Virus record (IMG/VR): IMGVR_UViG_3300020045_004922 | Span: 1 to 63,067 of that record | Length of the DNA stretch: 63,067 nt | Reading direction: 5' to 3' (one strand) | Origin: a virus | Taxonomy: Duplodnaviria > Caudoviricetes | In this document: positions 1 through 63,067 of the stretch, one piece after another | Layout of the letters: each line of letters opens with the position of its first letter | Position numbering within the stretch: position 1 is the stretch's first letter | The notes under the pieces: model-generated | The model's input: the letters and a program-made list of their open reading frames with translations, nothing else | Told to the model about the DNA's origin: nothing | Database searches by the model: none | Position numbers and translations under genes: made by a program

Positions 1-3000
1 CTTGCCTGATTGCATTAAGTAGTGAAGCGAGTCTTTGAGCGGTATCTTCTGTAATATTTGCTTTTATCTCTCCGGCAAGCCCAGTTCCAGACGCCCCAGT
101 CTTTCCATCTCCATAAATAGAGTTTAGTGCTTTTAACGCAGCCTCAGTTGCAGGCTCTAAACTTTTTGCAAATAAAGAAAACCCTTGTAAATCTGCTTCG
201 ATAGCAGATTGGTTAATGGACTTGTCAGCATTACTCCAATCGGAACTAGCTTCTTCAAGCCAAGACTGCAATTGATTTCCTAAAAAACTATTTACTATGA
301 AATTCTTTGCAATATCTCTTACAATACTATCAACGCTATCGCCCCAAGCTTTTGCGGCATCAGTTCCGTTCTGGAATGCGGTATCCATTGCGTCAGTAAG
401 TGTCCTAGCCCACGAGTCAGCTTGTGAACCTATACTACCACCTAAAACATATTGAATTGTATTTAAAGCGAGTTCTTGCTGCTTTTTAGACGCATCTTCA
501 ATTTGCTTATTGTAGTCATCTATCTTGGATTGATCCGTTTTCTTTTTGGCTTCTTCTGCTCGTTTTTGAGCTTCTAACAAACTTTTTTCACGTTGGAGCA
601 GATTATACTCTTCGGCTTGTGCATCAACTTTAGAAGCCTCTGTTTTACGAGACAGCGCTTCGGTTAATTTGTCATAAGATTTAGTTGTGGCATCAATTTG
701 TTTTTGATATTCTTTTATCTGCTTTTCGTACTTAGCGTCGTGCATAGCGTTAAGCGACATAATTGTTTTCGCTATTCCACTAGCTAAATCCTTTATTCCA
801 CCTACTATATCTCCGGCAGCAAGTTTTGCTACTCCTGTCCCAGCCTGAGCAGCTCCTGTAGCCAAATTCATTATGTTGTTTAAAGACTCCTTAGACTCGC
901 TTGAAGCCCCAAAAGAATCCATAACATTACCTAAATCTCCTGCCACAGAATTAGCCAAGTCAGAAAGTCCTTGAATGGCTCCTGCTATTCTTTTTGCTTT
1001 TTCCTCTACAGTCTCAGTTGTAGCTCCTTTTGGAGGATTAAATAGAGCCTTAAACGGATTTTCATTAATCTTAGATACAATGGTGTTTGTTCGCTCAATT
1101 AGGTCATTATACTTCTCAACCGATATTAGCGTATCTTTTTCTATTTTAAGTCCGCTGTTAGGATCAGTAACGCCAGCTTTTAAAAAATATCCAGTAGTTT
1201 CTCCGTTAGTTCCTTTTTTTGCTTCTCCTTTCGTCTTTACTAGATTGATTAATCCTTTAGTCTTATCTAGTAGCGCATCCAAATTGCCAGCGGCGACCTT
1301 ACCTAAGTCTTTAAATACTTCATCGTATAGCGGTGTCAACTGAAATAACTGAGAGCGGATTTCATTTATTTGCTGTTCAGATGTTGACTTCACAGCATCT
1401 ATAGCCAATTTCATCTGAGTAGGATTGGAAGCAAATGCTTTTTTAGCATCTAGAATATCCTGTTCTCTTTTTAGCTCAATAACTTTTATTTTGTCCGATG
1501 CACTTGAAGCCTCCGAAATCATTTGCTCAAAATACTCAATCTTTCCTAATTTCTTAGACTGGATATATTCTACTAAATCTTTCCATGCTTTCTTAACTTC
1601 TTCTGTAGCTCCTTCTGCTGGAGGTGTAAGTTCGCTGAAAAATGAAGCTCCGGGCATTTTAGCGTACTGATTACGCAAGAAAGTTTCATAGTCGTCTACA
1701 ACACTCTTTCCAAAGGCTAGTTGCGAGGATTTCTTTTTGTCTCCGGTAATACCTAGTAATTTTTCGTATAGGTCGTATTTAGGTTTGTAATCAGAAATAG
1801 TTTGTTCGATGCGCTTAATAATGTTGGCATAAGTCTCATTGAAGTTTTCAGCAAACCCCTTGTCAATATTTGCAGCCCACGATGCGCCAATCTCCTTTAC
1901 TTTTGTTGTCTGCTTCGCTCTGGAAATTAGAGCTAATATTTGCTTATTAAGCTCTTCCTCGGAGAACGATAAAGATACACCTAGTCCTGCTAGACTCTCG
2001 CGAGAACTAGCATATTCAGGCGCTTTTGAAATTAATTCTTTAGCCCTGTCCTTGTTCTGCGCTTTTTCAATCTTTTCATATTCAGAATAAAGCGCCCTTA
2101 CTAACTTAATGTCGTTTTCAAGTTGGATAGCTATTTTATCTTTTCTGTCTTTTTTATTCTCCTCCTTAGTTCCTCCTAGTATCTCCAGAGCTGCTTTTTC
2201 ATCGGAAACCTTTTTCTTTAGTTGCGAAATTTCTTGTGTAGAAAATAATCCCTTCGACTTAACATATATCTCATATTGCTTTAGGTCGTCATCGTACATT
2301 TTCTGCAAAGATGACTTAAACTCAGCAGACCCTCCCTCCATGTTTTGCTGAGTAAATAATTCAGATATAGATTTTGTGATGCCTGCACTGTCTGTCTGTT
2401 CTTTGAAGCTCCTAGCCCAAGAAGCCCAATCAGACATTTCCGTTTTCGCTTTCTTAGCGTTCCCTTTTATCGAATTTATTAAATCTGCTGCATTTTGGAT
2501 AGTGCCCAAGAATCCGTCTACGGCTACTTGGTTTGCATCGTATTCGGCTCTAAGTCTTATTTTTTCCTCTGCGCCCAAAGAATATCCCACAACTCTACCA
2601 GTTCCAGTAGTAGTCTCGCCTTTACCAGAGGCTAAAGAAGCCTCTATCGCTCTTTGCTTTGACTGAATAGCGCTAATCTCGTCTTTTGCAGACTCTATTC
2701 GAACCCTAGCCAGCTCTAGGGAGTTCTGCTTCATTACTCCGTTAAGCTTGTTTAGTTTTTCTATATTTATATCTATAGCGTGACCATATTGGTCTGTTTT
2801 TGAAACCAAGTCTGGATAAAGAACGGACAATTCTTTAACTATTACTTGAAGCCTTTTTTGTTCGTCTGCCGTTTTTTCTGATTTACTGCTTAGTCTTTCG
2901 TAGGCTTTAACAAGCTCGTCTACCTTTGCTGTTGACTTAGATGTTTCAGCTATAGACTTATTCATAGCCTCAATTTTATCTTTCGAAGATTCGGCACTGT

Positions 3001-4357
3001 TACTAAATAGAATCATAGCCCCAACAGTAGCCGCCAGTACAGATGCTAGAAGAACCAACGGATTTACATTGCACGCAGCGTTGAATAGCAACTGAGCAGT
3101 TGTAGCGCCTGATATTGCCTTTGTCATTGAAATGAAATAGCTAGCCGTATTATAGGCTAGTATTAGTTTCTGTGTTGCAGCAGTTACTATTAACACAGCC
3201 TTATATGCCCCATAAGCAGTAACAGCAGACATTACAATTCTAGCAACCGACTCCCAATTATTTATTAGCGTCGTAGTCAACTGTACTGCACCTTTTAAAA
3301 CGCCCTCATTAGTCTCGCCAATGTCATTCAGTGCGATGTCTATCGCATCTTGCAAGTTGGTCATCATTCCTAAAAGACCTTTCGCTTGCTTCTCTTGCAT
3401 TTCGTAGAACTTACCACCAGCGCCTGTCAGGTCGTCAAAAATATCTTTAACGTCATTAAACGAAACCATACGCTTAGATATGCGCTCAAACACATCTCCA
3501 GTACTTACTGTTCTCTTCTCTAATAGAGAGAATTTATCCGCAAGCATCTGAATCATAGGGATTCCCATTTCCGAAAATTGCCTCAGTTCCTGCCCTCTTA
3601 AGACACTAGCACTTCTCACTTGTCCGAATGCAAGCACAACTCTGTCCATTCCAACTCCAAGTCCAGAAGAAACATCGGCAAGGCGTTTCATTGTATCGAA
3701 AAGCTCACTAGCTGGAATTTGGAAAGCGGATAGCTGCTTGGTGTATCCTACTAAATCCTTAAATTTGAATGGAGACTCTACAGATAAGTTTTTTATCTGC
3801 TCGAATATAATATTGGCTTGTTGCCCGTCTTGAAGTATGGCAGATAATGCAATTTTTTGCTGTTCAAATTCTCCTCTTACTTCGGAAAGCTTTTTTACAA
3901 ACGACTCTACCGCATAAATAGAAAACATAGTCCCAAATTGATTGGAAACCTGCATCGCAATTTGTCGCTGAGAAAGAAGGGTTTTGTTTACGAATTGAGC
4001 ATTTGAGTTTATCCTAGATTGGGACTGTGTTCCAAAGGCTTCGTTTTTCTTATGAGCCAAAGCAGTCCTTTCTAATTCTGTATTTACTCTTTGTTGAATT
4101 AGAAGTTGTTTTTGTGCTGACTCGGCTACTGAATTATCAGCTTTTGTGGCTTGTAAAAACGATGGAGCTTTTATTCCAGATTTAGATAAAGCATCTAATT
4201 GAGCTTTTATATCCTTTAGTCCGGTTGCGTCTACACCTACCTTTATGTTGAATTTATTGTCATATTTTTTCATCGTGGAATTAAACACAGCCTCGAATGT
4301 CTTATCATCCAATCCCAAATCAAAATATAAACTTCCTAAGCTTTCTCCACCAGCCAT
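1..4357 (-). CDS. Tape measure protein (3' end runs off the window)
   Basis: Absent from the ORF track because it has no stop in the window. ATG at 4357 reads MAGGESLGSLYFDLGLDDK...; Ala/Gln/Lys-rich, with tape-measure-type segments (SVESPFKFKDLV, RVVLAFGQVRSASVLRGQELRQF); lies directly after the tail chaperone. Confidence 0.9.
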   Translation of the reverse strand, partial: MAGGESLGSLYFDLGLDDKTFEAVFNSTMKKYDNKFNIKVGVDATGLKDIKAQLDALSKSGIKAPSFLQATKADNSVAESAQKQLLIQQRVNTELERTALAHKKNEAFGTQSQSRINSNAQFVNKTLLSQRQIAMQVSNQFGTMFSIYAVESFVKKLSEVRGEFEQQKIALSAILQDGQQANIIFEQIKNLSVESPFKFKDLVGYTKQLSAFQIPASELFDTMKRLADVSSGLGVGMDRVVLAFGQVRSASVLRGQELRQFSEMGIPMIQMLADKFSLLEKRTVSTGDVFERISKRMVSFNDVKDIFDDLTGAGGKFYEMQEKQAKGLLGMMTNLQDAIDIALNDIGETNEGVLKGAVQLTTTLINNWESVARIVMSAVTAYGAYKAVLIVTAATQKLILAYNTASYFISMTKAISGATTAQLLFNAACNVNPLVLLASVLAATVGAMILFSNSAESSKDKIEAMNKSIAETSKSTAKVDELVKAYERLSSKSEKTADEQKRLQVIVKELSVLYPDLVSKTDQYGHAIDINIEKLNKLNGVMKQNSLELARVRIESAKDEISAIQSKQRAIEASLASGKGETTTGTGRVVGYSLGAEEKIRLRAEYDANQVAVDGFLGTIQNAADLINSIKGNAKKAKTEMSDWASWARSFKEQTDSAGITKSISELFTQQNMEGGSAEFKSSLQKMYDDDLKQYEIYVKSKGLFSTQEISQLKKKVSDEKAALEILGGTKEENKKDRKDKIAIQLENDIKLVRALYSEYEKIEKAQNKDRAKELISKAPEYASSRESLAGLGVSLSFSEEELNKQILALISRAKQTTKVKEIGASWAANIDKGFAENFNETYANIIKRIEQTISDYKPKYDLYEKLLGITGDKKKSSQLAFGKSVVDDYETFLRNQYAKMPGASFFSELTPPAEGATEEVKKAWKDLVEYIQSKKLGKIEYFEQMISEASSASDKIKVIELKREQDILDAKKAFASNPTQMKLAIDAVKSTSEQQINEIRSQLFQLTPLYDEVFKDLGKVAAGNLDALLDKTKGLINLVKTKGEAKKGTNGETTGYFLKAGVTDPNSGLKIEKDTLISVEKYNDLIERTNTIVSKINENPFKALFNPPKGATTETVEEKAKRIAGAIQGLSDLANSVAGDLGNVMDSFGASSESKESLNNIMNLATGAAQAGTGVAKLAAGDIVGGIKDLASGIAKTIMSLNAMHDAKYEKQIKEYQKQIDATTKSYDKLTEALSRKTEASKVDAQAEEYNLLQREKSLLEAQKRAEEAKKKTDQSKIDDYNKQIEDASKKQQELALNTIQYVLGGSIGSQADSWARTLTDAMDTAFQNGTDAAKAWGDSVDSIVRDIAKNFIVNSFLGNQLQSWLEEASSDWSNADKSINQSAIEADLQGFSLFAKSLEPATEAALKALNSIYGDGKTGASGTGLAGEIKANITEDTAQRLASLLNAIRQ

Positions 4358-4360
4358 ATA

Positions 4361-4797
4361 TTATTTCCCTTCCAATAAATTCGTTAAACTAATTTTTTCG
4401 CCAACATAAGCATCGGCAATTTTCTTGGCTTTCATTCTTTCTAAAAGCTGATTGTTTTTTTCTGCAACCTCGTCGTAAGATGCATCTTTCTTTTTGATTA
4501 CGTTTCCTTCCTTGTCTGTTTTTGCGTATTCAATTCGAGGAAGGTCTGCGCACATGATTTCTATTTTCGGATAACTAAGTACGCATCTATAATGCCAAGC
4601 GTCAACCGAGAACAGTCCAAAGAAAAAAGTTCTCGGCTTTAAAGCCCACGGATTTATTTCTCCGAATTTTGCCCGAATCCCGATGAAAGTGCGGCTTGGT
4701 ACGCTCTTGCTTCTATCGTCGTCATATACTGCGTCGATTCCATCATCAGAGCCAAATACACCATATTTATCGAGTAGGCTTCTAGCTGAATTTTTTT
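4361..4797 (-). CDS. Tail assembly chaperone, frameshifted (GT-type) C-terminal extension
   Basis: The -1 frame relative to 4654..5154 is open from the A10 run (4791-4800) to the stop at 4361 and includes the 64-aa track ORF; sits between chaperone and tape measure. Confidence 0.7.
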
Positions 4798-5154
4798 TTT
4801 ACCCTCAAGAATAATTGGGTACAGTTGGTCTGGCGTCCACTCCCTTATAAAAAATAGCCATCGCCACAGAATCCAATGGAAAAGAATTATTTTAAGCCAG
4901 TTATTAAGGATTACAATCGATGCTGCTTTGTGCTGTAATCTAGACCTTTTTTTTATATCGGTAAGTACAGATAGCTCTGAGTTTGGACTTTCGGGCTCAG
5001 CGTCTAGTATGTATTTGGTAAATCTCTCCTGAGATAGGGGCTTCATATACCCTATCTTATATTTCTTTTTGCTTCGTGGAATTTCGACAATTGTTTTTGC
5101 ATCGTCGTTAATATCCATTAATTCTTTTTCGTCTTGTATTGTAGGTTGTTCCAT
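4654..5154 (-). CDS. Tail assembly chaperone (G-type)
   Basis: 166 aa between major tail and tape measure genes; contains slippery GGT AAA AAA AAA ATT. Confidence 0.75.
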   Translation of the reverse strand: MEQPTIQDEKELMDINDDAKTIVEIPRSKKKYKIGYMKPLSQERFTKYILDAEPESPNSELSVLTDIKKRSRLQHKAASIVILNNWLKIILFHWILWRWLFFIREWTPDQLYPIILEGKKKIQLEAYSINMVYLALMMESTQYMTTIEARAYQAALSSGFGQNSEK

Positions 5155-5196
5155 GTTTTGTTATCAGTAAAATTTCAATAATATTCCAATTTAAAC

Positions 5197-5228
5197 CAAA
5201 AATAGGGAGAATCATCTCCTCCCTATTC
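5197..5228 (-). terminator. Intrinsic terminator/attenuator after major tail gene
   Basis: Minus strand AATAGGGAG-N9-CTCCCTATT running into a T-tract. Confidence 0.65.
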
Positions 5229-5248
5229 TTAATATAAAATACCCAAGT

Positions 5249-5950
5249 CTAGCCAATCAATTCCCAAATATAGTCAGCAGCATTTGTGCTTTCTACAGCA
5301 GTAGATTTATTGAATGCTAATCCCATATAGGTAGTTGTTCCTTGAACGTATGTGTCAGTTAATCCTGCGCCTACCGAGCTAGTACCAAATTTCTTCCAAG
5401 TATAAAGAGTTACCGGAGTAGTAACTTTATTGTAGATGATAACTGGTTCTGTTTCGCCCAATACAGATGGAGCCAATGCAGTACAAGAAATGTGAACGGC
5501 AGTTGCTTTTGTTTGCGGAGTGCTCATATCCAAGTTAGGAGTAAGAGTTCCGTTAGTAAAGATAATTACTTGCTCTCCGTCTCCAGAAGTAACTTTAATC
5601 ATCCTTTCTTTTACGGTAGCGCTTAAGCTCAATCCTACGGCATCAAAACCAGAAGGGACATACGATGGAGTAGTTGTAGCATAAAACTCTTCTAGGATAG
5701 CTAAGGATACGTCTGGAATATCAAACTCCAAGGTAGTAACCCCTGCTTTATAGATAGATTTCAACGGGGCATCTTGTTGGTCAACTTCAATATCAGTACG
5801 AGTCGGTACGGGTTGAGTCAACTTCACAGAGTCACGCAAAGTATAAAATAATTCAGTCCAGACAGTACTTTCGGTGATAACCCCAACAGGAGCAATTTCC
5901 ACCTTTGAGATACCTGTCATAATTTGTTGTTCGTGGCCAAGTGTTGCCAT
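5249..5950 (-). CDS. Major tail (tube) protein
   Basis: 233 aa, Thr/Val-rich, upstream of chaperone and TMP; short C-terminal YTWKKF...ADYIWELI appendage. Confidence 0.75.
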   Translation of the reverse strand: MATLGHEQQIMTGISKVEIAPVGVITESTVWTELFYTLRDSVKLTQPVPTRTDIEVDQQDAPLKSIYKAGVTTLEFDIPDVSLAILEEFYATTTPSYVPSGFDAVGLSLSATVKERMIKVTSGDGEQVIIFTNGTLTPNLDMSTPQTKATAVHISCTALAPSVLGETEPVIIYNKVTTPVTLYTWKKFGTSSVGAGLTDTYVQGTTTYMGLAFNKSTAVESTNAADYIWELIG

Positions 5951-5952
5951 AG

Positions 5953-6351
5953 TTAGAATCTTTTTAGTATTGTTATTAATTTAATCATTTGAAATGTGTA
6001 ACCATTACCGTCTTGTGCTAATGGGGTCTCCGTAAAATACGAATATGAAAATTTGTCAGAAGAATAGGGCAAGGCTGTTGCGATTGTGTTTCTGATTGAG
6101 CTTACTCTGTTGCGATTTAGGATATTTCCAGAATTTTTTGCGTATATCTCTACAACCGTAATTACTCTTCCATGAGCTCCTAAATCAGAAACTTCCGTAC
6201 TAACCCTTACTACAATTATCTCTTGCATCCCAGTCTTAGCTACAGCAGCCGGTCGACTGGATTGATAAAGATTTGATGTCAGTCCAAGCGTTTTTATTTT
6301 GGCAATAAGCGTATCTTCTATATCAACCACATTATAATTTTCTACGCTCAT
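5953..6351 (-). CDS. Tail terminator/completion protein
   Basis: 132 aa; synteny directly upstream of the tail tube gene. Confidence 0.55.
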   Translation of the reverse strand: MSVENYNVVDIEDTLIAKIKTLGLTSNLYQSSRPAAVAKTGMQEIIVVRVSTEVSDLGAHGRVITVVEIYAKNSGNILNRNRVSSIRNTIATALPYSSDKFSYSYFTETPLAQDGNGYTFQMIKLITILKRF

Positions 6352-6794
6352 ATTCTATTTTGTTTAAAGAACTTTTTATTTTCCATTACTACGAAATCAA
6401 AGCAATCAGAAAGTACTATAAATCTACCACCTCCGCTATTCCATGATTTTCCCCATCCTGTTGAAGTAAAATTTTCAAGCAAACTTCCATACCATGCTCC
6501 TGCAACTATTACGGCAGACCAACTATGCTTAGAAGTGTATGTTGAAAGAAAATTTTTAGCATCTTCTGCGCCTTCACCAGATCCAACAGATTTGCTTTTT
6601 AAAAGCTTTCCGTTATGAAAAATTCCGTAAGTAAATGAGTTTTCAAGGTTATTAGTTCTATTCTGAAACGTGTGCAACTCTACAGCTTTATTTAAAGCTT
6701 CTTCGCACAATTCAGTTAGTGACTTTTCGACAATAATGTTTTTAATTGCTATCGCCTTCTTTATTCCCGATTCAAACGCTTTTGAATTGTTCAC
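6348..6794 (-). CDS. Neck protein, HK97 gp10-like
   Basis: FQNRTNNLENS...VAGAWYG pattern and position in the neck cluster. Confidence 0.6.
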   Translation of the reverse strand: MNNSKAFESGIKKAIAIKNIIVEKSLTELCEEALNKAVELHTFQNRTNNLENSFTYGIFHNGKLLKSKSVGSGEGAEDAKNFLSTYTSKHSWSAVIVAGAWYGSLLENFTSTGWGKSWNSGGGRFIVLSDCFDFVVMENKKFFKQNRI

Positions 6795-7078
6795 GGCATG
6801 AATTTTTTATCGGCTTTTAGGTTTAGCTTTCCGGACATCGAAATTAAGCTCTTGTCAATTCGATTAAACATTGAGTGTATTTCCTCAATTATTTTTTCTT
6901 GTTTATCGCTTTGTTCTTTTTGAGCCTTATGTTCTTCTTTGTTGTTAGCCATTTCCATTTTGAGTAGCTCTATTTGTTTTTCAACCTCATAAACCCTACT
7001 AACTACAACAGCCCAAGCGCCAACTAAACTTATAATTATGGTCAGAACCCAACCTCCTATAGTCCAAAACTCTCCCAT
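6791..7078 (-). CDS. Single-TM coiled-coil protein (holin/antiholin-like candidate)
   Basis: N-terminal hydrophobic helix followed by a charged coiled coil; overlaps neighbouring start. Confidence 0.4.
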   Translation of the reverse strand: MGEFWTIGGWVLTIIISLVGAWAVVVSRVYEVEKQIELLKMEMANNKEEHKAQKEQSDKQEKIIEEIHSMFNRIDKSLISMSGKLNLKADKKFMP

Positions 7079-7082
7079 TATC

Positions 7083-7400
7083 CTAATTCTTTATTTCATT
7101 ATAGTAAATATTAGCTCCTATATTATTAACTTGTGAAGCCAATACTGTTCCTTTTATAGTGCGAGTCACATCTACGACTTCTACTGTATCTCCAGTTCGA
7201 ATATCAATAGTATGCCTAGGAAGAGATATTGTGTAATCAGAAGAAATAACTCCATTCGTTTCTGAGCTTTTTGTAGAAATGTAATTTCTGCAAGAAGACT
7301 CCAATACGACTACTGGGACTATTACAGGAATATCACTACTGCCAGTATTTGTTTCTCTAGTTATTTTTACTGAATGTGGGTGTCTTGGATTCTGTATCAT
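7083..7400 (-). CDS. Head closure/head-tail joining protein
   Basis: 105 aa, beta-rich, NPRHPH N-terminus; synteny. Confidence 0.55.
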   Translation of the reverse strand: MIQNPRHPHSVKITRETNTGSSDIPVIVPVVVLESSCRNYISTKSSETNGVISSDYTISLPRHTIDIRTGDTVEVVDVTRTIKGTVLASQVNNIGANIYYNEIKN

Positions 7401-7963
7401 CTCCTAAATTCTACTCCGTTAAGATTTCCAAAAGTTATTCCTGATGATCCGACCGACTCTCCGTACTTCTTGTAAATATCAAGCGCCCTAGTTCTTAAGA
7501 AAATTCTATCGCTATTACTTATTGTTGAACCGCCTTCTGTATGCGACCATCCTCCATCGGAATCTTTAGCACCAGTAACCGAACTTGGTCTTGAAGCTCC
7601 GTACATAAGTACATCGGCTAATGATAGCTCTTGTATTTTTACACTTAGTTCTGATACGTCTTGTAGATAAGATATTCCTCTTGAAATCCTTATGTTATTA
7701 AGAGTTATATCAGGGACATCGAAAGAAACCGCTCCACGAATATAAAGTTCAAATGGAGTATAAAAGTAGCAATCTACAGAAACATCTTCCGTCCCAGCGT
7801 CTAAATATTTAGGATTACCAAAATACTCATTTGCATCAATAACGAATTTCTTAAAAACATTTCCGGCAGCAGGAGTTGCAAAAAGTGTAATGACAGAAGC
7901 CTCTACGTGCTCTCCACTACCCTCGCATTCTCCCGCGCCAAATATGTTAATAGTTACATTCAT
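7397..7963 (-). CDS. Head-tail connector (adaptor) with extra N-terminal beta domain
   Basis: Follows MCP; C-terminal DSDGGWSHTEGG...ALDIYKKYGE; N-terminal GSGEH...ITLFATPAAGNVFKKF resembles an InlB B-repeat-like domain. Confidence 0.6.
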   Translation of the reverse strand: MNVTINIFGAGECEGSGEHVEASVITLFATPAAGNVFKKFVIDANEYFGNPKYLDAGTEDVSVDCYFYTPFELYIRGAVSFDVPDITLNNIRISRGISYLQDVSELSVKIQELSLADVLMYGASRPSSVTGAKDSDGGWSHTEGGSTISNSDRIFLRTRALDIYKKYGESVGSSGITFGNLNGVEFRR

Positions 7964-7966
7964 TTA

Positions 7967-9148
7967 TTATGATGCCGCTTGAGAAATATCAAGGTAAAGC
8001 AAATCATTTACATTGTTCGGTACTGTGATTCCGGTAAACTCAGCCTCAAAAGACATAGTTTCAGCAGCAGTATCAATCAATTGTTTAATTTTTACTTTTC
8101 CACCTTCTGTTACATAAATTGGGTTCGCAACGGTTCCAAAAGAAGTGTTAGGGAAACTCCATTGCAATTCACCAATTTTACCAGCAGGAGAACCTACAAC
8201 TACATTGTCAGCAAATCCGCGAAGTTTCTTTTTCTTCAAAGAGCGAGATGCTACGTCAAATGCGCTAATTGTAAAAATGTCGTCGATAACTTCAATCGGA
8301 GCGATACCAAGACCTTCAAGATGCATTGTAATTTGAGCATCTGTAACCGCGTACTTAGTAAGATTTGCAGAATCAATTGCACCACCAGTTATTTGAATAG
8401 CTACGGCACTACGAGTAGATGCGTGGTTTTTCAATACATACCAAGTAGCCTTGTTCATTCTGATGACACCAACCGGAGTAAAGTTATCTTCGCCAAGTTG
8501 CATCAAATCTAACAAGTCGCCGATTGGATAAGCCGAAGCAGAACTCCATGCATATTTTGTTCCGTAAGTACCGAATCCGGCTAGTTTTTTATTTGCGGCA
8601 GGGACTTGGAAGTCAAATTCAAGACCAACTAAACCGCCACCATTATTCACTTCGGTAGATGTGTATTTACCAGTAGACAATATTTGCAAACCAGTGTACG
8701 TAATCTGATTGTGAACCCCGCTAATAAGTTTAGTCGTGTTAAGAATAAATTGCTCCAATAGCTGAGAGTAATTTGGCATAGCATTCATTTGCTGAATCAG
8801 CTTTTGAAGCTCGTCCATTGATTTCTCATTGGTATCAAATGCAAGTTTCATGCGAGGCATGTTCTTAGCATTTATTTCGATTGTGTCAGTTCCAATCTTA
8901 GGGGCATCACCATCGTAGGCAACGTACCTTGCAATTACTGGAACTGATTTTTCGCCAATAGTTTGACGATATTCTTTGTAAACAGATCCCGGAGCTTCGT
9001 CATAAAGTTGAGTCCATTTTACTTGTGAGAATTTATCTGCAAATGCTGTTTCGAAATACACTTTCATGCTATCGTAACCGCCAGATGCAAGCGCACCTTG
9101 CAAAAGTGCGTACATGCTTGAGTCTATAGTTCCTGTAGGGAATGCCAT
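7967..9148 (-). CDS. Major capsid protein
   Basis: 393 aa after scaffold and decoration genes; ARYVAYDGDAPK...MPRMKLAF and FDFQVPAANKK segments resemble lambda-E-like capsids. Confidence 0.85.
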   Translation of the reverse strand: MAFPTGTIDSSMYALLQGALASGGYDSMKVYFETAFADKFSQVKWTQLYDEAPGSVYKEYRQTIGEKSVPVIARYVAYDGDAPKIGTDTIEINAKNMPRMKLAFDTNEKSMDELQKLIQQMNAMPNYSQLLEQFILNTTKLISGVHNQITYTGLQILSTGKYTSTEVNNGGGLVGLEFDFQVPAANKKLAGFGTYGTKYAWSSASAYPIGDLLDLMQLGEDNFTPVGVIRMNKATWYVLKNHASTRSAVAIQITGGAIDSANLTKYAVTDAQITMHLEGLGIAPIEVIDDIFTISAFDVASRSLKKKKLRGFADNVVVGSPAGKIGELQWSFPNTSFGTVANPIYVTEGGKVKIKQLIDTAAETMSFEAEFTGITVPNNVNDLLYLDISQAAS

Positions 9149-9173
9149 AATTTTAATTTTTATTTGTTAATAA

Positions 9174-9839
9174 TTAGTCGGCAACGTATCCGCTATTTTG
9201 AACTTCATTAAAGTGATGCAATTCTAGCATCGGAATAGCTGCGGCAACTATAGCAGGAAGCCAAGGCGCTGTATTCTCGTATAAATACTTTTCTCCTCTT
9301 GCTAGACCGATTGAGTTTTGGTCGCCAACAATCGTATCGTCAATGGACAATGTATTTGGAATACAGTATAAAGATTTAGAAGAACCAGCAGCAGTAGCAG
9401 ATGATTGTGCTAAGTAAGTTCCTGCGGCAACGGCATCTATATTCGCTGTAACAACAGTAAATGAAGCTTCGCCAGCGACTGTTAAGTCTAGGCTTGTTAC
9501 TTCAATAGCCTTACCTGTTCCGGCTAGTGTCGATGGAAGAACCATTACGAAATCTCCGTTATGCAATTTAGGAAGATTGCCTAATGCATATACAGTTATT
9601 TTTGTATCTGTAGAGATTACCTCAACGGCTTTTACTTTGAAAATTTTTAGCAATTTAGCGGCCTTTGTGGTGGTGTTAAATGCAAATGGACTTGCAGCAG
9701 AGATGATTTCACCAGCAACTAAGTTGGCTTTGTCAATAAGGCCGCCAGATTCTAGTCTTTTTGGAATTTTAACCCATACTGGGACGCTATTTCCAAAAGA
9801 TGCAGAAGATGAATTGTAAGCATTCCAATCTTGTGACAT
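9174..9839 (-). CDS. Head decoration/cement protein
   Basis: 221 aa between scaffold and MCP; Ala/Thr/Val-rich. Confidence 0.6.
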   Translation of the reverse strand: MSQDWNAYNSSSASFGNSVPVWVKIPKRLESGGLIDKANLVAGEIISAASPFAFNTTTKAAKLLKIFKVKAVEVISTDTKITVYALGNLPKLHNGDFVMVLPSTLAGTGKAIEVTSLDLTVAGEASFTVVTANIDAVAAGTYLAQSSATAAGSSKSLYCIPNTLSIDDTIVGDQNSIGLARGEKYLYENTAPWLPAIVAAAIPMLELHHFNEVQNSGYVAD

Positions 9840-9864
9840 ATTTGTTATTTTTAAGTTTAATATT

Positions 9865-10536
9865 TTATTTTGTAGGTACGCCTACTTTGCCTAGAGCTTT
9901 ATCAATTAGCTTATTAGCATTTTCTCGTAATCCTTTTTGGGCTTCCGGTGTAGCTTGACCAATTGGTGTGATTGGTGATTGTCCATCCCCGTAGAAATCC
10001 TTGTATTCTGTATTGTATAGAGGCAAGACTGTTGCGCTTATTTGCTCATCTGTCATATCTTCGGTTATCTGAACCTTTGACAATGCTACTTCCAATACTT
10101 TTTTATTTGCAGCACCAGATGTTTCAAGCAATTTTCTTGCAGAAGCCAACTTTGCTTCATTTGCAGCCCTTTTTTGAGACTCAATTTCTTTCAACTCTTG
10201 AGCTTCCATTTTTTCACGAATCCTTTTAGCCCACTCTGGTTCATCCAAAAGAGTAGGAGCAGGAGTCGGAGTTGGAGTTGCGATTGGAACAGGAGTAGCT
10301 ATAGGAGCTACAACTGGAGCAGCAACTTTTCTTGAATCAACCTCGCTCTGAATAATTCCTACAAATGGTTCAAAAGCCGTAATCTCTAAAGCAATCTGAG
10401 TGTCAAACTCCGCTTCTTGCGTACCCAGTGCGGTTAGCTTTGCTTCCACAATGTTTACGATTTTTTCAATCGATGCTTCTTTTAACCCGAACTTAGAATA
10501 AGCCGTTCTAACCGAAGTTCTAATTTTTTCTTTCAT
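9865..10536 (-). CDS. Capsid scaffolding protein
   Basis: YSKFGLK N-terminus, Pro/Thr linker, EPEWAK followed by coiled coil; first gene of the head operon. Confidence 0.7.
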   Translation of the reverse strand: MKEKIRTSVRTAYSKFGLKEASIEKIVNIVEAKLTALGTQEAEFDTQIALEITAFEPFVGIIQSEVDSRKVAAPVVAPIATPVPIATPTPTPAPTLLDEPEWAKRIREKMEAQELKEIESQKRAANEAKLASARKLLETSGAANKKVLEVALSKVQITEDMTDEQISATVLPLYNTEYKDFYGDGQSPITPIGQATPEAQKGLRENANKLIDKALGKVGVPTK

Positions 10537-10559
10537 TATGTTTTATTATGAATTTTATG

Positions 10560-10638
10560 CAAAGATACAACATATTTTTTGATTACACAACATTTTTCGT
10601 AAAAAACTTTAAAAATTCAAAAATTTTTCGTACCTTTG
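10560..10638. promoter_or_regulatory. Divergent Bacteroidota-type promoters for head-tail operon and terminase-portal
   Basis: TATCTTTG on - (10560-10567) and TACCTTTG on + (10631-10638) match the TAnnTTTG -7 box. Confidence 0.7.
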
Positions 10639-10660
10639 CATCTGAAACAAAATTAAAAGT

Positions 10661-12301
10661 ATGAATATAAAGGAATCAGACATAGATGAAGTGCTAAGCC
10701 ATGATGGGCAAATAGTCTACTCTAATTCATTCGCCGAAAGACTTAGGGCTGAAAATTTGGATAGGCTGAGAGAGAAGAAGCCAATACGCAAGATGATACC
10801 TCAGGCTGGATTTCAGGAAAGCGTGTGCATAAACCAAGCAGACGTCTTATTCATCGGTGGGAAAAGAGGTGGTGGAAAGACTGCCGCACTAATGTTTCCG
10901 CCATTATACAACATAGACAACCCTCTATTTACGGCATACGCATACAGGAAAGAAGAGGCTGATTTACGAAGAGGTATATGGAAGTGCTCTAAGTCTTTCT
11001 ATACAAAATTCGCAACTGCCACCGACTTAAAGTGGGAATTTAAGTCCGGCGCTACGTTCGTCATGGAGCACCTACAAAACGAAGCCAAGATTGACCAACG
11101 TATGAGGGGCGCTGAATTAGCAATGATAGAAATAGATGAGGTAAATCTTCTACAATCAAAAACGTTTTTTACTTTATTCGCGTCAAATCGTAATACAATT
11201 GGTGTTGAAAGCAAAATGTATTGTACTTGTAATCCAGTACCTAAAAACAACTGGGTCTACAAGATGGTTAAGTGGTGGATAAATGAATCTGACGGAACCA
11301 TAATAAAAGAAAGATGCGGAAAAATTAGGTATTTTTTCAAGTGGGGAGATACTGTTAGCGAGATAGCGTGGGGAGATACAAAAGAAGAAGTATATATAAA
11401 AGCCAAGTCAGATATAGATAAGCTTCTTAGGGCGAACCCAGACGGTGGGTATGAATCGCTAATATCATCATTCAGCTTTATAGAGGGTGACTTTATGGAG
11501 AATAAGATTTTAAACCTTCTGGATCCGGGCTATTTAAGAAAGGTAGCTACAAACGGTGGCGCTCAAGCTCTAAAAGACGTTAATGGTATTTGGGGTTCGG
11601 ATGAGTCTAGCGATGTTCAAATAACAACAACGGAGATAGAGGAACTATGGTTTAATAATATAGAACAAACAGAAGGTAAGGTTCTGAAAGCTACATGCGA
11701 CGTTGCCCTTAGTAGGGACTTTTTTACACTGAAGGCATGGAAAGGTAGACATCTATTCGATATGGAATATTTCTGCGGCATAGATAGCGCTACGGCTGCA
11801 TCACTTGTAAAAAAATTCCTAGATAAACATTCAATTAGAGAAGAAAACTTTGCGTATGACTATAATGGGATAGGTCTGTACTTAGAAGGACACTTCCCAA
11901 AAGCTATACCATTTAATAATAGGTCGCAAGCGTCTAACCCAAAAGTGTGGGACTGCTTAAAATCAGAGTGTGCCGAAAAATTCATTGAAAATATAAAAGC
12001 AGGAAAGTACTCCGTAGCGAAATCAGTACTAGAAAGAAAAATAGTCATAGTACAAAAAGAGTTTAGCAGGGAAAAACGCAAAGGCGATTACTCTACAACT
12101 TGGGGAGATAGGATATTAGAGGAGTCTAAAGCTCTACAAAGAAAACAAACCGATAACGGGAAATGGGAGCTGATAACGAAAGCCACCATGAAAGAATTAA
12201 TAGGGCACTCCCCTGACTTTATAGAGTGTGCGTTCATGGTGGAAGCTATACCTGATAAAAATAGAAGCTTCAGCAATATAGGAATGCTGGTAGCTATGTA
12301 A
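10661..12301 (+). CDS. terL: Terminase large subunit
   Basis: Walker A GGKRGGGKT, Walker B IEIDE, CTCNP motif, nuclease CDVA...D and C-terminal GHSPDFIE. Confidence 0.92.
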   Translation: MNIKESDIDEVLSHDGQIVYSNSFAERLRAENLDRLREKKPIRKMIPQAGFQESVCINQADVLFIGGKRGGGKTAALMFPPLYNIDNPLFTAYAYRKEEADLRRGIWKCSKSFYTKFATATDLKWEFKSGATFVMEHLQNEAKIDQRMRGAELAMIEIDEVNLLQSKTFFTLFASNRNTIGVESKMYCTCNPVPKNNWVYKMVKWWINESDGTIIKERCGKIRYFFKWGDTVSEIAWGDTKEEVYIKAKSDIDKLLRANPDGGYESLISSFSFIEGDFMENKILNLLDPGYLRKVATNGGAQALKDVNGIWGSDESSDVQITTTEIEELWFNNIEQTEGKVLKATCDVALSRDFFTLKAWKGRHLFDMEYFCGIDSATAASLVKKFLDKHSIREENFAYDYNGIGLYLEGHFPKAIPFNNRSQASNPKVWDCLKSECAEKFIENIKAGKYSVAKSVLERKIVIVQKEFSREKRKGDYSTTWGDRILEESKALQRKQTDNGKWELITKATMKELIGHSPDFIECAFMVEAIPDKNRSFSNIGMLVAM

Positions 12302-12323
12302 TAAAATATAATAAATAACATAT

Positions 12324-13841
12324 ATGACCCCAAAAGAAATATTATTAAAAGATCCATTTAAAAGAATCAATCCTGATATTACAGGGATGAGTTGGAACAT
12401 CTACGGAGACGATGGTTCGCTTCGTTCGGTAACACCTAGCAATGCTACATATCAAATAGTAACACAAGATGATTTTCTAAGAGAATACGATCCTAGTGGG
12501 CACAAAATTTTTAACAGGTCGTATTACATGGATCGCCTAAAAACCGACGACCAAAAGCGGACATATATTCATTATGTAGAGCGTAATGCATTCGCCTTTC
12601 AATCCGTAATAACTACAAAAAGGCTAACACATCTATGGGGAAATCCAATTAGGTTCACAAACTCTAGCCCAAATCCAACAGCAGCGCAGGATTTTTTAAT
12701 GCGTGACTTCAAGCAGGGCTGGGCTAAGAAAAATATGGAAGAGGGTTTGTTTGCTTGTGGAAAATCAGAAGCAATAACCGGAGATGCTGCAATGTGCTTT
12801 TATTTGAAAGATGGTGTTGTTGGATACAAAACTTTTTCATATCAAAATGGAGAAGTGCTTTATCCACATTATGATAGATTCACCGGAAAGCTAAGTACAT
12901 TCGGTAGGCAATACAAATCTTACGGAAATGATGGAGTAACAGTTGTTAATGAATACTTGGATGTATGGGATGAAAGAAATTTAACAACATACCAAAGAAC
13001 AAATAATTTAAAAACAAAAGTTAAGGCGTTGATTGGACTTGACGGATGGGAATTAGTTGGCGCTCCAAAGCCTCACGGATTTTTAAGAATACCAGTGGCG
13101 TACAAAAGGAACGCTGTAGGAGCTTGCTGGAGTCTTGCCCAAGATTCTATTGACAAATACGAACTGGCCGTTTCTAATCTTAGCGAAAACAATAAGGCTT
13201 ATGCTTTCCGTATATTATTCTTAAAAGGAGAACAGATAAATGCTGTAGCTGGCGGAGATGGTGGAGTGGGGCTTATTACAGGAGATAAAGATTCAGAAGC
13301 TAAGTTTTTAGAAAGAGCTGATGCAAGTGCTTCGTTTGAATTACAGCTAAAAATACTAAGACAAAATATTTTTACCAATTCATTTTCAGTAGAGCCTCCA
13401 GAAGTAAAGGGAGGAGATTTGCCGGGGGTTACAATTAAGTTATTGTACTCGCCAGCCGTGGAAAAAAGCATGGAGGAGAAGGCAGAATGGAACTACTTTA
13501 TAGACGACTGTGTGGCGCTGTTTAAGTACGGATACGGAATGGAAATAAAGAAGATGGCAGAATACGAGTCTCTGGACGTTAGAGGGGAAATAGTGCCTTA
13601 TGTGCACCAAAACTCAATGGAAATTCAAACAATATTAAACGGGGCTGTTACATCTGGCGTATTGTCGAAACAAACGGCTGCTGAAAATGGAGTCTATTCA
13701 AGTAATAATGAGTACGAGAAAATACGGAAAGAAGCAGACGAGAAGGCTATTAAAGATGCTGAAATAAAAGCCACTGAAAATGCCACTAATTTAGCTAGAC
13801 AGGCGGCTGCTGGAAAAGACCCAGAGCCAAGTCAAGTGTAA
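12324..13841 (+). CDS. Portal protein (SPP1 gp6-like)
   Basis: 505 aa following TerL; HLWGNPI, HGFLRIPVAY, LPGVTIKLLY, LSKQTA motifs. Confidence 0.88.
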   Translation: MTPKEILLKDPFKRINPDITGMSWNIYGDDGSLRSVTPSNATYQIVTQDDFLREYDPSGHKIFNRSYYMDRLKTDDQKRTYIHYVERNAFAFQSVITTKRLTHLWGNPIRFTNSSPNPTAAQDFLMRDFKQGWAKKNMEEGLFACGKSEAITGDAAMCFYLKDGVVGYKTFSYQNGEVLYPHYDRFTGKLSTFGRQYKSYGNDGVTVVNEYLDVWDERNLTTYQRTNNLKTKVKALIGLDGWELVGAPKPHGFLRIPVAYKRNAVGACWSLAQDSIDKYELAVSNLSENNKAYAFRILFLKGEQINAVAGGDGGVGLITGDKDSEAKFLERADASASFELQLKILRQNIFTNSFSVEPPEVKGGDLPGVTIKLLYSPAVEKSMEEKAEWNYFIDDCVALFKYGYGMEIKKMAEYESLDVRGEIVPYVHQNSMEIQTILNGAVTSGVLSKQTAAENGVYSSNNEYEKIRKEADEKAIKDAEIKATENATNLARQAAAGKDPEPSQV

Positions 13842-13847
13842 TAAAAC

Positions 13848-13881
13848 AAAACCCCAAGAGTTTTTAATTCTTGGGGTTTTT
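13848..13881. terminator. Bidirectional intrinsic terminator
   Basis: AAAACCCCAAGA-N-TCTTGGGGTTTT between the convergent portal gene and the ncRNA/tRNA unit. Confidence 0.8.
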
Positions 13882-13884
13882 AAA

Positions 13885-14390
13885 TTCAGTCCTCGCATAA
13901 GGAATAATAAGCCGTATTCTAGTTAAAGTCGATAAACCTAGAACGCTATAGTAGGATATTTTTCACTTATTATATTTACACAAACTATCTCATGCCTAAG
14001 AAAAACTTTAAGAACACTAAAGTCTGTAAAGCTCGTTTGCTTCAATCTGATTTTTTTTTCGAACGTGGACACCACATTCCATTTTGCTCAGAACAAATGA
14101 CTTAGACTTGAACGGAGACTTTCTTCCATTTTAAAGTGCAGATATAATGACAAGGCCTACATCAACACCAGCAAACTTACACCGTCCTAAGCTGTTAGGG
14201 GGACGCGGTTAATTACTCCGGATAAACTTAAGCTAACCTTGCACGTAAATTTTATCGGCTTTAAGCACCGATGTGGATTCATTTTCAGAACTCGCTATAT
14301 AAAAGTCCCATTTCTAAAGCGTCCTTTAGTAGATAGTAGTTAATTCTACTCGCCTTTTCGCAATCCTTTCGGAGTTGTGCGGGAAATATT
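13885..14390 (-). ncRNA. Candidate large structured non-coding RNA (~500 nt)
   Basis: No convincing ORF; at least 8 hairpins including a GAAA-capped stem on the - strand; downstream of a tRNA and ends at a terminator. Confidence 0.55.
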
Positions 14391-14392
14391 GT

Positions 14393-14467
14393 TTTAAAAC
14401 AAGCGGAGTCGAACCGCCGAAAACCATACACTCTCGCGCAAGTTATACCCTGACCGCAAAGTTCCCT
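14393..14467 (-). other. Degenerate tRNA-like element (intact T-arm only)
   Basis: GGCGG-TTCGACT-CCGCT T-arm; weak acceptor pairing; no canonical D or anticodon arm. Confidence 0.4.
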
Positions 14468-14473
14468 CGTAAG

Positions 14474-14546
14474 GTGCGGGAAGTAGACTCGAACTACCGA
14501 CCTTTGGGTTATGAGCCCAACGCGCTACCAACTGCGCCATCCCACA
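14474..14546 (-). tRNA. tRNA-Met(CAU), initiator-like
   Basis: TGTGGGA-TG-GCGC AGTTGGTA GCGC-G-TTGGG CTCATAA CCCAA-AGGTC-GGTAG TTCGAGT CTACT-TCCCGCA; three G-C pairs at the base of the anticodon loop as in fMet tRNA; no encoded CCA. Confidence 0.9.
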
Positions 14547-14778
14547 CAAAGTATCGTCTTTCCGATATGTCATGAGTCGCATACTCTTCCTTCCGCATGA
14601 CCCAAGCATCGGAACTTTTCGCACCGACTAAACTTCTCAGTCTCGTCGGGGCTTGAATAAAAACCAACTTATCTATGAAAATCAAAAATCCAATTTAATG
14701 AGAAAAATAAAAGCCAAGTACTGCACATCTTATTTAATTACATCAGCTTGATTGATGTCTACTGGTATTTTTCTAATG

Positions 14779-14786
14779 CAAAGATA
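14779..14786 (-). promoter_or_regulatory. Promoter -7 box for the tRNA/ncRNA unit
   Basis: TATCTTTG(CA) on - strand just after the 14792 stop. Confidence 0.6.
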
Positions 14787-14791
14787 ATCAA

Positions 14792-15373
14792 TTATTCTGA
14801 TTTAGCCAAATCTGCAACATATTTTTCACATATTTTAACTTTTTCTGGTTTTGAAAGAGTTGTTTTGTGTGAAATACTATGAGCTAATAACCATTCGGAA
14901 AGTTGCGCTCCACTTAGTGCTTCGAATATTGGGAAGGTTTCTTTTTTCTCTAAGAATATAACTTCGGAATCTTTGTCAGAGGTTATAATAATTCCGCGCT
15001 CCAATTCTTCACCCCCTAGCTCTTCGTTAACTTCTTCTTTGTCGTCAATAAGATTTATGTCGAGTGGAAGTTCGCCATCGCTTTCTTTTGAGCTTTCAAA
15101 ATTTCCATCTGGCTCGTCTTCAAAATCTTCTTCGGTATCGTCAGCCTCTTCATTCTCATATAACTCCAAAAATTCGTCAACCATTCCGAAATTTGTATTC
15201 GGATCAAAAGCAACATCCGGTGTAAGAAAATCTTCGTTCCATTTTGCAACTACGAAATTTTCCATCCCTCTGCGCGAAACTTTTGCTGCCATTAAGCCTT
15301 CGAATTTTTCAAAAGGAGACAAGACTGGTGCGCCCAGCTTTTTGAGCTTTAAATAATCTAAAATTTGTTTCAT
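14792..15373 (-). CDS. Acidic hypothetical protein
   Basis: 193 aa with a long D/E-rich centre and small helical C-terminal domain. Confidence 0.7.
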   Translation of the reverse strand: MKQILDYLKLKKLGAPVLSPFEKFEGLMAAKVSRRGMENFVVAKWNEDFLTPDVAFDPNTNFGMVDEFLELYENEEADDTEEDFEDEPDGNFESSKESDGELPLDINLIDDKEEVNEELGGEELERGIIITSDKDSEVIFLEKKETFPIFEALSGAQLSEWLLAHSISHKTTLSKPEKVKICEKYVADLAKSE

Positions 15374-15397
15374 AAGTACTTGTGTATAAGTTAGTTA

Positions 15398-15736
15398 CTA
15401 AAATGGCAAGTCCGAGTCTTCTCTTGCTGCTGTGACTTGTGTAGCAGTATTATTTGGAACCGAAGTGGCTGAATCTCTCTCAACCTTCCAAGCCTTAACA
15501 GTAGTATACCATCTCCCACTACACTCGCGGCTCTCTAAGTCGTAGCTAACTTTCAACTCGTCATCAATTCCGACATTAAATTTTTCAATGCTATCTCCAA
15601 ATAAATTGAAACACACTTTTTTAGGATATTGTCCGCCATTTTCAATTACATAGTCTTGGCTTTTCCAAGTTCCATTTTTCCCTTCGCCAGATTGAATCGG
15701 CAATACCGCAATAACCTTTCCGTTTAGTTCGCTCAT
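15398..15736 (-). CDS. DUF3127-like ssDNA-binding (OB-fold) protein
   Basis: GKNGTWKSQDYVIE...YPKKVCFNLFG...GRWYTTVKAWK; acidic SSB-like tail DSDLPF. Confidence 0.85.
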   Translation of the reverse strand: MSELNGKVIAVLPIQSGEGKNGTWKSQDYVIENGGQYPKKVCFNLFGDSIEKFNVGIDDELKVSYDLESRECSGRWYTTVKAWKVERDSATSVPNNTATQVTAAREDSDLPF

Positions 15737-15880
15737 TTTTGTTATGTTATAATTTAGTTATTAATTGTTTAATCTTTTCTATTGCGGCCGATTGTAATGT
15801 TGTTTCTACTGCATTTCCAATTGCAATTGGAGTCAATGCGCTTATTGCGCTTACCGTGTTGATAAAATCTTGTATTTCGC

Positions 15881-16294
15881 TCATTTTTGTTCTTCTTTTT
15901 CTTCGTTTAATTTTTCTTTTTCTTCAAATTCTTTTTTAACTTCTTTCAATGCCGCATCGTGTTCTTCGTCAGTAAACTCTTTTTGATTATCAAGCATCCA
16001 TTTCGAGAAAGTTGTATTCAACTCAACCAATAAAGACGGATTCATCATTGCGTGTTCAGAAAGCACTTTTACCGAGTCGAAAATAAATCCGATTAGCTCA
16101 GGATCCTCCGAGCTCCAGTTTCCTAAAATAGCATTTGCTTGTTCTCCTGCAAAAACTCGAAGCTGATAATGATTCGACTTATGCGTAAGTTTCAGTTTCA
16201 TTGCCGATTCTTCAACCTCTACTAACCACCCATCAATAAATTTGAACTTTTTGTTCGTAGGCTTTAAGACTGGATTTGGTTTTTCTTCGCTCAT
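15881..16294 (-). CDS. Hypothetical protein
   Basis: 137 aa in a coupled leftward operon. Confidence 0.65.
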   Translation of the reverse strand: MSEEKPNPVLKPTNKKFKFIDGWLVEVEESAMKLKLTHKSNHYQLRVFAGEQANAILGNWSSEDPELIGFIFDSVKVLSEHAMMNPSLLVELNTTFSKWMLDNQKEFTDEEHDAALKEVKKEFEEKEKLNEEKEEQK

Positions 16295-16635
16295 GCTAAC
16301 ATCGCTTTAAGTTGTTCTTTTTCTGCTTCTGAAAGACTGTTTGCAAGTGCTGAAAGTTTTGCTTGTTTTTCAGATTCGATTTTAGCCAATGTATCGTCGC
16401 GAAGAGTTTTAAGGTTGGCGTTTAGTCCTTCGTTCGCTACAATCTCCAAATTACACCACTCAATAATCCCTTCATCGCTTAACCCAGACGGATAATAATT
16501 ACCGTAAAGCTCAATTTGCTTTTTTCTTGCATCCACAAAAGATGTGTCGCGTTTTTTCGTAATAACAGCATCGATGATTGGAGCTCCTTCCATTTCGCCT
16601 ACTTGTAGCGGTGCTTTTTCTTCTTTTTTGTTCAT
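16291..16635 (-). CDS. Hypothetical protein
   Basis: Track ORF 16291..16671; ATG at 16635 preferred. Confidence 0.6.
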   Translation of the reverse strand: MNKKEEKAPLQVGEMEGAPIIDAVITKKRDTSFVDARKKQIELYGNYYPSGLSDEGIIEWCNLEIVANEGLNANLKTLRDDTLAKIESEKQAKLSALANSLSEAEKEQLKAMLA

Positions 16636-16645
16636 TTGTTTGTAT

Positions 16646-16918
16646 TTAAAATTGTTTGTAATTTCTTCCATTCATTGCAATCCATTGTCCTAAAACTTTT
16701 ACGACCCAAGATAATTTTTGCTTCTCAAAAGACTCATTAAGGGCTGAAAATTTACAAGGTCTTCTCGAGATATTTTCTCCGTCAAAAATTTCAACATACC
16801 ATAGCGACTCATCATTTATAGGTTTATCTATGGTTAATGTTTTAACTTTTTTAGAAGCCATCTCGTCTGACTTTCTTGTGAGCCCTTTGCGTTCTTTTGG
16901 TTTCACTTGCTTCGACAT
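16646..16918 (-). CDS. Hypothetical protein
   Basis: 90 aa, operon context. Confidence 0.55.
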   Translation of the reverse strand: MSKQVKPKERKGLTRKSDEMASKKVKTLTIDKPINDESLWYVEIFDGENISRRPCKFSALNESFEKQKLSWVVKVLGQWIAMNGRNYKQF

Positions 16919-17091
16919 AATTCATTCCATTTTTTAATGGCATCTGAATCGTAGAGGATATTATCACATGCTCCGTCTATTTTATGTATTAGAGTAGGCT
17001 TAACATCGTATGAATATTCCCACTCATGCAAAACAGTTCCACTTTCAGAAACATCTGCAGTTACTATTTCTTGATATGATATTTTTGGCAT
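16903..17091 (-). CDS. Hypothetical protein
   Basis: 62 aa, operon context. Confidence 0.5.
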   Translation of the reverse strand: MPKISYQEIVTADVSESGTVLHEWEYSYDVKPTLIHKIDGACDNILYDSDAIKKWNELCRSK

Positions 17092-17102
17092 AAATTTACT
17101 TT

Positions 17103-17969
17103 TTAATTATTCAACATTACTCCATATCCCTTTGCTATCCAAAAAATACTAGACATACCGACGCAACTTCGGCTTCGCAAAAAAGACTTGTACTGTTTTG
17201 AACATTCTCGCTGAGTATATCCGGCGTTTTTATCTGAAATTCGATGGAAATAAGATTCTCCAGCAGCTCCGTATCGACCAGCAATAGCAATACCTATTTT
17301 AACCCAGTCTTGCCTTGACGATGTAATATCAATTCCAGTATCATCCAATCTATCCAAAAGCATTGAAAACCTCCTATCATCATTATCTCCTCCAGAAAAC
17401 GATTTTCGTTCGATTACTGGCATTATATAAACTCCGGTGTATGTTTCCGCATTTAGATTGAAATAAGCGCTCTTGTCGAAGCTATACCCCCTAAGTCGGC
17501 TTAGATTACCGCAAGATCCATCTATTTTTATTCCAACAGACTCCATCATATAGTTTTTAATATGATAGAAGTGCTCTGAAAAGGTAGCTACGTTTGCTAT
17601 TGGTATTAACGCCCAAACTCCATTACCAGAAACTGACTCTCCAATATAAGAGATAAAAGGCAAGACTGTTAGTTTTTGTTTAGCCAATTGCGGTGGCATA
17701 TCATCAATGTCTATGCTAATAAATCCACTTGGCGAAACTAGCTTATCGTTATTCTGCCATGAGAACACTCCGCTTGGAGTTATCGCGTAGAAACTCTCTT
17801 TTAGTTTGTATCTAACTTTTTTGTCAGTGCATAATCTAACTCCCTCGATGTAATGTTGAAGCTCATTGTTAGTTTTAGTAAGCCAGTCATATAAACTTGT
17901 AGTTCTCATAGGACATGGCTTATCAAACCCGCTAAATAAACTTACTTGTACGTCGAGAGAGTTTTTCAT
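17103..17969 (-). CDS. Primase-like protein (BT4734/VirE N-terminal-like + PriCT-2)
   Basis: ITPSGVF...SGFISIDID...SVSGNGVWALI...D.SC.NLSRLR; C-terminal DWVKIGIAI...YFHRIS (PriCT-2-like). Confidence 0.8.
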   Translation of the reverse strand: MKNSLDVQVSLFSGFDKPCPMRTTSLYDWLTKTNNELQHYIEGVRLCTDKKVRYKLKESFYAITPSGVFSWQNNDKLVSPSGFISIDIDDMPPQLAKQKLTVLPFISYIGESVSGNGVWALIPIANVATFSEHFYHIKNYMMESVGIKIDGSCGNLSRLRGYSFDKSAYFNLNAETYTGVYIMPVIERKSFSGGDNDDRRFSMLLDRLDDTGIDITSSRQDWVKIGIAIAGRYGAAGESYFHRISDKNAGYTQRECSKQYKSFLRSRSCVGMSSIFWIAKGYGVMLNN

Positions 17970-18286
17970 TCAAATGTTTTTGAAAATTGTTCGTAAAGTT
18001 TTTCAACGCTTCTGAAATTAATAACACTAGCTTCACCATCGATTGATTCAATCAACCTTGAAAATCCTAATGCTCCACCTTGATTAATTCCTAAATTACC
18101 AACTACGTCTTCTGCGTTCTCAATAATCCCATCCTGAATGATGTAGTTTGCAAAAACTTTCGCATGCAACATCATTTTTTCATTAACTTCTGATAGTCCA
18201 AACAAACCATTAGTAATATCAACTCCATCTCGAATTAACCTCTCTTTGTGCAACTCAAATAAATCCTTTTCTTCCATCTTATACAC
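17966..18286 (-). CDS. Hypothetical protein
   Basis: About 100 aa; stop overlaps the primase start. Confidence 0.55.
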   Translation of the reverse strand: MYKMEEKDLFELHKERLIRDGVDITNGLFGLSEVNEKMMLHAKVFANYIIQDGIIENAEDVVGNLGINQGGALGFSRLIESIDGEASVINFRSVEKLYEQFSKTFE

Positions 18287-18341
18287 GTTTTTAATTGTTA
18301 TGATACAAAATTACGGAAAAGAAATGACACCGCAATAGAAA

Positions 18342-18743
18342 TTAATGTTTGTTATGATAGTTTTTAGTTTCTTCACAGCATTTTGCTATCCAACCAACTA
18401 AATAGGCATAATGTTCGTTACCACCGCTAAATTCTTGAGATAAAATTCCAAGTTCTTGGCAAATATAATCTGCAACATGAACAGCTTCGTGAGATACCAC
18501 CTCAAAATTTATATTCTTCTTTTCTGTAAAAATTATTATAGCGCCCTTTTTATTATCCGATTTATCTCTGACAGCGCAAACCAAGGCGTTACATCCAGAT
18601 GTATCAAAGCTATCAGAATCGTTTGAATACGCCTCGTCCAAAATAAATCTATCTTCTATTGTAGATTTGTTTACTCCAATGTGAATCCATAGCTTCCTTG
18701 GATATATTTCTGTTGAAAATTCGTGAAAAGTTGTTTTACTCAT
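18342..18743 (-). CDS. HExxH zincin-like protein
   Basis: VVSHEAVHVAD...NEHYAYLVGW. Confidence 0.55.
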   Translation of the reverse strand: MSKTTFHEFSTEIYPRKLWIHIGVNKSTIEDRFILDEAYSNDSDSFDTSGCNALVCAVRDKSDNKKGAIIIFTEKKNINFEVVSHEAVHVADYICQELGILSQEFSGGNEHYAYLVGWIAKCCEETKNYHNKH

Positions 18744-19264
18744 TTCTTATCTTTCCTTTCTTTCTCCGCTTTGTAAAGATGGCACGAAATACATACCGCT
18801 GGGGTGTAAAATTTAACATCGTCTGCTTCATCTCCAGTATCTGTGTTTCCCTTAAGGGCATCAAGAGAGGCTAGCTGTTCTAATAACTTATTCTGTTTTA
18901 CCGGATCTGTTTCCCTCATTATATTAGATGTCATTAGCCTCCTAATGTCTCCCTTTGTCATTTGACCGTCTTCTCCTGTAGCGAAATCAGAATCAAAAGT
19001 TGTGGATGTGCCACTCGCAGCTTTATTCTTTTCTGCAACATAGCTTAATAGCACGGTTTGAATATACGCCACCACTTGAGGTCTTTTTGACATATTAGAT
19101 GCAAGCATTCTTCGCTGAGAATCGTCTTTTAGTTTTGAATCCTTGAAACAAACTCTGTGTGCGGCGCTCTGTGTCCAAAGTCCAGATGCTATAAGGGTTG
19201 CAAAAGCCCTTTCTTCGTCTGATATTTCTATTTGGTTTACTTTTTTATTTGGTGATATGCCCAT
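18740..19264 (-). CDS. Putative terminase small subunit (HTH)
   Basis: EERAFATLIASG..QSAAHRVCF...LASNMSKRPQVVAYI resembles TerS N-termini; no other TerS candidate seen. Confidence 0.5.
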   Translation of the reverse strand: MGISPNKKVNQIEISDEERAFATLIASGLWTQSAAHRVCFKDSKLKDDSQRRMLASNMSKRPQVVAYIQTVLLSYVAEKNKAASGTSTTFDSDFATGEDGQMTKGDIRRLMTSNIMRETDPVKQNKLLEQLASLDALKGNTDTGDEADDVKFYTPAVCISCHLYKAEKERKDKK

Positions 19265-19270
19265 ATTTGC

Positions 19271-19489
19271 TTAATATATTACTGGAGTTACTATAATTTC
19301 TAACTTAAATATCTCATGCCTATTCTTTTGTAAATTGTATTTATCTAAGAAAAGCAAGCAGTGTTCTGCTGATAGGAATTTATACGCATTTTCAAAGTAC
19401 TCTGAATATATAATATCAGATCCGTCTCTATAATCTAAATCAATCCATTTTTCAAACTCAACACTTCTTATAACAAATTTATTTTTCAT
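19271..19489 (-). CDS. Hypothetical protein
   Basis: 72 aa. Confidence 0.5.
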   Translation of the reverse strand: MKNKFVIRSVEFEKWIDLDYRDGSDIIYSEYFENAYKFLSAEHCLLFLDKYNLQKNRHEIFKLEIIVTPVIY

Positions 19490-19501
19490 ATTTACATATT
19501 T

Positions 19502-21037
19502 TTACGGGCACTCATCGCCCTCAAATTTAATTTCTTTTTGCCCTGATTCCACTTCCTCCTTAGTCTCTTCCGACTCTTCCTCAAAGCATCCAACAACATA
19601 CCCATCATATCCGCAATACTTAGCTAGCTCCATCTCCCCCATTTGGGTCTGCTCTCCTAAACATATAACCTTTATCAAAGACTCATCTGGAGCGCAAAAA
19701 ATAGTAAAATAATTTCCGGCCGAACTGGGAGTATGCTTATAACCCCTAGATACTAGCTTTTCTCTAAATGACTTCGAGCTAAATGCCTTGTAATTATTTA
19801 CAGAGCAGTAATCGCAATACGCTTTATAAATGTCGCGCTGAAGCATTCTCGACGAAGCGTGTCCTGTAAATCTTTCGGTTCCGAAATATCTATACTCTTT
19901 TAAGAATAGTAGTGCTGAATTTGAGGATGTTTCGTATTCATGGGAAGATTGTTTGGCATTATCCGACTCTGTAAATTTGAAGTCATTATTGATCATTCTA
20001 GTGCGACCTTCAATTATCCAGTTAAAAATACCGGAATACTCACCCTGAAGTTTTGAAGATAAATTTTTATCTCTATCTTGTTCGCGTATTGTCACTCCAA
20101 AAGTTAATACCTTGAATCTCCTAAAGAATCCCTGTGAGTCGTCTGTAGTGTCCGGCAGTGCATTAGCATTTGCCATCATTAACGGAATGTCTTTCGCAAC
20201 ATATGAGTCCTTGTAAAGCTGCCGTGCAGGAGTTTCTTCTCCACTTATTAATGCCTTAACTTTTTTACCATTAAGCTCCTTTTTTCCAAGCTCTGAATTA
20301 TAATTAAGCAATTTGCCATCAATAGAAGCCATATTCTCTGCCGATTTTCCTCCCACCAAGTCCTCGATAGGAGTAAAGCTTATATTCGCTTCTCCCAAAA
20401 TTCCTTTGATTGTTTGGAATACAACCGATTTTCCATTGGAGCCGCCACCAAGAAGTATTAACATTTCCTCCAATGATGTTTTGTGTCTATCGATGAAAAT
20501 TAGTCCTAAGTATTCTTGCAGAACCATTCTGCTTTCTAGTTCTGGTAAAACTTGTTCTAGAAACTTAATCCACCTTGGACATTTTGCATCCGGTTCGAAT
20601 TTATACCCAACCATACTAAGGACGTGTAGCTTTCTACTCGGAGGAGAAAGTTTCCCAGAGTCCAAATCAAGCACTCCATTTAAGAAAGATAACATTCGCT
20701 TCGATGGATGCAGTTCTTTTCGACTGCTTTCTCTCATTGACTTGCTAAGAAGAATATGTCCCCTGCCGTTAATATCGGCGTCCGAAACTCCAAATTCTTC
20801 CATAGAGTCGAAAAGAGCCAGCCGAACATCCTTTTCAGATACCTCAGAATATATTTTCCCATTAAACCAGTAAATGCAGCCTTTATATGAGTGCAAACTA
20901 GTCTCCGCGACTATATCACCGAAATATCGCGACAAAGAGCCACATCTTTCATCCTTTGGAGCTCCAGAAGAAATTGCCGAGCGTATTCTAACCTCAAATG
21001 GTTTTGAAAGTTCGATAATTTCATCTTTTAGCGTCAT
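19502..21037 (-). CDS. D5/P4-type SF3 replicative helicase with C-terminal winged helix
   Basis: FLNGVLDL, AKCPRWIKFLEQV, Walker A GGGSNGKS, KALISGE...ARQLYK, GFFRRF. Confidence 0.9.
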   Translation of the reverse strand: MTLKDEIIELSKPFEVRIRSAISSGAPKDERCGSLSRYFGDIVAETSLHSYKGCIYWFNGKIYSEVSEKDVRLALFDSMEEFGVSDADINGRGHILLSKSMRESSRKELHPSKRMLSFLNGVLDLDSGKLSPPSRKLHVLSMVGYKFEPDAKCPRWIKFLEQVLPELESRMVLQEYLGLIFIDRHKTSLEEMLILLGGGSNGKSVVFQTIKGILGEANISFTPIEDLVGGKSAENMASIDGKLLNYNSELGKKELNGKKVKALISGEETPARQLYKDSYVAKDIPLMMANANALPDTTDDSQGFFRRFKVLTFGVTIREQDRDKNLSSKLQGEYSGIFNWIIEGRTRMINNDFKFTESDNAKQSSHEYETSSNSALLFLKEYRYFGTERFTGHASSRMLQRDIYKAYCDYCSVNNYKAFSSKSFREKLVSRGYKHTPSSAGNYFTIFCAPDESLIKVICLGEQTQMGEMELAKYCGYDGYVVGCFEEESEETKEEVESGQKEIKFEGDECP

Positions 21038-21239
21038 GTGTTAGTGGTCTAAAGAAAGTTGTAGTGAATATTTTAGTTTTCTCGGCGGTTCCTATTGTGA
21101 CGTGCTTGTATGGCAATTGGACAGAGGCAAGACTTAGCTGTTTGTAGCTCAAATAGCCGTCTAGCGTGTACCAAATATTTCCGTGGTCATCTAGGATTGA
21201 GTCGGAAGTAAGGATTGTGAATGTTTTGATCAGATGCAC
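21021..21239 (-). CDS. Hypothetical protein
   Basis: 72 aa overlapping both neighbours. Confidence 0.45.
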   Translation of the reverse strand: MHLIKTFTILTSDSILDDHGNIWYTLDGYLSYKQLSLASVQLPYKHVTIGTAEKTKIFTTTFFRPLTHDAKR

Positions 21240-21709
21240 TTTTCTAAAATTTTGTAAGCGTTATGGTATTTAACCAATCTCTCAATATCTTTTTCAGTTA
21301 TTTCTGATAGCCTAGTTATGTCCATATTGTCTAGCAAATCAGCAAGCTTTATTCGAGAAGCAAGTTTATTTTCTGATATTCTTTTTATATAAGACTCCAA
21401 ATATGGTTCATTTTTGGCTTTAGTAAGAATAACAACCAACTCAACTACCTCTTTTGGAAAAATAAAAGATAATGAAGTTTCATTCCATTCTGGACAATCT
21501 TCTAATAAATCATGCAAAATAGCTGCTGAATTAAGAAAATCATTGTTTTCTACTTTAGTAATTCCGATATGCTTATAACACCCCTCGCACACCCTATATA
21601 AATGACTAAAGTAGTCTTTTCCAGCCCTATCAATCTTCCCTGAAAAAGCCTTCTCTGCCAACTCGAACGCTGCCGCGTACATTAATCCTGTATTTTCGTA
21701 TTCTATCAT
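21230..21709 (-). CDS. Stand-alone RelA/SpoT-type HD hydrolase
   Basis: DRAGKDYFSHL..V, AAILHDLLED, IKLADLLDN motifs. Confidence 0.8.
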   Translation of the reverse strand: MIEYENTGLMYAAAFELAEKAFSGKIDRAGKDYFSHLYRVCEGCYKHIGITKVENNDFLNSAAILHDLLEDCPEWNETSLSFIFPKEVVELVVILTKAKNEPYLESYIKRISENKLASRIKLADLLDNMDITRLSEITEKDIERLVKYHNAYKILEKCI

Positions 21710-21746
21710 TTTTTCTAATTTTTCAACAAAGATAATACATTTTTAC

Positions 21747-22052
21747 TTATAAACAAAACTTTTTTGCGTATAAATCCTCTAATATTTCTGAATTAACGTT
21801 ATAAATATATTCTTTAGGTGTAATTCCGGTTGATAAAGTCTTTGAAAAACACTCTCCTTTTAGAATAATAAATGCCGTATATGATATTCCCCAGTCCCAT
21901 TCTCGGATGCGAACATTTACTCTAGTTCCAATTTCGTATTTAACTCCAACTCCGTTAACGTTTTTAGACAGCCAAACTTCTTCCGTGAGTGTCTTTTTGG
22001 CATAACGTATGTTGTCGTGGAGTAGGGTGTGTTTTGGGTAGGCTAGGGTCAT
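21747..22052 (-). CDS. Hypothetical protein
   Basis: 101 aa. Confidence 0.5.
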   Translation of the reverse strand: MTLAYPKHTLLHDNIRYAKKTLTEEVWLSKNVNGVGVKYEIGTRVNVRIREWDWGISYTAFIILKGECFSKTLSTGITPKEYIYNVNSEILEDLYAKKFCL

Positions 22053-22324
22053 GATTTGCGCTGTTCGATAAATTTTTCAAAAAGCTGCTCTGGAGAATAA
22101 TATTTATCTCCAAATTTAAAATAAGCAATCGAATGTTTGCAGCAATTATCTAAAATAAAATACGAAAATGCAATCGCTAAATTTTTAAGCTCATATTCTG
22201 CAAAACTTACACCGCGCCTAAACGATGCGGAAGAAAATTCGTTAATACCATAAACAGAAGTTATAATAGCTTTAGTCTGTCTTTCTTCGTTAATAATATT
22301 ATCTTCACTAATTAATCTTTTCAT
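22049..22324 (-). CDS. Hypothetical protein
   Basis: 91 aa, coupled overlaps. Confidence 0.55.
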   Translation of the reverse strand: MKRLISEDNIINEERQTKAIITSVYGINEFSSASFRRGVSFAEYELKNLAIAFSYFILDNCCKHSIAYFKFGDKYYSPEQLFEKFIEQRKS

Positions 22325-22518
22325 AACAATTCTTTTTTAAGTTTTTCAATATCTTCCTCGCTCCAATAATAAACTCTAAAGCCGCCAATGGTTTCACGCT
22401 TATATTCTTTATGCATTCCAAAAGACTCAGCATATTCACCAAGCTCTCTAGCTGTAATTTTTATTTTATATTCGCGCTTTAGCATTGATGCTACTTCGGT
22501 ACTAGGTATTTTGGTCAT
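22321..22518 (-). CDS. Small MerR/Xis-like DNA-binding protein
   Basis: STEVASML...ITARELGEYAE...GGFRVYYWSEEDIEKLK. Confidence 0.45.
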   Translation of the reverse strand: MTKIPSTEVASMLKREYKIKITARELGEYAESFGMHKEYKRETIGGFRVYYWSEEDIEKLKKELL

Positions 22519-22709
22519 TACACAATTTGGTTTTTGGTGTCTAAGATTGACTTTTCATCAATAGAGCCGTATTCATTTACTTCTGCGCTTTTATAACATT
22601 CTATAATAACCTTATTACAGGCTTCTAGCATTACAGAATATATCCTAGAATTTACATGAGCTCCTGTGTGATTAAAAAATATTAAGTCTAAATTAATTTC
22701 TTCCATCTT
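22518..22709 (-). CDS. Hypothetical protein (paralog pair member)
   Basis: MEEINL...MLEACNKVI; track ORF 22518..22712. Confidence 0.5.
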   Translation of the reverse strand, partial: KMEEINLDLIFFNHTGAHVNSRIYSVMLEACNKVIIECYKSAEVNEYGSIDEKSILDTKNQIV

Positions 22710-22738
22710 CAAATTCTTTTAGCTTTACACAAAATTGC

Positions 22739-22909
22739 TCAATGGGAAATATTTAATTCAGCATTATCGGCACACAACTTAACAGCCTGATTACATGCTT
22801 CTTTCATAATGTCAAAGATGCACTGCTTTTGATTATCGTCTATATCATAAAGACAATTATTATAAAACGCTTTTGCTTCAAAAATATCCTGTAAATTAAT
22901 TTCTTCCAT
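22739..22909 (-). CDS. Hypothetical protein, 56 aa, paralog of downstream gene
   Basis: Not in track; MEEINLQDIF...MKEACNQAVKLCADNAELNISH. Confidence 0.5.
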   Translation of the reverse strand: MEEINLQDIFEAKAFYNNCLYDIDDNQKQCIFDIMKEACNQAVKLCADNAELNISH

Positions 22910-23041
22910 AATATTCATCTATTTTAGTTTTTAAACTTGCTTTAAACTCTTCTCTCTTTAAATCACGCCTTTTTACATGTCCGGTATGCGTTATTTCTCC
23001 GACTTTAAGTTCTTTCTTTTGTCGGCGATATGGGATTTGTC

Positions 23042-23241
23042 CTAACATGATCCGTACTTATAGGAGCTAAATCCTTCATATTCGTTTGGAATAAAGCTGA
23101 GTTCTTCTAATAATATTATATCTTCTTCAGATACTAATTCTGGAGATATAGATACCATTAATTCATCGTGAGAACAATTTGTAGGGTAATTTGGATTTCC
23201 ATACTTTAAGAAAATTTGCAATGCTTTAATTAAGTCTTCCA
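23042..23241 (-). CDS. Conserved small phage protein
   Basis: MEDLIKALQIFLKYGNPNYPTNCSHDEL...YGSC; track ORF 23042..23299, internal ATG preferred (start approximate). Confidence 0.6.
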
Positions 23242-23353
23242 TATTATTTGTTTTTAAAAAGTTAGTTGCGCAAGACACCATTATCTTGCCACTCAACAAA
23301 AGTACGCAAAAGATTTTTCACTGGCAAGGAATTAAACATTATTTAAAGATTAT

Positions 23354-23761
23354 TCACCTTACTTCGTATTCCATTGGAAGTATTATATTTTCAGAAATCC
23401 ATGGCTTAAGAAGTAAGAATAATCCTCTTATCTCATCTGTTCTATATCCGGCCAAGCTGCTACCTATTTTTACCACATAGAACTTTTTGTCTAAATTTTT
23501 ATTCGCATATAAAACAAAGTCCTGAACTTCTTTGCCTATTTCTCGAAGGGTAGAAGATTTTTCTACCCTCCAGTTCTTTTTTGTTATTATGGCATAAGAC
23601 CGCCCTTGTATACCTCTTGGATTTCCTTGTATAGCTCCAAAATATTTCTTTGCAGTTAATGCTGCACCTTTCCCATGGACTCCGTCTACGTTGCTTCCAA
23701 AAACAAATATGCATCCTGTTGGAAGAGACGTTATATTCTCTGGCGTATATTCCCTACTCAC
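23354..23761 (-). CDS. Macro-fold-like phage protein
   Basis: YTPENITSL...IFVFGSN..G.HG.GAA..A...FGA..G...G..G.SYAI.T...IGS.LAGY; GTG start at 23761 overlaps the upstream stop. Confidence 0.7.
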   Translation of the reverse strand: MSREYTPENITSLPTGCIFVFGSNVDGVHGKGAALTAKKYFGAIQGNPRGIQGRSYAIITKKNWRVEKSSTLREIGKEVQDFVLYANKNLDKKFYVVKIGSSLAGYRTDEIRGLFLLLKPWISENIILPMEYEVR

Positions 23762-24389
23762 ATTTACATCCTTTCTCATTCCACTTCTTGCTACCGACTC
23801 CATCCACAATAGCATAAAAACCACTGTTGTCAAAAGTCCGGCGGAATCCCAAATTAGAAACTGTTCGCCTAAACTCTCCAATAGATACTTGCTCTTCGCA
23901 CCCAAGAACGTACTCCCGATAAGCCGACCGGAAAAGCACTTCCATCCCATCATCCGAAGAGGCTGACTCATATCCACCTTCTCGTAAAAACTTCTCAACG
24001 CTACCCATCTCTGACTCAGCCAAAACTTCTCCGCCATCCAAAGCCACTATCGCCCCTTTTAAGACCATATCTATGACCTCTGATACATCTACTCCACTTT
24101 CACGAGAAAGTATCGTAGCTAGGCTCTCAGGCGGCAAATTGTACCATCCGTTGAGTAGCGAACTATTAGCGAACTCTGAAGTAAGTCGAGAATGCAGTCC
24201 CAAGAACGCCCCTGTCCTAATCCATCCTATCAAATCTAGTCGATAAGGAATGAGGCGAGACAGTTGCCCGTATCTCATTCGCGGGTTATTTGTAGTAGAA
24301 GTTCCAATTAATACATGATTCGTGTCGTGTATTCTGAAGAAGAAGACACATCCGTTTACTCCGTCTTCTGTTTTTTTGTATGTTGGCAT
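23754..24389 (-). CDS. T5orf172/GIY-YIG-like domain + winged-helix protein
   Basis: GCVFFFR...VLIGTS...PRMRY..L...LHSRL...NGWYNL; paralog of 25511..26122. Confidence 0.65.
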   Translation of the reverse strand: MPTYKKTEDGVNGCVFFFRIHDTNHVLIGTSTTNNPRMRYGQLSRLIPYRLDLIGWIRTGAFLGLHSRLTSEFANSSLLNGWYNLPPESLATILSRESGVDVSEVIDMVLKGAIVALDGGEVLAESEMGSVEKFLREGGYESASSDDGMEVLFRSAYREYVLGCEEQVSIGEFRRTVSNLGFRRTFDNSGFYAIVDGVGSKKWNEKGCKCE

Positions 24390-24391
24390 GG

Positions 24392-24772
24392 TTATAAATA
24401 CTTTTCGTTAATCAATCGCATTTGATGTCTCCAAATTTTATCAGTAATACTTTGCGATTGATGATGGTTTTTTGTTATATTATTCATTCTTTCTATTTGA
24501 TAACTTTCTATTGCATCAAATTGTTTTGTTAAATAAAACTTATAGTAAAATGATATTTGAAAATATTTATTTATTGATCCAATAATAAAGCGAAAAAGAT
24601 TAATGCATAGTTGTATTAGAAATAAAATAGATCCAATTCCAATAAGAAGAATCCAATAAGAAATCAAAAATATCTTTCCTTTTGAGCTATAGTCAGAAAG
24701 GCTGCCTTCGTTCACATAATATCCAGTGACGAGCGCGTTTAAAATCAAGCAAATGTAAATTAAGTGTATCAT
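24392..24772 (-). CDS. Membrane protein
   Basis: Two hydrophobic segments. Confidence 0.55.
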   Translation of the reverse strand: MIHLIYICLILNALVTGYYVNEGSLSDYSSKGKIFLISYWILLIGIGSILFLIQLCINLFRFIIGSINKYFQISFYYKFYLTKQFDAIESYQIERMNNITKNHHQSQSITDKIWRHQMRLINEKYL

Positions 24773-25104
24773 AAGTTTTTATATTTTTCGTCGTGAATAG
24801 TTCCGATAATTTTTAAATTTTCGTCAACAAGGCATTCTGTAACCGCATACATAAACTCTCTCACTCTCACTACTTCTGGATTTGGATATCCATATCCATA
24901 GGCTCCTGACACGATATCTCCTTCAAAAATAAACCTATCATAAGGATCGGTAGCTACTAGCATCTCGATTTCATATCTTTCTCCAGTATTATGCCAAGTC
25001 GTATCGTAAGTATCGAGTAGTTGCCCTTCCATAGATAAAAGAAATCTTGTTGACGTGACGTAATATCCCGCTTCGCTGTCGTAAATTCTAAATTTTGGTG
25101 TCAT
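24769..25104 (-). CDS. YopX-family protein
   Basis: KFRIYD...IFEGDIV...IIGTIHD. Confidence 0.7.
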   Translation of the reverse strand: MTPKFRIYDSEAGYYVTSTRFLLSMEGQLLDTYDTTWHNTGERYEIEMLVATDPYDRFIFEGDIVSGAYGYGYPNPEVVRVREFMYAVTECLVDENLKIIGTIHDEKYKNL

Positions 25105-25105
25105 G

Positions 25106-25444
25106 TTATTTTCTTTCTATTGGTCTCCATTCTACAATATCTAGTATTTCACAATCATGCTCATCTACCCAATCTACGAAGTTGAATCCGTCCATAAACC
25201 CAGAGTAAACTCTACACTTAGTCCAATCTCCATTTTTAAATTTGCCGATGACAAATTCGCTTCTTAGACCATCGAAATTTCCACTTTCAAAGGCAATAGG
25301 CAATTCTTTTTCTATCGGAATCCACCGTTGTGCAAGCTCTACACCAGAGTTAAACCCTTCATTGAATGCCCATGTATTACCTATTATACTTGTTGGAGTA
25401 TTATATGGATTCACGCTATTCCTAATTTCTTCTATTGTTTTCAT
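25106..25444 (-). CDS. DUF551-like protein
   Basis: RWIPIEKELP...IVEWRPI. Confidence 0.65.
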   Translation of the reverse strand: MKTIEEIRNSVNPYNTPTSIIGNTWAFNEGFNSGVELAQRWIPIEKELPIAFESGNFDGLRSEFVIGKFKNGDWTKCRVYSGFMDGFNFVDWVDEHDCEILDIVEWRPIERK

Positions 25445-25510
25445 ATCATTTTTGTTTTTAAGCCGGAGTTGGGGATGAGGCGATGTTGTTTGATTTCTTC
25501 CATATTTCTT

Positions 25511-26122
25511 CTAGTTTTTTACGTCTGAATTTTCCCATGCCACATAACATTCTCCGTCATAATTATGTTTTGACTTAAATCCAAGTCTAGTCATAGATCG
25601 CTTGAAGTCTATCCTTCTATTATCTTCTCCGGTGAATACATTATACTCCAAATGCAGTCTTTTATGTGAAAATTCTACTGCATTAGCCTTTGATATTGGA
25701 GTTTTTATAGGAGAAACGTTTTTCGTATTCATAAAGTTTGATACTACCGCGTCCTCTACCGATAGGTTTGTCGATTCACTTGGATCAAATATTAAACTTT
25801 TTGCGTAAGAAGCCTCAAATTTATTCCTAGCCTCGATGTATGCAACTGTTCCATGAATTAATATTTCATTCTCAACGTCTTCTTCTGTAATGTCAAACCA
25901 TTCACCAGCTAGTCTTTTAGAAACATATTTTTTATGCAGTGCTGATTCAAGACTAGATGCATCTTTTGATACTATGCATCCTAAAATTTCAGCCCCAAAA
26001 GGAGAATACGTTTTCATTGTCTCGAACCTAGAAGCTGGAGTTTCATTATTTGAGTATCCAATCTTAATAGGAGTCATTCCCTTGTGTCTGAAAAAATAAA
26101 CACAGCCTTTAATTTCTTTCAT
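25511..26122 (-). CDS. T5orf172/GIY-YIG-like domain + winged-helix protein
   Basis: GCVYFFR...IKIGYS...RF..MKTYSP...LESALHKKY...RLAGEWF. Confidence 0.75.
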   Translation of the reverse strand: MKEIKGCVYFFRHKGMTPIKIGYSNNETPASRFETMKTYSPFGAEILGCIVSKDASSLESALHKKYVSKRLAGEWFDITEEDVENEILIHGTVAYIEARNKFEASYAKSLIFDPSESTNLSVEDAVVSNFMNTKNVSPIKTPISKANAVEFSHKRLHLEYNVFTGEDNRRIDFKRSMTRLGFKSKHNYDGECYVAWENSDVKN

Positions 26123-26129
26123 AATTTTT

Positions 26130-26246
26130 AAAACAAAAAGAGTCGATAATCAAAGACCGCCATCTTATCATATCAACTCTTGTGTAGCCGAAGCTAATTT
26201 CTTTTTACTCTTGGCGGAGAGCGTTTAATTTTATTTTGCAAAGATA
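26130..26246 (-). promoter_or_regulatory. Promoter and structured 5' leader (attenuator-like) of the leftward operon
   Basis: -7 box TATCTTTG at 26239-26246; UUCG hairpin; terminator-like hairpin whose loop TGGCGG complements upstream CCGCCA. Confidence 0.6.
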
Positions 26247-26249
26247 CGA

Positions 26250-27280
26250 CAATAAATCGGAATAATAAAATTATTTCATCATTTATTTTAAAATAGGCAA
26301 GACTGTGTTATTTTGAACCATATATGTTATGGTATGTTAATAAATGTTAAGAAAATAGTAACATACTGATAATAAAGTATATATTATTTTCTTAACATGA
26401 AATTATACCCCTATTTCAATAAGTTTTTCTAGCATTCGGTAGTTACCCTAAATCTGGGTAACTCCTCGTTTTCATGTGACTTTATGAATATTATATGTTT
26501 TCCTCATAGTTTATATATATTAACAAATAAGTATATATATACCAGACAGTTACAGATTATGTTAATAATACATGTTTTATTCTTTTTTCCGGTTAACTTA
26601 TGTATTCTTAATTAATTTATATTTATGATTATATATTATATTGTCTTTTCCACCCCAAACTTTACAAATCATGGATTTAGAATATACAGAATATAGAGCC
26701 TAAAAAAGTTAATAAAAAATTTTTTATAATAAAAAAAATTATACCGCTACCCGATAACGATGCAAATTCTTAAAATTAACATACGGGGGTGTACCCTATT
26801 GATTATCAACTAACTAGACAATTTATAAACACTTTGCGTATTCGTAATAATATATTAGTATAAAAATTTGGTGTTGATTATAAACGTTTTAGTGTTTTTG
26901 TTTATAGTAAATAGGTGTGATATGATATTCTTTGTCAAGTACTCGGATCATTTTACTTGACTCAATCCCCCCAGTCTTACCCTGTTAAGCAAATTAGTGT
27001 ATTAGTGACCTAGTACACTCAATTATGTGATATAAATCACACTTTTGATGAGCGACCGTTCATAACTACGAAAAACTCGTAATACTACGAAACTTTCGTA
27101 ATAGACTATAAGTTAAACATTTACTTCAAACATTACATTTTATTACATTATTAGATAGGATATTAAGGTGCGTTTTATATAGATATTTTCTATAATATAC
27201 CAGATTGATATAGATATTCTCTATGTATATAGTTAATAGTAGTTAAAGTTTATTTCTCACCGCTTGTTTATCCAAATACT
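26250..27280. other. AT-rich non-coding control region (possible origin or packaging region)
   Basis: About 1 kb without ORFs at the point where transcription diverges; several palindromes. Confidence 0.5.
27065..27102. repeat. Tandem 19-bp repeat, each unit palindromic (TACGA-N5-TCGTA)
   Basis: ACTACGAAAAACTCGTAAT / ACTACGAAACTTTCGTAAT. Confidence 0.8.
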
Positions 27281-27655
27281 TTTATTTACTTTGCAGTTCA
27301 AAAGTTCAAACAGAACATTATTAGTATTAACAATTAATAAGTCCTACGGGCAAACACAATGTAATTGAATAGCACACATCTGATACGTTCAGATAATAAA
27401 GAAAACTAACATATAGATAAAAGAAAAGAGCCTACCATCGTATATATGTTAGGCTCTTTATTGTTCAATAAAGATTTGTGTTAAAGTTTAATTAATATGC
27501 ATTGTATTACGAAATAAACACTATATATTTGCATCGAATATAAACCAATAAATAATATGGAAACCTTGTACTGTCAATATTAATTAGTATCTTTGCATTG
27601 TATTTGCACTTGATGTATAATACCTGGCTGGTCTCAGTGCCGCAAATGAGATATT

Positions 27656-27691
27656 AAAAGAGTAATCATTAATTTGGTTACTCTTTTTTTT
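27656..27691 (+). terminator. Intrinsic terminator
   Basis: AAAAGAGTAATCA-TTAATT-TGGTTACTCTTTT followed by a T-run. Confidence 0.7.
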
Positions 27692-27849
27692 ATGCACACT
27701 TTCCAACCCTTATCAATTATGCAAAACTAGCGCAATTGTAAACAAACATTAAATCTTTCTTAATAAAACTTAAAGCTATATTTTATTCCAAAACTTTACT
27801 ATATATTTGCAGTGTCATTCAATTAAGGGTGACAGAAAAACTAAATATT

Positions 27850-28038
27850 ATGAAAACAATTAAAATCGACTTAGTAACTATCATTTGATTTACTCTTATT
27901 ATTTTGGGTGTAGTATTAATGTTCGCTGGATTTGGATTAAAAGTATTAAACATGTGTACGCTTGATACTCAAATGTACTGTGTTGAATTTGGAATACTAT
28001 CTATGATATTATCAATGTTTCCATTACTTAAGGACTAA
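27850..28038 (+). pseudogene. Small two-TM membrane protein interrupted by in-frame TGA
   Basis: MKTIKIDLVTII*FTLIILGVVLMFAGFGLKV...ILSMILSMFPLLKD; TGA at 27886-27888. Confidence 0.5.
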
Positions 28039-28069
28039 GCAATAACCCCAAAATTTAAAATATACGACA

Positions 28070-28360
28070 ATGAAAACAAACATCTTTCCACCTTGCAAGT
28101 ATTATATACATGATACTATGAACCCCCAATTAAGCTACGAAACTAATTCTCAGCCTTTATTATGTCAGTTAGAAACATATCAGCCAACTGAGACAAAAGA
28201 CGTGTTTAAAAAGGTACAAACAAAATTTTGCTACATTGATACACGCTATGAAGCTAAATTGCGCCTATTCTATTATTTGCACCCCGAACGCAAGCCAACT
28301 GGGCTGAGCGTATACGAAGGCACGGAAATAGGAAAAAGTTTGCCGATATTAAATTATTAA
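28070..28360 (+). CDS. Early hypothetical protein
   Basis: 96 aa, MKT start after an A-rich leader. Confidence 0.55.
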   Translation: MKTNIFPPCKYYIHDTMNPQLSYETNSQPLLCQLETYQPTETKDVFKKVQTKFCYIDTRYEAKLRLFYYLHPERKPTGLSVYEGTEIGKSLPILNY

Positions 28361-28836
28361 AAACAATATTATGAAAACAGACAAAGAAATGATTTTAGAA
28401 ATGTTTGCAAAAGGTGTAGACATGTTTATTAGCAATAGAAGCGGTAAAATAGTAACCACCACACACAAACGTTACGAACTCGAATTTGAAAATATATTAG
28501 ACGCATATTTGTTTCATTGTAAGCCACTTACAGAAACTATTTGTTAAACTTTCACCCAACCACATTCTTTTAACACTAAATGTTTTGTTCGTGTTGCATA
28601 AACATATATCTTTGCATCGTAATCAAAACAAAACATTTTTCAATCACTTCTAAAGCCCCATAACATTATGACAACTTCAAACAACACTCAAAAACTTTTC
28701 ACAACTGGACAACTTATCGGCGTTATCGCTTTTACTTTAGTAGTCATTACTGTAGGCTACATGCTTTTTTCTGGTGACTTTAGTAGTTTCAATTCTGTAG
28801 GACTAGGTAAATAACTAACTTCTAAAATTAAGTATT

Positions 28837-29106
28837 ATGAAAGCAAAAATCTTTATCAGCGGTCAAATTATGGGAAATAGAACTTTGTTAAATGCTATTT
28901 CTTGTTATGACGTTAAAAACGGTATGTTTAATTCTTTTCATTGCTATTTCGATAGTATTGGCGAGGCAAAAAAGGCGATAAAAGACGCAAACAAAAGCAT
29001 TAAATCTGATTTGGATGCAGACCAAAGGCATTGCTTATCTATGGCAAAAGACGCTTCATATCTTAGTTGGGACGCAAGCACGGCACAAGTAATGAAGTGC
29101 GAATAG
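28837..29106 (+). CDS. Early hypothetical protein
   Basis: 89 aa. Confidence 0.6.
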   Translation: MKAKIFISGQIMGNRTLLNAISCYDVKNGMFNSFHCYFDSIGEAKKAIKDANKSIKSDLDADQRHCLSMAKDASYLSWDASTAQVMKCE

Positions 29107-29154
29107 ATACCCTCACTCTCAGCCCTGAACCGCTATGAGTGGACAAAATAAAAT

Positions 29155-29167
29155 AGTTCTTTGACAT
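29155..29167 (+). promoter_or_regulatory. boxA-like antitermination element
   Basis: AGTTCTTTGACAT resembles boxA (GCTCTTTAACA), just upstream of the hairpin array. Confidence 0.45.
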
Positions 29168-29201
29168 GATGAATTTTTAGGCTGAGAATGGAATCAGCTA
29201 T

Positions 29202-29395
29202 AAAAACATAGTCTTGCCCACTTTTGTGAAATGCGATAACAGGGCAAAAAAACATAGGCTAATAACCTCCAGTGAAATGCTGCAAAGAACTAAAAACATA
29301 GTATAGTTACTTCGGTGCAATGCCGTAATAAACTACCCCGAAAACATAGGCTTACCGCTTCAGTGCGTCCGAAATGGCAATGCTGTAATAGGTTC
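29202..29395 (+). repeat. Array of four ~46-nt structured repeat units (candidate ncRNA)
   Basis: AAAACATAG units at 29202, 29248, 29292 and 29340, each followed by C-T-Y-Y-N-GT-GMAAT-GC-NN-YAA. Confidence 0.75.
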
Positions 29396-29403
29396 AATTA
29401 TAA

Positions 29404-29433
29404 CCCCGCAAAGTTTGAATGTATTTTGCGGGG
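29404..29433 (+). other. GC-rich hairpin closing the array
   Basis: CCCCGCAAA-N12-TTTGCGGGG, with no following U-tract on +. Confidence 0.55.
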
Positions 29434-31760
29434 AACTAAAACTAACTTTTAAAAACATAACATTATGACACGTACAACATTAACAATTACAGTAGAACAC
29501 TACGAAGAATCAGAATTTTCAGAAGCTATTATGAATGTAGTTAATCATGTAAACAAAGGCTTCACATCTGGAGCATACGAAGGCATAAACGATTTGACAG
29601 TAGAATTTGAAACTGCAGTTACAGAAGCGTAAAGAAAACAAGCTTGCAATTAATAGACTGATTGCAAGTAACAAGGCATGAGCCGAAAACTAATAAAATC
29701 AATAATATTATGAAAACAAATTTAATAGGTAAAAAAGTGCGTATTATTTCAGACAACGAGAATTACAGTGATTTTGTTGGTAAAACATTAATTTGTACTT
29801 TTGCCTCTAATAGCGGAAACGGCTATGATAGCTGTATGTATCCTGAAATGCTTTGCGATTTTAAAACCATTGACGGGAACGAATTTCCTTTTTCTTTGTA
29901 CGAATACGAATTTGAAGTAATTAAATAACCAACTAAACACAAGCCGTTAAGAGCGGTAAAAGATTATGAAAGCAAAAACTATTTATTTCAATATGAAAAC
30001 TAATTTTGGAGTCGAAACAGTTGATCAGTGTATAAGTTCCGAACATGAAAATAATAAGGCTTACAGGGCTGAAATTAAAGGCATGTTGTCAAATTATCAT
30101 TTAGCTGGAATGAATGTGTATTTAAGCTTACGTTGTACGAACGATTGGAAAAATAATTAACATTATGAACGATCCATTTAGAATTATAGAAGTGCACATT
30201 TCAACCATTAAAGCAGGTGATACAATAGTTTCTAACGGGAAACATTCGACCGTATGTAAAAACAATATTAAAAAAGCTGACTTTCTGCCGATGTCAATTT
30301 TTGGTGATAGCTTTAGAAGTGGCACTATTTTGGTTGAAAAAGTATTATTTACACGCTGGAGAAACCTAAACGAATTAACATACGAATAAAAATTGAATTA
30401 TGAAAGCAAAAACAGAAAACAAACAGATTGCCAGCTTAGTATCGAATCAGCTATTTACTGATAAAACAGTCCAACGGGGAAGAGCCGTTAATATATTTGA
30501 TTTATTCACAGATAAGGAAAAGGAAGCGAACGAAAGACGTAAAAAAGAAATTCAGTTAATGAGAAAAACTTGTGATTATATTTTTTGCGCACATAGAGAA
30601 AAGCAAAGTAATGCAGACATTGAAAAGCAATTAAAAGCATTAGACTTACCATTGTCTGTACATATGGCCGTATTTGGCAGGTTTTCCGAAATATGTAAGT
30701 ACGGAAGAATATTGACCGAAAGAGAAAGAAAAATATATAACATATAACCAACAACGAAGCTAAGCGAATAAAAGGCGCAAAGAATATGAAAACAAAAGAA
30801 GGAATTATAAAATTAACTGAGTCAGAAATTAAAGAGCTGACAAAAGCCAGAATAAGTTTATTGACAAATAGAAACGAATCGTTTACAGAACATAGCGCAA
30901 ACGAAGCTAAATTTGTTCGTGTTGGCGCAAAATACGGCGTTTCTAATCAAGTTATTTGGGATATTATCGGAAAAAGTTTTAAACTTAAAAAGTAAACACC
31001 ATGGAAACTAAAATATTAAATCCGTTTTCTTTAATGCTTAAAAAGCAACCGTTTCAAACAATGCATTCCGAACCAATATATAAAGACGGTGATTTTGTTG
31101 TGTATAATCCGTTTGATAAATATTTTGTACATTGCTATAAAAACATAGTAATAACAGAACGATGCGCATTGAACAAATCTATTATAACCAACGTAAAAAA
31201 TCAAACTCCACCCTCTGACAGTGTAGAACGATTCCATTGTTATGATAGATGTATAGAGGCTCTTAATTTGGGCTTAGAATGGTCTAAAAACAACGGCTTT
31301 GAAGTAAAGTAAATTAGTCTCAAACTTCGCAAACTAATGCGACAAAAACATATAATATTATGCCCCAACTATCCAACAATCCGAACGATTAAACGAGACA
31401 GTAAAAGAACTTTTTGAACCCTTCAGGTTGTTTTTAGAAAAGACAACTAAATACTTGTACAAGCAAAACAAATCCTCAACCCCACTTGAACGACTAGCCT
31501 TTGCCTGTTGTGTTTATGTTGGAATATGGGAAGTAATTTTTAAAATTGTGTGATTATTAAAACAGCAAATTTATTTCAGGTAGAAGATACTGCAAGAGAA
31601 ACTACAACAATATTTCAATCTACAAATTCAAGCGTGAAAGATGTTTTGATGGCGAATATGATTATTGATTACTATAATCAGGAAAATGAAGCATTCTTAA
31701 ATGAAACTGTTTTAAATTATTTGGCATATTCATAGTCGAACCAAAGAAAATTACTATATT

Positions 31761-31967
31761 ATGAAAACAAAAATAATATCCATATCACCGGATCAAAATG
31801 TAATAGAACACGAAAGCGGATTAAAGACGGGTTTTGTGGAGTACGGAGGTTGTGAAAGTTGTATATATTGCACCTTTCTTTTAAAAGTATGTAAAAGTAA
31901 ACCGTGTTGTCAATTCGAAAGGCGTGATGATTTGTACGGTCACTTCACAAAACTATCCGAACAATGA
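31761..31967 (+). CDS. Small Cys-rich protein (paralog of 51036..51245)
   Basis: DQN.I.H..G...CxxC.Y...C...C...R.D...G.F. Confidence 0.6.
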   Translation: MKTKIISISPDQNVIEHESGLKTGFVEYGGCESCIYCTFLLKVCKSKPCCQFERRDDLYGHFTKLSEQ

Positions 31968-32317
31968 AAGCCCTACTTATAATCCTCATCCTAACCCTAT
32001 CTTCTTGCACCTACAACCCTTTTATCCCTCAACTTATACAAACTACCACTCCGACAAAAATAACGGCTTATTCGGCTTCTATTGGTAAACAAAATTTGGT
32101 AGTAGGTTATTTGGACGAAGCTGGAATAGTTTTTGCTGAACACCCAAACCCTGACTTGAACGACTACAAGGTTATTGGTTCTGGTAGTAGTGGAGATTTT
32201 ACAGCAGACTTATGCAACTTAAAAGCGGTAACTATATATTATGCACGATCTTATATAACTGGAAAATATGCGACAATTTACGGAAATACAGTAACTTTTA
32301 AAACATTAGAAGAATGA
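31964..32317 (+). CDS. Lipoprotein with FN3-like domain
   Basis: Signal MKALLIILILTLSS|C; FTADLCNL...TIYYARSY......IYGNTVTFKT. Confidence 0.7.
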   Translation: MKALLIILILTLSSCTYNPFIPQLIQTTTPTKITAYSASIGKQNLVVGYLDEAGIVFAEHPNPDLNDYKVIGSGSSGDFTADLCNLKAVTIYYARSYITGKYATIYGNTVTFKTLEE

Positions 32318-32804
32318 AAGTAACAGCTACCCATATGGGGAATAACTACACCTTCCCTTCATGCTCTTCGCTTATTAGATGGGCGAACGATTGCAATTTA
32401 TTTATAACGAATGGAATATCTAAGGATATTAATCAGTGCACATCGAAACTAGTGTTCATTCAAAATGACTCTAGCAGATTAGAAATAACTAAATCTATTT
32501 AACCACCATGAACCCAACCGAACAACACTCAACCATTTTCTCACTCGAACGACTAATCTACTTTTTATGTCCGGCGAGTGTAGTAGTAACAATTTGGATA
32601 ATAATGATATGACAACAGAACAAATTAAACAAAAACTTAGCGTAATAATTTCTTCAGAATCTACTGGAAACGAAAAGCTTGAAAATATACTAGAGCTAAT
32701 TACTTTCGAACATCATTTAGATATGCAATACTATATGGAATATTGTTTTAGAAATGGGTATGTAAGCCCTATGACGTGGATTAGAGAAAACAAACATTTT
32801 TAAT

Positions 32805-33083
32805 ATGACAACACCGAGCCAAATTTTAGCAGCCGTTTCGATAGCAACTGAAATACCAATACAGGATATTGAAGGCCGCTGCAGAAAAGACTCTATTTGT
32901 GAAGCACGACACTTGTATACATATTTTTTGAGGCGTAGCGGGCTTACTTATCATCAAATATCAGCTATTGTAAAAAGAGACCATTCATCATGTCATCATT
33001 CTTTTACTGTGATTGACGAGTTTAGGACATGGGGAGACGAACGAATTTTAGATTTAACTTGGAAAATAAGAAAAATGTTGTAG
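32805..33083 (+). CDS. DnaA domain IV-like HTH protein
   Basis: ILAAVS...DIEGRCRKDSICEARHL..Y.LR..GLTY..I...VKRDHSS..H matches the DnaA C-terminal signature. Confidence 0.75.
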   Translation: MTTPSQILAAVSIATEIPIQDIEGRCRKDSICEARHLYTYFLRRSGLTYHQISAIVKRDHSSCHHSFTVIDEFRTWGDERILDLTWKIRKML

Positions 33084-36000
33084 TTATGAAAGAAATACAA
33101 ATTGATTTAGTTAAAGATATGACTTTGATTCATAGTTATAAATCTTACATTATTCCGTGCATTGGCGACATAATAATGATAAACCAATATTCATTATTCG
33201 AAGCCACAGGCAGGCTAATTGGAGCTGAACGAGCCGATAAAATAGTTGTAATTGTAAAATAATAAAGAAGTTATGAGCAAATCAACAATTGGAAACAGGC
33301 TTAAAGCGCGAATTGATATGTGCTTGCAATGGACTAATGGCCATCGAGTTATACACAAGTCTGATTTAGATGTGTTATTAACTAAACAGCGCACCGAACT
33401 GTTCGAGTTTTTGAATGGATTGCCTAGATATATTAACGACGACTTATCAGGAGATAAAAATATGGCTCAATGGGAAATGAAAGATTTTATTATTGAAGAA
33501 CTTAAAAAACAATTTGGTTATGAAAAAGAATAGATTAGGAATAACGGGAGGAGAGTGGATAGTCGATTATGGCTGTACTCGTGGTCATATAAAAGCCGTA
33601 TTTGAAAATATAAACTCATACACTCCAACTGTAGCCGTATATAATTGGCGGTCTAAGCTAAGAGGCACAAATGCTACAGATGAAGAGTCGTGCAACGCTA
33701 AATTAATAGCCAATGCTGGAACTACAGCGAACAAGTGCGGATTACTGTCTAGTGAGTTGTTGGAGCAAAGGGATGAGTTGCTTGAACGACTTAATGAACT
33801 TTGGAGTCATGTTACTTTAAATAATTATGGCGCAAATAAAGGCAATTACGATGCTAAATCTCTTTTTGGTAAAGTAGCGAGAACCATCAATCAAATCGAA
33901 CAACAAACTAAAACGAACGAATAATGAAAATAGTAAAAATGAGCGAAAGGCATCCTAATTGGTATGTCAATGTGTTTGTAAAGTATACCCTGCATTATCA
34001 AGATTTTTGGACTAGAGGATATTTTAACAATGGGATATGGACGGTAATGTTGTGGAGTGGGCAAGTAACTTGTCCAATTGAGTATATTAATGAGTGGATG
34101 GAAATACCCAACATAAATGCATAAATAAACCAATTCCCATGACCCGCACCCTCACCCTCCCATACCTCGGAGTAACTTACAAAATTAAGCTCCGAACGAA
34201 CCAATGACTAAATCGAACGACTTTAACCGACTGCTATCTTTGTACTCGAACGATAGGTCTCAGCTTTACCAAGTAATGACCCGAATGACAAAAGTTGAGA
34301 TACTACGCTTCGTTGAATGGGGGCAAGACAGGGTTGATATTAGAGAAATAATTAAAATTTTACAGAAATGAACATAAAAGAAATTGGCTTAATCGCAAAT
34401 CACCCAAACATAAGCGATGAATTAAAAAGGACCTATATCATTTCACTTCTGGCATCAGACAAACAAGTTATACCTGACATACTTGAAATTTTAGCATCTG
34501 AGCGAAAAAATAGCGAGGAGTTAATATTAGATCAAAATTTCGAGCTAAGTAGATCCTTGATTGTTTTGCAAAGTAAACATCTAAAGTGGAGCAAAAACAT
34601 TGTCGCAGAACCAAGCTGGGTTTCTGGTGAAATAGTTAAGCACTATAAAAAGTGGAAAGATAGAATTAAGTGTAACTTTAAAATTAAAGGATTAGAATAA
34701 ACTAACCAACGCTCGTCCATTGCTTAATTGGAGTGGTCAAAAGAAAATGAAAAAGAAAATAATAATTGCTACAATTTTTTCTATTGCGCTTATTTTTATG
34801 GCAATATACATTAATGAGTTTAATTCGTATTTGTATGCTTTTATTGGGATGGCAGCTATGTGGGCTGTTACTTACTCAGAAAGTTTGCGAAATAGAGCGC
34901 TATTAAGATTGGAAGAAGTAACAGAATTGTACAGCACAGAAGTTGAGTGCAATATAAAGCAGAGAAATAAAATAGATTACCTTGATGCGGAATTAGACGA
35001 AAAATAAAAGAAATATCGGAACTTCGCCAAAAATACTCCCAGACTAATCAGCCTAGGAGTAGAGGTAAGTTTGCTGAGGAGGACTACGCGCCAGTCTTGC
35101 CCCTATCTTTAAAGCAAATTTGTGAAAATAATTTATGATTAGAGATAGAATCTGATATGGAAGAAAATGGCACTGCTAAATTATGTGGGTACTCTACTGA
35201 TAAAGGCTTTTTAATATTTGGACTTGAACCTGGCTGCGGATGGGAAGAACCAACTATAGACGATACAATTATTGTAAAATATAAATCATACGAATACGGG
35301 AATCTATGACCGAACAAGGACGATCACCCCAAAAGAAACTTAATGATTTTAAATTATCGTTAAAGTTTATAGCAATTATAGTGATACTTAGTTTAATTTT
35401 TAGTATATTTGCGGCATGAAAAAGAAAATACAAGATAAAATTCCAGAAGTTGGTAAAACTTACAACTGTTTTGACGATGGGAAGATAAGTTATTCTAGAC
35501 TGTATACCGTAGATGTGGTTGCCGTAACTCCATTCGATGAATGTAGTCAGTCAGACAAAGACGAATGGAAAGAAAAAGCAAGCGAATGCAATTGGCTATT
35601 CTCTCCAAATGCTGATTTTCTTGTCTTCACAGAAAACGGAGAAGACGGGAGTGCAATTTTTGCTCGAACGGTGGATGGTGGATGGTTTTCTTTAGGTTGG
35701 TTTATGAACAGCGGAAGGCTTGATATAAATGGAGAACTTACCAAGTGGCTTGAAGAAACGTATCCCAATACAAAAACAGCGTATTTATGAAAACAAAACA
35801 CTTTTTAATTACTACCGAGGATGGAAATCCTGTGGCTGTTGTGAATTGCGACTCAATCTCGGAGCTTGTACGGAAATCTTATAAATGCGTAAGAGAACAA
35901 TTAGATGACCCGTGCATAGGTTCTGTAATTAGCTATACATGGAATGATCTGATAATTACAGAAGGATATATATGTGTATTGAGGTCTATAAATAATGGGA

Positions 36001-37677
36001 TAATTTTATGTCAACGAATCGAAATCTACTAATATGATACTACTCCTTCAAAAATACAAATCAAAACTCCTAAACCATTTGCTTTGGGAGACAGAGAACG
36101 AAGAGTTATTAGAGCCTCGTGAGCTAATGTTATTTAAGCTGCATTTATCAACACTGAAAGAAATTATTAAATATTTGGAAGATGAACTTGACAAACGATA
36201 AATCAGATATGACATTCTCTAGTCGTACAGACATAGAAATGATTGAACAGCAAAAGCAAGAGTTTAAACTGCTTGGCACTTATCTTAGGACTAATGGAAT
36301 GAATTTGTATTGCTATAATCCACACAAAGATTCTATCGAGCTGGTAGAATTTAAAAAGTCAAAGAATTGCATCTTAGTAATAAAAGATAAAGATTGGAGT
36401 ATTGAAGATTACGATAAGCCATTTATTCAAGTAGACCCAACATGGGATTATTTTGAGAAGTCTAATATGAAAAACGCAATGTTACATGTTGAAAAATTCA
36501 AACAAGGTAAAATAAACTATATCTGGAATTTAAAACTTACAAATGATCCTAAAAAGATGAATTTATGAAATACAAAATAGGACAAAAAGTACAGACTAAG
36601 CGTGATTTGATAAGAGGTGAAATAATGGCGGCTTTTGAGCAAGAAGACACTAAGTATTGGGTTCAATATAACAACGTAGTAAAGACGCATTTAGAATCCG
36701 AACTAGAGCTTACACCAGAGGCAATACTGTGCTCATTCGTTCTCCGCGCTTGGGCTTTCATAAAATCTGATTGGCCTATTTCGGCTATCATTTTTGGATT
36801 AGGATTTTTGGGAGGGTTGCTGTTATGACATCTGCCATCAACCCGCTAAAAGACATCTTATGTCAAATCGAGAAAGAGTGTATGAGACAATATCAAATAC
36901 CAGACGTGTATATACTTAAAAACTCATTTAACTACGCATTTTCGGACACTGAATTTGACACTGTAGAAAAAGTAACCGCCGAACTCAGAAAAAGATTTCC
37001 GAATGATCCAATTTTTAATATTATACTTATATGACTTCAACACTTATCGAAAACCTAGTCGAACGAGTATCACAAAACAGAACAGTCTTACCCCATATTC
37101 TCTTCGAGGAAATAGCCAATACCCTAAATGAACGATTCCATAATTATCACGTAGTCGATTCGCTAGACGAAATTGACTGGGCTTTCTGCTCTGAACATTT
37201 TATGTACGAAAGTTTTAGAGAGAGGGTTACGGTGGAAGAGAAGCCTGATAGAATTAATATAGCTAGCACCTACGGGAATGGAATAATAGAGAACTTTAGT
37301 ATCGACTCCTCAAATTACAATATGTCATTATTATTAGGGGTTGTAAAATTTATTAAAAACTTACTAAAATAAAACAATAACATTATGATGCATCCAATGA
37401 GTAAAAACAAGATCCTAAATATGATTAAAATATTTAGCGAATATGATTTTTCAAACGGGTATAATTCCCGTGATTCATTTGCCCTACTTAAACAATATGT
37501 CCCTATCAAAGCCCTAGTTGATTTCGGGATCGTTACTGAAACTGTCGTTGGGTTTGAGATAAAACACAACTTTAATGAAAAGTGCTTAGAGAATACAATG
37601 GATATAGTTAATTCAATAAGACTAAAAATAGAAGAGAAGAATAAAAAAGAATTGTAAAATATTTAAAACAAGATAAC

Positions 37678-38943
37678 ATGAACGAAAAAGATTTAGTATT
37701 AGAAAAAGCGTATTGGATAGGCAAGTCCAAAGAATACAGGGGGATTTACAAAGGAAGTTTTGGATATGCGCATTATTTTCAGGTTCCGTTTAGCCCTCTT
37801 GAAGCTTTTACCAGAGACGCCAATGGATATGTAGAATTTCCTTTGCGAGGAGTATTTGAAATCGAGAAGTGGAGGTTCACCACTCCTATCGCAATGAAAT
37901 GCACCGAGGAGCAATTTAAAGGCATTAAAGATAGGTTGGTTGAGATGGGGTATAAGCCTGAATGTATGACTTTTATGTCAGAGAATAGATATTTGTGTAC
38001 AGTTGGGGATTGCTCAAATAACCATATGACAGATTACAATAAACATGCAATCGAAACTTCTCCAATACATAGAACGGTCTTCGAAACCTTTAACCCAAAC
38101 CTTTTCCTAGCTCTTGCAGCAATGACAGACAAAGAAGATGGTATTAAAGGGGAGTGGTGGAAGTGTGTCGATGCAGGTATTTCTGACTTCTCTAATGGCT
38201 TGATATATTGCCAGCAGAAACAGAATGTTCTTATGAGCGAATGTTTTATAAATGGGAATGGTGATTTAGATGGATTCAGTGTGAATAATAAAAAGAGATT
38301 TCGCAAAGCAACAGCGCAAGAAATTATTGAGCATTTTGAGAAGAAAGCTAATACCGGAAGTTTAGAATTTACGGTAAAAGTTGATATTAATGCAGAAAAA
38401 GTAGCGGAAGATATATTTAGGAAGTTTAAGGAGATGAATGGGTACGACAAAGATGAATTCGTGCTTCAATCAGGATGGTTTATTGAATTGACGAACGAAA
38501 ACTATGATATTGTTAGAAGGTGGCACGAAAAAATTGATAGATGTCTAGGTAGATGTTATATTATTGGTTCGTATTATGGCGTTTACGAAGACGGGTCTGG
38601 AGCCTGCTGGGTAGATAAAAGTTTAGCCAAAAGATACCAAATAATAAATACTGACCAATTCAAAAAGTACGTTTTAAAAGAGACCGAAACAACCACCATC
38701 CTAATCCCATCCGGCAAACATGCCGAACTTTTTGACGACCGAGTTGAAATTACGGATTGGAAGCCAAAAGAAGGGGACGATATATATCACATATCTCTTA
38801 AATGTTCTGGCGAGCTCGTATATACCGGGTCTAAATATAGATACTACGATTGGCAGATTGAGGCGCTTAATAGAGGCTTCATTCTTCGCACCGAATCAGA
38901 AGCTAAACTCCTTGTCGAAAAATTAAAATCAGCTATGCTATGA
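37678..38943 (+). CDS. Mosaic multi-domain hypothetical protein
   Basis: 421 aa built from several short phage-type modules. Confidence 0.7.
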   Translation: MNEKDLVLEKAYWIGKSKEYRGIYKGSFGYAHYFQVPFSPLEAFTRDANGYVEFPLRGVFEIEKWRFTTPIAMKCTEEQFKGIKDRLVEMGYKPECMTFMSENRYLCTVGDCSNNHMTDYNKHAIETSPIHRTVFETFNPNLFLALAAMTDKEDGIKGEWWKCVDAGISDFSNGLIYCQQKQNVLMSECFINGNGDLDGFSVNNKKRFRKATAQEIIEHFEKKANTGSLEFTVKVDINAEKVAEDIFRKFKEMNGYDKDEFVLQSGWFIELTNENYDIVRRWHEKIDRCLGRCYIIGSYYGVYEDGSGACWVDKSLAKRYQIINTDQFKKYVLKETETTTILIPSGKHAELFDDRVEITDWKPKEGDDIYHISLKCSGELVYTGSKYRYYDWQIEALNRGFILRTESEAKLLVEKLKSAML

Positions 38944-40580
38944 AAGACCTAAAATATTTCGAACAAGCGGCAAAAGAAGCAGCAGAAGAGTTTAAAGTAG
39001 AAGGCAAAACAAGTGGATATTTATATGTATCTACTGACTATACTGTAATTTATTCTAGAAAAATTGATTTGTGTCGTCCGCAGGTAGTAAGATTTTACTT
39101 TTCTCCGGAGACTGGCGTTATTTTTAATGGGAGGACTTTGGGATAGAATTTAAAATAGTCACTATCCTCAATATAAACTTAAAACATAATATACATGGAA
39201 TTTATTGAACATATTAAACTAGCATTTTTTGTTGAATTTGCGGCTATTTCTGTCACTGTGTGCGCCCATATTCTGTATCTATATACTGGACAAGAATTTA
39301 TCATGAGCACTTACCCAATTATGTTTATAGTAGTTCTTTTATGCTGCATGGCGGTTTCTTTTATATTTATGCCGTTGTTTGAGTGGTTTTTTGATTTATA
39401 ATAGTCTTCGATAACTAGAAACATTATATTAACGTTAATAAATATTAAATAATTGCACAAAAGTACGGTGATTTAAAATATTCTTCGTATTTTTGTGTAA
39501 AATAAAATAATATGACAGCAAAAGAATTAGCATTAGAGAAATTAGGTGCATCTGTAAAAGTACCATATCCGCTTGCAGGAGCAGAAGTCGGAAATATTTG
39601 CGGGTATCACGAAGGAATGAACCGAATAATTTTGGGATTGAATTCCAAGCAGGGTTGGAGACTAGAACAGGCATCGAAAGAGGATGTCATCTGGTATAAG
39701 ATTTATAAGAGTTTTATTTATGTGGAAATAAAGGATGTGTTATGAGAAGCGCAAGTTTAGAGGCTAGGGCTATTGTATTAAAGCTAATGACTCGTGTAAA
39801 TGGGCTTAAATTAGACGATGCAAAAACGTGTATGGTTACGTGTTTGGAAGATATAATTTCTATAACTGAACTTAGTCGAAAACAGTTGTCGTTTACAAGA
39901 GAAGTAATTTCTGAAATTGAAAAGTTATGAAAACCTACCTAGTCTCGTGGTACGTCATAAAAACAGATGGCTCACGAATAAACTCAAAAATTCCTTCTCG
40001 TGTAACATTTTGTAATAACGAACTACACGCGAAAATGAAACTGGAAGAGCATCTAAAGAAAACGATTACTAATTTTGGAAGTTTAATATGCACAGAATGC
40101 GTAGAATCAAACGCTGTATCCGATTTATTTCGGAAGTGGGGTTGGTAAAAGAGTATAAATATTTAGGAATGCACGGTGGAAATCATGTATTTGAAGGCAA
40201 GCGAGAGTACTACTTAATTGCAGTTACTCAGGAGAATTTTAATAAAGCTGTAGTTGGTAAGTCTTATGGGCTATCGGTTGGAGCTAGGAAAGGAAGTATT
40301 AAACAATTAAAAGAGATATAAAAATGTTAGAAATATTAAAGTTTGCGTTTAGTGGGTTCTGGTCGTTTGTCGGAACGCTATTTGTTTTGGCGACAATATT
40401 TAATGGCATATCGTTGATAATTAAATCTTCAATATCGCTAGCTAGGTATAAAAGGATTATATCTTTACTTAAAGAAAAGAATTTACAATTGGATTTAGAG
40501 TTATCAAAATACGATCATTAATATGTCAGAACAAATCTTAAAACACTTCCGATACGGAGGTAAATAAAATAAAATAATTT

Positions 40581-41135
40581 ATGGCAAAAGAATTTAACGT
40601 AGACTGCATGAAATATCGAAAGTCGACGCATTTAGCTAGTGTCGATGTCGAGATGATAATAGCTGAGAAAGGAGTATGTGAATTGACAATTAAGGTCGCA
40701 TATTACGAAGAAGGTGTAGATGTTAATGGAAAAAAACAAGATGGTTATTTCATAGAATTTAACGAGCCTGTAAAAAATATGATTGCCAACAGCGGCAACA
40801 GAGGGAAAATAGCCAAAATAGTAGCCTTAGCCAAGGGCATGACTGCTGTAGAAAGTAGGAATGTTGGCAATTGGGCTGGCATTAAACTTCGATTGGCAAT
40901 TGACCATGCCAGGAAATTGAAAGGAGCAACCGTAGATGGCATTGATGTCGTATCTGACTATAAACTAAATGAGAGAGTTGTTGCTACGAAAACCAAACTC
41001 GACATCGCAGACGGAAACTACGCTCAAATTAAAGATTGGCTTGCAGGAGAAGGCAAGACGCTTGCTATGGTTATTGCTAAGTATGAATTAACTGAGGCTG
41101 CTTTGGCGGATTTGAAAGGAGTAAAAGCTGTATGA
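40581..41135 (+). CDS. Putative recombination/ssDNA-annealing-associated protein
   Basis: 184 aa directly upstream of the exonuclease; function inferred from synteny only. Confidence 0.4.
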   Translation: MAKEFNVDCMKYRKSTHLASVDVEMIIAEKGVCELTIKVAYYEEGVDVNGKKQDGYFIEFNEPVKNMIANSGNRGKIAKIVALAKGMTAVESRNVGNWAGIKLRLAIDHARKLKGATVDGIDVVSDYKLNERVVATKTKLDIADGNYAQIKDWLAGEGKTLAMVIAKYELTEAALADLKGVKAV

Positions 41136-41271
41136 GAAAGTTAAAAAGATTTATAGCCGCGTGTTTTGCGATGAATGGATTTGTATCAATGGAAGATTCA
41201 TGCATGAGTTTTAGCGACATCGCAAGAGATTCATACCGTATGGCCGACGAACTCCTAAAACAAGAAAACTT

Positions 41272-41967
41272 ATGACAGATCGCGAAAAACAATGGCATCA
41301 AAAAAGGTGCGGAAAAATAACATCAAGCAGTCTTGCCAAACTTCTTACGAAAGGAACAAAAGGTAAATTGTGGGGTGACACCTCAATAAACTACCTCTAC
41401 GAAAAGCTTTATGAGCTAGAAAACAATAAGCCAATTCGCAATGAATCAAACGCTAATTTCCGATGGGGGCATGAACAAGAGCCGCTTGCAATAGAATGGT
41501 TACGCGCTAATACGATGTACGACATTAAGCATTGTTCAGAAGATTTTGATGAAATAAGATTTACTTCCGGCGGAGTTGAAGACTTTGGAGATAGCTTAGA
41601 CTTTTTAGCAGATGATGTAATATTGGGTGAAATAAAGTGTCTGGTATCTCAATCTAAGTTTGCAAAATATAAACGCTGTACTAAGGCAGATGTAGTTGAT
41701 GAATATGCAGAGCAGTTTTTTGGTCATTTTTTAGGGAACCCAGAGTCGGACAGATTGCTATATTTAGTTTATGACGGTCAATCGGACGAAGATGAATTAG
41801 ATACAGTTGATCCACTGGATCCGCGTCGTGGAATATTATTTGAATACTCGCGTGAAGAATTTGACGGTATTGCAGAAGTAGCTAAGGAAAGAATTAGAAC
41901 GGGAATGGCTGCCGTAAGAAGAAGCTTGGAGACTGGAGAAAAAATAGAAACTATACTAAATTCATAA
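41272..41967 (+). CDS. YqaJ/lambda-type exonuclease
   Basis: WHQKRCGKITSS...RWGHEQEPLA...SLDF...EIKC...EY..Q. Confidence 0.85.
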   Translation: MTDREKQWHQKRCGKITSSSLAKLLTKGTKGKLWGDTSINYLYEKLYELENNKPIRNESNANFRWGHEQEPLAIEWLRANTMYDIKHCSEDFDEIRFTSGGVEDFGDSLDFLADDVILGEIKCLVSQSKFAKYKRCTKADVVDEYAEQFFGHFLGNPESDRLLYLVYDGQSDEDELDTVDPLDPRRGILFEYSREEFDGIAEVAKERIRTGMAAVRRSLETGEKIETILNS

Positions 41968-42664
41968 ATAATGATAACAATAGAAACAAAAATAAGGAAA
42001 GACGAAATATTAGATCAGTTAGATATTAAGGATTTTGTAAATCATTTTGGATTGCAAAAAATTGTAGACGAAATTGATTCTAGCGAAATAATCGAGTGTA
42101 TTGGATTTAAAAAATGCCTAAGAATAGTGGATATAGACGACGCTATTGAATTTGTTGAAGAAAATGGATTTATTGTAACTGAAAAATAAATAAAATGGAA
42201 AAGACTTGTGATAATTGCGGAAGCAAGAGTAGGTGCAATATTATTCAATCGTGTAAGTCAGCAGGAAATACATATTGTAGATTTCACGTACAACTATGGG
42301 CTGAGGAAAATTTGACTACCGATGCAGACTTTGAGTCTATAGTCAAGCCATTAATAAAATACCTATGTGAAAATCACCATCCTCACACATCAATAGTAGT
42401 TACACAAACTTCTGCTGAGATAATGGAAGGTATAAAATCAATTGGATACATTGACGAATATATTAAAGACTAAAATAATGGCAAAATCAGGGATGTATGG
42501 CGAAATGCCAAAGCTAATTATTGGGAAGTACGAAATTTCATTAATGTCTGATAAGGACAACGAACTAAACGTTTGGATTCAAAGCGAAGAAGGCGAAGGT
42601 AGCGAATTTATAATATCAGAACTAGAAAAAGTAATTAAAGAATTTTTTGATAAAAACTTTTGAC

Positions 42665-44455
42665 ATGCAAAAACAAATAACGCTTATCGGCTTGCGGGTT
42701 GATAATTACAGAATTTTAAAATCAGTACTGCTAACTCCCGATGTACTCTCTCAGCGAGTAACAAGAGTGACCGGAGATATTGGACAAGGTAAATCAACCC
42801 TACTTGATGCATTAAAAATTGGTCTCAACGGAACCGACGCGATAGCCAAAAAAGATGGCTTAGAAAAAGGATTTGTAGCCGAGGTGCAATTAATGGATGG
42901 TGAGCATAAACTTTTCATGGGCGCTAAAGTTACCGAGTATCAACGCGGAGAAAATAAAGGTGAGCCAAAGTTTGAGACTTATCTTTACGAAAAAGACCCC
43001 GATGGAAAGCCATTTCAGCCAATTATAGATGGACGCGCTGCAACTGCTGCTGACTATTCTAAGATGCTGACAACTGAATTGGTGTTTAATATGCCAATGC
43101 TGTTTTCAAGTAACGCTACAGAACATAGGAAGCTTATTGAAAAACTGTTCGCTGATGAGTTATCGAAATTAGGAGTAGCTTCGGTGGTTGAAAAAATAAA
43201 TTCATCTAGAGCCGTGAGGGATAATCGCAGAAGTATTTGTGACGCTAACGGAAGCTTTCTTGACAGCTTTAAAGAAGAAGGATGGGGATTGGAAGATTTG
43301 CAAGCCTTATCTTCGGTTGATGTGAAAACTTTGTCTGAAAAAATAACTGCGCTTGAGGTTGAGAAAGGTGTTGCCAAAACAAGCGTTGAGGATAAAAACA
43401 AGTTAGCCGAAAGTAAGGCTCAGGAAGAAAGAACTGCTCAGTTGCAGAAAATTAAGGATGATGCAGCTAAGGTTGTTGGTAGGATTAGGGTGGTGACAGA
43501 GAAACTTAGTTCTGATTTCGACAAACTGGACAAGGAGTATAATGAAAAACTGGAATCAGCAATTAGATGTACTACTGAAAAGGAAGATGTGTTGGGTATT
43601 ATTACCAACTCAAAATTCGTTTTAGATGTCGATAAGCTATATCTTAGCGATAAAGTATCTGCAATATATAACGGGTTTGTTTCAGACGAAAAAAACTTGG
43701 TTCCAGAAATCGCGCCAGTCTTGCCTAATCTTATTCAAATTGATGAAATGGGAATTCCCGTAATTCCAGAGAATCCAGACAAAGCATATTTAGAATTAGT
43801 TACTGAGCGAACCGAACTTCTTAAAAAGTACCAAGAACTTCACGCGACTCCATTAACTTTCACGAAAATAGAACTTGGCGATACCACTGAAATTGACGAG
43901 AAAATCAAAAAAGCAACCTTAACTCGTGATGCAGGACTTACAACTAATCGTATCTATGAACGTTTCTGGCAGTGGAACAATTGGATGGAAGCTAAGGCGG
44001 AGTACGAAGGCTATGTGAATGAATTGCGCAGACTTTATGCCGGAATAAACACAGGAGTTGAAGGATTAGTAATCACGCCAATTGAATCAGGAAAGTCAGT
44101 TGAAATTTGGCTGCAATATAACGGTGCTTATAATTCAGAGTTTTTTGGGAATGCAAAGAAAGAATTGCGCTTCTTGTTTGATTATAGCGAAACTCAGCGC
44201 GCGATGATTGGTATCATGCTTCAAGCAGCAAGATTAGATTTAAAAGAAAAGTGTTTGAGATTATGCGTTTTAGACTCAGTTCCATTGACAAAACTTGGGG
44301 TTGAGGTTATGACCAAAATTTGCGAAGAAAAAAATGTTCAGTTAATTACTTCTTATACTGACGACCATTATGATTTGGAAAATTTGAGTGGCGGAGAAAT
44401 AGTTGTAGAAGGAGGTGAGGTGTTCTTTGGAGCGAAAGGAGGCTATAATGTTTAA
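42665..44455 (+). CDS. SMC/RecN-like coiled-coil ATPase
   Basis: N-terminal VDNYRILK, Walker A GDIGQGKST, long coiled coil, C-terminal YSETQR and LCVLD. Confidence 0.75.
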   Translation: MQKQITLIGLRVDNYRILKSVLLTPDVLSQRVTRVTGDIGQGKSTLLDALKIGLNGTDAIAKKDGLEKGFVAEVQLMDGEHKLFMGAKVTEYQRGENKGEPKFETYLYEKDPDGKPFQPIIDGRAATAADYSKMLTTELVFNMPMLFSSNATEHRKLIEKLFADELSKLGVASVVEKINSSRAVRDNRRSICDANGSFLDSFKEEGWGLEDLQALSSVDVKTLSEKITALEVEKGVAKTSVEDKNKLAESKAQEERTAQLQKIKDDAAKVVGRIRVVTEKLSSDFDKLDKEYNEKLESAIRCTTEKEDVLGIITNSKFVLDVDKLYLSDKVSAIYNGFVSDEKNLVPEIAPVLPNLIQIDEMGIPVIPENPDKAYLELVTERTELLKKYQELHATPLTFTKIELGDTTEIDEKIKKATLTRDAGLTTNRIYERFWQWNNWMEAKAEYEGYVNELRRLYAGINTGVEGLVITPIESGKSVEIWLQYNGAYNSEFFGNAKKELRFLFDYSETQRAMIGIMLQAARLDLKEKCLRLCVLDSVPLTKLGVEVMTKICEEKNVQLITSYTDDHYDLENLSGGEIVVEGGEVFFGAKGGYNV

Positions 44456-44912
44456 AGAAATTACAGAAAACGAAAAGTTACTGCTAGAAAAAGCAAAAGT
44501 TATTCTCTCAATGAACTCTGATATTGGCGCTGCATTAACTGGAAGCCTAATGTTGGCGTTTCGCGGAATTGAAAGAAGACGCGAGGCTGTTGATATTGAT
44601 ATTGTTTGCGAATTTCTATGCGAAAATGAAGAAGGCTTCCCATCTATGCCAACTGAATATAAATTATCAGAAATGGAAGGCGGAAAGTCTGAAGTTGAGG
44701 CAATTCAATTCATAAGCAAAATGGACTATACTAAGATTGATTTTCTTTATTCAGACGAAGAGATTGAATGTGTAGATGGAATAATGCTTGGTTCTGTAAA
44801 AGAACTTATTGAAGCAAAAGAAAGATACGCAGAAAATGATAAGTGCGATGAAAGTAGAGGGAAACATAAATTAGATTTAGTTGTTTTGTGGAATGCAAGA
44901 AATAACTCTTAG
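44448..44912 (+). CDS. Nucleotidyltransferase-fold protein
   Basis: ALTGSLML......R...DIDI...KIDF...ELIEAK...KHKLDL. Confidence 0.6.
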   Translation: MFKEITENEKLLLEKAKVILSMNSDIGAALTGSLMLAFRGIERRREAVDIDIVCEFLCENEEGFPSMPTEYKLSEMEGGKSEVEAIQFISKMDYTKIDFLYSDEEIECVDGIMLGSVKELIEAKERYAENDKCDESRGKHKLDLVVLWNARNNS

Positions 44913-46455
44913 ACCAAACCAGCATCTTTTAATTTCTGACATTTCAGAGGCAATGCGAATGTTCAAGCACGTATTGTGTCAAGCTCAGGGAGGATTTGGG
45001 AAGACGTATTGCTTTAGTTACTTAGCGGTTAAGACTGCTCAAAAAGGGAATAATATATTGATTTTATCAAATCGTTCTGAACTGCTACTGCAATCGGGTG
45101 GAAGCCTTTGTAACATGGGCGCAGAAGTGGAATATATCTCTCCTAAGCACCGAAAAGTTCCAACTGGTAGAATCGTAGTGGCAATGGCTCAAACGCTGCG
45201 CATGCGCTACGAAAAGCCCGAATGGATAGAATATTTGAAATCTGTTGACTTGCTTATAATTGATGAAGCTCACTATTCTGAATTTAATTTCATTTTAGAG
45301 TGTGGTATTTTTGACAAGAAGTGGGTTTTAGGATTCACTGCTACCCCAAAACGCTCTGGTAAAATGAAGCAGCTAGGGTTAGACTATGAATGTATTGTGC
45401 TTGGAACTAAAACAGGCGAGTTAATAAAGCTTGGTAATTTAGTCCCAGCAAGATATTTTACTCTTGATGCGCCGGACTTAAGCAAGGTTGAAATAGACCC
45501 GAAAGATGGAGATTATTCGAGCCGTGGACTACAAAAGGTTTATGATACCCCTGAGAGATATAATGGGTTAGTGTCAGAGTACAAAAGACTTACTCCAAAC
45601 ACAAGCGCTGTTTGCTTTTGCTCTAATCAGCTACACGCTATAAGAACTTGCATAGAACTTAACGAAGCCGGAATTAGTGCCAAGTACTTGATAAGCGGAA
45701 TTGCTAAAGGCAAAGATGGATATGAGCTATATACGGATACTAAGCATCTAACTGGAAATCGAGAGGATATAGTTTCTGAATTTAAAAACGGAGAATATCT
45801 AATTTTAGTTAACTCTGGAATTTTAGTCGCTGGATTTGATGCTCCAAACATAGTAAATGTTATTTGGAATACCGCAACTATGTCATGGTCGAGATTTATC
45901 CAAGGTACTGTTAGGGGTAGCCGTCCGTTTAAAGATAAGAAGTTTTTCTACGTCTTAGATTTCGGTGGTAACGTTTCTCGGCATGGAACTTACGAAGAAG
46001 AGCGAAAGTTTAGTCTTTGGCACACTCCACAGGAAGGAAATGGCGTAGCGCCGACAAAAGTATGTCCTGTCGATAAAACAGATAAGAATGGCAAGACAGG
46101 GTGTGGTAGGTTAATCTTGGCGACTTATGGCAATTGTCCGTTTTGTGACTACTTGTTTACCACCGAGAAAGAAATTAGGGAAATAGAGCTTACCGAAATT
46201 ATCGGAGGTAAATTTAAATTCCGAGACATGACCCCACAAGAAATGCTTGCCTACGCGGAACTTAATGGAAAGTCAAAACCGTGGGCTTTCAATCAAATTT
46301 GGATGGGAGCTAAAAATGAATCTGAATTTAAAAAAGCAATGAACTCAGTCGGCTATGATTGGCCTTACATTTACAGATTGGTAAAGCAGTTTAAAGGAAG
46401 AAAAACTTATGCCCAGATTGATGCTGAAAAAGAAAGAAAAGCCAACAATCCATAA
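44893..46455 (+). CDS. SF2 DEAH helicase with Zn ribbon (RadD/ResIII-like)
   Basis: LRPNQ, GGFGKT, IIDEAH, GFTATP, GFDAPNI, VRGSRP, CP...GC and CPFC. Confidence 0.88.
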   Translation: MQEITLRPNQHLLISDISEAMRMFKHVLCQAQGGFGKTYCFSYLAVKTAQKGNNILILSNRSELLLQSGGSLCNMGAEVEYISPKHRKVPTGRIVVAMAQTLRMRYEKPEWIEYLKSVDLLIIDEAHYSEFNFILECGIFDKKWVLGFTATPKRSGKMKQLGLDYECIVLGTKTGELIKLGNLVPARYFTLDAPDLSKVEIDPKDGDYSSRGLQKVYDTPERYNGLVSEYKRLTPNTSAVCFCSNQLHAIRTCIELNEAGISAKYLISGIAKGKDGYELYTDTKHLTGNREDIVSEFKNGEYLILVNSGILVAGFDAPNIVNVIWNTATMSWSRFIQGTVRGSRPFKDKKFFYVLDFGGNVSRHGTYEEERKFSLWHTPQEGNGVAPTKVCPVDKTDKNGKTGCGRLILATYGNCPFCDYLFTTEKEIREIELTEIIGGKFKFRDMTPQEMLAYAELNGKSKPWAFNQIWMGAKNESEFKKAMNSVGYDWPYIYRLVKQFKGRKTYAQIDAEKERKANNP

Positions 46456-47323
46456 AAAATGTATAAATGCTTGGTAGTTGTTGCAATATAGTGTAAATTT
46501 GTAGAAAAATAAAAACTAACGATATGAAACTATCAATTAAAGACAGTGGAGATAACACAACTATACTAGATATTAATGGCAGCCACGTAGAACTGGTAAA
46601 TATAATAGTGTCGCATATGTTTGATAATCCTAAATTTGCTTCAATAATATTAGACTCTAATGACTTTTATTATAAATCACGGCAAATAACAAATAAAAAA
46701 GATATATTATAGGATTGAGCGTCCTTCATAAAAACTCGATTAAATATGAATATTCCTTACAAAAAGACCTTCGACAAGAATGGTAAGTTAGAAAATCCTA
46801 TTGATGGATTTTATTCTCCTGCGTTTCCAAATCGTAAAGCACGACGTCAAAAGACGCCTAGATTTCGCGGAAATAATAAAGGCGTGTCACTAACAGTTGT
46901 AAAGACTCAAAAGTATAAAAGAGTTATGCAGCTGATACAAACTATAGAACTCGACAAAAAGAAGCGCCCAGTTAATCAAACTGTAGAAAACAAACACATT
47001 CATCGGAAAGTTATTAATCATTATGTAGGGTAGGGTATGAGTCCAGAAGAAATTTTACAAGTAGAGTCAAGCCAAAGACAACATTTTGACTGTATGGCAC
47101 ATCAAGAGAGAATGAATTTAATAGTAGAACAAGAAGAATATAATTTGTTCTCTATGTTAAAGCCAAAGTTATACAAGGATAATAATACTTGGTGTTGCTT
47201 ATTGGGTGATGACATAATATCTGGGATAGCGGAATTTGGAGATACTCCTTATTTAGCTATATTAGAGTGGCAAAGAGCGTTTCATAAAAATTAATATAAA
47301 TAACAACTAAAAACAAAAACAAT

Positions 47324-47758
47324 ATGCAAAATTGGTTCGAAGTAAAGGTAAAATACGAAAAAACAGCCGAAGAAGGTAAAATAGTTAAAGTAAATGAATT
47401 ATATTTGTTTGACAGTATTTCTTTCACAGAAGCAGAGACTCGCGTTAACGAGGAATTGAAGCCGTTTATTAGCGGAGAATTTATTACTGCAACAATCCGT
47501 CGTGCAAGAATTAACGAACTTTTTGAAAGTGCAGGTAGTAAATGGTACAAAGCTAAAGTTTACTTTATTTCGCTCGACGAAGAAAAAGGAATTGAAAAGA
47601 AAACTGCATGCACCATGTTAGTTCAAGCTGACTCGGTTAAAGATGCTTGGGATGTGTTAGAAAATGGAATGTCTAAAAGTATGGCGGACTATGAAGTAGC
47701 AGGGATTAATGAGACCGCTATTTTGGATGTGTATAAATATAAGACAGAAGAAGAGTAG
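47324..47758 (+). CDS. DUF4494-like protein
   Basis: WFEVKVKYEK..EEG...KV.E.YL.D..SFTEAE...WYKAKV.FI.LDE..G.EKK. Confidence 0.8.
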   Translation: MQNWFEVKVKYEKTAEEGKIVKVNELYLFDSISFTEAETRVNEELKPFISGEFITATIRRARINELFESAGSKWYKAKVYFISLDEEKGIEKKTACTMLVQADSVKDAWDVLENGMSKSMADYEVAGINETAILDVYKYKTEEE

Positions 47759-47764
47759 GAATTT

Positions 47765-47798
47765 ACTCCGCTATTGCAAAATGTGATAGCGGAGTTTA
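47765..47798 (+). terminator. Hairpin terminator
   Basis: ACTCCGCTAT-N-ATAGCGGAGT-TT. Confidence 0.6.
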
Positions 47799-48283
47799 AA
47801 AATTAATAAACTATGAGCCAAAAAGAATGGACACTACAAACATCAGATAAGCAAGAACTTTTAGAAAACATACTTAGCTTGTACGAAGTTCAAAGAAGTA
47901 TGATACCTAATTTTCACAAGATAGAAATGCCTGATTTTGGTGTATGTACTTTTGAAGAAATTAAGTCTTATATGGCTAGCAATGGATTTGCTGATTGTGA
48001 GTTCGTAAAGTTAGATAGAGGTAAAATGCTTGATATTAGAACAATTGAAATCCCTGATTTTGTATGAAAAACCCACCAGTAATAAGAGAAAGACAGCCAA
48101 TAGGCATGCAATACATATCTGTAAACAAAAATTTTGAAATTCTCGTATACACTGAAGAGAATTCTGTTTTAGATAACGAAAGGTGGGTAAATAAGAACTA
48201 CTTTAGTAGGCATTCTGGGTATGTGGCTATGAATGAATATATAGAAAAATTAAAAACTGATGTGAAATTTAAAAATAATAATT

Positions 48284-48889
48284 GTGAATAAAACAAAAAC
48301 TGGAATTACGCTATCGAATAAAGAGATCGGGTACTTAAATATAATACTAAGCAAATACCGCCCTGATTATCTAGAAAGCAAATTAAAGGAAGACGATTAT
48401 ATTGAGTGTAAAAATATTTACAACTCAATAGTTTCATATGGCCTTCCAATTTCTAAATCAATTGAGATGAAAAGGTCAATTAAATTAAGAAAAGATCCAT
48501 TTTCTGATTCTGAATTGGATGATTTAATATCTGAATTCCTTAGACAAAAAACCAATGGAGTTATAGTTAATTCAAATACATATAAAGCTGAATTTGGCAA
48601 GTTTTTCGTCCTAACATATTCTCATAAGGACGGAGATGGTCTTTTTAGCAGATACAAACAAGAAGAATTTAGAAGTGTAGAACTATCTGATTTACAAAGA
48701 AAAATTTCATCCCTATCCTCTAGTGATAGAATTGATGGAATATATTTTGAATCAGAGGAATATAGTAGAGCCCTTGTTTTGGAAATGAAATTCAATCATG
48801 GAAACTATATGTATTTTACCAGAGATTATGTTCCAGAAATTTTCCCATATAAATTTATTGTCAAATCGTGCGTAGAATATGAGTCCTAA
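48284..48889 (+). CDS. Hypothetical protein
   Basis: 201 aa, GTG start. Confidence 0.55.
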   Translation: MNKTKTGITLSNKEIGYLNIILSKYRPDYLESKLKEDDYIECKNIYNSIVSYGLPISKSIEMKRSIKLRKDPFSDSELDDLISEFLRQKTNGVIVNSNTYKAEFGKFFVLTYSHKDGDGLFSRYKQEEFRSVELSDLQRKISSLSSSDRIDGIYFESEEYSRALVLEMKFNHGNYMYFTRDYVPEIFPYKFIVKSCVEYES

Positions 48890-49367
48890 CCCAAACATTC
48901 AAATAGAACCAACCACACAAAAGACTCGTGCAAAATCGCAAAATATTGAAGGTAAAATTCAAGCAAGTATAGTAAAATGGTTTGGAGAAACTTATCCTGA
49001 AAGACGTGGCGCGCTTATCGCTTACTTTGCTAATCCAGAGTCGAAAGTACAGGGCGGGGTAATGTTAAGCATGGGGCTAATGAAAGATGTTAGCGATTTG
49101 TTGTATTCAGATGAGTATTGTAATTTATGTGGAATAGAAGTAAAATCTGAGGGCACATATCATAACGTTGAGCATCTTCGAGGACAAGCAAATTGGATTT
49201 TAAACCAATGTAGAGATGGGTGTTTTGTCGACTCTCTTCAGCAGGCGAAAGACTTTATTATATGTGGCATGCGCGGAACTAGCCCTAATGTAGTCTTAGA
49301 AAACTTAAAAAACATTAAAACTAAGACTGTTTTATGGGATGTTGCGAAAAAACCATTATCTTCGTAG
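48879..49367 (+). CDS. VRR-NUC-like nuclease/resolvase
   Basis: EGKIQASIVKWF...MGL..DVSDL...GIEVK...Q..W. Confidence 0.75.
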   Translation: MSPNPNIQIEPTTQKTRAKSQNIEGKIQASIVKWFGETYPERRGALIAYFANPESKVQGGVMLSMGLMKDVSDLLYSDEYCNLCGIEVKSEGTYHNVEHLRGQANWILNQCRDGCFVDSLQQAKDFIICGMRGTSPNVVLENLKNIKTKTVLWDVAKKPLSS

Positions 49368-49806
49368 TGTAAAATTTAAAAAAGACTACAACCATGGAAA
49401 TAAAATCAACCTCCAAGCCCATATCATCTTGCATTGACTACAAGAAAAAATTAGTAGTGTTACTTAATTATCAAAAGCAAATTGACACGAATTTATCTGA
49501 CATATACATAAATGAGTTCAAAGACGTTGTCATATTCGACGATGTTAAACAATTCTTAATTGAGAATGGATTTTCAAGATGCAAGTTTCATAAAATAAAT
49601 AATTAGACAACATGAAAAAGACAGTAAATCAATTGCATTCAGAAATGGGATCTATTCTAGAGATGGCATCCAATAATTTGTTAATAAAAGATATACCATC
49701 ACTAGATGAATTCGGTATTTTAAAGACTCCAAATGTCGTTTATTATCCACCTTCTGAGTGCAAAAAGTGTGAGTTATATTTGCAAAACAACCTATACTAA
49801 CTCCCA

Positions 49807-50910
49807 ATGCCAAAATTCAAACTTTCATTCGCCTCTCAGCGCGACAAACTTATACTTAAGTTTTTCAAGGACGGGAAACAGTATCGCGCTAAGTCGACTG
49901 GTATCCCATTTAAGTCAATTGATGATGCTGAAAATTCACCCAGTCTTGCCCTAATTCTTTCAAATTACGAAAGCGCATTTACAAAGGCTATTTACGAATA
50001 TGAGATAACCGGAGTTGAGCCAGACTTAGCTGTAGCTCCATTAGAAGTGGAATCTAAACCCGTAATTTCTCCAAAAGAATTTTTTACTAAAGAAAAATGC
50101 AGAATATTTTCTGAGTATTTAGATGCAGAAACTACTTGGGCTGATATTACGGACGGATATATTGAAAACTTTGTCGAAGAAATAAATTCAGACGACTACG
50201 CTGACAATACTATTAAGGCCTACCTAAGAGACGTTCGCGCCACTTTAGATAAATCGGCAAGACATGGTTATAAAATAGCGTCACAAGGCTACAAAAAGCT
50301 GCTGAGCCATAAAGAAGGGACTACTACTTCTATTTTTCTTGACATGAAAGATATTGGGGTGTTGGAAACTCTTAATTGCGAAGATATGCTGGAGGAGGCA
50401 GTTCGAATTACCTTTCTAAAAGCGTGCTACTCTGGTTGCCGTTACTCCGATATTGAGAAGTTGAAGACTGCGGCTATAGTCGATGCAGAATATCATACGA
50501 TAGAAGGCGGTATAGAAAATGTGAGCTCTATAAGTTATGTATCGCAAAAGACTCAAATGGCTACAAGTGTACCACTACATAGTAAACTGAGAGCGCTAAT
50601 AGGAATGGAAATCAAAACACCCAGTGTCGGACAAATGAACCGAATTTTGCCTATCATTTGTCGCAAGGCAGGAATTACTTCTCCGGCAGAAGTTTTCAAA
50701 TGTGGAAAGCAGTTTTACGGTGAAAAATGGGAATTTGTAAGGTCGCATACCGCTCGTAAATCTTTCGCAACAAACCTTTATATTATGGGATGCTCTATTC
50801 GGGACATCGCAAACTATGTAGGTCATAAAAATGAAGCTACTACACTTAAGACTTATATCCGGTGTGGGGCAATATATAATAAATCATTTATTAACGGATT
50901 TTTTGGATAA
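49807..50910 (+). CDS. int: Tyrosine recombinase/integrase (Bacteroidota type)
   Basis: N-terminal arm KSTGI, SAM-like NTIKAYL, catalytic GCRYSD, SQKT, HTARKSFATN, GHK, TYIR. Confidence 0.9.
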   Translation: MPKFKLSFASQRDKLILKFFKDGKQYRAKSTGIPFKSIDDAENSPSLALILSNYESAFTKAIYEYEITGVEPDLAVAPLEVESKPVISPKEFFTKEKCRIFSEYLDAETTWADITDGYIENFVEEINSDDYADNTIKAYLRDVRATLDKSARHGYKIASQGYKKLLSHKEGTTTSIFLDMKDIGVLETLNCEDMLEEAVRITFLKACYSGCRYSDIEKLKTAAIVDAEYHTIEGGIENVSSISYVSQKTQMATSVPLHSKLRALIGMEIKTPSVGQMNRILPIICRKAGITSPAEVFKCGKQFYGEKWEFVRSHTARKSFATNLYIMGCSIRDIANYVGHKNEATTLKTYIRCGAIYNKSFINGFFG

Positions 50911-50997
50911 CGACCGAGTGTATGGGCGCACGGCTGTGCCAGGCTGTCGAAATGCGATAACGGTTATAGCCGTGTAGCCTATATTTATGTGTTATGT
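50904..50997 (-). other. attC-like recombination site
   Basis: TAAC...GTTA-bounded imperfect palindrome (TATGGGC/GCCTATA, GCACGGCTGT/ATAGCCGTGT with one extrahelical base). Confidence 0.55.
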
Positions 50998-51035
50998 ACA
51001 GTGCTTTCTTTCTTAATTCTTAAAATATAAACATT

Positions 51036-51245
51036 ATGTCTAAAAATTCAGTAATAAACGTATCAAAAGACCAAAACACAATAGTTCATAAAAATGGGAT
51101 TACAACAATGTTTTCATCTGTAGGTGTTTTTTGTAATGGATGTTTTTACGAAGAAGAAAAAAAATGTTTTCAGAGTATAAAAGGGTTATGTTCTGGAAAT
51201 ATCAGAAAAGATAAGAAAACAGGAATATTTATTAAAAAAGTATGA
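51036..51245 (+). CDS. Small Cys-rich protein
   Basis: Paralog of 31761..31967. Confidence 0.6.
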   Translation: MSKNSVINVSKDQNTIVHKNGITTMFSSVGVFCNGCFYEEEKKCFQSIKGLCSGNIRKDKKTGIFIKKV

Positions 51246-51427
51246 AGTACATATTAAATAAAACACCATGCCAAAAGGCAAAGGAAATTTGCTTTTTATT
51301 TGGAAAAGAAAACGCAGAAATATACTGCAATGAAAAGATTTATTTCTTTTCTAACTCAAATTCAAAGTATTTTATAGATAGATTAAATTATTGGAATAAA
51401 GTTAAAACAAAAATAAAAAAAACATGA
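51242..51427 (+). CDS. Hypothetical protein
   Basis: 61 aa; TP.QKAKE...YWNKVK pattern. Confidence 0.55.
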   Translation: MKYILNKTPCQKAKEICFLFGKENAEIYCNEKIYFFSNSNSKYFIDRLNYWNKVKTKIKKT

Positions 51428-51951
51428 ACCATCAATTCAAACAAAACAAAGCAGACGAATACTACACAAAAGAGTATGCAATTATTCCTATTTTAAGGCA
51501 CATAGACAACTCGAAAACAGTTTGGTGTCCATTTGATAAAATAGAAAGCAACTTTGTAAAAATGCTGATTAAAAACGGCAATAAAGTTATCTTTTCACAT
51601 ATAGAAAACGGTCAGGATTTTTTCGATTACGAACCGACTGAACATTACGATTTGATTTTATCGAACCCACCGTACAGTTTGAGAGAGCCAATACTTGAAC
51701 GATTATTTTTATTGAATAAACCTTTCGGGCTTTTGATAAATGAAGCGGGTTTATTCGATAGCAAAAAGAGATATTCATTATTGAAAAATAATCCTTTTGA
51801 AATAATGGTATTCGATAAGCGTGTCGATTACATAAAAAATGGAGTTGAATTAAACGGAGTTCCTTTCAAAAGTATTTATTTATGTAGTAATCTTTTGAAA
51901 AGCCAATTCGTTTTTGAAACTCTCGAACCTGCACAAATGCTTTTTTCTTAG
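51424..51951 (+). CDS. Small adenine methyltransferase (NPPY)
   Basis: DEYYT...VWCPFD..ESNFV...SHI..GQDFF...ILSNPPYS. Confidence 0.8.
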   Translation: MNHQFKQNKADEYYTKEYAIIPILRHIDNSKTVWCPFDKIESNFVKMLIKNGNKVIFSHIENGQDFFDYEPTEHYDLILSNPPYSLREPILERLFLLNKPFGLLINEAGLFDSKKRYSLLKNNPFEIMVFDKRVDYIKNGVELNGVPFKSIYLCSNLLKSQFVFETLEPAQMLFS

Positions 51952-52147
51952 CATTGTACATAACATCCTCCTATACGCACAAAACAACCGTACAAATATG
52001 GCACAACTTACTAAAAGATACGAAGTTAAGCTAACGGAGCAACAAAAAAAAATACATTAAACTAAATGAAAACACGCGACATAACCGCAATTAAAAAGTT
52101 TTGCAAATTCATAAATAATTATGAAGGCGAATTAAGGATAATGCTCG

Positions 52148-52480
52148 ATGGGAGTGTTTATGATGGAGAAAAGTTGGTTTATAAATATACTAAAACAGAA
52201 GAAGATGCAACAGAAAATATCTGATATTTGTGATGGCATGAAAGAGTTGCTTCTTGCAAAGAACCAGAAGTACGGAAATTCTGCGCTATCACCAAATAAC
52301 ATTTTTAGCAAATTAAATGCAGAAAATTCAATTTGCATAAGACTGGATGATAAGATTGGAAGAGTAAAGAACTCAAACGAACTCCGAGTGAATGACCTTT
52401 CGGACATTGCTGGATACTTAGTTTTGCTAATGATAAGCAAGGGAGTATCTAAAGATGATATTCTAAAATTGATTGATTAA
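52148..52480 (+). CDS. DUF1599/nucleotide-modification-associated helical protein
   Basis: LLAKNQKYGNSAL...IRLDDKIGR...DLSDIAGYLVL; true start may be the ATG at 52205. Confidence 0.7.
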   Translation: MGVFMMEKSWFINILKQKKMQQKISDICDGMKELLLAKNQKYGNSALSPNNIFSKLNAENSICIRLDDKIGRVKNSNELRVNDLSDIAGYLVLLMISKGVSKDDILKLID

Positions 52481-52511
52481 TTTTGTAATTTAAAAAATTA
52501 TTCGTAACTTT

Positions 52512-53792
52512 GTGCCTATGAGACAAAAAAGTGCTAGAATTACATACGCAGAACTTGTTTTGGTATGTTCTATGAGGGGAAGCAATGCAGATGCATATAT
52601 TCTTCCTCCAGACAGAAAAAAGTTTATGGTTTCTCTATCAAAAGAAGAGGACGCGATGCTAGATAAGGTTTATCTTGGGTATCCTGTCGCAATATCAAAT
52701 GAAGTAAATCTTTTAAAAGTTTTGCCTGATGGTGGCTTTTTAATATCTGAAAATGATATTGAAAGAATTGTTCCGAAAGACAAGCCGAAAGAGTTGTCAA
52801 AAATAAGTAAGGCTGTCATAATGCCAAAGTCTAAAATTATCATATCAAAAGAAGACAAATCAAAAGACGCGCGAATACAAGAGCTTGAAACTATTCTTGA
52901 CATTAAGCAAAATTCTAACGTTGAGATTTACGATATAACACCAAAGAAATCAGATGGTAAATCGAAACATAGTAGCGTTGCCATTTGCCTATTATCTGAT
53001 GTACATATTGAAGAAGTAGTAGCAAAAGAAACGGTCATTGGACTGAATGAGTTTAATCCGGAGATAGCAAAAGCTAGACTAGATGCATTTTTTACAAATT
53101 CCGCTAAGCTTATATCTCACGACCAGAGATCATACGAGATAAATGAAGTAATAATTGGGTGCTTGGGTGACATTATCGGGAATTGGATTCACGACGAGCT
53201 AATGCAGACTAATTCGATGTCTCCGTTGGCGGCAATATCCTTTGCAAAGTCTTGTATTTTATCTGGGTTGAAATACTGGCACGATACATTAGATGTTGAT
53301 AAAATAACCTTTATTGGTGTTGTCGGTAATCATGGAAGGACTACAAAAAAAAGCCAGTTTGCTAATGCTACGGATGTAAGTATGGAGTACTTTATGTATA
53401 AAGATATTGAAGAAATGGCAAGAGTGCTTGGGCTCCATAAAATAACCTTTATCATTCCAAAGTCTGAAATGGCGATTGTAACAATATTTGACAAAAGACT
53501 TCTATTTACTCACGGAACAAACATTAAATACGGTGGTGGAATTGGCGGGCTTGTAGTTCCTGTGACTAAGTTCTTTTTGAGATTGTCAAAAACATTGCGT
53601 ATCGATATGATGTTTATTGGACACTTTCATCAAATGACATGGAATAAGATGTTCTGTACAAATGGAAGTGTTAAAGGGTTTGACACATACGCATTTGGTA
53701 AAGGGCTTGACTACGAAGCTCCACAGCAGACTAAGCTAGTATTGCATGAGAAGTATGGGTTTACAAGCTATACCCCTATATACTTGGATTAG
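52512..53792 (+). CDS. Calcineurin-like metallophosphoesterase
   Basis: LSDVH, LGDII, VGNHGR, THG, GHFHQ, NGS motifs. Confidence 0.85.
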   Translation: MPMRQKSARITYAELVLVCSMRGSNADAYILPPDRKKFMVSLSKEEDAMLDKVYLGYPVAISNEVNLLKVLPDGGFLISENDIERIVPKDKPKELSKISKAVIMPKSKIIISKEDKSKDARIQELETILDIKQNSNVEIYDITPKKSDGKSKHSSVAICLLSDVHIEEVVAKETVIGLNEFNPEIAKARLDAFFTNSAKLISHDQRSYEINEVIIGCLGDIIGNWIHDELMQTNSMSPLAAISFAKSCILSGLKYWHDTLDVDKITFIGVVGNHGRTTKKSQFANATDVSMEYFMYKDIEEMARVLGLHKITFIIPKSEMAIVTIFDKRLLFTHGTNIKYGGGIGGLVVPVTKFFLRLSKTLRIDMMFIGHFHQMTWNKMFCTNGSVKGFDTYAFGKGLDYEAPQQTKLVLHEKYGFTSYTPIYLD

Positions 53793-53855
53793 ACAATCAC
53801 ACCGCACCTCGTTTCGATACCATAAGCGGAAAGCAATGGATGTTATGAGATAATA

Positions 53856-53889
53856 AATCCCGACGGTCTTCACAGATGGTCGGGATTTT
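53856..53889. terminator. Terminator between convergent operons
   Basis: AAATCCCGAC-GGTCTTCACAGATG-GTCGGGATTT-T. Confidence 0.75.
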
Positions 53890-53914
53890 CGCATGAAAAC
53901 AAAACAAAAACAAG

Positions 53915-54544
53915 TTATCTTTTTATTTCAACGTATTTTTCGTAAGTGAAAGTAGTGTTTGGATTTTTTGAAATTACATCTAGTTGAACTCCTTTAACTC
54001 CCCAAGTAATCCATAGGAATTTATGCTTTGGAATTACGGATGGGACTATAGTCAGAGAGTCTTGCCCTGCGTAATAAAGTATGGTTTTGTCTTTGTATGC
54101 ACATCCGGCAACTTGAATAAAGCTATCTTTATAAGTGAAACATGTACTAGAATCAGTTTTAATTGTCGGCGTCGTTATAGCCTGAGACGTATTGGTACTT
54201 ATGTTTGCCACACTAAGAACGTTTTTAAGCTTCAATCCCATGCTTTTGATGGTCTCTACATCCTCACTCCTGTAGCGCTTAAATTCGTCAACTGTGTAAG
54301 TCAGTGAGCCAACTTTAGCGGCTTGTCGTTTAATCACTGTATCTTTCCCTGCGATTACAACTTTTGTATCTGCAACGTAAGAAGTGAAATCCTTATTTAG
54401 AGTCTCGATATTTGAAGTTTTGCGCACATTCTCAGCCTTCTCTTTTCTGAGTTCAGAAGTTAGTAAATAAATTATTCCTGCGCACCCAGCCAAAGCTAGG
54501 ATGTACCAATATTTTTTAAGCAAAGGAATTATTAAGTTTATCAT
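53915..54544 (-). CDS. Membrane-anchored lysis-associated protein (spanin-like candidate)
   Basis: N-terminal TM, coiled coil, C-terminal KHKFLWITWG...SKNPNT; follows the endolysin. Confidence 0.55.
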   Translation of the reverse strand: MINLIIPLLKKYWYILALAGCAGIIYLLTSELRKEKAENVRKTSNIETLNKDFTSYVADTKVVIAGKDTVIKRQAAKVGSLTYTVDEFKRYRSEDVETIKSMGLKLKNVLSVANISTNTSQAITTPTIKTDSSTCFTYKDSFIQVAGCAYKDKTILYYAGQDSLTIVPSVIPKHKFLWITWGVKGVQLDVISKNPNTTFTYEKYVEIKR

Positions 54545-54675
54545 CTTTGTATGTTTTTAGTAATGCGTGAGTATGTTTTTAGTTTAGGGCAGTCATCGCA
54601 AAAGTCAGAGTAATCCATGTGGTCTACATTTTTAGTAACCTTACTACATCTTACACATCTGCGAAACTCTTCCAT
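54541..54675 (-). CDS. 44-aa CxxC...CxxC protein
   Basis: Not in track; MEEFRRCVRCSK...FCDDCPK..., coupled to both neighbours. Confidence 0.45.
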   Translation of the reverse strand: MEEFRRCVRCSKVTKNVDHMDYSDFCDDCPKLKTYSRITKNIQR

Positions 54676-55325
54676 TAGAAATATCTTTTACAATTATTTA
54701 ACCTTGCTAGTCTATCTTCAAGTCCGTTATATCCGCCGTTAATTTTGTACGTTATCGCCTTGCAATTATCTTTATCGGCAAGACTGTTCAGATTATGTTT
54801 AGTCCAAAACCATACCGAAGCCATAATGCTCCATTGTGGGAGTTCTAATAGCTCAGGGGTTTTAAGTAATCTATCATCCCCAAAAATAAACTTAGAGCAT
54901 TCTAGGTAATTTGCCTCGCCAGTAACCATTATCGCACCTCTTCCTAAATACTTGCTTCCATCTCCGGTAGATTCATTTCCGTTCCCATTCTGATTAGCGT
55001 AAACAAAATCTGCTATTTCTTTTGGCTTTCTAGCTAATTTTTTAGCTTTTGCTCTTTCATTTGGAGAAATCACCTTATCTTTGTTTACATCAAAGTCTGA
55101 TTTAAAAGTAGATATAAGCCCTTCTTCTGAATAATTTAAATTCTCTCTGTAGGAGTTGAAGTTCTGATTCTCGTGCCCTATTTGCGCCAAATAGTGCGAT
55201 AGTCTTAACGCCGTATCTATTCCGTACTTTGGCAAAATTTGTACTAGCCAAGGAAGATATTTTTCAATATTTTGCGGTGTAATTCCTTTCATACACCCCT
55301 TTAGTTGCAAGTTGTTTATTATCAT
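54675..55325 (-). CDS. Endolysin, glycoside hydrolase family 19
   Basis: LAQIGHE...ENLNYS...YAN.NGNG.E..GDG.KY.GRG.I..TG..NY...INGG.NGL.DR. Confidence 0.92.
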   Translation of the reverse strand: MIINNLQLKGCMKGITPQNIEKYLPWLVQILPKYGIDTALRLSHYLAQIGHENQNFNSYRENLNYSEEGLISTFKSDFDVNKDKVISPNERAKAKKLARKPKEIADFVYANQNGNGNESTGDGSKYLGRGAIMVTGEANYLECSKFIFGDDRLLKTPELLELPQWSIMASVWFWTKHNLNSLADKDNCKAITYKINGGYNGLEDRLARLNNCKRYF

Positions 55326-55361
55326 GTTGTTCTAGTTTAAATTACCAATTGTCATTAATTC

Positions 55362-58300
55362 CTACCAATTATCATTCATTGAGTTAGCTATCCAATAGGT
55401 TCCGTCCCAAGTAACTTTTAAAAGCTGACCAAATGTCAACCCCCACGCTGTAACTTCGTTTATTGCATATATTATATTAGTTCCACTCGGTCTAACTACA
55501 ACCCCCTTTTTAGCCCTCTTTATATAAAGTGTATGCCCAATAATAGGCGAAGCAGGCAGATAAACACTTATTCCAGCATCGCTATCATTATTGTAGCAAT
55601 GAATGTTTGAGTCTGAATTTAGAGCCTGATAATTAGCCGTTACTTTTGTCACAGATGAAATTGATCCTCCACCACCAAATACCCAAGCACTTCCATTCCA
55701 AGTTTTAAGTCCAGCTTCAGTTATTTGTTGACCGCAATTTCCTATTCTAGTCTCGTAGCCATAAATATTTGAGTAATATAGGTAGTTATCGTTATCCCAA
55801 TATGAATAAAATCCGTTACGTCCTATTTTTGTTTTGGCTACAACTGAAGATATTGTTATTGTATCAGAACCTCCAAACTTAATATATGTATTTACAGTGT
55901 CGTAAACTCCACTGGTTGTTTTTACATGAAATGAATATGTCCCCGCTGGAAGTCTATAGTACTCTTCATGATAAGATGACCCATGCCCTATCTTTTGATA
56001 GAGCTTTGTTCCAACAGTATCTTCAAAATAAAATTCCCATGTTTCTGGATAATCACCACCCTCAAAAGACGCACCAAATGAATATAATTGAGGTTTAACT
56101 ACTGTAAATTGCTGAGTGTATGCGTGTGAAATAGAGCCATTGTTAGAAATTGCATCCCAAGTATCTTGGTGCGGATACGATGTTATAGTTGGCGTTTTTA
56201 ATTCTACTAACGTCTCTACATCCGTCTCACCAAATTCCATGCTAGAACTAAGCAACGTCTCGCCAAACATTGACAGCCCACCGAATTTTCCACCAATGGC
56301 CTCAATTACACCCTTTAAAGTTAAATTTCCACCACTATCCCACTTCAAATTCCCGAAAGCCTTATGCCCACTTCCGTCTTCTCTGTCAACATAAGCGACT
56401 CCTAATGGCTCTAAAAGTGAACGTAATGCTCCGTCATAAGTTCCTCCACCCCAATCTAAAAGCCCATCTCCTCTCACCCCACTTAACCCCCCAGTGATAT
56501 TTCCATCGATATCCCGCATAAAAAGCAAGTTTGTCAGTAGTAAACCGCCTAAAGCAGAGGTCTCCCCGCTGGATACCGCCTCTGTTATCCAATCAATACC
56601 GTTAATAGTCTTCGAAAGTCTATCGGTTATTGCCTCATTTAGTTTAGCATTTTTAACTGTAATTTCTTGAACTTTTTTTACGTCGTTTTTTATAGCTCCT
56701 AGTGTTGATGCTACCGGAGTATCGGAGAGCGTTACGTCGTAAGTTGGAATGCGTGAAAATCCTTCTTTTATTGTTAAAGATTGAATTATGATATGTTGTG
56801 GTGATTCCTTGCTTGTTCCTATTCCTAAATCTGCATCGTACACCCCCATTAGAGAGCCTTCGTAAATTGAGGAGTAAACAGAACCCCCCAGTCTTGCCAT
56901 CTGTACTTCATCAACGCCAACAGCGTAAGTTACTTTTGGATGATCATTTTTAGCTAAATATGTATTCCCACTATCAAGCAACTTTTGCTCAGCAGCCAAA
57001 ACATAAGCCAATGGCATATTTATATTAAGTAAAACAAAATGCGCCATTCCGCCATAAGAAGGTATTAGGTACCCAGCGCCATTGTCGGAATGATATATTC
57101 CGCTTTTTGGATTTGGAATGTTAAACTTATCATCTTGATTAACATTTAAAGTTAATCTATATTTTGCATTTGGGAATAATAATAATTCAGCAGAGGATGT
57201 CGTAACAACATTAGTTATAGTAAATTCAGTGCCACCCAATCCTGTAGGGCTATCAATTAAACTAAGTATTGCAGTTTCTCCGGCCACTAAATGCTCGTTT
57301 ATATTAAATCCAATGTCTTTAATGAAAACATAGAAGTAAGACTGAGTATCATTAGGCACAATAGAACATGCTATAATTTCATCGACTCTTCCAACAGCAG
57401 TAGAAGAAACTCCTGCGGCGCGAAGTAAATCCCCAGTAATTTCTTTCAAACTAGGAAAAATTGTTTCATCTCTAAATATACCCTCTCTAATTCCGTAAAG
57501 ATTTATTCCAGTTTCCGACTCTATATAGTCATTCGGCCATGGAGTAAAATATGCGGTATTTGTTGGTAAAATTCCGGCAGTCGTAGCGTTTGTACAGTAA
57601 TATCTTTTTGCATCACTATATTTAACTAAATCACCAGCAGAGTACGCTAATCCTAAATCCCATAATCCTTTATTTACCGCATTTACAGTGGCGCCATTTA
57701 TTGAAGCGTAAGAAGGTAGCATTAATTGCTTTTGATATTGAAAATCAGGAGCCACCCTACCAACTCCTTCTCGCTTGTAATTTTCTGGGATATTTCTATC
57801 AGAGCCATAAACTCGAAGCCTTGTAATTATTGACTCTGAATCTACCGCGATTCTATCTATTGAATAAAGTCCATTCCCTTTTCCGTATTCAAAAGTGATT
57901 GGTAGTATTTCACCAACTGAGCCAACTGTTATAGTTTTACCCGTAATTACAAAATTCAACTTCCACTTTTCAGTAGAATTAAATAATGCTAATGCATCCC
58001 AACAACTAATATCAGACCCGCTAATATCAACTTGTTCTGTTACTAAATTTGGAGCTAAATTTATAGTCCATTTTTCGCTTCCAGTATACATTTCGTCAAG
58101 ACATGCTTGTATTCTATCGCGAAGATACGATGCGTCTCCGGTAAACTTTACACTAGAAGTGTTTTCGTAATAGTCGTTTGTCGAACCAGTGATCACATCT
58201 CTGAATTGGCACATCTGCAGCTCAAATGCTTGACTTAAAAACTTTAGTTCATAGGTAAAGGCATCTTGTATAGACTCTGAACTAGATTTCTTTTTTAATG

Positions 58301-58490
58301 TCGGAAGTGGGGATTTGTACAATTTAAAACGCTCATTGCGGTAATCAATATATGAATTTGAAGTGAATGGCAAGACTGTGGGGCTTAGCACAGTACATGA
58401 CACACTCCTTTCACCCATAAACTCACCTTGGTAGGTAAAGTTGCTTTGGGTAAAAATTACTTCGTCTTGAGCGTTTTTAATTTGTAGCAT
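55362..58490 (-). CDS. Tail tip/baseplate hub protein with receptor-binding C-terminus
   Basis: 1042 aa; GEFMGER, FEYGKGNGL...ITRLRVYGS.RN.P; CBM5/12-like WDLGLAYSAGDLVKY insert. Confidence 0.8.
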   Translation of the reverse strand: MLQIKNAQDEVIFTQSNFTYQGEFMGERSVSCTVLSPTVLPFTSNSYIDYRNERFKLYKSPLPTLKKKSSSESIQDAFTYELKFLSQAFELQMCQFRDVITGSTNDYYENTSSVKFTGDASYLRDRIQACLDEMYTGSEKWTINLAPNLVTEQVDISGSDISCWDALALFNSTEKWKLNFVITGKTITVGSVGEILPITFEYGKGNGLYSIDRIAVDSESIITRLRVYGSDRNIPENYKREGVGRVAPDFQYQKQLMLPSYASINGATVNAVNKGLWDLGLAYSAGDLVKYSDAKRYYCTNATTAGILPTNTAYFTPWPNDYIESETGINLYGIREGIFRDETIFPSLKEITGDLLRAAGVSSTAVGRVDEIIACSIVPNDTQSYFYVFIKDIGFNINEHLVAGETAILSLIDSPTGLGGTEFTITNVVTTSSAELLLFPNAKYRLTLNVNQDDKFNIPNPKSGIYHSDNGAGYLIPSYGGMAHFVLLNINMPLAYVLAAEQKLLDSGNTYLAKNDHPKVTYAVGVDEVQMARLGGSVYSSIYEGSLMGVYDADLGIGTSKESPQHIIIQSLTIKEGFSRIPTYDVTLSDTPVASTLGAIKNDVKKVQEITVKNAKLNEAITDRLSKTINGIDWITEAVSSGETSALGGLLLTNLLFMRDIDGNITGGLSGVRGDGLLDWGGGTYDGALRSLLEPLGVAYVDREDGSGHKAFGNLKWDSGGNLTLKGVIEAIGGKFGGLSMFGETLLSSSMEFGETDVETLVELKTPTITSYPHQDTWDAISNNGSISHAYTQQFTVVKPQLYSFGASFEGGDYPETWEFYFEDTVGTKLYQKIGHGSSYHEEYYRLPAGTYSFHVKTTSGVYDTVNTYIKFGGSDTITISSVVAKTKIGRNGFYSYWDNDNYLYYSNIYGYETRIGNCGQQITEAGLKTWNGSAWVFGGGGSISSVTKVTANYQALNSDSNIHCYNNDSDAGISVYLPASPIIGHTLYIKRAKKGVVVRPSGTNIIYAINEVTAWGLTFGQLLKVTWDGTYWIANSMNDNW

Positions 58491-58685
58491 TTATTTTGTT
58501 TTCTTCTTAGTTTTTTTTGACTGTTTAGCTAGAATAAGCCCAATAGACCCTGCAATACTTCCTATATAAATTGCAGTTTCGTTATCTATAACGCCTTTAT
58601 TTACTAAAAATGCTGTAGTAGCTATTACTATACCAAGAACAGATGTTTCCCAGTCCTCTACTAGGAATTGAATAAGTTTTTTCAT
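58491..58685 (-). CDS. Holin candidate
   Basis: 64 aa, two TM segments (WETSVLGIV...GLILAK), basic C-terminus. Confidence 0.6.
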   Translation of the reverse strand: MKKLIQFLVEDWETSVLGIVIATTAFLVNKGVIDNETAIYIGSIAGSIGLILAKQSKKTKKKTK

Positions 58686-58707
58686 TGTGTTTTCTTTTTA
58701 AAATTAA

Positions 58708-61314
58708 TTATTGAGCCTGATAAATTATAATAGCATCAAACCATGTAGTAGAGACAGATGCTGGCTTTTTAAACCCAATAGATGCATATGTCTGCGTGCT
58801 GCTTTGACCTAAATATATCTGCCCGCCTCCTGAAGCAAGACCCCCGAATACTTTTATGATTCCACTGCATGTTGCTGGTAAAGTAACATTGACTTCACAA
58901 TCGGTTGCGCCAGTAAATGTAACTTGACACCTTAGGCTCACTGTATATATTCCGCCAACCAAAGTGTATGTTGCTCCCGATATAGAGACGCCCGTCACAT
59001 TTGCAATGCTTCCGAGTGCAGCTGTATAGCCTCCGCCACTACCGCTACCTGAATAATTTGGGATATTAATATTATTCCCATCCTTTGTTGCAGCTCCACT
59101 TGTTCCGTTAGTCGTTAGGGTTATTGGGAGTTGAACTCCTGTTAAGTTTGATCCACTACCGTGGAATGACTGTGCCGTTACTGATCTTGCAAAAGTCGCT
59201 GCACCTGTAGTTGGGCTAATTACTAAATTATCAAAACCCAAGATACTATTATATATATAAAACCTATCTGACGTCACAGCTCCGACTTGCCAAGTTGCTA
59301 AATTTACGCCATAACCATCTGATAAATTTATTTGTCTGCCCTTAAAATCAGTCGCCCATATATTCCCACTAACTAAAACCCTTACACCATCATCTCCAAT
59401 CAAACTATTTACAAAACTACTCCCATTCCATTTAGGAATGGAGTTGGTTGTAAGGCTTGGAATCCCGTAAGTCGGAATATCGGTAATTCCATACCCTGAA
59501 ACAGTAGTCGGGTGATTTGATGACCACCACGGTGTATAACCTAGCGCTGTGGTTACTTGTCCGCTTGTAATTGCTCCAGATAAATTATTTGCAGCTAGAT
59601 TCCCCGCAATCGTAAAGGTAGTGCCATTATCAGTCGCAATAGAGTTGGCATATCCTCCAGCAGTTGATTTAGGGATCGTATTAAAATTTATTCCAGTTAG
59701 GTTACTTAGGACGGTAGTTTGAGTACTTCCAAGCTCATTTTGTTTGCTATTAAATGTGTTATAATCATTAAAAGTCAATGCTCCTGACTGGGTAAGGCTT
59801 GCATTTTGTAATGAGATGTTTTGTCCTGAAATAGACAACCCATTCGTTTCCGTAACCGTTGTCGGAGTGTGCAGTAGAGCGAAGTCTTGATATCGTAAAT
59901 ATCCATCACTCGAAGCCGTTGCAGCTCCTAGCTTCGTTTTGATACTAGTCAATGTTTCATCGCCTGTATTAGGTCCACTAACGGCATTCAGCGCTGATAT
60001 ATTAGAGTGGATATCGGTAGAGTAAATGCCTACAGGCTGCTTCTCGCTATCTAACTCCTGCAATGCCGACTGAGCATTAGTGCTAGCGATACCACCAACA
60101 GGGCTAACTACTACAGATGTTGCTGGAAGTAGTCCTCCAGCGGTTGCAGTTGTAGTAGTTTTTTGTTTTCTTAAATCATCTACAACTCGAAGCGCGGCTT
60201 TTTTTGTTCCTACATCAAAGGTAGACTTATACTCGAAAGTTAGCTTATAAAGCAGCCTAATTTCACCATCCCTAAGTGTTGGGAATGTCGCCTGTAATTG
60301 CTCCCAATTATGAGCGGCAGCTAAAGTGCTCGTTGAGAAGTCAGTTTCAGCGCTCTTTATTTTTATTGCCTCTCCATATCTAGGGTCTTGCAAGGCATAA
60401 ACATAGTAAACAAAAAAGTTATTCGCTCCTACGTCTGTACGAACCCCAGTAGATGTTAGGTATTGAGGTATACTGGTTGTAGGATTCCAAAGAAAAGGGA
60501 AATCTGTAGCTGCTATTTTTTGAAGCCTAAGTGATGCATCGTTCGAAATACAAATAAATTTACCTGATGTTGCTGGTAAAGTTCCAGTCCCTAAATTCTG
60601 AGTAAACTTAACTGTTCCACTAGATGCATTTGTAACAGTATATTCCATATTATCATCTATATTTGTACCGGATGATAAAGAAATTACAGCATTAGAACCA
60701 TTAGAATTAGGAGTTCCACTTGAAATTGAATTATGTGATATATTAAACCCACTTAACCATTTAGTACCTTCAGAATGTTTCCATTGATGATCTGACCAAC
60801 TTATATCATTCTTGTGAAATTCGATTGATTCAATCACATCTCTATTAGCAACGGTCAATGTAGAGTTCCAATAGAAACGATATACTGATGCCATTATAGA
60901 AAAATTGCTATAAGGTGTTTGAGTCGCAATAGGATTTCCACTTGCATCGAAATAAAAATACCACACACCATCTGTATTTGTAAAGTTAAAAGCTACTGGT
61001 GCTGTTTTTTCGTGTTTAACTGCCACTCCGTTACCGTCTGTATAGAAGCAAATAGGATTCAATGCTGAAATTGCTTGACCGTTTTTTACGGTAGCAATTG
61101 TTAAAGTTAGAGCAGCATTGTCTATTACAATATCATTTTCAGTTAGAAATTGTTCTTGGCAAATACCCGTGAATACTGTTTGTTTTAAATCTAACTCCGC
61201 TTTTGTTGCCTTGCTAGATAAAGCAGATGGCAACCCTACAACTTGTGGTATTTGGATTTGAGCAGACGCAAATGCGCTAGATAAAATTAATAAAAATAAA
61301 ATAAGTTTTTTCAT
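58708..61314 (-). CDS. Tail-fibre-like protein with N-terminal signal peptide
   Basis: MKKLILFLLILSSAFASA|Q; fibre-type motifs (TNAQSALQELD, DYNTFNSKQ, VTTALGYTP, TTVSGYGITD). Confidence 0.7.
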   Translation of the reverse strand: MKKLILFLLILSSAFASAQIQIPQVVGLPSALSSKATKAELDLKQTVFTGICQEQFLTENDIVIDNAALTLTIATVKNGQAISALNPICFYTDGNGVAVKHEKTAPVAFNFTNTDGVWYFYFDASGNPIATQTPYSNFSIMASVYRFYWNSTLTVANRDVIESIEFHKNDISWSDHQWKHSEGTKWLSGFNISHNSISSGTPNSNGSNAVISLSSGTNIDDNMEYTVTNASSGTVKFTQNLGTGTLPATSGKFICISNDASLRLQKIAATDFPFLWNPTTSIPQYLTSTGVRTDVGANNFFVYYVYALQDPRYGEAIKIKSAETDFSTSTLAAAHNWEQLQATFPTLRDGEIRLLYKLTFEYKSTFDVGTKKAALRVVDDLRKQKTTTTATAGGLLPATSVVVSPVGGIASTNAQSALQELDSEKQPVGIYSTDIHSNISALNAVSGPNTGDETLTSIKTKLGAATASSDGYLRYQDFALLHTPTTVTETNGLSISGQNISLQNASLTQSGALTFNDYNTFNSKQNELGSTQTTVLSNLTGINFNTIPKSTAGGYANSIATDNGTTFTIAGNLAANNLSGAITSGQVTTALGYTPWWSSNHPTTVSGYGITDIPTYGIPSLTTNSIPKWNGSSFVNSLIGDDGVRVLVSGNIWATDFKGRQINLSDGYGVNLATWQVGAVTSDRFYIYNSILGFDNLVISPTTGAATFARSVTAQSFHGSGSNLTGVQLPITLTTNGTSGAATKDGNNINIPNYSGSGSGGGYTAALGSIANVTGVSISGATYTLVGGIYTVSLRCQVTFTGATDCEVNVTLPATCSGIIKVFGGLASGGGQIYLGQSSTQTYASIGFKKPASVSTTWFDAIIIYQAQ

Positions 61315-62975
61315 AATGTTTTCTTGTAATATAAAATTCGTATGTCGTTATCCGCCATTGGTACTAAAGCAAAAGTGGCATTATTATTAGTTTGGTTTAA
61401 TGCGGGGTGTACCATGGCTCCGCCATCGAAGAATATTGATTGTTTTGAAAAATCAAAATCTAAAGGAAGTGTAAATATATTCGTTCCAGTTACAACCCCA
61501 GTTTTTAAATCATATACACCGTCAGTACTTGTTATAATATTTTCTGAAAAATACGCCTTATCTAATTTGTCCAAAATAGACGCTAATGATACGCCTCCTC
61601 CCTTTACTTCTTTTGCATCATTTCCACTTGCCAAGATTATATCGCCGTCTACCGGAGGCGAATAATTCAGATCGATAACAGATGTTCTTATGGCTCGAAC
61701 TGATACCATGTCGCTTTTCGATGTAGGAGAATATGAGTTGCTAGTTCCTGATACCTTCCATGCATTGTTTTGATTATACTCAGTAGATGACCAAAAAAAC
61801 GAAGGCAAGTTTGTTACTCCTGCTGCTATTCTATTTTGGTATAATTTATACATCTCATCCAATGTCCCTAAATACCAATCAGTATAACCTCCGCCATTGT
61901 AATCAGAGCATAATCTAGCAGCATATTGAACAGACGCACCTTGGACACCTACAATTAAATCCGTATTTGCTAAGCCATATCCAATTTCAGTGTGAGATGC
62001 ATTAGTCGTCACATATGAGTTGGCATACCATTGTATCCCAGAATTTTGATCTTCTGTAGCTGCAATTAAGCACTTTTGCTTACCAGCTTCATAACCATGG
62101 TCAGATTCTTGCAGGATGTAGAACACGATACCACCTTCAACCGATTGTCCAATTGTATATGGAGTTACGGACTCTGCTGGTTTAGGTGATATTTTCCCAT
62201 CGTATGTAGCCTTTAACTCCGCTGTAAAATTCGCTGTAAATGCGTCTAGCTTTGCTTTTAATGCGTCCGTAAACCTATTTACATCGTCTACACTTTCATA
62301 AGCTGTTGCAATCTGACTTGCAGACATTACAGCATTTAGAAGGTCAGGGTCTGAAAGTTTTACGTATGTTGCATTAATCCCTAATGTCGTAGCCTTATAC
62401 AGCGCCCATTTAGAATCGCCATCGTCCAATACAAAAACATTTGTAGGGAGTTTTGTAACATTATAAGCATCTCGTGCTGCAATGTCAGCAACTTGAACTT
62501 CACTAAATGATGAAATTATTAAGTCGTAAAGTTTTTTAAGCGTGTCTCCTTCTGTTGAAACTCCATTTTTAAGAGCCGTTATTAAAGATGCAGCAACTCC
62601 GGCTTGCTCGGGGGTAAATCCTAAAACTGGTTCAGCGCCAATATCTGAAGGTTGTGTTGGAACTGTAATGTCTACAGATTTTGAAATTATTGGCAAGACT
62701 GCCCCATTTCTTTTTACTGATTCTATAATATTTACTTGTGCTCCAGCCTCTATGCCACCAACCTTGGATGTCAAGGTAGATATTCCAAGTTCAGAATTAA
62801 TAAGAGTTAGTATTTCTGCAAATGTAGCTTTCTTTGATACTGCATCTTGCACTATCTCTAATTGGTCGGTAGTAAGCACGGAAGTGGCAGCCAATATTTC
62901 TGATATTGTTTTCCCGCTATCAAATGATTCTATTATAGCCCTTAGCTTGGCTTCTTCTGTTGGTGTAAATGCCAT
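61311..62975 (-). CDS. Tail fibre/structural protein with DUF1566-like C-type lectin-fold domain
   Basis: GIEAGAQVNIIESVK; IGQ..EGGIVFY...YNGGGYTDWYL...E...WSSTEY....AW...VRAIR. Confidence 0.75.
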   Translation of the reverse strand: MAFTPTEEAKLRAIIESFDSGKTISEILAATSVLTTDQLEIVQDAVSKKATFAEILTLINSELGISTLTSKVGGIEAGAQVNIIESVKRNGAVLPIISKSVDITVPTQPSDIGAEPVLGFTPEQAGVAASLITALKNGVSTEGDTLKKLYDLIISSFSEVQVADIAARDAYNVTKLPTNVFVLDDGDSKWALYKATTLGINATYVKLSDPDLLNAVMSASQIATAYESVDDVNRFTDALKAKLDAFTANFTAELKATYDGKISPKPAESVTPYTIGQSVEGGIVFYILQESDHGYEAGKQKCLIAATEDQNSGIQWYANSYVTTNASHTEIGYGLANTDLIVGVQGASVQYAARLCSDYNGGGYTDWYLGTLDEMYKLYQNRIAAGVTNLPSFFWSSTEYNQNNAWKVSGTSNSYSPTSKSDMVSVRAIRTSVIDLNYSPPVDGDIILASGNDAKEVKGGGVSLASILDKLDKAYFSENIITSTDGVYDLKTGVVTGTNIFTLPLDFDFSKQSIFFDGGAMVHPALNQTNNNATFALVPMADNDIRILYYKKTL

Positions 62976-63067
62976 ATTATTGTTTGACGTATCTTACGCC
63001 CATTGGGGTTAATAGTAATAAATAATTATCAGTTAAAAGTCTAACTGGTGGATATGAGTAGTCAAAA

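Follow-up and report, generated by a model that had tools for sequence, protein, structure and literature searches.

Dispersed, oriented and lineage-specific words are found in very few phage groups, namely as the stoperators of actinobacteriophages and as the nick sites of T5, phiKMV and tf, and to our knowledge the function of the phage nick sites is still not known. Bacterial genomes have words of their own. Chi and KOPS are a property of the bacterial chromosome and are read by the host RecBCD/AddAB or FtsK, and uptake sequences (USS/DUS) are exact words of 9–12 nt that also occur in the phages of competent hosts; we know of no uptake sequences in Bacteroidota and of no phage-encoded reader of a Chi- or KOPS-like word.

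Cluster A mycobacteriophages (L5, Bxb1, TipsytheTRex), which are temperate, carry 20–30 copies of an asymmetric word, mostly oriented with transcription, whose consensus changes with the regulator from one related subcluster to another (PMC6550527; PMC9283540). The variants of these stoperators are lineage-specific and track the regulator (PMC6550527), and promoters and short gaps between genes are where the sites lie (PMC9283540). In phage tf, the strict asymmetric 9-mer TACTRTGMC occurs 14 times in 46 kb and its near-variants are rare; a one-nucleotide variant is found at similar positions in relatives of tf, and nickase and sites are proposed to have co-evolved (PMC3517423). All nick sites of tf, T5 and the phiKMV group lie on one strand, in tf despite convergent gene sets (PMC3517423).

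Here we analyze a dispersed word in a 63,067-nt stretch of DNA from a tailed phage (Caudoviricetes), the whole of which we refer to as the window. The word is AGTCTTGCC as a 9-mer and CAGTCTTGCC in full. It resembles stoperators in being dispersed over the genome (16–21 copies), with ∼80% of copies in sense, a sister-lineage version that differs by one base, and an integrase-family gene in the same genome. Unlike stoperators, it has a core of 10 bp rather than 13 bp and lies mostly inside ORFs, with no copy seen within a promoter; its antisense copies are enriched as well, the hosts are of the Bacteroidota type rather than Actinobacteria, and no repressor was found in our searches. The nick sites of tf, T5, BF23, and phiKMV are similar in being a strict asymmetric word of 9 nt, at about 14 per 46 kb in tf, with a one-nucleotide variant in relatives and a proposed co-evolution (PMC3517423); the word described here differs from the sites of tf, T5, and phiKMV in occupying both strands and following gene direction. 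We conclude that it is very probably a cis-acting, DNA-level signal that is private to its phage lineage and under selection. An oriented, dispersed word looks to be undescribed so far for Bacteroidales-infecting phages of this kind.

Enrichment of an asymmetric word

A sequence-only reading of the window had counted 16 exact copies of the 9-mer by eye, with well under one expected. All 16 are present where it had placed them (Table 1), nine on the plus strand and seven on the minus strand, at a density of 254 copies per Mb (one per 3.9 kb). The expectation is indeed low, with 0.32–0.53 copies under Markov models of order 1–4 and 1.86 at order 5, and 100 dinucleotide shuffles yielded a mean of 0.29 and a maximum of three copies (0/100 reached 16). 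A maximal-order Markov model expects 13.9 copies, a figure that is uninformative because its sub-words derive from the motif itself. The enrichment also survives a codon-phase-aware model, a check that the sequence-only reading had proposed: inside ORFs, 10 sense 9-mers were observed versus 0.06–0.10 expected, and four antisense 9-mers versus 0.22–0.28 expected. The full 10-mer occurs 12 times versus 0.06–0.09 expected, and the motif word ranks first by over-representation among the 8-, 9-, and 10-mers of the complete 63-kb genome. All 10 positions are nearly invariant in both lineages that carry the word, with position 1 the loosest. Also recovered were the additional GGCAAGAC 8-mers listed earlier (34322, 41052, 46090, and 50256) and both AGTCTTACC variants (26973 and 37084); one-mismatch 9-mers number 20 in the window and are mostly scattered. 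Even spacing of copies is weak (CV of 0.62, p = 0.034 in the window; 0.79, p = 0.22 in the sister-lineage genome, G406).

Adapter sequence or read ends had been named as a possible source of the word. We can rule out an assembly or adapter artefact, as well as chance, since the word is present in independent assemblies, its counts are beyond the models above, and the distance from site to contig end is at least 367 nt in all 13 contigs examined. A megablast search of the phage collection gave no match, and the matches listed by a full-text literature search for the 10-mer or its complement were, judging by their titles and the start of their abstracts, primers or eukaryotic contexts.

Table 1. 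Copies of the word and a candidate reader in the window, with neighbouring elements and the state of each copy in related records
Feature	Coordinates	Strand	Context	Neighbouring elements and related records
Decayed copy AGCCTTGCC	6068..6076	-		Exact AGTCTTGCC in L011 and G409
CAGTCTTGCC copy	10022..10030	-	Sense; first gene of leftward late operon (ORF 9865-10536)	530 nt downstream of TATCTTTG box at 10560-10567; exact in L001, G409, L011
GAGTCTTGCC copy	13131..13139	+	Sense; portal gene	AGTCTaGCC in L002, L003, G409
CAGTCTTGCC copy	17306..17314	+	Antisense; primase gene (17103-17969)	Exact in L001 and G409 despite 18-20% flank divergence
CAGTCTTGCC copy	17659..17667	-	Sense; primase gene	Exact in G409; AGcCTTGCC in L001
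AAGTCTTGCC copy	21126..21134	-	Sense; ORF 21021-21239	593 nt downstream of TATCTTTG box at 21727-21734; exact in G409
CAGTCTTGCC copy	26296..26304	-	Intergenic; left edge of 2-kb non-coding control region	
TAGTCTTGCC copy	29210..29218	+	Intergenic; first unit of AAAACATAG array	About 600 nt downstream of TATCTTTG box at 28607-28614
92-aa stand-alone DnaA C-terminal HTH protein	32805..33083	+	Reader candidate, judged unlikely	
CAGTCTTGCC copy	35093..35101	+	Gap between plus-strand genes 34720-35007 and 35416-35790	TATCTTTA follows after 2 nt
CAGTCTTGCC copy	41329..41337	+	Sense; YqaJ-like exonuclease gene	
CAGTCTTGCC copy	43717..43725	+	Sense; SbcC-like ATPase gene	
CAGTCTTGCC copy	49942..49950	+	Sense; Phage_integrase-family gene	
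CACTCTTGCC (sister version), sole window copy	53417..53425	-	Antisense	
GAGTCTTGCC copy	54058..54066	+	Antisense; DUF6549 gene	
CAGTCTTGCC copy	54777..54785	-	Sense; GH19-like lysin gene	
CAGTCTTGCC copy	56890..56898	+	Antisense; 1042-aa tail gene	
CAGTCTTGCC copy	58369..58377	-	Sense; codons 37-40 of 1042-aa tail gene	
CAGTCTTGCC copy	62692..62700	-	Sense; 554-aa tail gene	cGTCTTGCC in G409

A one-base difference between sister lineages

Close relatives (72%–94% nucleotide identity) retain the word, mostly at the same places, and motif positions are substituted far less often than their flanks (5/117, or 4.3%, vs. 239/1508, or 15.8%; Fisher p = 0.00014). The sister lineage G406 (48 kb; portal 58% identical; GC content of 45% vs. 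36% in the window) carries 17 copies of CACTCTTGCC versus 0.08 expected, nine forward and eight reverse, and no copy of CAGTCTTGCC, of which the window has 12 next to a single CACTCTTGCC. The two versions differ by a G to C change at position 3; counts of copies in G406 run from 17 to 21. The copy at 58369 has a CACTCTTGCC copy as its positional homologue in G406, one base off in frame, so that at the start of the 1042-aa gene the word is kept in both lineages and the peptide differs (SPTVLPFT vs. SPTTLALV). Copies are read as SLA in phase 0 and as VLP in phase 2, in agreement with the earlier remark that different reading frames speak against a codon effect. With two frames, both strands and retention despite a different frame, a codon or peptide effect is ruled out.

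Beyond these lineages the word is absent from distant relatives, including LoVEphage, G407, and about 170 loci of related phages, and among about 75 relatives' loci of at least 13 kb it is present in only two lineages. Queries with the 1042-aa protein, primase and exonuclease matched contigs of the same two lineages only, and a helicase query found no further relatives. A family-wide habit of private words was not seen among the top words of LoVEphage (ACTATACAT, a local cluster at 9.1–9.3 kb), L022 (AGGCTTAG, tandem intergenic clusters) and G407 (TCCGGCAG, mostly limited to 47–65 kb). Portal relatives are located inside bacterial chromosomes, and together with the integrase-family gene of the window this fits a temperate life style.

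We also searched for the word in bacterial genomes. In 5 + 401 Bacteroidales genomes, the 9-mer count does not exceed 82 in any one genome (about 20 per Mb), and the 10-mer, in either version, has at most 38 copies per genome in 301 Bacteroidota genomes. These counts are of the same order as those of a reversed-word control, and the phage exceeds them in density by a factor of about 12. Where the excess over the control was largest, in three genomes, copies lay scattered, not clustered, at about 15–18 per Mb. The earlier suggestion of a host Chi- or KOPS-like site adopted by the phage was thus not borne out: no genome rich in the word was found among the 707 Bacteroidota searched, so that, as far as these genomes go, the word has not been borrowed from a host as a Chi or uptake word. 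Nowhere does the word come near the abundance of uptake sequences in host genomes. We consider it very improbable that the phage accumulated a word (Chi, uptake sequence, or KOPS) of an unsampled host. The GC contents of the two lineages suggest probably different hosts, each of which could impose a slightly different word, but the low counts and the absence of the word from the related phages of other Bacteroidales named above argue against such an origin.

Orientation and placement of copies

Thirteen of the 16 window copies are co-oriented with their gene blocks, the exceptions being 17306, 54058, and 56890, exactly as the sequence-only reading had claimed. For intragenic 10-mers, the ratio of sense to antisense is 8:3 in the window and 13:2 in G406 (21/26 sense; one-sided binomial p = 0.0012). 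Under a composition-weighted null, 10/14 of the window 9-mers are sense versus 26% expected (p = 0.0005), and 15/19 of the copies in G406 versus 46% expected (p = 0.004). Composition by itself would favour the antisense orientation of intragenic copies. In a tally of sites, the direction of transcription fits 13/16 copies and the direction away from a putative origin near 27 kb fits 12/16, and the two cannot be separated in the window.

By our ORF calls, 14/16 copies in the window and 19/21 in G406 are internal to ORFs, at relative positions of 0.04–0.83 and not just upstream of genes, which rules out a promoter element. No copy overlaps a TAnnTTTG box; a box-like sequence directly follows the copy in 2/16 cases in the window and in 0/21 in G406, and a six-frame search, which is weak, found no sigma70_r2 domain. 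A co-oriented copy lies within 1 kb downstream of a promoter-like box for four out of 12 boxes in the window and for five out of eight in G406 (circular-shift p of 0.06 and 0.05, respectively; 0.019 combined), a marginal test with an assumed box consensus. In both lineages, the first gene of the late operon contains a co-oriented copy at a distance of 530 nt downstream from the promoter-like box of that operon, and the two copies are 15 codons apart. Proximity to gene 5' ends (≤150 nt) is not significant in the window (4/10, p = 0.31) and weak in G406 (7/15, p = 0.035).

The placements singled out earlier hold as well: 26296 is found upstream of the leftward TATCTTTG box (26239-26246), at a distance of ∼50 nt, 29210 in the first array unit, and 49942 inside the integrase gene. 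The copies at 26296 and 29210 form the outward-facing arms of a 23-nt inverted repeat (83% complementary) that flanks a 2.9-kb control region. Promoter-like boxes and a hairpin resembling a terminator (27656-27687) lie in the 2-kb control region.

Antisense copies are enriched in both lineages (four observed vs. 0.2–0.3 expected per genome; p = 0.0002 in the window and 0.00006 in G406), and the one at 17306 is conserved, which a purely transcription-polar site does not predict. The same copies weigh against two readings at the level of the transcript. In the first, an elongation factor of host or phage, from the NusG family or another, would recognise the word on the non-template strand as an ops-like signal for recruitment or pausing, and long phage operons would thereby stay transcribed. 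The sense bias on that strand, the strict single-block word and the spacing of copies, which begin within 1 kb from operon starts and recur at intervals of a few kb, all suit such a signal, and the low host counts would be expected of a host factor that acts at a small number of host loci; set against the enriched and conserved antisense copies, and with a weak search that found no NusG NGN domain in four phage records, we regard it as quite improbable. In the second, a small RNA would use the word in the mRNA as its 10-nt seed target; a plus-strand transcript across 26296-26304, carrying the complement GGCAAGACTG, would be an example. Sense bias, strict 10-nt identity and a control region with promoter-like boxes and a terminator-like hairpin are in its favour, but antisense copies are enriched and conserved, with none shared by both lineages, and no known RNA family except tRNA was found; it seems to us highly unlikely.

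Candidate readers of the word

We tentatively favour polar protein-binding sites that act on transcription by a stoperator-like mechanism, a reading that is plausible though short of probable. A monomeric, sequence-specific DNA-binding protein would occupy the asymmetric CAGTCTTGCC sites and, once bound, would act on transcribing RNA polymerase in an orientation-dependent manner, so that the sites would be polar roadblocks by which a temperate phage keeps its lytic operons silent or insulated. Its reader would be strand-specific and would have co-diverged in the sister lineage, where its specificity would lie one base apart (CACTCTTGCC). Protein binding, the encoding of the binder by the phage and the action on transcription are what we infer. 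The sequence-only reading had put forward both stoperator-like repressor sites and sites of a phage DNA-binding protein, and both stay viable and together make up our leading reading because of the orientation with transcription, the one-base variant of the sister lineage and the partial proximity to promoters; on the other side stand the 14/16 copies in ORFs, the lack of overlap with a recognisable promoter and our negative searches for a repressor. Six-frame searches showed no HTH_3 domain, a weak result in that the T5orf172 search missed the window's own domain, and a Pfam scan of 20 small early ORFs gave no match except the DnaA_C protein.

That protein, the 92-aa protein of Table 1, is the candidate for a further reading, in which the copies would be sites of a non-polar phage DNA-binding protein of, for example, an initiator-like, partition or genome-organising kind. 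Domain IV of DnaA binds an asymmetric 9-mer as a monomer. Both lineages with the word encode a Bac_DnaA_C protein (E = 2.7e-10 for the window and 6e-15 for G406), none was found in G407 (100% complete), G408, or G409, and the four-unit AAAACATAG array opens with a perfect copy of the motif. The two proteins, however, share only 29% identity across 55 residues, are encoded at different sites in the genomes and read KRDHSSCHH and GGRTTVMYL in the recognition-helix stretch, a difference that makes the protein an unlikely reader of motifs differing by one base. The window protein keeps Asp-His-Ser/His residues, which we take to be DnaA-box contacts, and so more likely binds DnaA boxes. Such boxes are not clustered (27 matches with at most one mismatch vs. 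18.5 expected). Searched alone and as an alignment, the DnaA_C protein had no relatives in IMG/VR; 12 homologues are 74%–97% identical. A non-polar binder would also leave the sense bias unexplained, and we consider this reading improbable.

Nickase sites were not among the candidates named by the sequence-only reading, and several observations match them. A site-specific nickase encoded by the phage might recognise the word, with packaged DNA carrying localized single-strand interruptions as in tf, T5, and the phiKMV group. A strict 10-mer in 16 copies per 63 kb, its one-base sister variant and the positions kept in close relatives all agree with such a site, and enriched, conserved copies in both orientations suit an enzyme acting on DNA better than a site for transcription only. 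A T5orf172/MUG113 (GIY-YIG-like) protein with homing-endonuclease-like PHROG matches is encoded at 25511-26122; its gene was not found in the incomplete G406 and G409 records, in a search that also missed the window's own copy, and a six-frame HNH search, itself weak, was empty. Against it, the copies are not confined to one strand, with nine on the plus strand, seven on the minus strand and the strand tracking gene direction, and we hold a nickase to be a lesser possibility than the stoperator-like mechanism.

The word may also be a Chi- or KOPS-like signal read by the helicase, nuclease or replication machinery of the phage itself, as a self mark or for fork-directed recombination or priming. 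Chi, KOPS/SRS, and architecture-imparting sequences are, like the word described here, short, strict, mostly intragenic and strand-skewed, at ∼1 per 4 kb, and change slightly from lineage to lineage, and Escherichia coli Chi resembles it in density, partial skew, mostly intragenic position, strictness and one-base change between lineages. The density of one per 3.9 kb, the skew of about 80%, the location mostly in genes, the strictness and the one-base lineage change are accordingly all points in favour. The strand switch at the non-coding 26–28 kb of the window and the convergence at about 25–31 kb in G406 are replichore-like, and an SbcC-like ATPase (42647-44455) and a phrog_284 exonuclease (52512-53792) turned up in both motif lineages and did not in G407, which is complete and lacks the motif, a co-occurrence of two motif lineages versus one complete genome. 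Unlike Chi and KOPS, the word has no excess in the 707 Bacteroidota genomes, so that a phage-encoded reader would be needed. No RecB-, AddA-, or FtsK-like protein was recognised, and the two copies that lie close to operon starts, at codons that are not homologous, speak for transcription units and not for forks, which leaves us regarding this reading as rather unlikely. PDB sequence searches with the ATPase and the exonuclease gave no match; as a defence system the 602-aa ATPase was rejected, its matches being weak and in the Walker-A region only.

Implications

The clade with the signature is uncultured and consists of Bacteroidales-type siphoviruses whose relatives include the gut LoVEphage-like temperate phages, and the G to C change at position 3 constitutes a natural specificity switch between sister lineages. 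With some reserve, we can also see the word as a self-identity mark, written and read by the phage lineage as a private Chi/KOPS-like polar signal or a private ops-like elongation signal, although we think this unlikely overall; the reader of a Chi/KOPS-like signal could be a lineage-specific module of SbcC-like ATPase, exonuclease and helicase. If so, phage DNA or transcripts would be told apart from those of the host and of the sister lineage, and the one-base switch would be a specificity barrier. If the sites are roadblocks, stoperator-type immunity would reach another bacterial phylum; nick sites on both strands, or a polar signal private to the phage, would be a new rule for such systems.

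Over-representation of the word in the window phage

The 9-mer AGTCTTGCC occurs 16 times in the window, at exactly the 16 positions listed in the sequence-only reading. Dinucleotide shuffles of the window (n = 100) contained at most three copies, and the Markov expectation for orders 1 to 4 was 0.32–0.53. Twelve of the copies lengthen to the 10-mer CAGTCTTGCC (expected 0.06–0.09), and the two words with their sub-words rank at the top of all 8-, 9-, and 10-mers in the window. The excess persisted in the codon-aware check proposed for it: under a codon-phase model within ORFs, 10 sense copies were seen versus 0.06–0.10 expected, and four antisense copies versus 0.22–0.28. An adapter or read-end artifact was rejected because the word was found in independent assemblies, with the copy nearest to a contig end 367 nt away (13 contigs examined).

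The window is an entire record, a single contig of 63,067 bases (GC ∼36%; CheckV completeness of 96%). The tape-measure ORF runs off the left end; with the ends joined, it spans 1463 codons and its end falls at wrapped coordinate 63033, leaving 58 nt to the start of the next tail gene. The record thus has the properties of a closed, permuted genome that lacks a terminal repeat. Positions 1–6 read CTTGCC and 63056–63067 end in ...AGTCAAAA; joining the ends would give AGTCAAAACTTGCC, the motif halves split by AAAA, which is probably a coincidence. The genes form five blocks of alternating direction, and the control region between the divergent early blocks may, judging from its sequence, encode small RNAs and the origin. 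Separately, ATTATGAAAACAA and ATTATGAAAGCAAAAAC are found repeatedly where ORFs begin (e.g., 27844, 28358, 29704, 28834, 29963, 30397), and ATGAAAACA has 12 copies versus 1.6–2.6 expected; many of the small early ORFs consequently share their start context and an N-terminal MKT/MKA.

Features of the window (positions in nucleotides)
Feature	Position	Direction	Remarks
Head and tail genes, including tape measure (PF20155)	1–10536	leftward	
Large terminase and SPP1-type portal	10661–13841	rightward	
tRNA-Met, BT4734-like/PriCT-2 primase, D5-like helicase, T5orf172/MUG113 protein	14792–26122	leftward	
Non-coding control region	26123–28069		no ORF ≥45 aa; between divergent early blocks; AT-rich
TATnTTTG boxes	26239−, 27524+, 27588+, 27802+	both strands	several in control region
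Terminator-like hairpin	27656–27687	+	13 pairs; in control region
Many small ORFs, YqaJ-like exonuclease, SbcC-like ATPase, DEAD/ResIII helicase	28070–53792	rightward	
Integrase-family recombinase, methyltransferase fragment, phrog_284 exonuclease	within 28070–53792	rightward	
AAAACATAG array	29203–29400		four units of about 45 bp; starts 29203, 29249, 29293, 29341
Stand-alone DnaA C-terminal HTH protein	32805–33083	+	92 aa
DUF6549, GH19-like lysin, three large tail proteins	53915–62975	leftward	

The word is inherited, with a one-base variant in a sister lineage

Contigs with 84%–96% identical portals share DNA that is 72%–94% identical to the window over up to 15 kb. One close relative (G409, a 29-kb contig) covers five window copies, of which four are unchanged at the same position and the fifth has a one-base difference; AGCCTTGCC at 6068 of the window is an exact copy of the motif in two relatives. 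Substitutions hit five of 117 motif positions (4.3%) versus 239 of 1508 in the 60-nt flanks (15.8%; Fisher p = 0.00014), across 13 site-by-relative comparisons that are mutually non-independent. A single shared change accounts for three of the five motif substitutions, so that any bias in these counts is toward underestimating the excess conservation. These alignments indicate inheritance of AGTCTTGCC and selection on it at the DNA level.

An unbiased search for over-represented words across the relatives' loci led to contigs with a portal 58% identical. G406, a sister-lineage contig (48,397 bases; GC of 44.7%; 73% complete), carries 17 copies of CACTCTTGCC versus 0.08 expected, a 10-mer that has G changed to C at position 3, and 21 copies of the shorter form ACTCTTGCC; CAGTCTTGCC has no copy in these 48,397 bases, and CACTCTTGCC a single one in the window. 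The same prefix is present in further contigs of this lineage. The roughly 27% of the genome absent from G406 probably includes the early region and the primase. All ten positions are nearly invariant in both genomes, position 1 being the loosest, and the flanks add only weak information in either. The word was absent from relatives at 52% portal identity, including the complete 67-kb G407, and from LoVEphage, a named gut Bacteroides phage, and roughly 170 other fetched loci.

Copies lie mostly at non-homologous places in the window and G406, with two exceptions. At codons 37–46 of the large tail protein, both lineages have a copy at the homologous place, offset by one base; the DNA word is thus kept, whereas the peptide is SPTVLPFT in the window and SPTTLALV in G406. 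The first gene of the late operon has, in both lineages, a co-oriented copy 530 nt from a promoter-like box, the two copies being 15 codons apart in the protein alignment. The frame shift and the displacement argue for selection for the word in a place, not for the protein.

Repeated words of other kinds were noted in more distant relatives. L022 (also G408) has 14 copies of AGGCTTAG in 21.5 kb (1200–16400), all on one strand and grouped in intergenic clusters whose tandem units measure 10 bp (AGGCTTAGNA); this repeat is of another type than the window's word. LoVEphage (MW660583.1) has nine copies of ACTATACAT, seven of them within about 230 bp (9085–9316), on both strands and adjoining a helicase gene, probably an origin with iterons. 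In G407, TCCGGCAG has 17 copies (15 on one strand), mainly where the tail genes lie, at 47–65 kb (loci L099 and L100), which may be a codon or peptide effect.

Search for a host origin

The best named portal relatives are LoVEphage and temperate Bacteroides/Phocaeicola phages (42% identity), and genomes of Dysgonomonas, Prevotella, and Segatella hold portal relatives at 37%–40% identity; the host is therefore probably a member of the Bacteroidales. The word reaches 254 copies per Mb in the phage. The 9-mer had 11–82 copies in five genomes with distant prophage relatives. Across 401 Bacteroidales species genomes its highest count, among the matches listed, was 57. Neither version of the 10-mer exceeded 38 copies in any of 301 Bacteroidota genomes. 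These counts are of about the same order as a reversed-word control, and in the three genomes with the greatest excess over it the matches were scattered, at about 15–18 per Mb. A Chi/KOPS-like site adopted from the host, as had been suggested, thus finds no backing in these counts, and borrowing from a host is unlikely within the genomes searched. Each group is represented here by a sample of its genomes, and the phage's own host may not be in it; we give very little credence to a word belonging to such an unsampled host.

Orientation and placement of copies

When copies are classified by gene block, 13 of the 16 in the window are co-directional with transcription (p = 0.011), in line with the bias initially reported. 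Inside called ORFs, the sense-to-antisense ratio of the 10-mer is 8:3 in the window and 13:2 in G406 (pooled, 21 of 26 sense; p = 0.0012). Purines are enriched on the coding strand and pyrimidines in the word, so that composition predicts the opposite bias; against this null, the sense excess gave p = 0.0005 for the window and p = 0.004 for G406. Degenerate variants differing at positions 1–3 lacked the sense bias. A site for a non-polar DNA-binding protein is improbable given this bias; antisense copies are also enriched, with four seen versus 0.2–0.3 expected in each genome, and the antisense copy of the primase gene has exact counterparts in two relatives. In the window, gene direction, GC skew, and the presumed origin region (2 kb non-coding, 26.1–28.07 kb) all coincide, so that transcription direction (13 of 16 copies) and an origin-outward scheme from near 27 kb (12 of 16) are inseparable here. 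A phage-private Chi/KOPS-like signal would be compatible with the second scheme, and we regard it as distinctly unlikely.

Promoter elements were rejected, since copies sit anywhere within ORFs. A 5′-of-gene bias and even spacing were weak or absent in the window and G406. We defined promoter-like boxes as intergenic TAnnTTTG at most 200 nt upstream of a co-oriented ORF, which we take to be the Bacteroides promoter consensus. Of these boxes, four of 12 in the window and five of eight in G406 have a co-oriented copy in the 1 kb downstream (circular-shift p = 0.06 and 0.05; combined 0.019, given this consensus). Two copies are clearly intergenic, 26296(−) and 29210(+); together they make up an inverted repeat of 23 nt (83% complementary) and point outward, flanking the control region and four small ORFs. 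Copy 29210 does lie in the first unit of a four-unit AAAACATAG array, as previously described. Each unit is followed by a GTGAAATGC-like box; only unit 1 has a perfect AGTCTTGCC, and unit 4 has AGGCTTACC. Genome-wide, AAAACATAG has seven copies versus 1.6 expected. The array may consist of iterons, or else form an operator-like cluster that serves the word's reader (the factor that would recognize it) or another one.

Candidate readers

Genes common to both motif-bearing lineages, with no counterpart found in the complete G407, include the SbcC-like ATPase, the phrog_284 exonuclease, and some small ORFs. The 92-aa DnaA_C protein was attractive as a reader, since domain IV of DnaA recognizes an asymmetric 9-mer in monomeric form. 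It has 12 homolog clusters in metagenomes (74%–97% identical); a very divergent Bac_DnaA_C protein lies between the helicase and SbcC-like genes of G406, and none was found in G407, G408, or G409. This candidate was judged unlikely: the window and G406 proteins share only 29% identity over 55 residues, are encoded in different modules, and diverge along the whole segment that aligns with the recognition helix. The window family keeps residues that we take to be DnaA-box contacts, so the protein probably binds DnaA boxes and not the word, and may target those of the host.

Cro/CI-type HTH, NusG-like, and sigma domains were not found in six-frame searches, whose empty results on these records are weak, since the search missed the T5orf172 domain (PF10544) certainly present in the 25511–26122 protein (hmmscan E = 2e-9). 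An ops-like signal would suit copies oriented with transcription; with the antisense copies also enriched, we hold it to be very improbable.

Possible mechanisms

A reader of NNNTCTTGCC-type words would be strictly sequence-specific, co-diverged with its sites, strand-sensitive, and acting on DNA. A seed target in RNA would also favor sense copies, and is highly improbable given the antisense excess.

Two reports on Cluster A mycobacteriophages describe stoperators as asymmetric sites, 20–30 in number and aligned with transcription, to which a monomeric repressor binds, halting elongation in one orientation only (PMC6550527, PMC9283540), with a consensus that varies between subclusters (PMC6550527). 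This is the best-known system sharing the strict, oriented, co-diverging signature of the window's word. Unlike stoperators, however, the window copies are mostly inside genes, and an operator-type copy and a repressor were not seen. The sequence-only proposal of stoperator-like sites is thus supported by the many oriented copies and the lineage-specific consensus, but not in these respects; with two defining features not found, the word is not a member of the stoperator family. On this comparison, we tentatively favor action in a stoperator-like way as the most likely mechanism.

The nick sites of phage tf are a strict 9-mer with 14 copies and a one-base variant at similar positions in relatives (PMC3517423). 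Strictness, copy number, one-base variant, and positions all resemble the window's word, but tf sites lie on one strand, a defining rule that is broken in the window, where the word is on both; a nickase site is therefore possible but unlikely.

In full-text literature, the word appeared only in primers or unrelated contexts, and stoperators only in actinobacteriophages except for one Citrobacter phage announcement, both among the matches listed; the literature searched yielded no account of a word of this kind in Bacteroidales phages. The pair of lineages whose words differ by one base offers a direct route to the reader.

Follow-up and report, generated by a model that had tools for sequence, protein, structure and literature searches.

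A tRNA-adjacent non-coding stretch of a phage genome as a probable chain of independent hairpin modules

Introduction

In phage T4, RNAC and RNAD map to the region of the tRNA genes and arise by processing of the tRNA transcripts. Both are listed as small phage RNAs that were validated by Northern blot and whose function is not established (PMC9697503). The tRNAs carried by phages have themselves been proposed to evade anticodon nucleases or to neutralise PARIS (PMC10264068, PMC11464382). The ROOL and GOLLD RNAs are described as often lying near tRNAs and in prophages, ROOL being about 580 nt long with conserved multistem junctions and pseudoknots (PMC5737381).

The stretch of DNA analyzed here (the window) spans an entire phage record of IMG/VR (63,067 nt), with a completeness estimate of 96%. 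An original prediction had proposed a single, highly structured RNA of about 500 nt at positions 13885–14390, in a context like that of ROOL and GOLLD. The stretch resembles these RNAs in being non-coding, phage-borne, adjacent to a tRNA and probably co-transcribed with it, but it matches neither model, holds local hairpins only, with no conserved junction, and varies in module content between close relatives. The context held up insofar as a tRNA-Met gene (14473–14546) stands on the same strand of a phage record, but this is a feature common to many unrelated elements. With phage tRNA islands the locus shares tRNA-like remnants and a tRNA identity swapped at a fixed slot (Met versus Phe), although reports on such islands concern real tRNAs and the conserved modules here are non-tRNA. 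The closest functional analogy may be with T4 RNAC and RNAD, as stable hairpin RNAs riding on a tRNA operon, although the host is of a different phylum.

Results

The phage and its locus

The record is that of a phage with portal, terminase and integrase genes. The nearest cultured relatives of its portal (42% identity or less) are phages of Bacteroides, Phocaeicola, Parabacteroides, Riemerella and Porphyromonas, and because these infect Bacteroidota the host is probably a member of that phylum. A tyrosine integrase is encoded, and the phage is therefore probably temperate. The genes and the gap to which the text refers are as follows.

12324–13841, + strand: portal gene (phrog_64), preceded by the large terminase gene
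13842–14791, unit read on the − strand: gap holding the studied stretch
Other side of the gap, − strand: 193-aa ORF of a family without assignment, followed by a single-strand-binding protein gene
49807–50910, + strand: ORF of the tyrosine integrase (PF00589, 41.8 bits, match at 50398–50862)

No ORF of at least 60 aa fills 13842–14791 under table 11, table 4, TAG=Q or TAA=Q, which bears out the description of the stretch as free of ORFs; the longest table 11 ORF inside 13885–14390 has 48 aa. A protein gene under a changed genetic code was rejected, as table 4, TAG=Q and TAA=Q opened nothing that fills 13885–14390. Translated similarity, searched in every frame of the stretch across 159 portal-related loci, was absent beyond the same four close relatives that share its nucleotide blocks. 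The G+C content of the stretch (33–41%) equals that of the coding background.

Folding of the whole stretch and searches for known RNA families

The − strand of the 506 nt had a minimum free energy (MFE) of −117.9 kcal/mol, versus −113.8 ± 5.7 kcal/mol in 100 dinucleotide shuffles (z −0.72); 24 of the 100 shuffles folded as well, and the + strand gave z +0.59. Six sub-pieces were compared in the same way, and only 14049–14168 stood out (z −2.37, a value reached by 6 of 200 shuffles), the other five lying between z −1.2 and +0.5, i.e., no better than shuffles. Folding energy relative to shuffles had been set beforehand as a refutation criterion, and by this measure the stretch as a whole is no more packed with stems than expected by chance. 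All the short − strand complements that had been named are nevertheless present at sensible coordinates, among them:

− strand: TCC (14373) with GGA (14366)
− strand: AGTAG (14350) with CTACT (14339)
− strand: CTAAAG (14329) with CTTTAG (14319)
− strand: ATCGG (14272) with CCGAT (14258)
− strand: CGTCC (14205) with GGACG (14187)
− strand: TTCTAG (13943) with CTAGAA (13922)

The proposed long-range complements did not survive, as they either clash with better-supported local hairpins or lack their partners in relatives: TGCAC (14140) is the 3' arm of hairpin m1 and ATGTGG (14077) the 5' arm of hairpin m3, and both AGATTGAA (14048) and GTGCA (14244) sit in segments without BLAST match in relatives.

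A cmscan search against Rfam 15 covered the whole window at the gathering score and 13700–14900 at E ≤ 10. Neither search matched ROOL (which we take to be RF03087), GOLLD, tmRNA, RNase P or another large RNA, in agreement, for ROOL and GOLLD, with the earlier failure to match either by inspection. At E ≤ 10, terminator look-alikes and a sub-threshold tRNA-Sec match were the only results. ARAGORN and Rfam found no tmRNA in the window, and the method does detect a tmRNA in contig L171. ROOL was likewise without Rfam match in the loci of seven relatives and in contigs L162, L165, and L171. The 224 motifs of PMC5737381 were compared through their Rfam descendants only. With no Rfam match, a fold at the level of shuffles and patchy conservation, the proposed single RNA of about 500 nt of the ROOL or GOLLD type found no support; membership in ROOL itself was rejected, since relatives keep only patches, the supported helices are all local, and z is −0.72.

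Conservation in close relatives

Portal scans gave 79 loci in IMG/VR and 80 more among metagenome contigs (159 together). The only close relatives reaching past the portal gene were L003, L004, L005, and L008 (portal 84–96% identical), with L003 the closest at 96%; the contig of L013 (93%) ends inside the portal gene. The metagenome contigs held no portal relative closer than 58%, and therefore no extra close homologues. Searches of 13885–14473 with nhmmer and tblastx against the 159 loci matched these four relatives only. BLAST showed that conservation is confined to patches:

13841–13884: terminator
14049–14168: block B
14250–14298: block C
14350–14473: block D
14552–14572: short patch
14616–14669: block F
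13885–14048, − strand: segment u1, without BLAST or nhmmer homologue in the 159 loci

Segment u1, 14169–14249 and 14299–14349 had no BLAST match in the relatives, in which other sequence stands at these places. The fold of 13899–14048, within u1, gave z +0.46. The blocks in common are 88–100% identical, versus 70–89% for the flanking genes; this high block identity could reflect recent recombination rather than selection. Gathering homologues beside related portal genes, as had been suggested, thus yielded four relatives that keep the blocks, but the rest of the stretch is replaced. As a side observation, block C extends by about 70 nt at its 5' side in L003 (5489–5605, − strand) and L008 (5903–6021, − strand), an extension absent from the window that forms a long hairpin with z of about −2.1 in both.

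In three wastewater runs (probably DNA), contigs reach high depth over the blocks, and low-depth wastewater contigs do cover segment u1. The contigs of the three runs join the blocks in further ways (13888 to 14081, 14298 to 14402, 14298 to 14473, 14395 to 14616, 14547 to 14616, and 14669 to 14779), which points to a variant population differing by whole cassettes. At most 0.18 of sampled words were present in sequencing runs. A 151-nt contig from one sludge RNA library covers 14084–14155 with unlike flanks, which shows presence only.

tRNA, putative promoter and terminator

The elements that frame the stretch are listed in the order in which the − strand is read.

14810–14779, − strand: putative Bacteroidota-type promoter (TTTG at 14810–14807, a 20-nt spacer, and TATCTTTG at 14786–14779)
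14669–14616, − strand: block F, leader hairpin (CCGAC 14649–14645 pairs with GTCGG 14627–14623)
14546–14473, − strand: tRNA-Met, anticodon CAT (ARAGORN; Rfam tRNA, 64 bits)
14472–14394, − strand: tRNA-like remnant with a T-arm-like hairpin at 14418–14402 (tRNA-Sec, 17.2 bits versus a threshold of 47 bits)
13880–13848, both strands: two-way intrinsic terminator, common to the portal gene (inverted repeat I1, 15-nt arms, 93% complementary)

Where a tRNA cluster had been announced, ARAGORN and Rfam find one tRNA, Met(CAT). In L003 its slot, between blocks E and D, is occupied by a tRNA-Phe(GAA) at 5868–5942; the window and L003 share identical flanks right up to both ends of the tRNA, as if one cassette, Met(CAT) or Phe(GAA), had been exchanged precisely for the other. 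The piece at 14394–14472 was rejected as a tRNA, ARAGORN being silent, the Rfam tRNA-Sec score lying below 47 bits and the stem being broken in L003, where three uncompensated changes fall in the T-arm-like hairpin. Other tRNA-like sequences occur in the relatives. In L008, a 74-nt sequence at 6022–6094 (− strand), directly after block F, looks tRNA-like by eye, with a CCA end and an abnormal anticodon region, and was called by neither ARAGORN nor Rfam. In L003, ARAGORN reports at 6041–6113 (− strand) a tRNA with a two-base anticodon (tg), which scores 40.6 bits with the Rfam tRNA model.

The putative promoter overlaps the stop codon of the 193-aa ORF and would place the start near 14772. Its motif, TTTG-N20-TATCTTTG, is identical in the window, L003 and L008, and the −7 motif TAnnTTTG occurs in the window at 0.8 per kb per strand. 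A second TAnnTTTG (TAAGTTTG) was seen at 14179–14172 (− strand), 4 nt upstream of hairpin m1; it may be an internal promoter, or chance. The same octamer stands at 5391 in L003, at the place where m1 and m2 are missing.

Block F is 98–100% identical in L003 and L008, versus 70–81% for the adjacent gene, and an exact 28-mer of it occurs in IMG/VR in these two only. The terminator that had been predicted beside the stretch is real, with a hairpin and U run on both strands: A and T runs flank it, and T runs follow the stem in either direction. It gives terminator-type partial Rfam matches, is 94–96% identical in L004, L005, and L008, and was missed by a simple terminator scan. At the level of motifs, the putative promoter and the terminator would frame a unit of about 925 nt.

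Hairpin modules

Block B resolves into three hairpins (m1, m2, and m3), and further hairpins lie upstream of it on the − strand.

Within 14381–14335, − strand: GAAA-loop hairpin (CGCA 14381–14378 with UGCG 14362–14359; UCC 14373–14371 with GGA 14366–14364)
14350–14335, − strand: h4 (AGUAG 14350–14346, loop AAUUAA, CUACU 14339–14335), 3' of a conserved linker and the GAAA hairpin
14298–14250, − strand: block C hairpin (AUCGG 14272–14268 with CCGAU 14258–14254)
14168–14136, − strand: m1, with 10–11 pairs and an 11-nt loop, followed by an invariant linker ending in AUG
14119–14086, − strand: m2, with outer stem CUC.G/C.GAG, inner stem CAAGU/AUUUG and a 7-nt apical loop
14079–14061, − strand: m3, with 8 pairs and a UGU loop, followed by an A9 run (14059–14051)

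Single-sequence MFE finds m1, m2, and m3 independently, and recovers m1 in the window, L008, L162, and L171 (L162, L165, and L171/L173 are contigs of other phage lineages, described below). Compensatory changes were seen in four hairpins. In h4, the stem is AGUAG/CUACU in the window and AAGUG/CACUU in L003, L005, and L162, with three neighboring pairs double-changed. In m1, two pairs change on both sides and two to or from G.U, with 95.5% of cells paired. The 34 nt of m2 are identical in the window, L005, L162, and L165; four differences in L171/L173 all fall in two outer-stem pairs (U-A to C-G and G-C to A-U), and the changes in L008 and L004 are confined to the apical loop. Hairpin m3 is fully paired in six of six sequences (window, L003, L004, L005, L008, and L165), with one pair double-changed and two changed via G.U, and is marginal when taken alone (reached by 28 of 500 shuffles). 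The hairpin at the GAAA position keeps its stem in L005 with a different loop (RNAfold per sequence and alignment). The block C hairpin is 100% identical in L003 and 98% in L008 and folds with z −0.05; neither block C nor block F has informative substitutions.

The covariation set was of six sequences from about four lineages, with the L162 and L171 rows non-homologous in the m3 columns. In it, 93.4% of 136 cells pair, versus 85.5 ± 1.7% in shuffles (0 of 500 as high), and 7 of 23 pairs change on both sides, versus 2.2 in shuffles (again 0 of 500); slid-register controls paired in 28–50% of cells. Control (b) is biased in favor of the structure, because the structure was drawn from the same six sequences. 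Among the 136 cells we count 18 G.U pairs; read from the + strand these would become A.C, a pattern that fits an RNA from the − strand only. These patterns are best fitted by selection for structure in m1, m3, and h4, and for structure and sequence in m2.

Hairpin m2 is present in one copy in the window, which holds no complement of at least 10 nt to it elsewhere; the only repeated 10-mers in that search have the same sense, as starts of − strand genes. The AUG that follows m1 (14129–14127) is invariant in the window, L004, L005, L008, L162, and L171, in an A/U-rich context. In the window and L005 the frame that it opens runs for 13 codons, as it does, with one change, in L004; it has 1 codon (AUG UAA) in L008, 4 in L162 and 9 in L171. 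Because of this variation in length a conserved small peptide was rejected; the AUG may rather be a ribosome-loading or start-stop element.

Recurrence in other phage contigs

By pattern scanning, the modules were also detected in phage contigs of three further lineages, L162, L165, and L171/L173. Neither L162 nor L165, the two contigs compared, showed tblastx similarity to the window. In all three lineages the modules occupy a region free of ORFs and lie on the coding strand. This region comes, in both L162 and L165, after a tiny lysine-rich ORF; beyond it stand an intrinsic terminator, then a promoter of the Bacteroidota type and, just downstream, the gene of a chaperonin-like protein of about 520 aa, GroEL-type by eye (L162 1741–3297, + strand; L165 5094–6674, − strand). 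The nearest called tRNA is more than 2.5 kb away in both; in L171 a tRNA lies about 430 nt downstream of the element. Two further observations concern these contigs: L162 and L165 each have a tRNA with anticodon TCA, labelled SeC by ARAGORN, and L171, which carries m1 and m2, also has a phage-borne tmRNA at 8007–8382 (+ strand; Rfam RF00023, 75 bits).

Module content differs among carriers. Both L162 and L171 carry m1 and m2 with an additional hairpin inserted between them, and L162 also carries h4; L165 lacks m1 but carries m2 and, at the 5' end, m3; L003 has h4, block C and m3, and is without m1 and m2; in L008 the h4 leader has no match. Such variation from phage to phage speaks against a single integrated fold.

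For block B, a covariance model (R1) was run over 253 loci and the window, loci above L257 being searched by nhmmer only. The model found no further member in these 253 loci and the window, and L196 (25 bits) and L235 (20.6 bits) were rejected as hairpin-only matches. Of the 18 stretches given by an m1 17-mer scan, those in L171 and L173 were the only new carriers of the element (regex and nhmmer); the remaining stretches outside the known contigs are taken as chance. The m3 scan, with 14 specified bases, gave at least 116 stretches, almost all of them chance, and a match of the h4 leader in L166 lies inside an integrase-like ORF and was dismissed as chance. The m2 30-mer and 21-mer are absent from the genomes of 185,579 prokaryote species (one genome per species), and therefore no host or prophage was identified that way. 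Among GenBank phages, the 949-nt gap matches tRNA-Met genes only (24 records), and the non-coding stretch of L162 has no match.

Discussion

On balance, the stretch is probably the tail of a tRNA operon, made up of a chain of independent hairpin modules with cassette-like turnover. It would form the 3' two-thirds of a non-coding − strand unit of about 925 nt, running from the putative promoter (14810–14779) through leader hairpin F, tRNA-Met, the decayed tRNA-like piece and a string of hairpins (GAAA hairpin, h4, C, m1, m2, m3), each local and independent, to the terminator (13880–13848). Cassettes of about 50–160 nt, tRNAs included, would be exchanged, lost or gained between the short conserved blocks. 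The primary transcript would be co-transcribed with the tRNA, RNase P and RNase Z would cut at the tRNA, and the trailer may release one or more small stable RNAs, for which m1-m2-m3 (14168–14061, about 110 nt) is the best candidate. Within it, m2 could serve as a recognition element whose specific sequence is read by an RNA or protein of the host or the phage, because its primary sequence is near-invariant across unrelated phages.

What stands of the original prediction is a non-coding stretch, sensed on the − strand, parts of which have conserved RNA-like structure that falls in no curated family; one large RNA does not stand. The large-RNA reading is not supported, and a modular small-RNA motif absent from Rfam 15 is a candidate of moderate strength.

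Hairpins of a tRNA operon may also be without function of their own as RNAs, being processing or stability signals, attenuators, or largely neutral spacer with decayed tRNA cassettes. We consider this unlikely. The perfect identity of m2 (34 of 34 nt) across phages without detectable protein similarity, next to an m1 whose stem top and loop differ, speaks against it, as do compensatory changes in four hairpins and blocks more conserved than the neighboring genes; in L162 and L165, moreover, the modules stand more than 2.5 kb from the nearest called tRNA. The tRNA-like piece at 14394–14472, visibly decaying in L003, does speak for it, as do the free turnover of the segments between blocks, the five of six sub-pieces that fold no better than shuffles, and the absence of both m1 and m2 from L003.

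The main rival is a single multi-domain RNA of about 330–500 nt, reaching from the GAAA hairpin or h4 through m3 and perhaps to the terminator. It would be a new class, with peripheral stems that are freely replaced linking the conserved segments of a core. This weaker form of the original idea is favored by order: h4, the 3' end of a C-type hairpin, a GCA-CAAGG segment, m1, m2, and m3 follow one another in both the window and L005, and the order of h4, m1, and m2 is kept in L162 too, which fits a longer RNA with variable peripheral stems. The extra hairpin between m1 and m2 in L162 and L171 recalls the variable stems of large RNAs. A pairing of an upstream segment with the m1 loop (CAAGG/CCTTG) also appears by eye to be kept, as CAAGGA/UUCUUG in L008 and CUAGGA/UUCUAG in L162, but, again by eye, it is not kept at the homologous place in L171, and a complement of 5–6 bp within 100 nt is also expected by chance. 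The closest relative, L003 (portal 96%), is without m1 and m2, the most conserved parts; L008 has no h4-leader match and L165 no m1; m3 stands 3' of m2 in the window type and at the 5' end in L165. No multi-stem junction is conserved, and the whole-region MFE equals that of shuffles. With the parts of its would-be core present in some phages and missing in others, and with such fold statistics, the single RNA loses ground and is distinctly unlikely.

A bolder extension of the modular reading is that h4, m1, m2, and m3 form a new modular small-RNA family of unrelated Bacteroidota phages, riding in tRNA-type operons, with m2 active as a decoy or guide to a host factor, e.g., a tRNA-targeting defence nuclease or a tRNA-modifying enzyme. 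The shape of m2 is anticodon-arm-like: its inner stem has 5 bp, and the second nucleotide of its 7-nt loop is U. We regard this extension as highly doubtful.

That the conserved core acts as DNA is very improbable, whether as the core of an attachment site, as a hotspot of recombination or homing, or as a small palindromic mobile element of the phages of one host group: 43 nt are identical in otherwise unrelated contigs, a tyrosine integrase is present and the neighborhood is cassette-like, but the integrase gene is 36 kb away, the m2 30-mer and 21-mer occur in none of the 185,579 prokaryote species genomes searched (one each), the element is single-copy in the window, the G.U pairs make the hairpins strand-specific, and recognition of DNA does not require compensatory substitutions.

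The tail of a tRNA operon, as a chain of hairpin modules, thus remains the reading that we prefer. The absence of ORFs and an abundance of stems beside a phage tRNA do not in themselves make a large ornate RNA, and here the comparison of close relatives told conserved modules from replaceable filler. Phage small RNAs that ride with tRNAs are already known as a kind; the motif itself has no entry in Rfam 15. Should the modules prove to be real RNAs, they would offer a compact, testable motif of about 110 nt with three hairpins and one near-invariant loop, present in several lineages of uncultured phages that are related most closely, among cultured ones, to phages of Bacteroidota. They would also add a small-RNA layer to phage tRNA islands, the role of which, in codon supply or in counter-defence, is under active debate.
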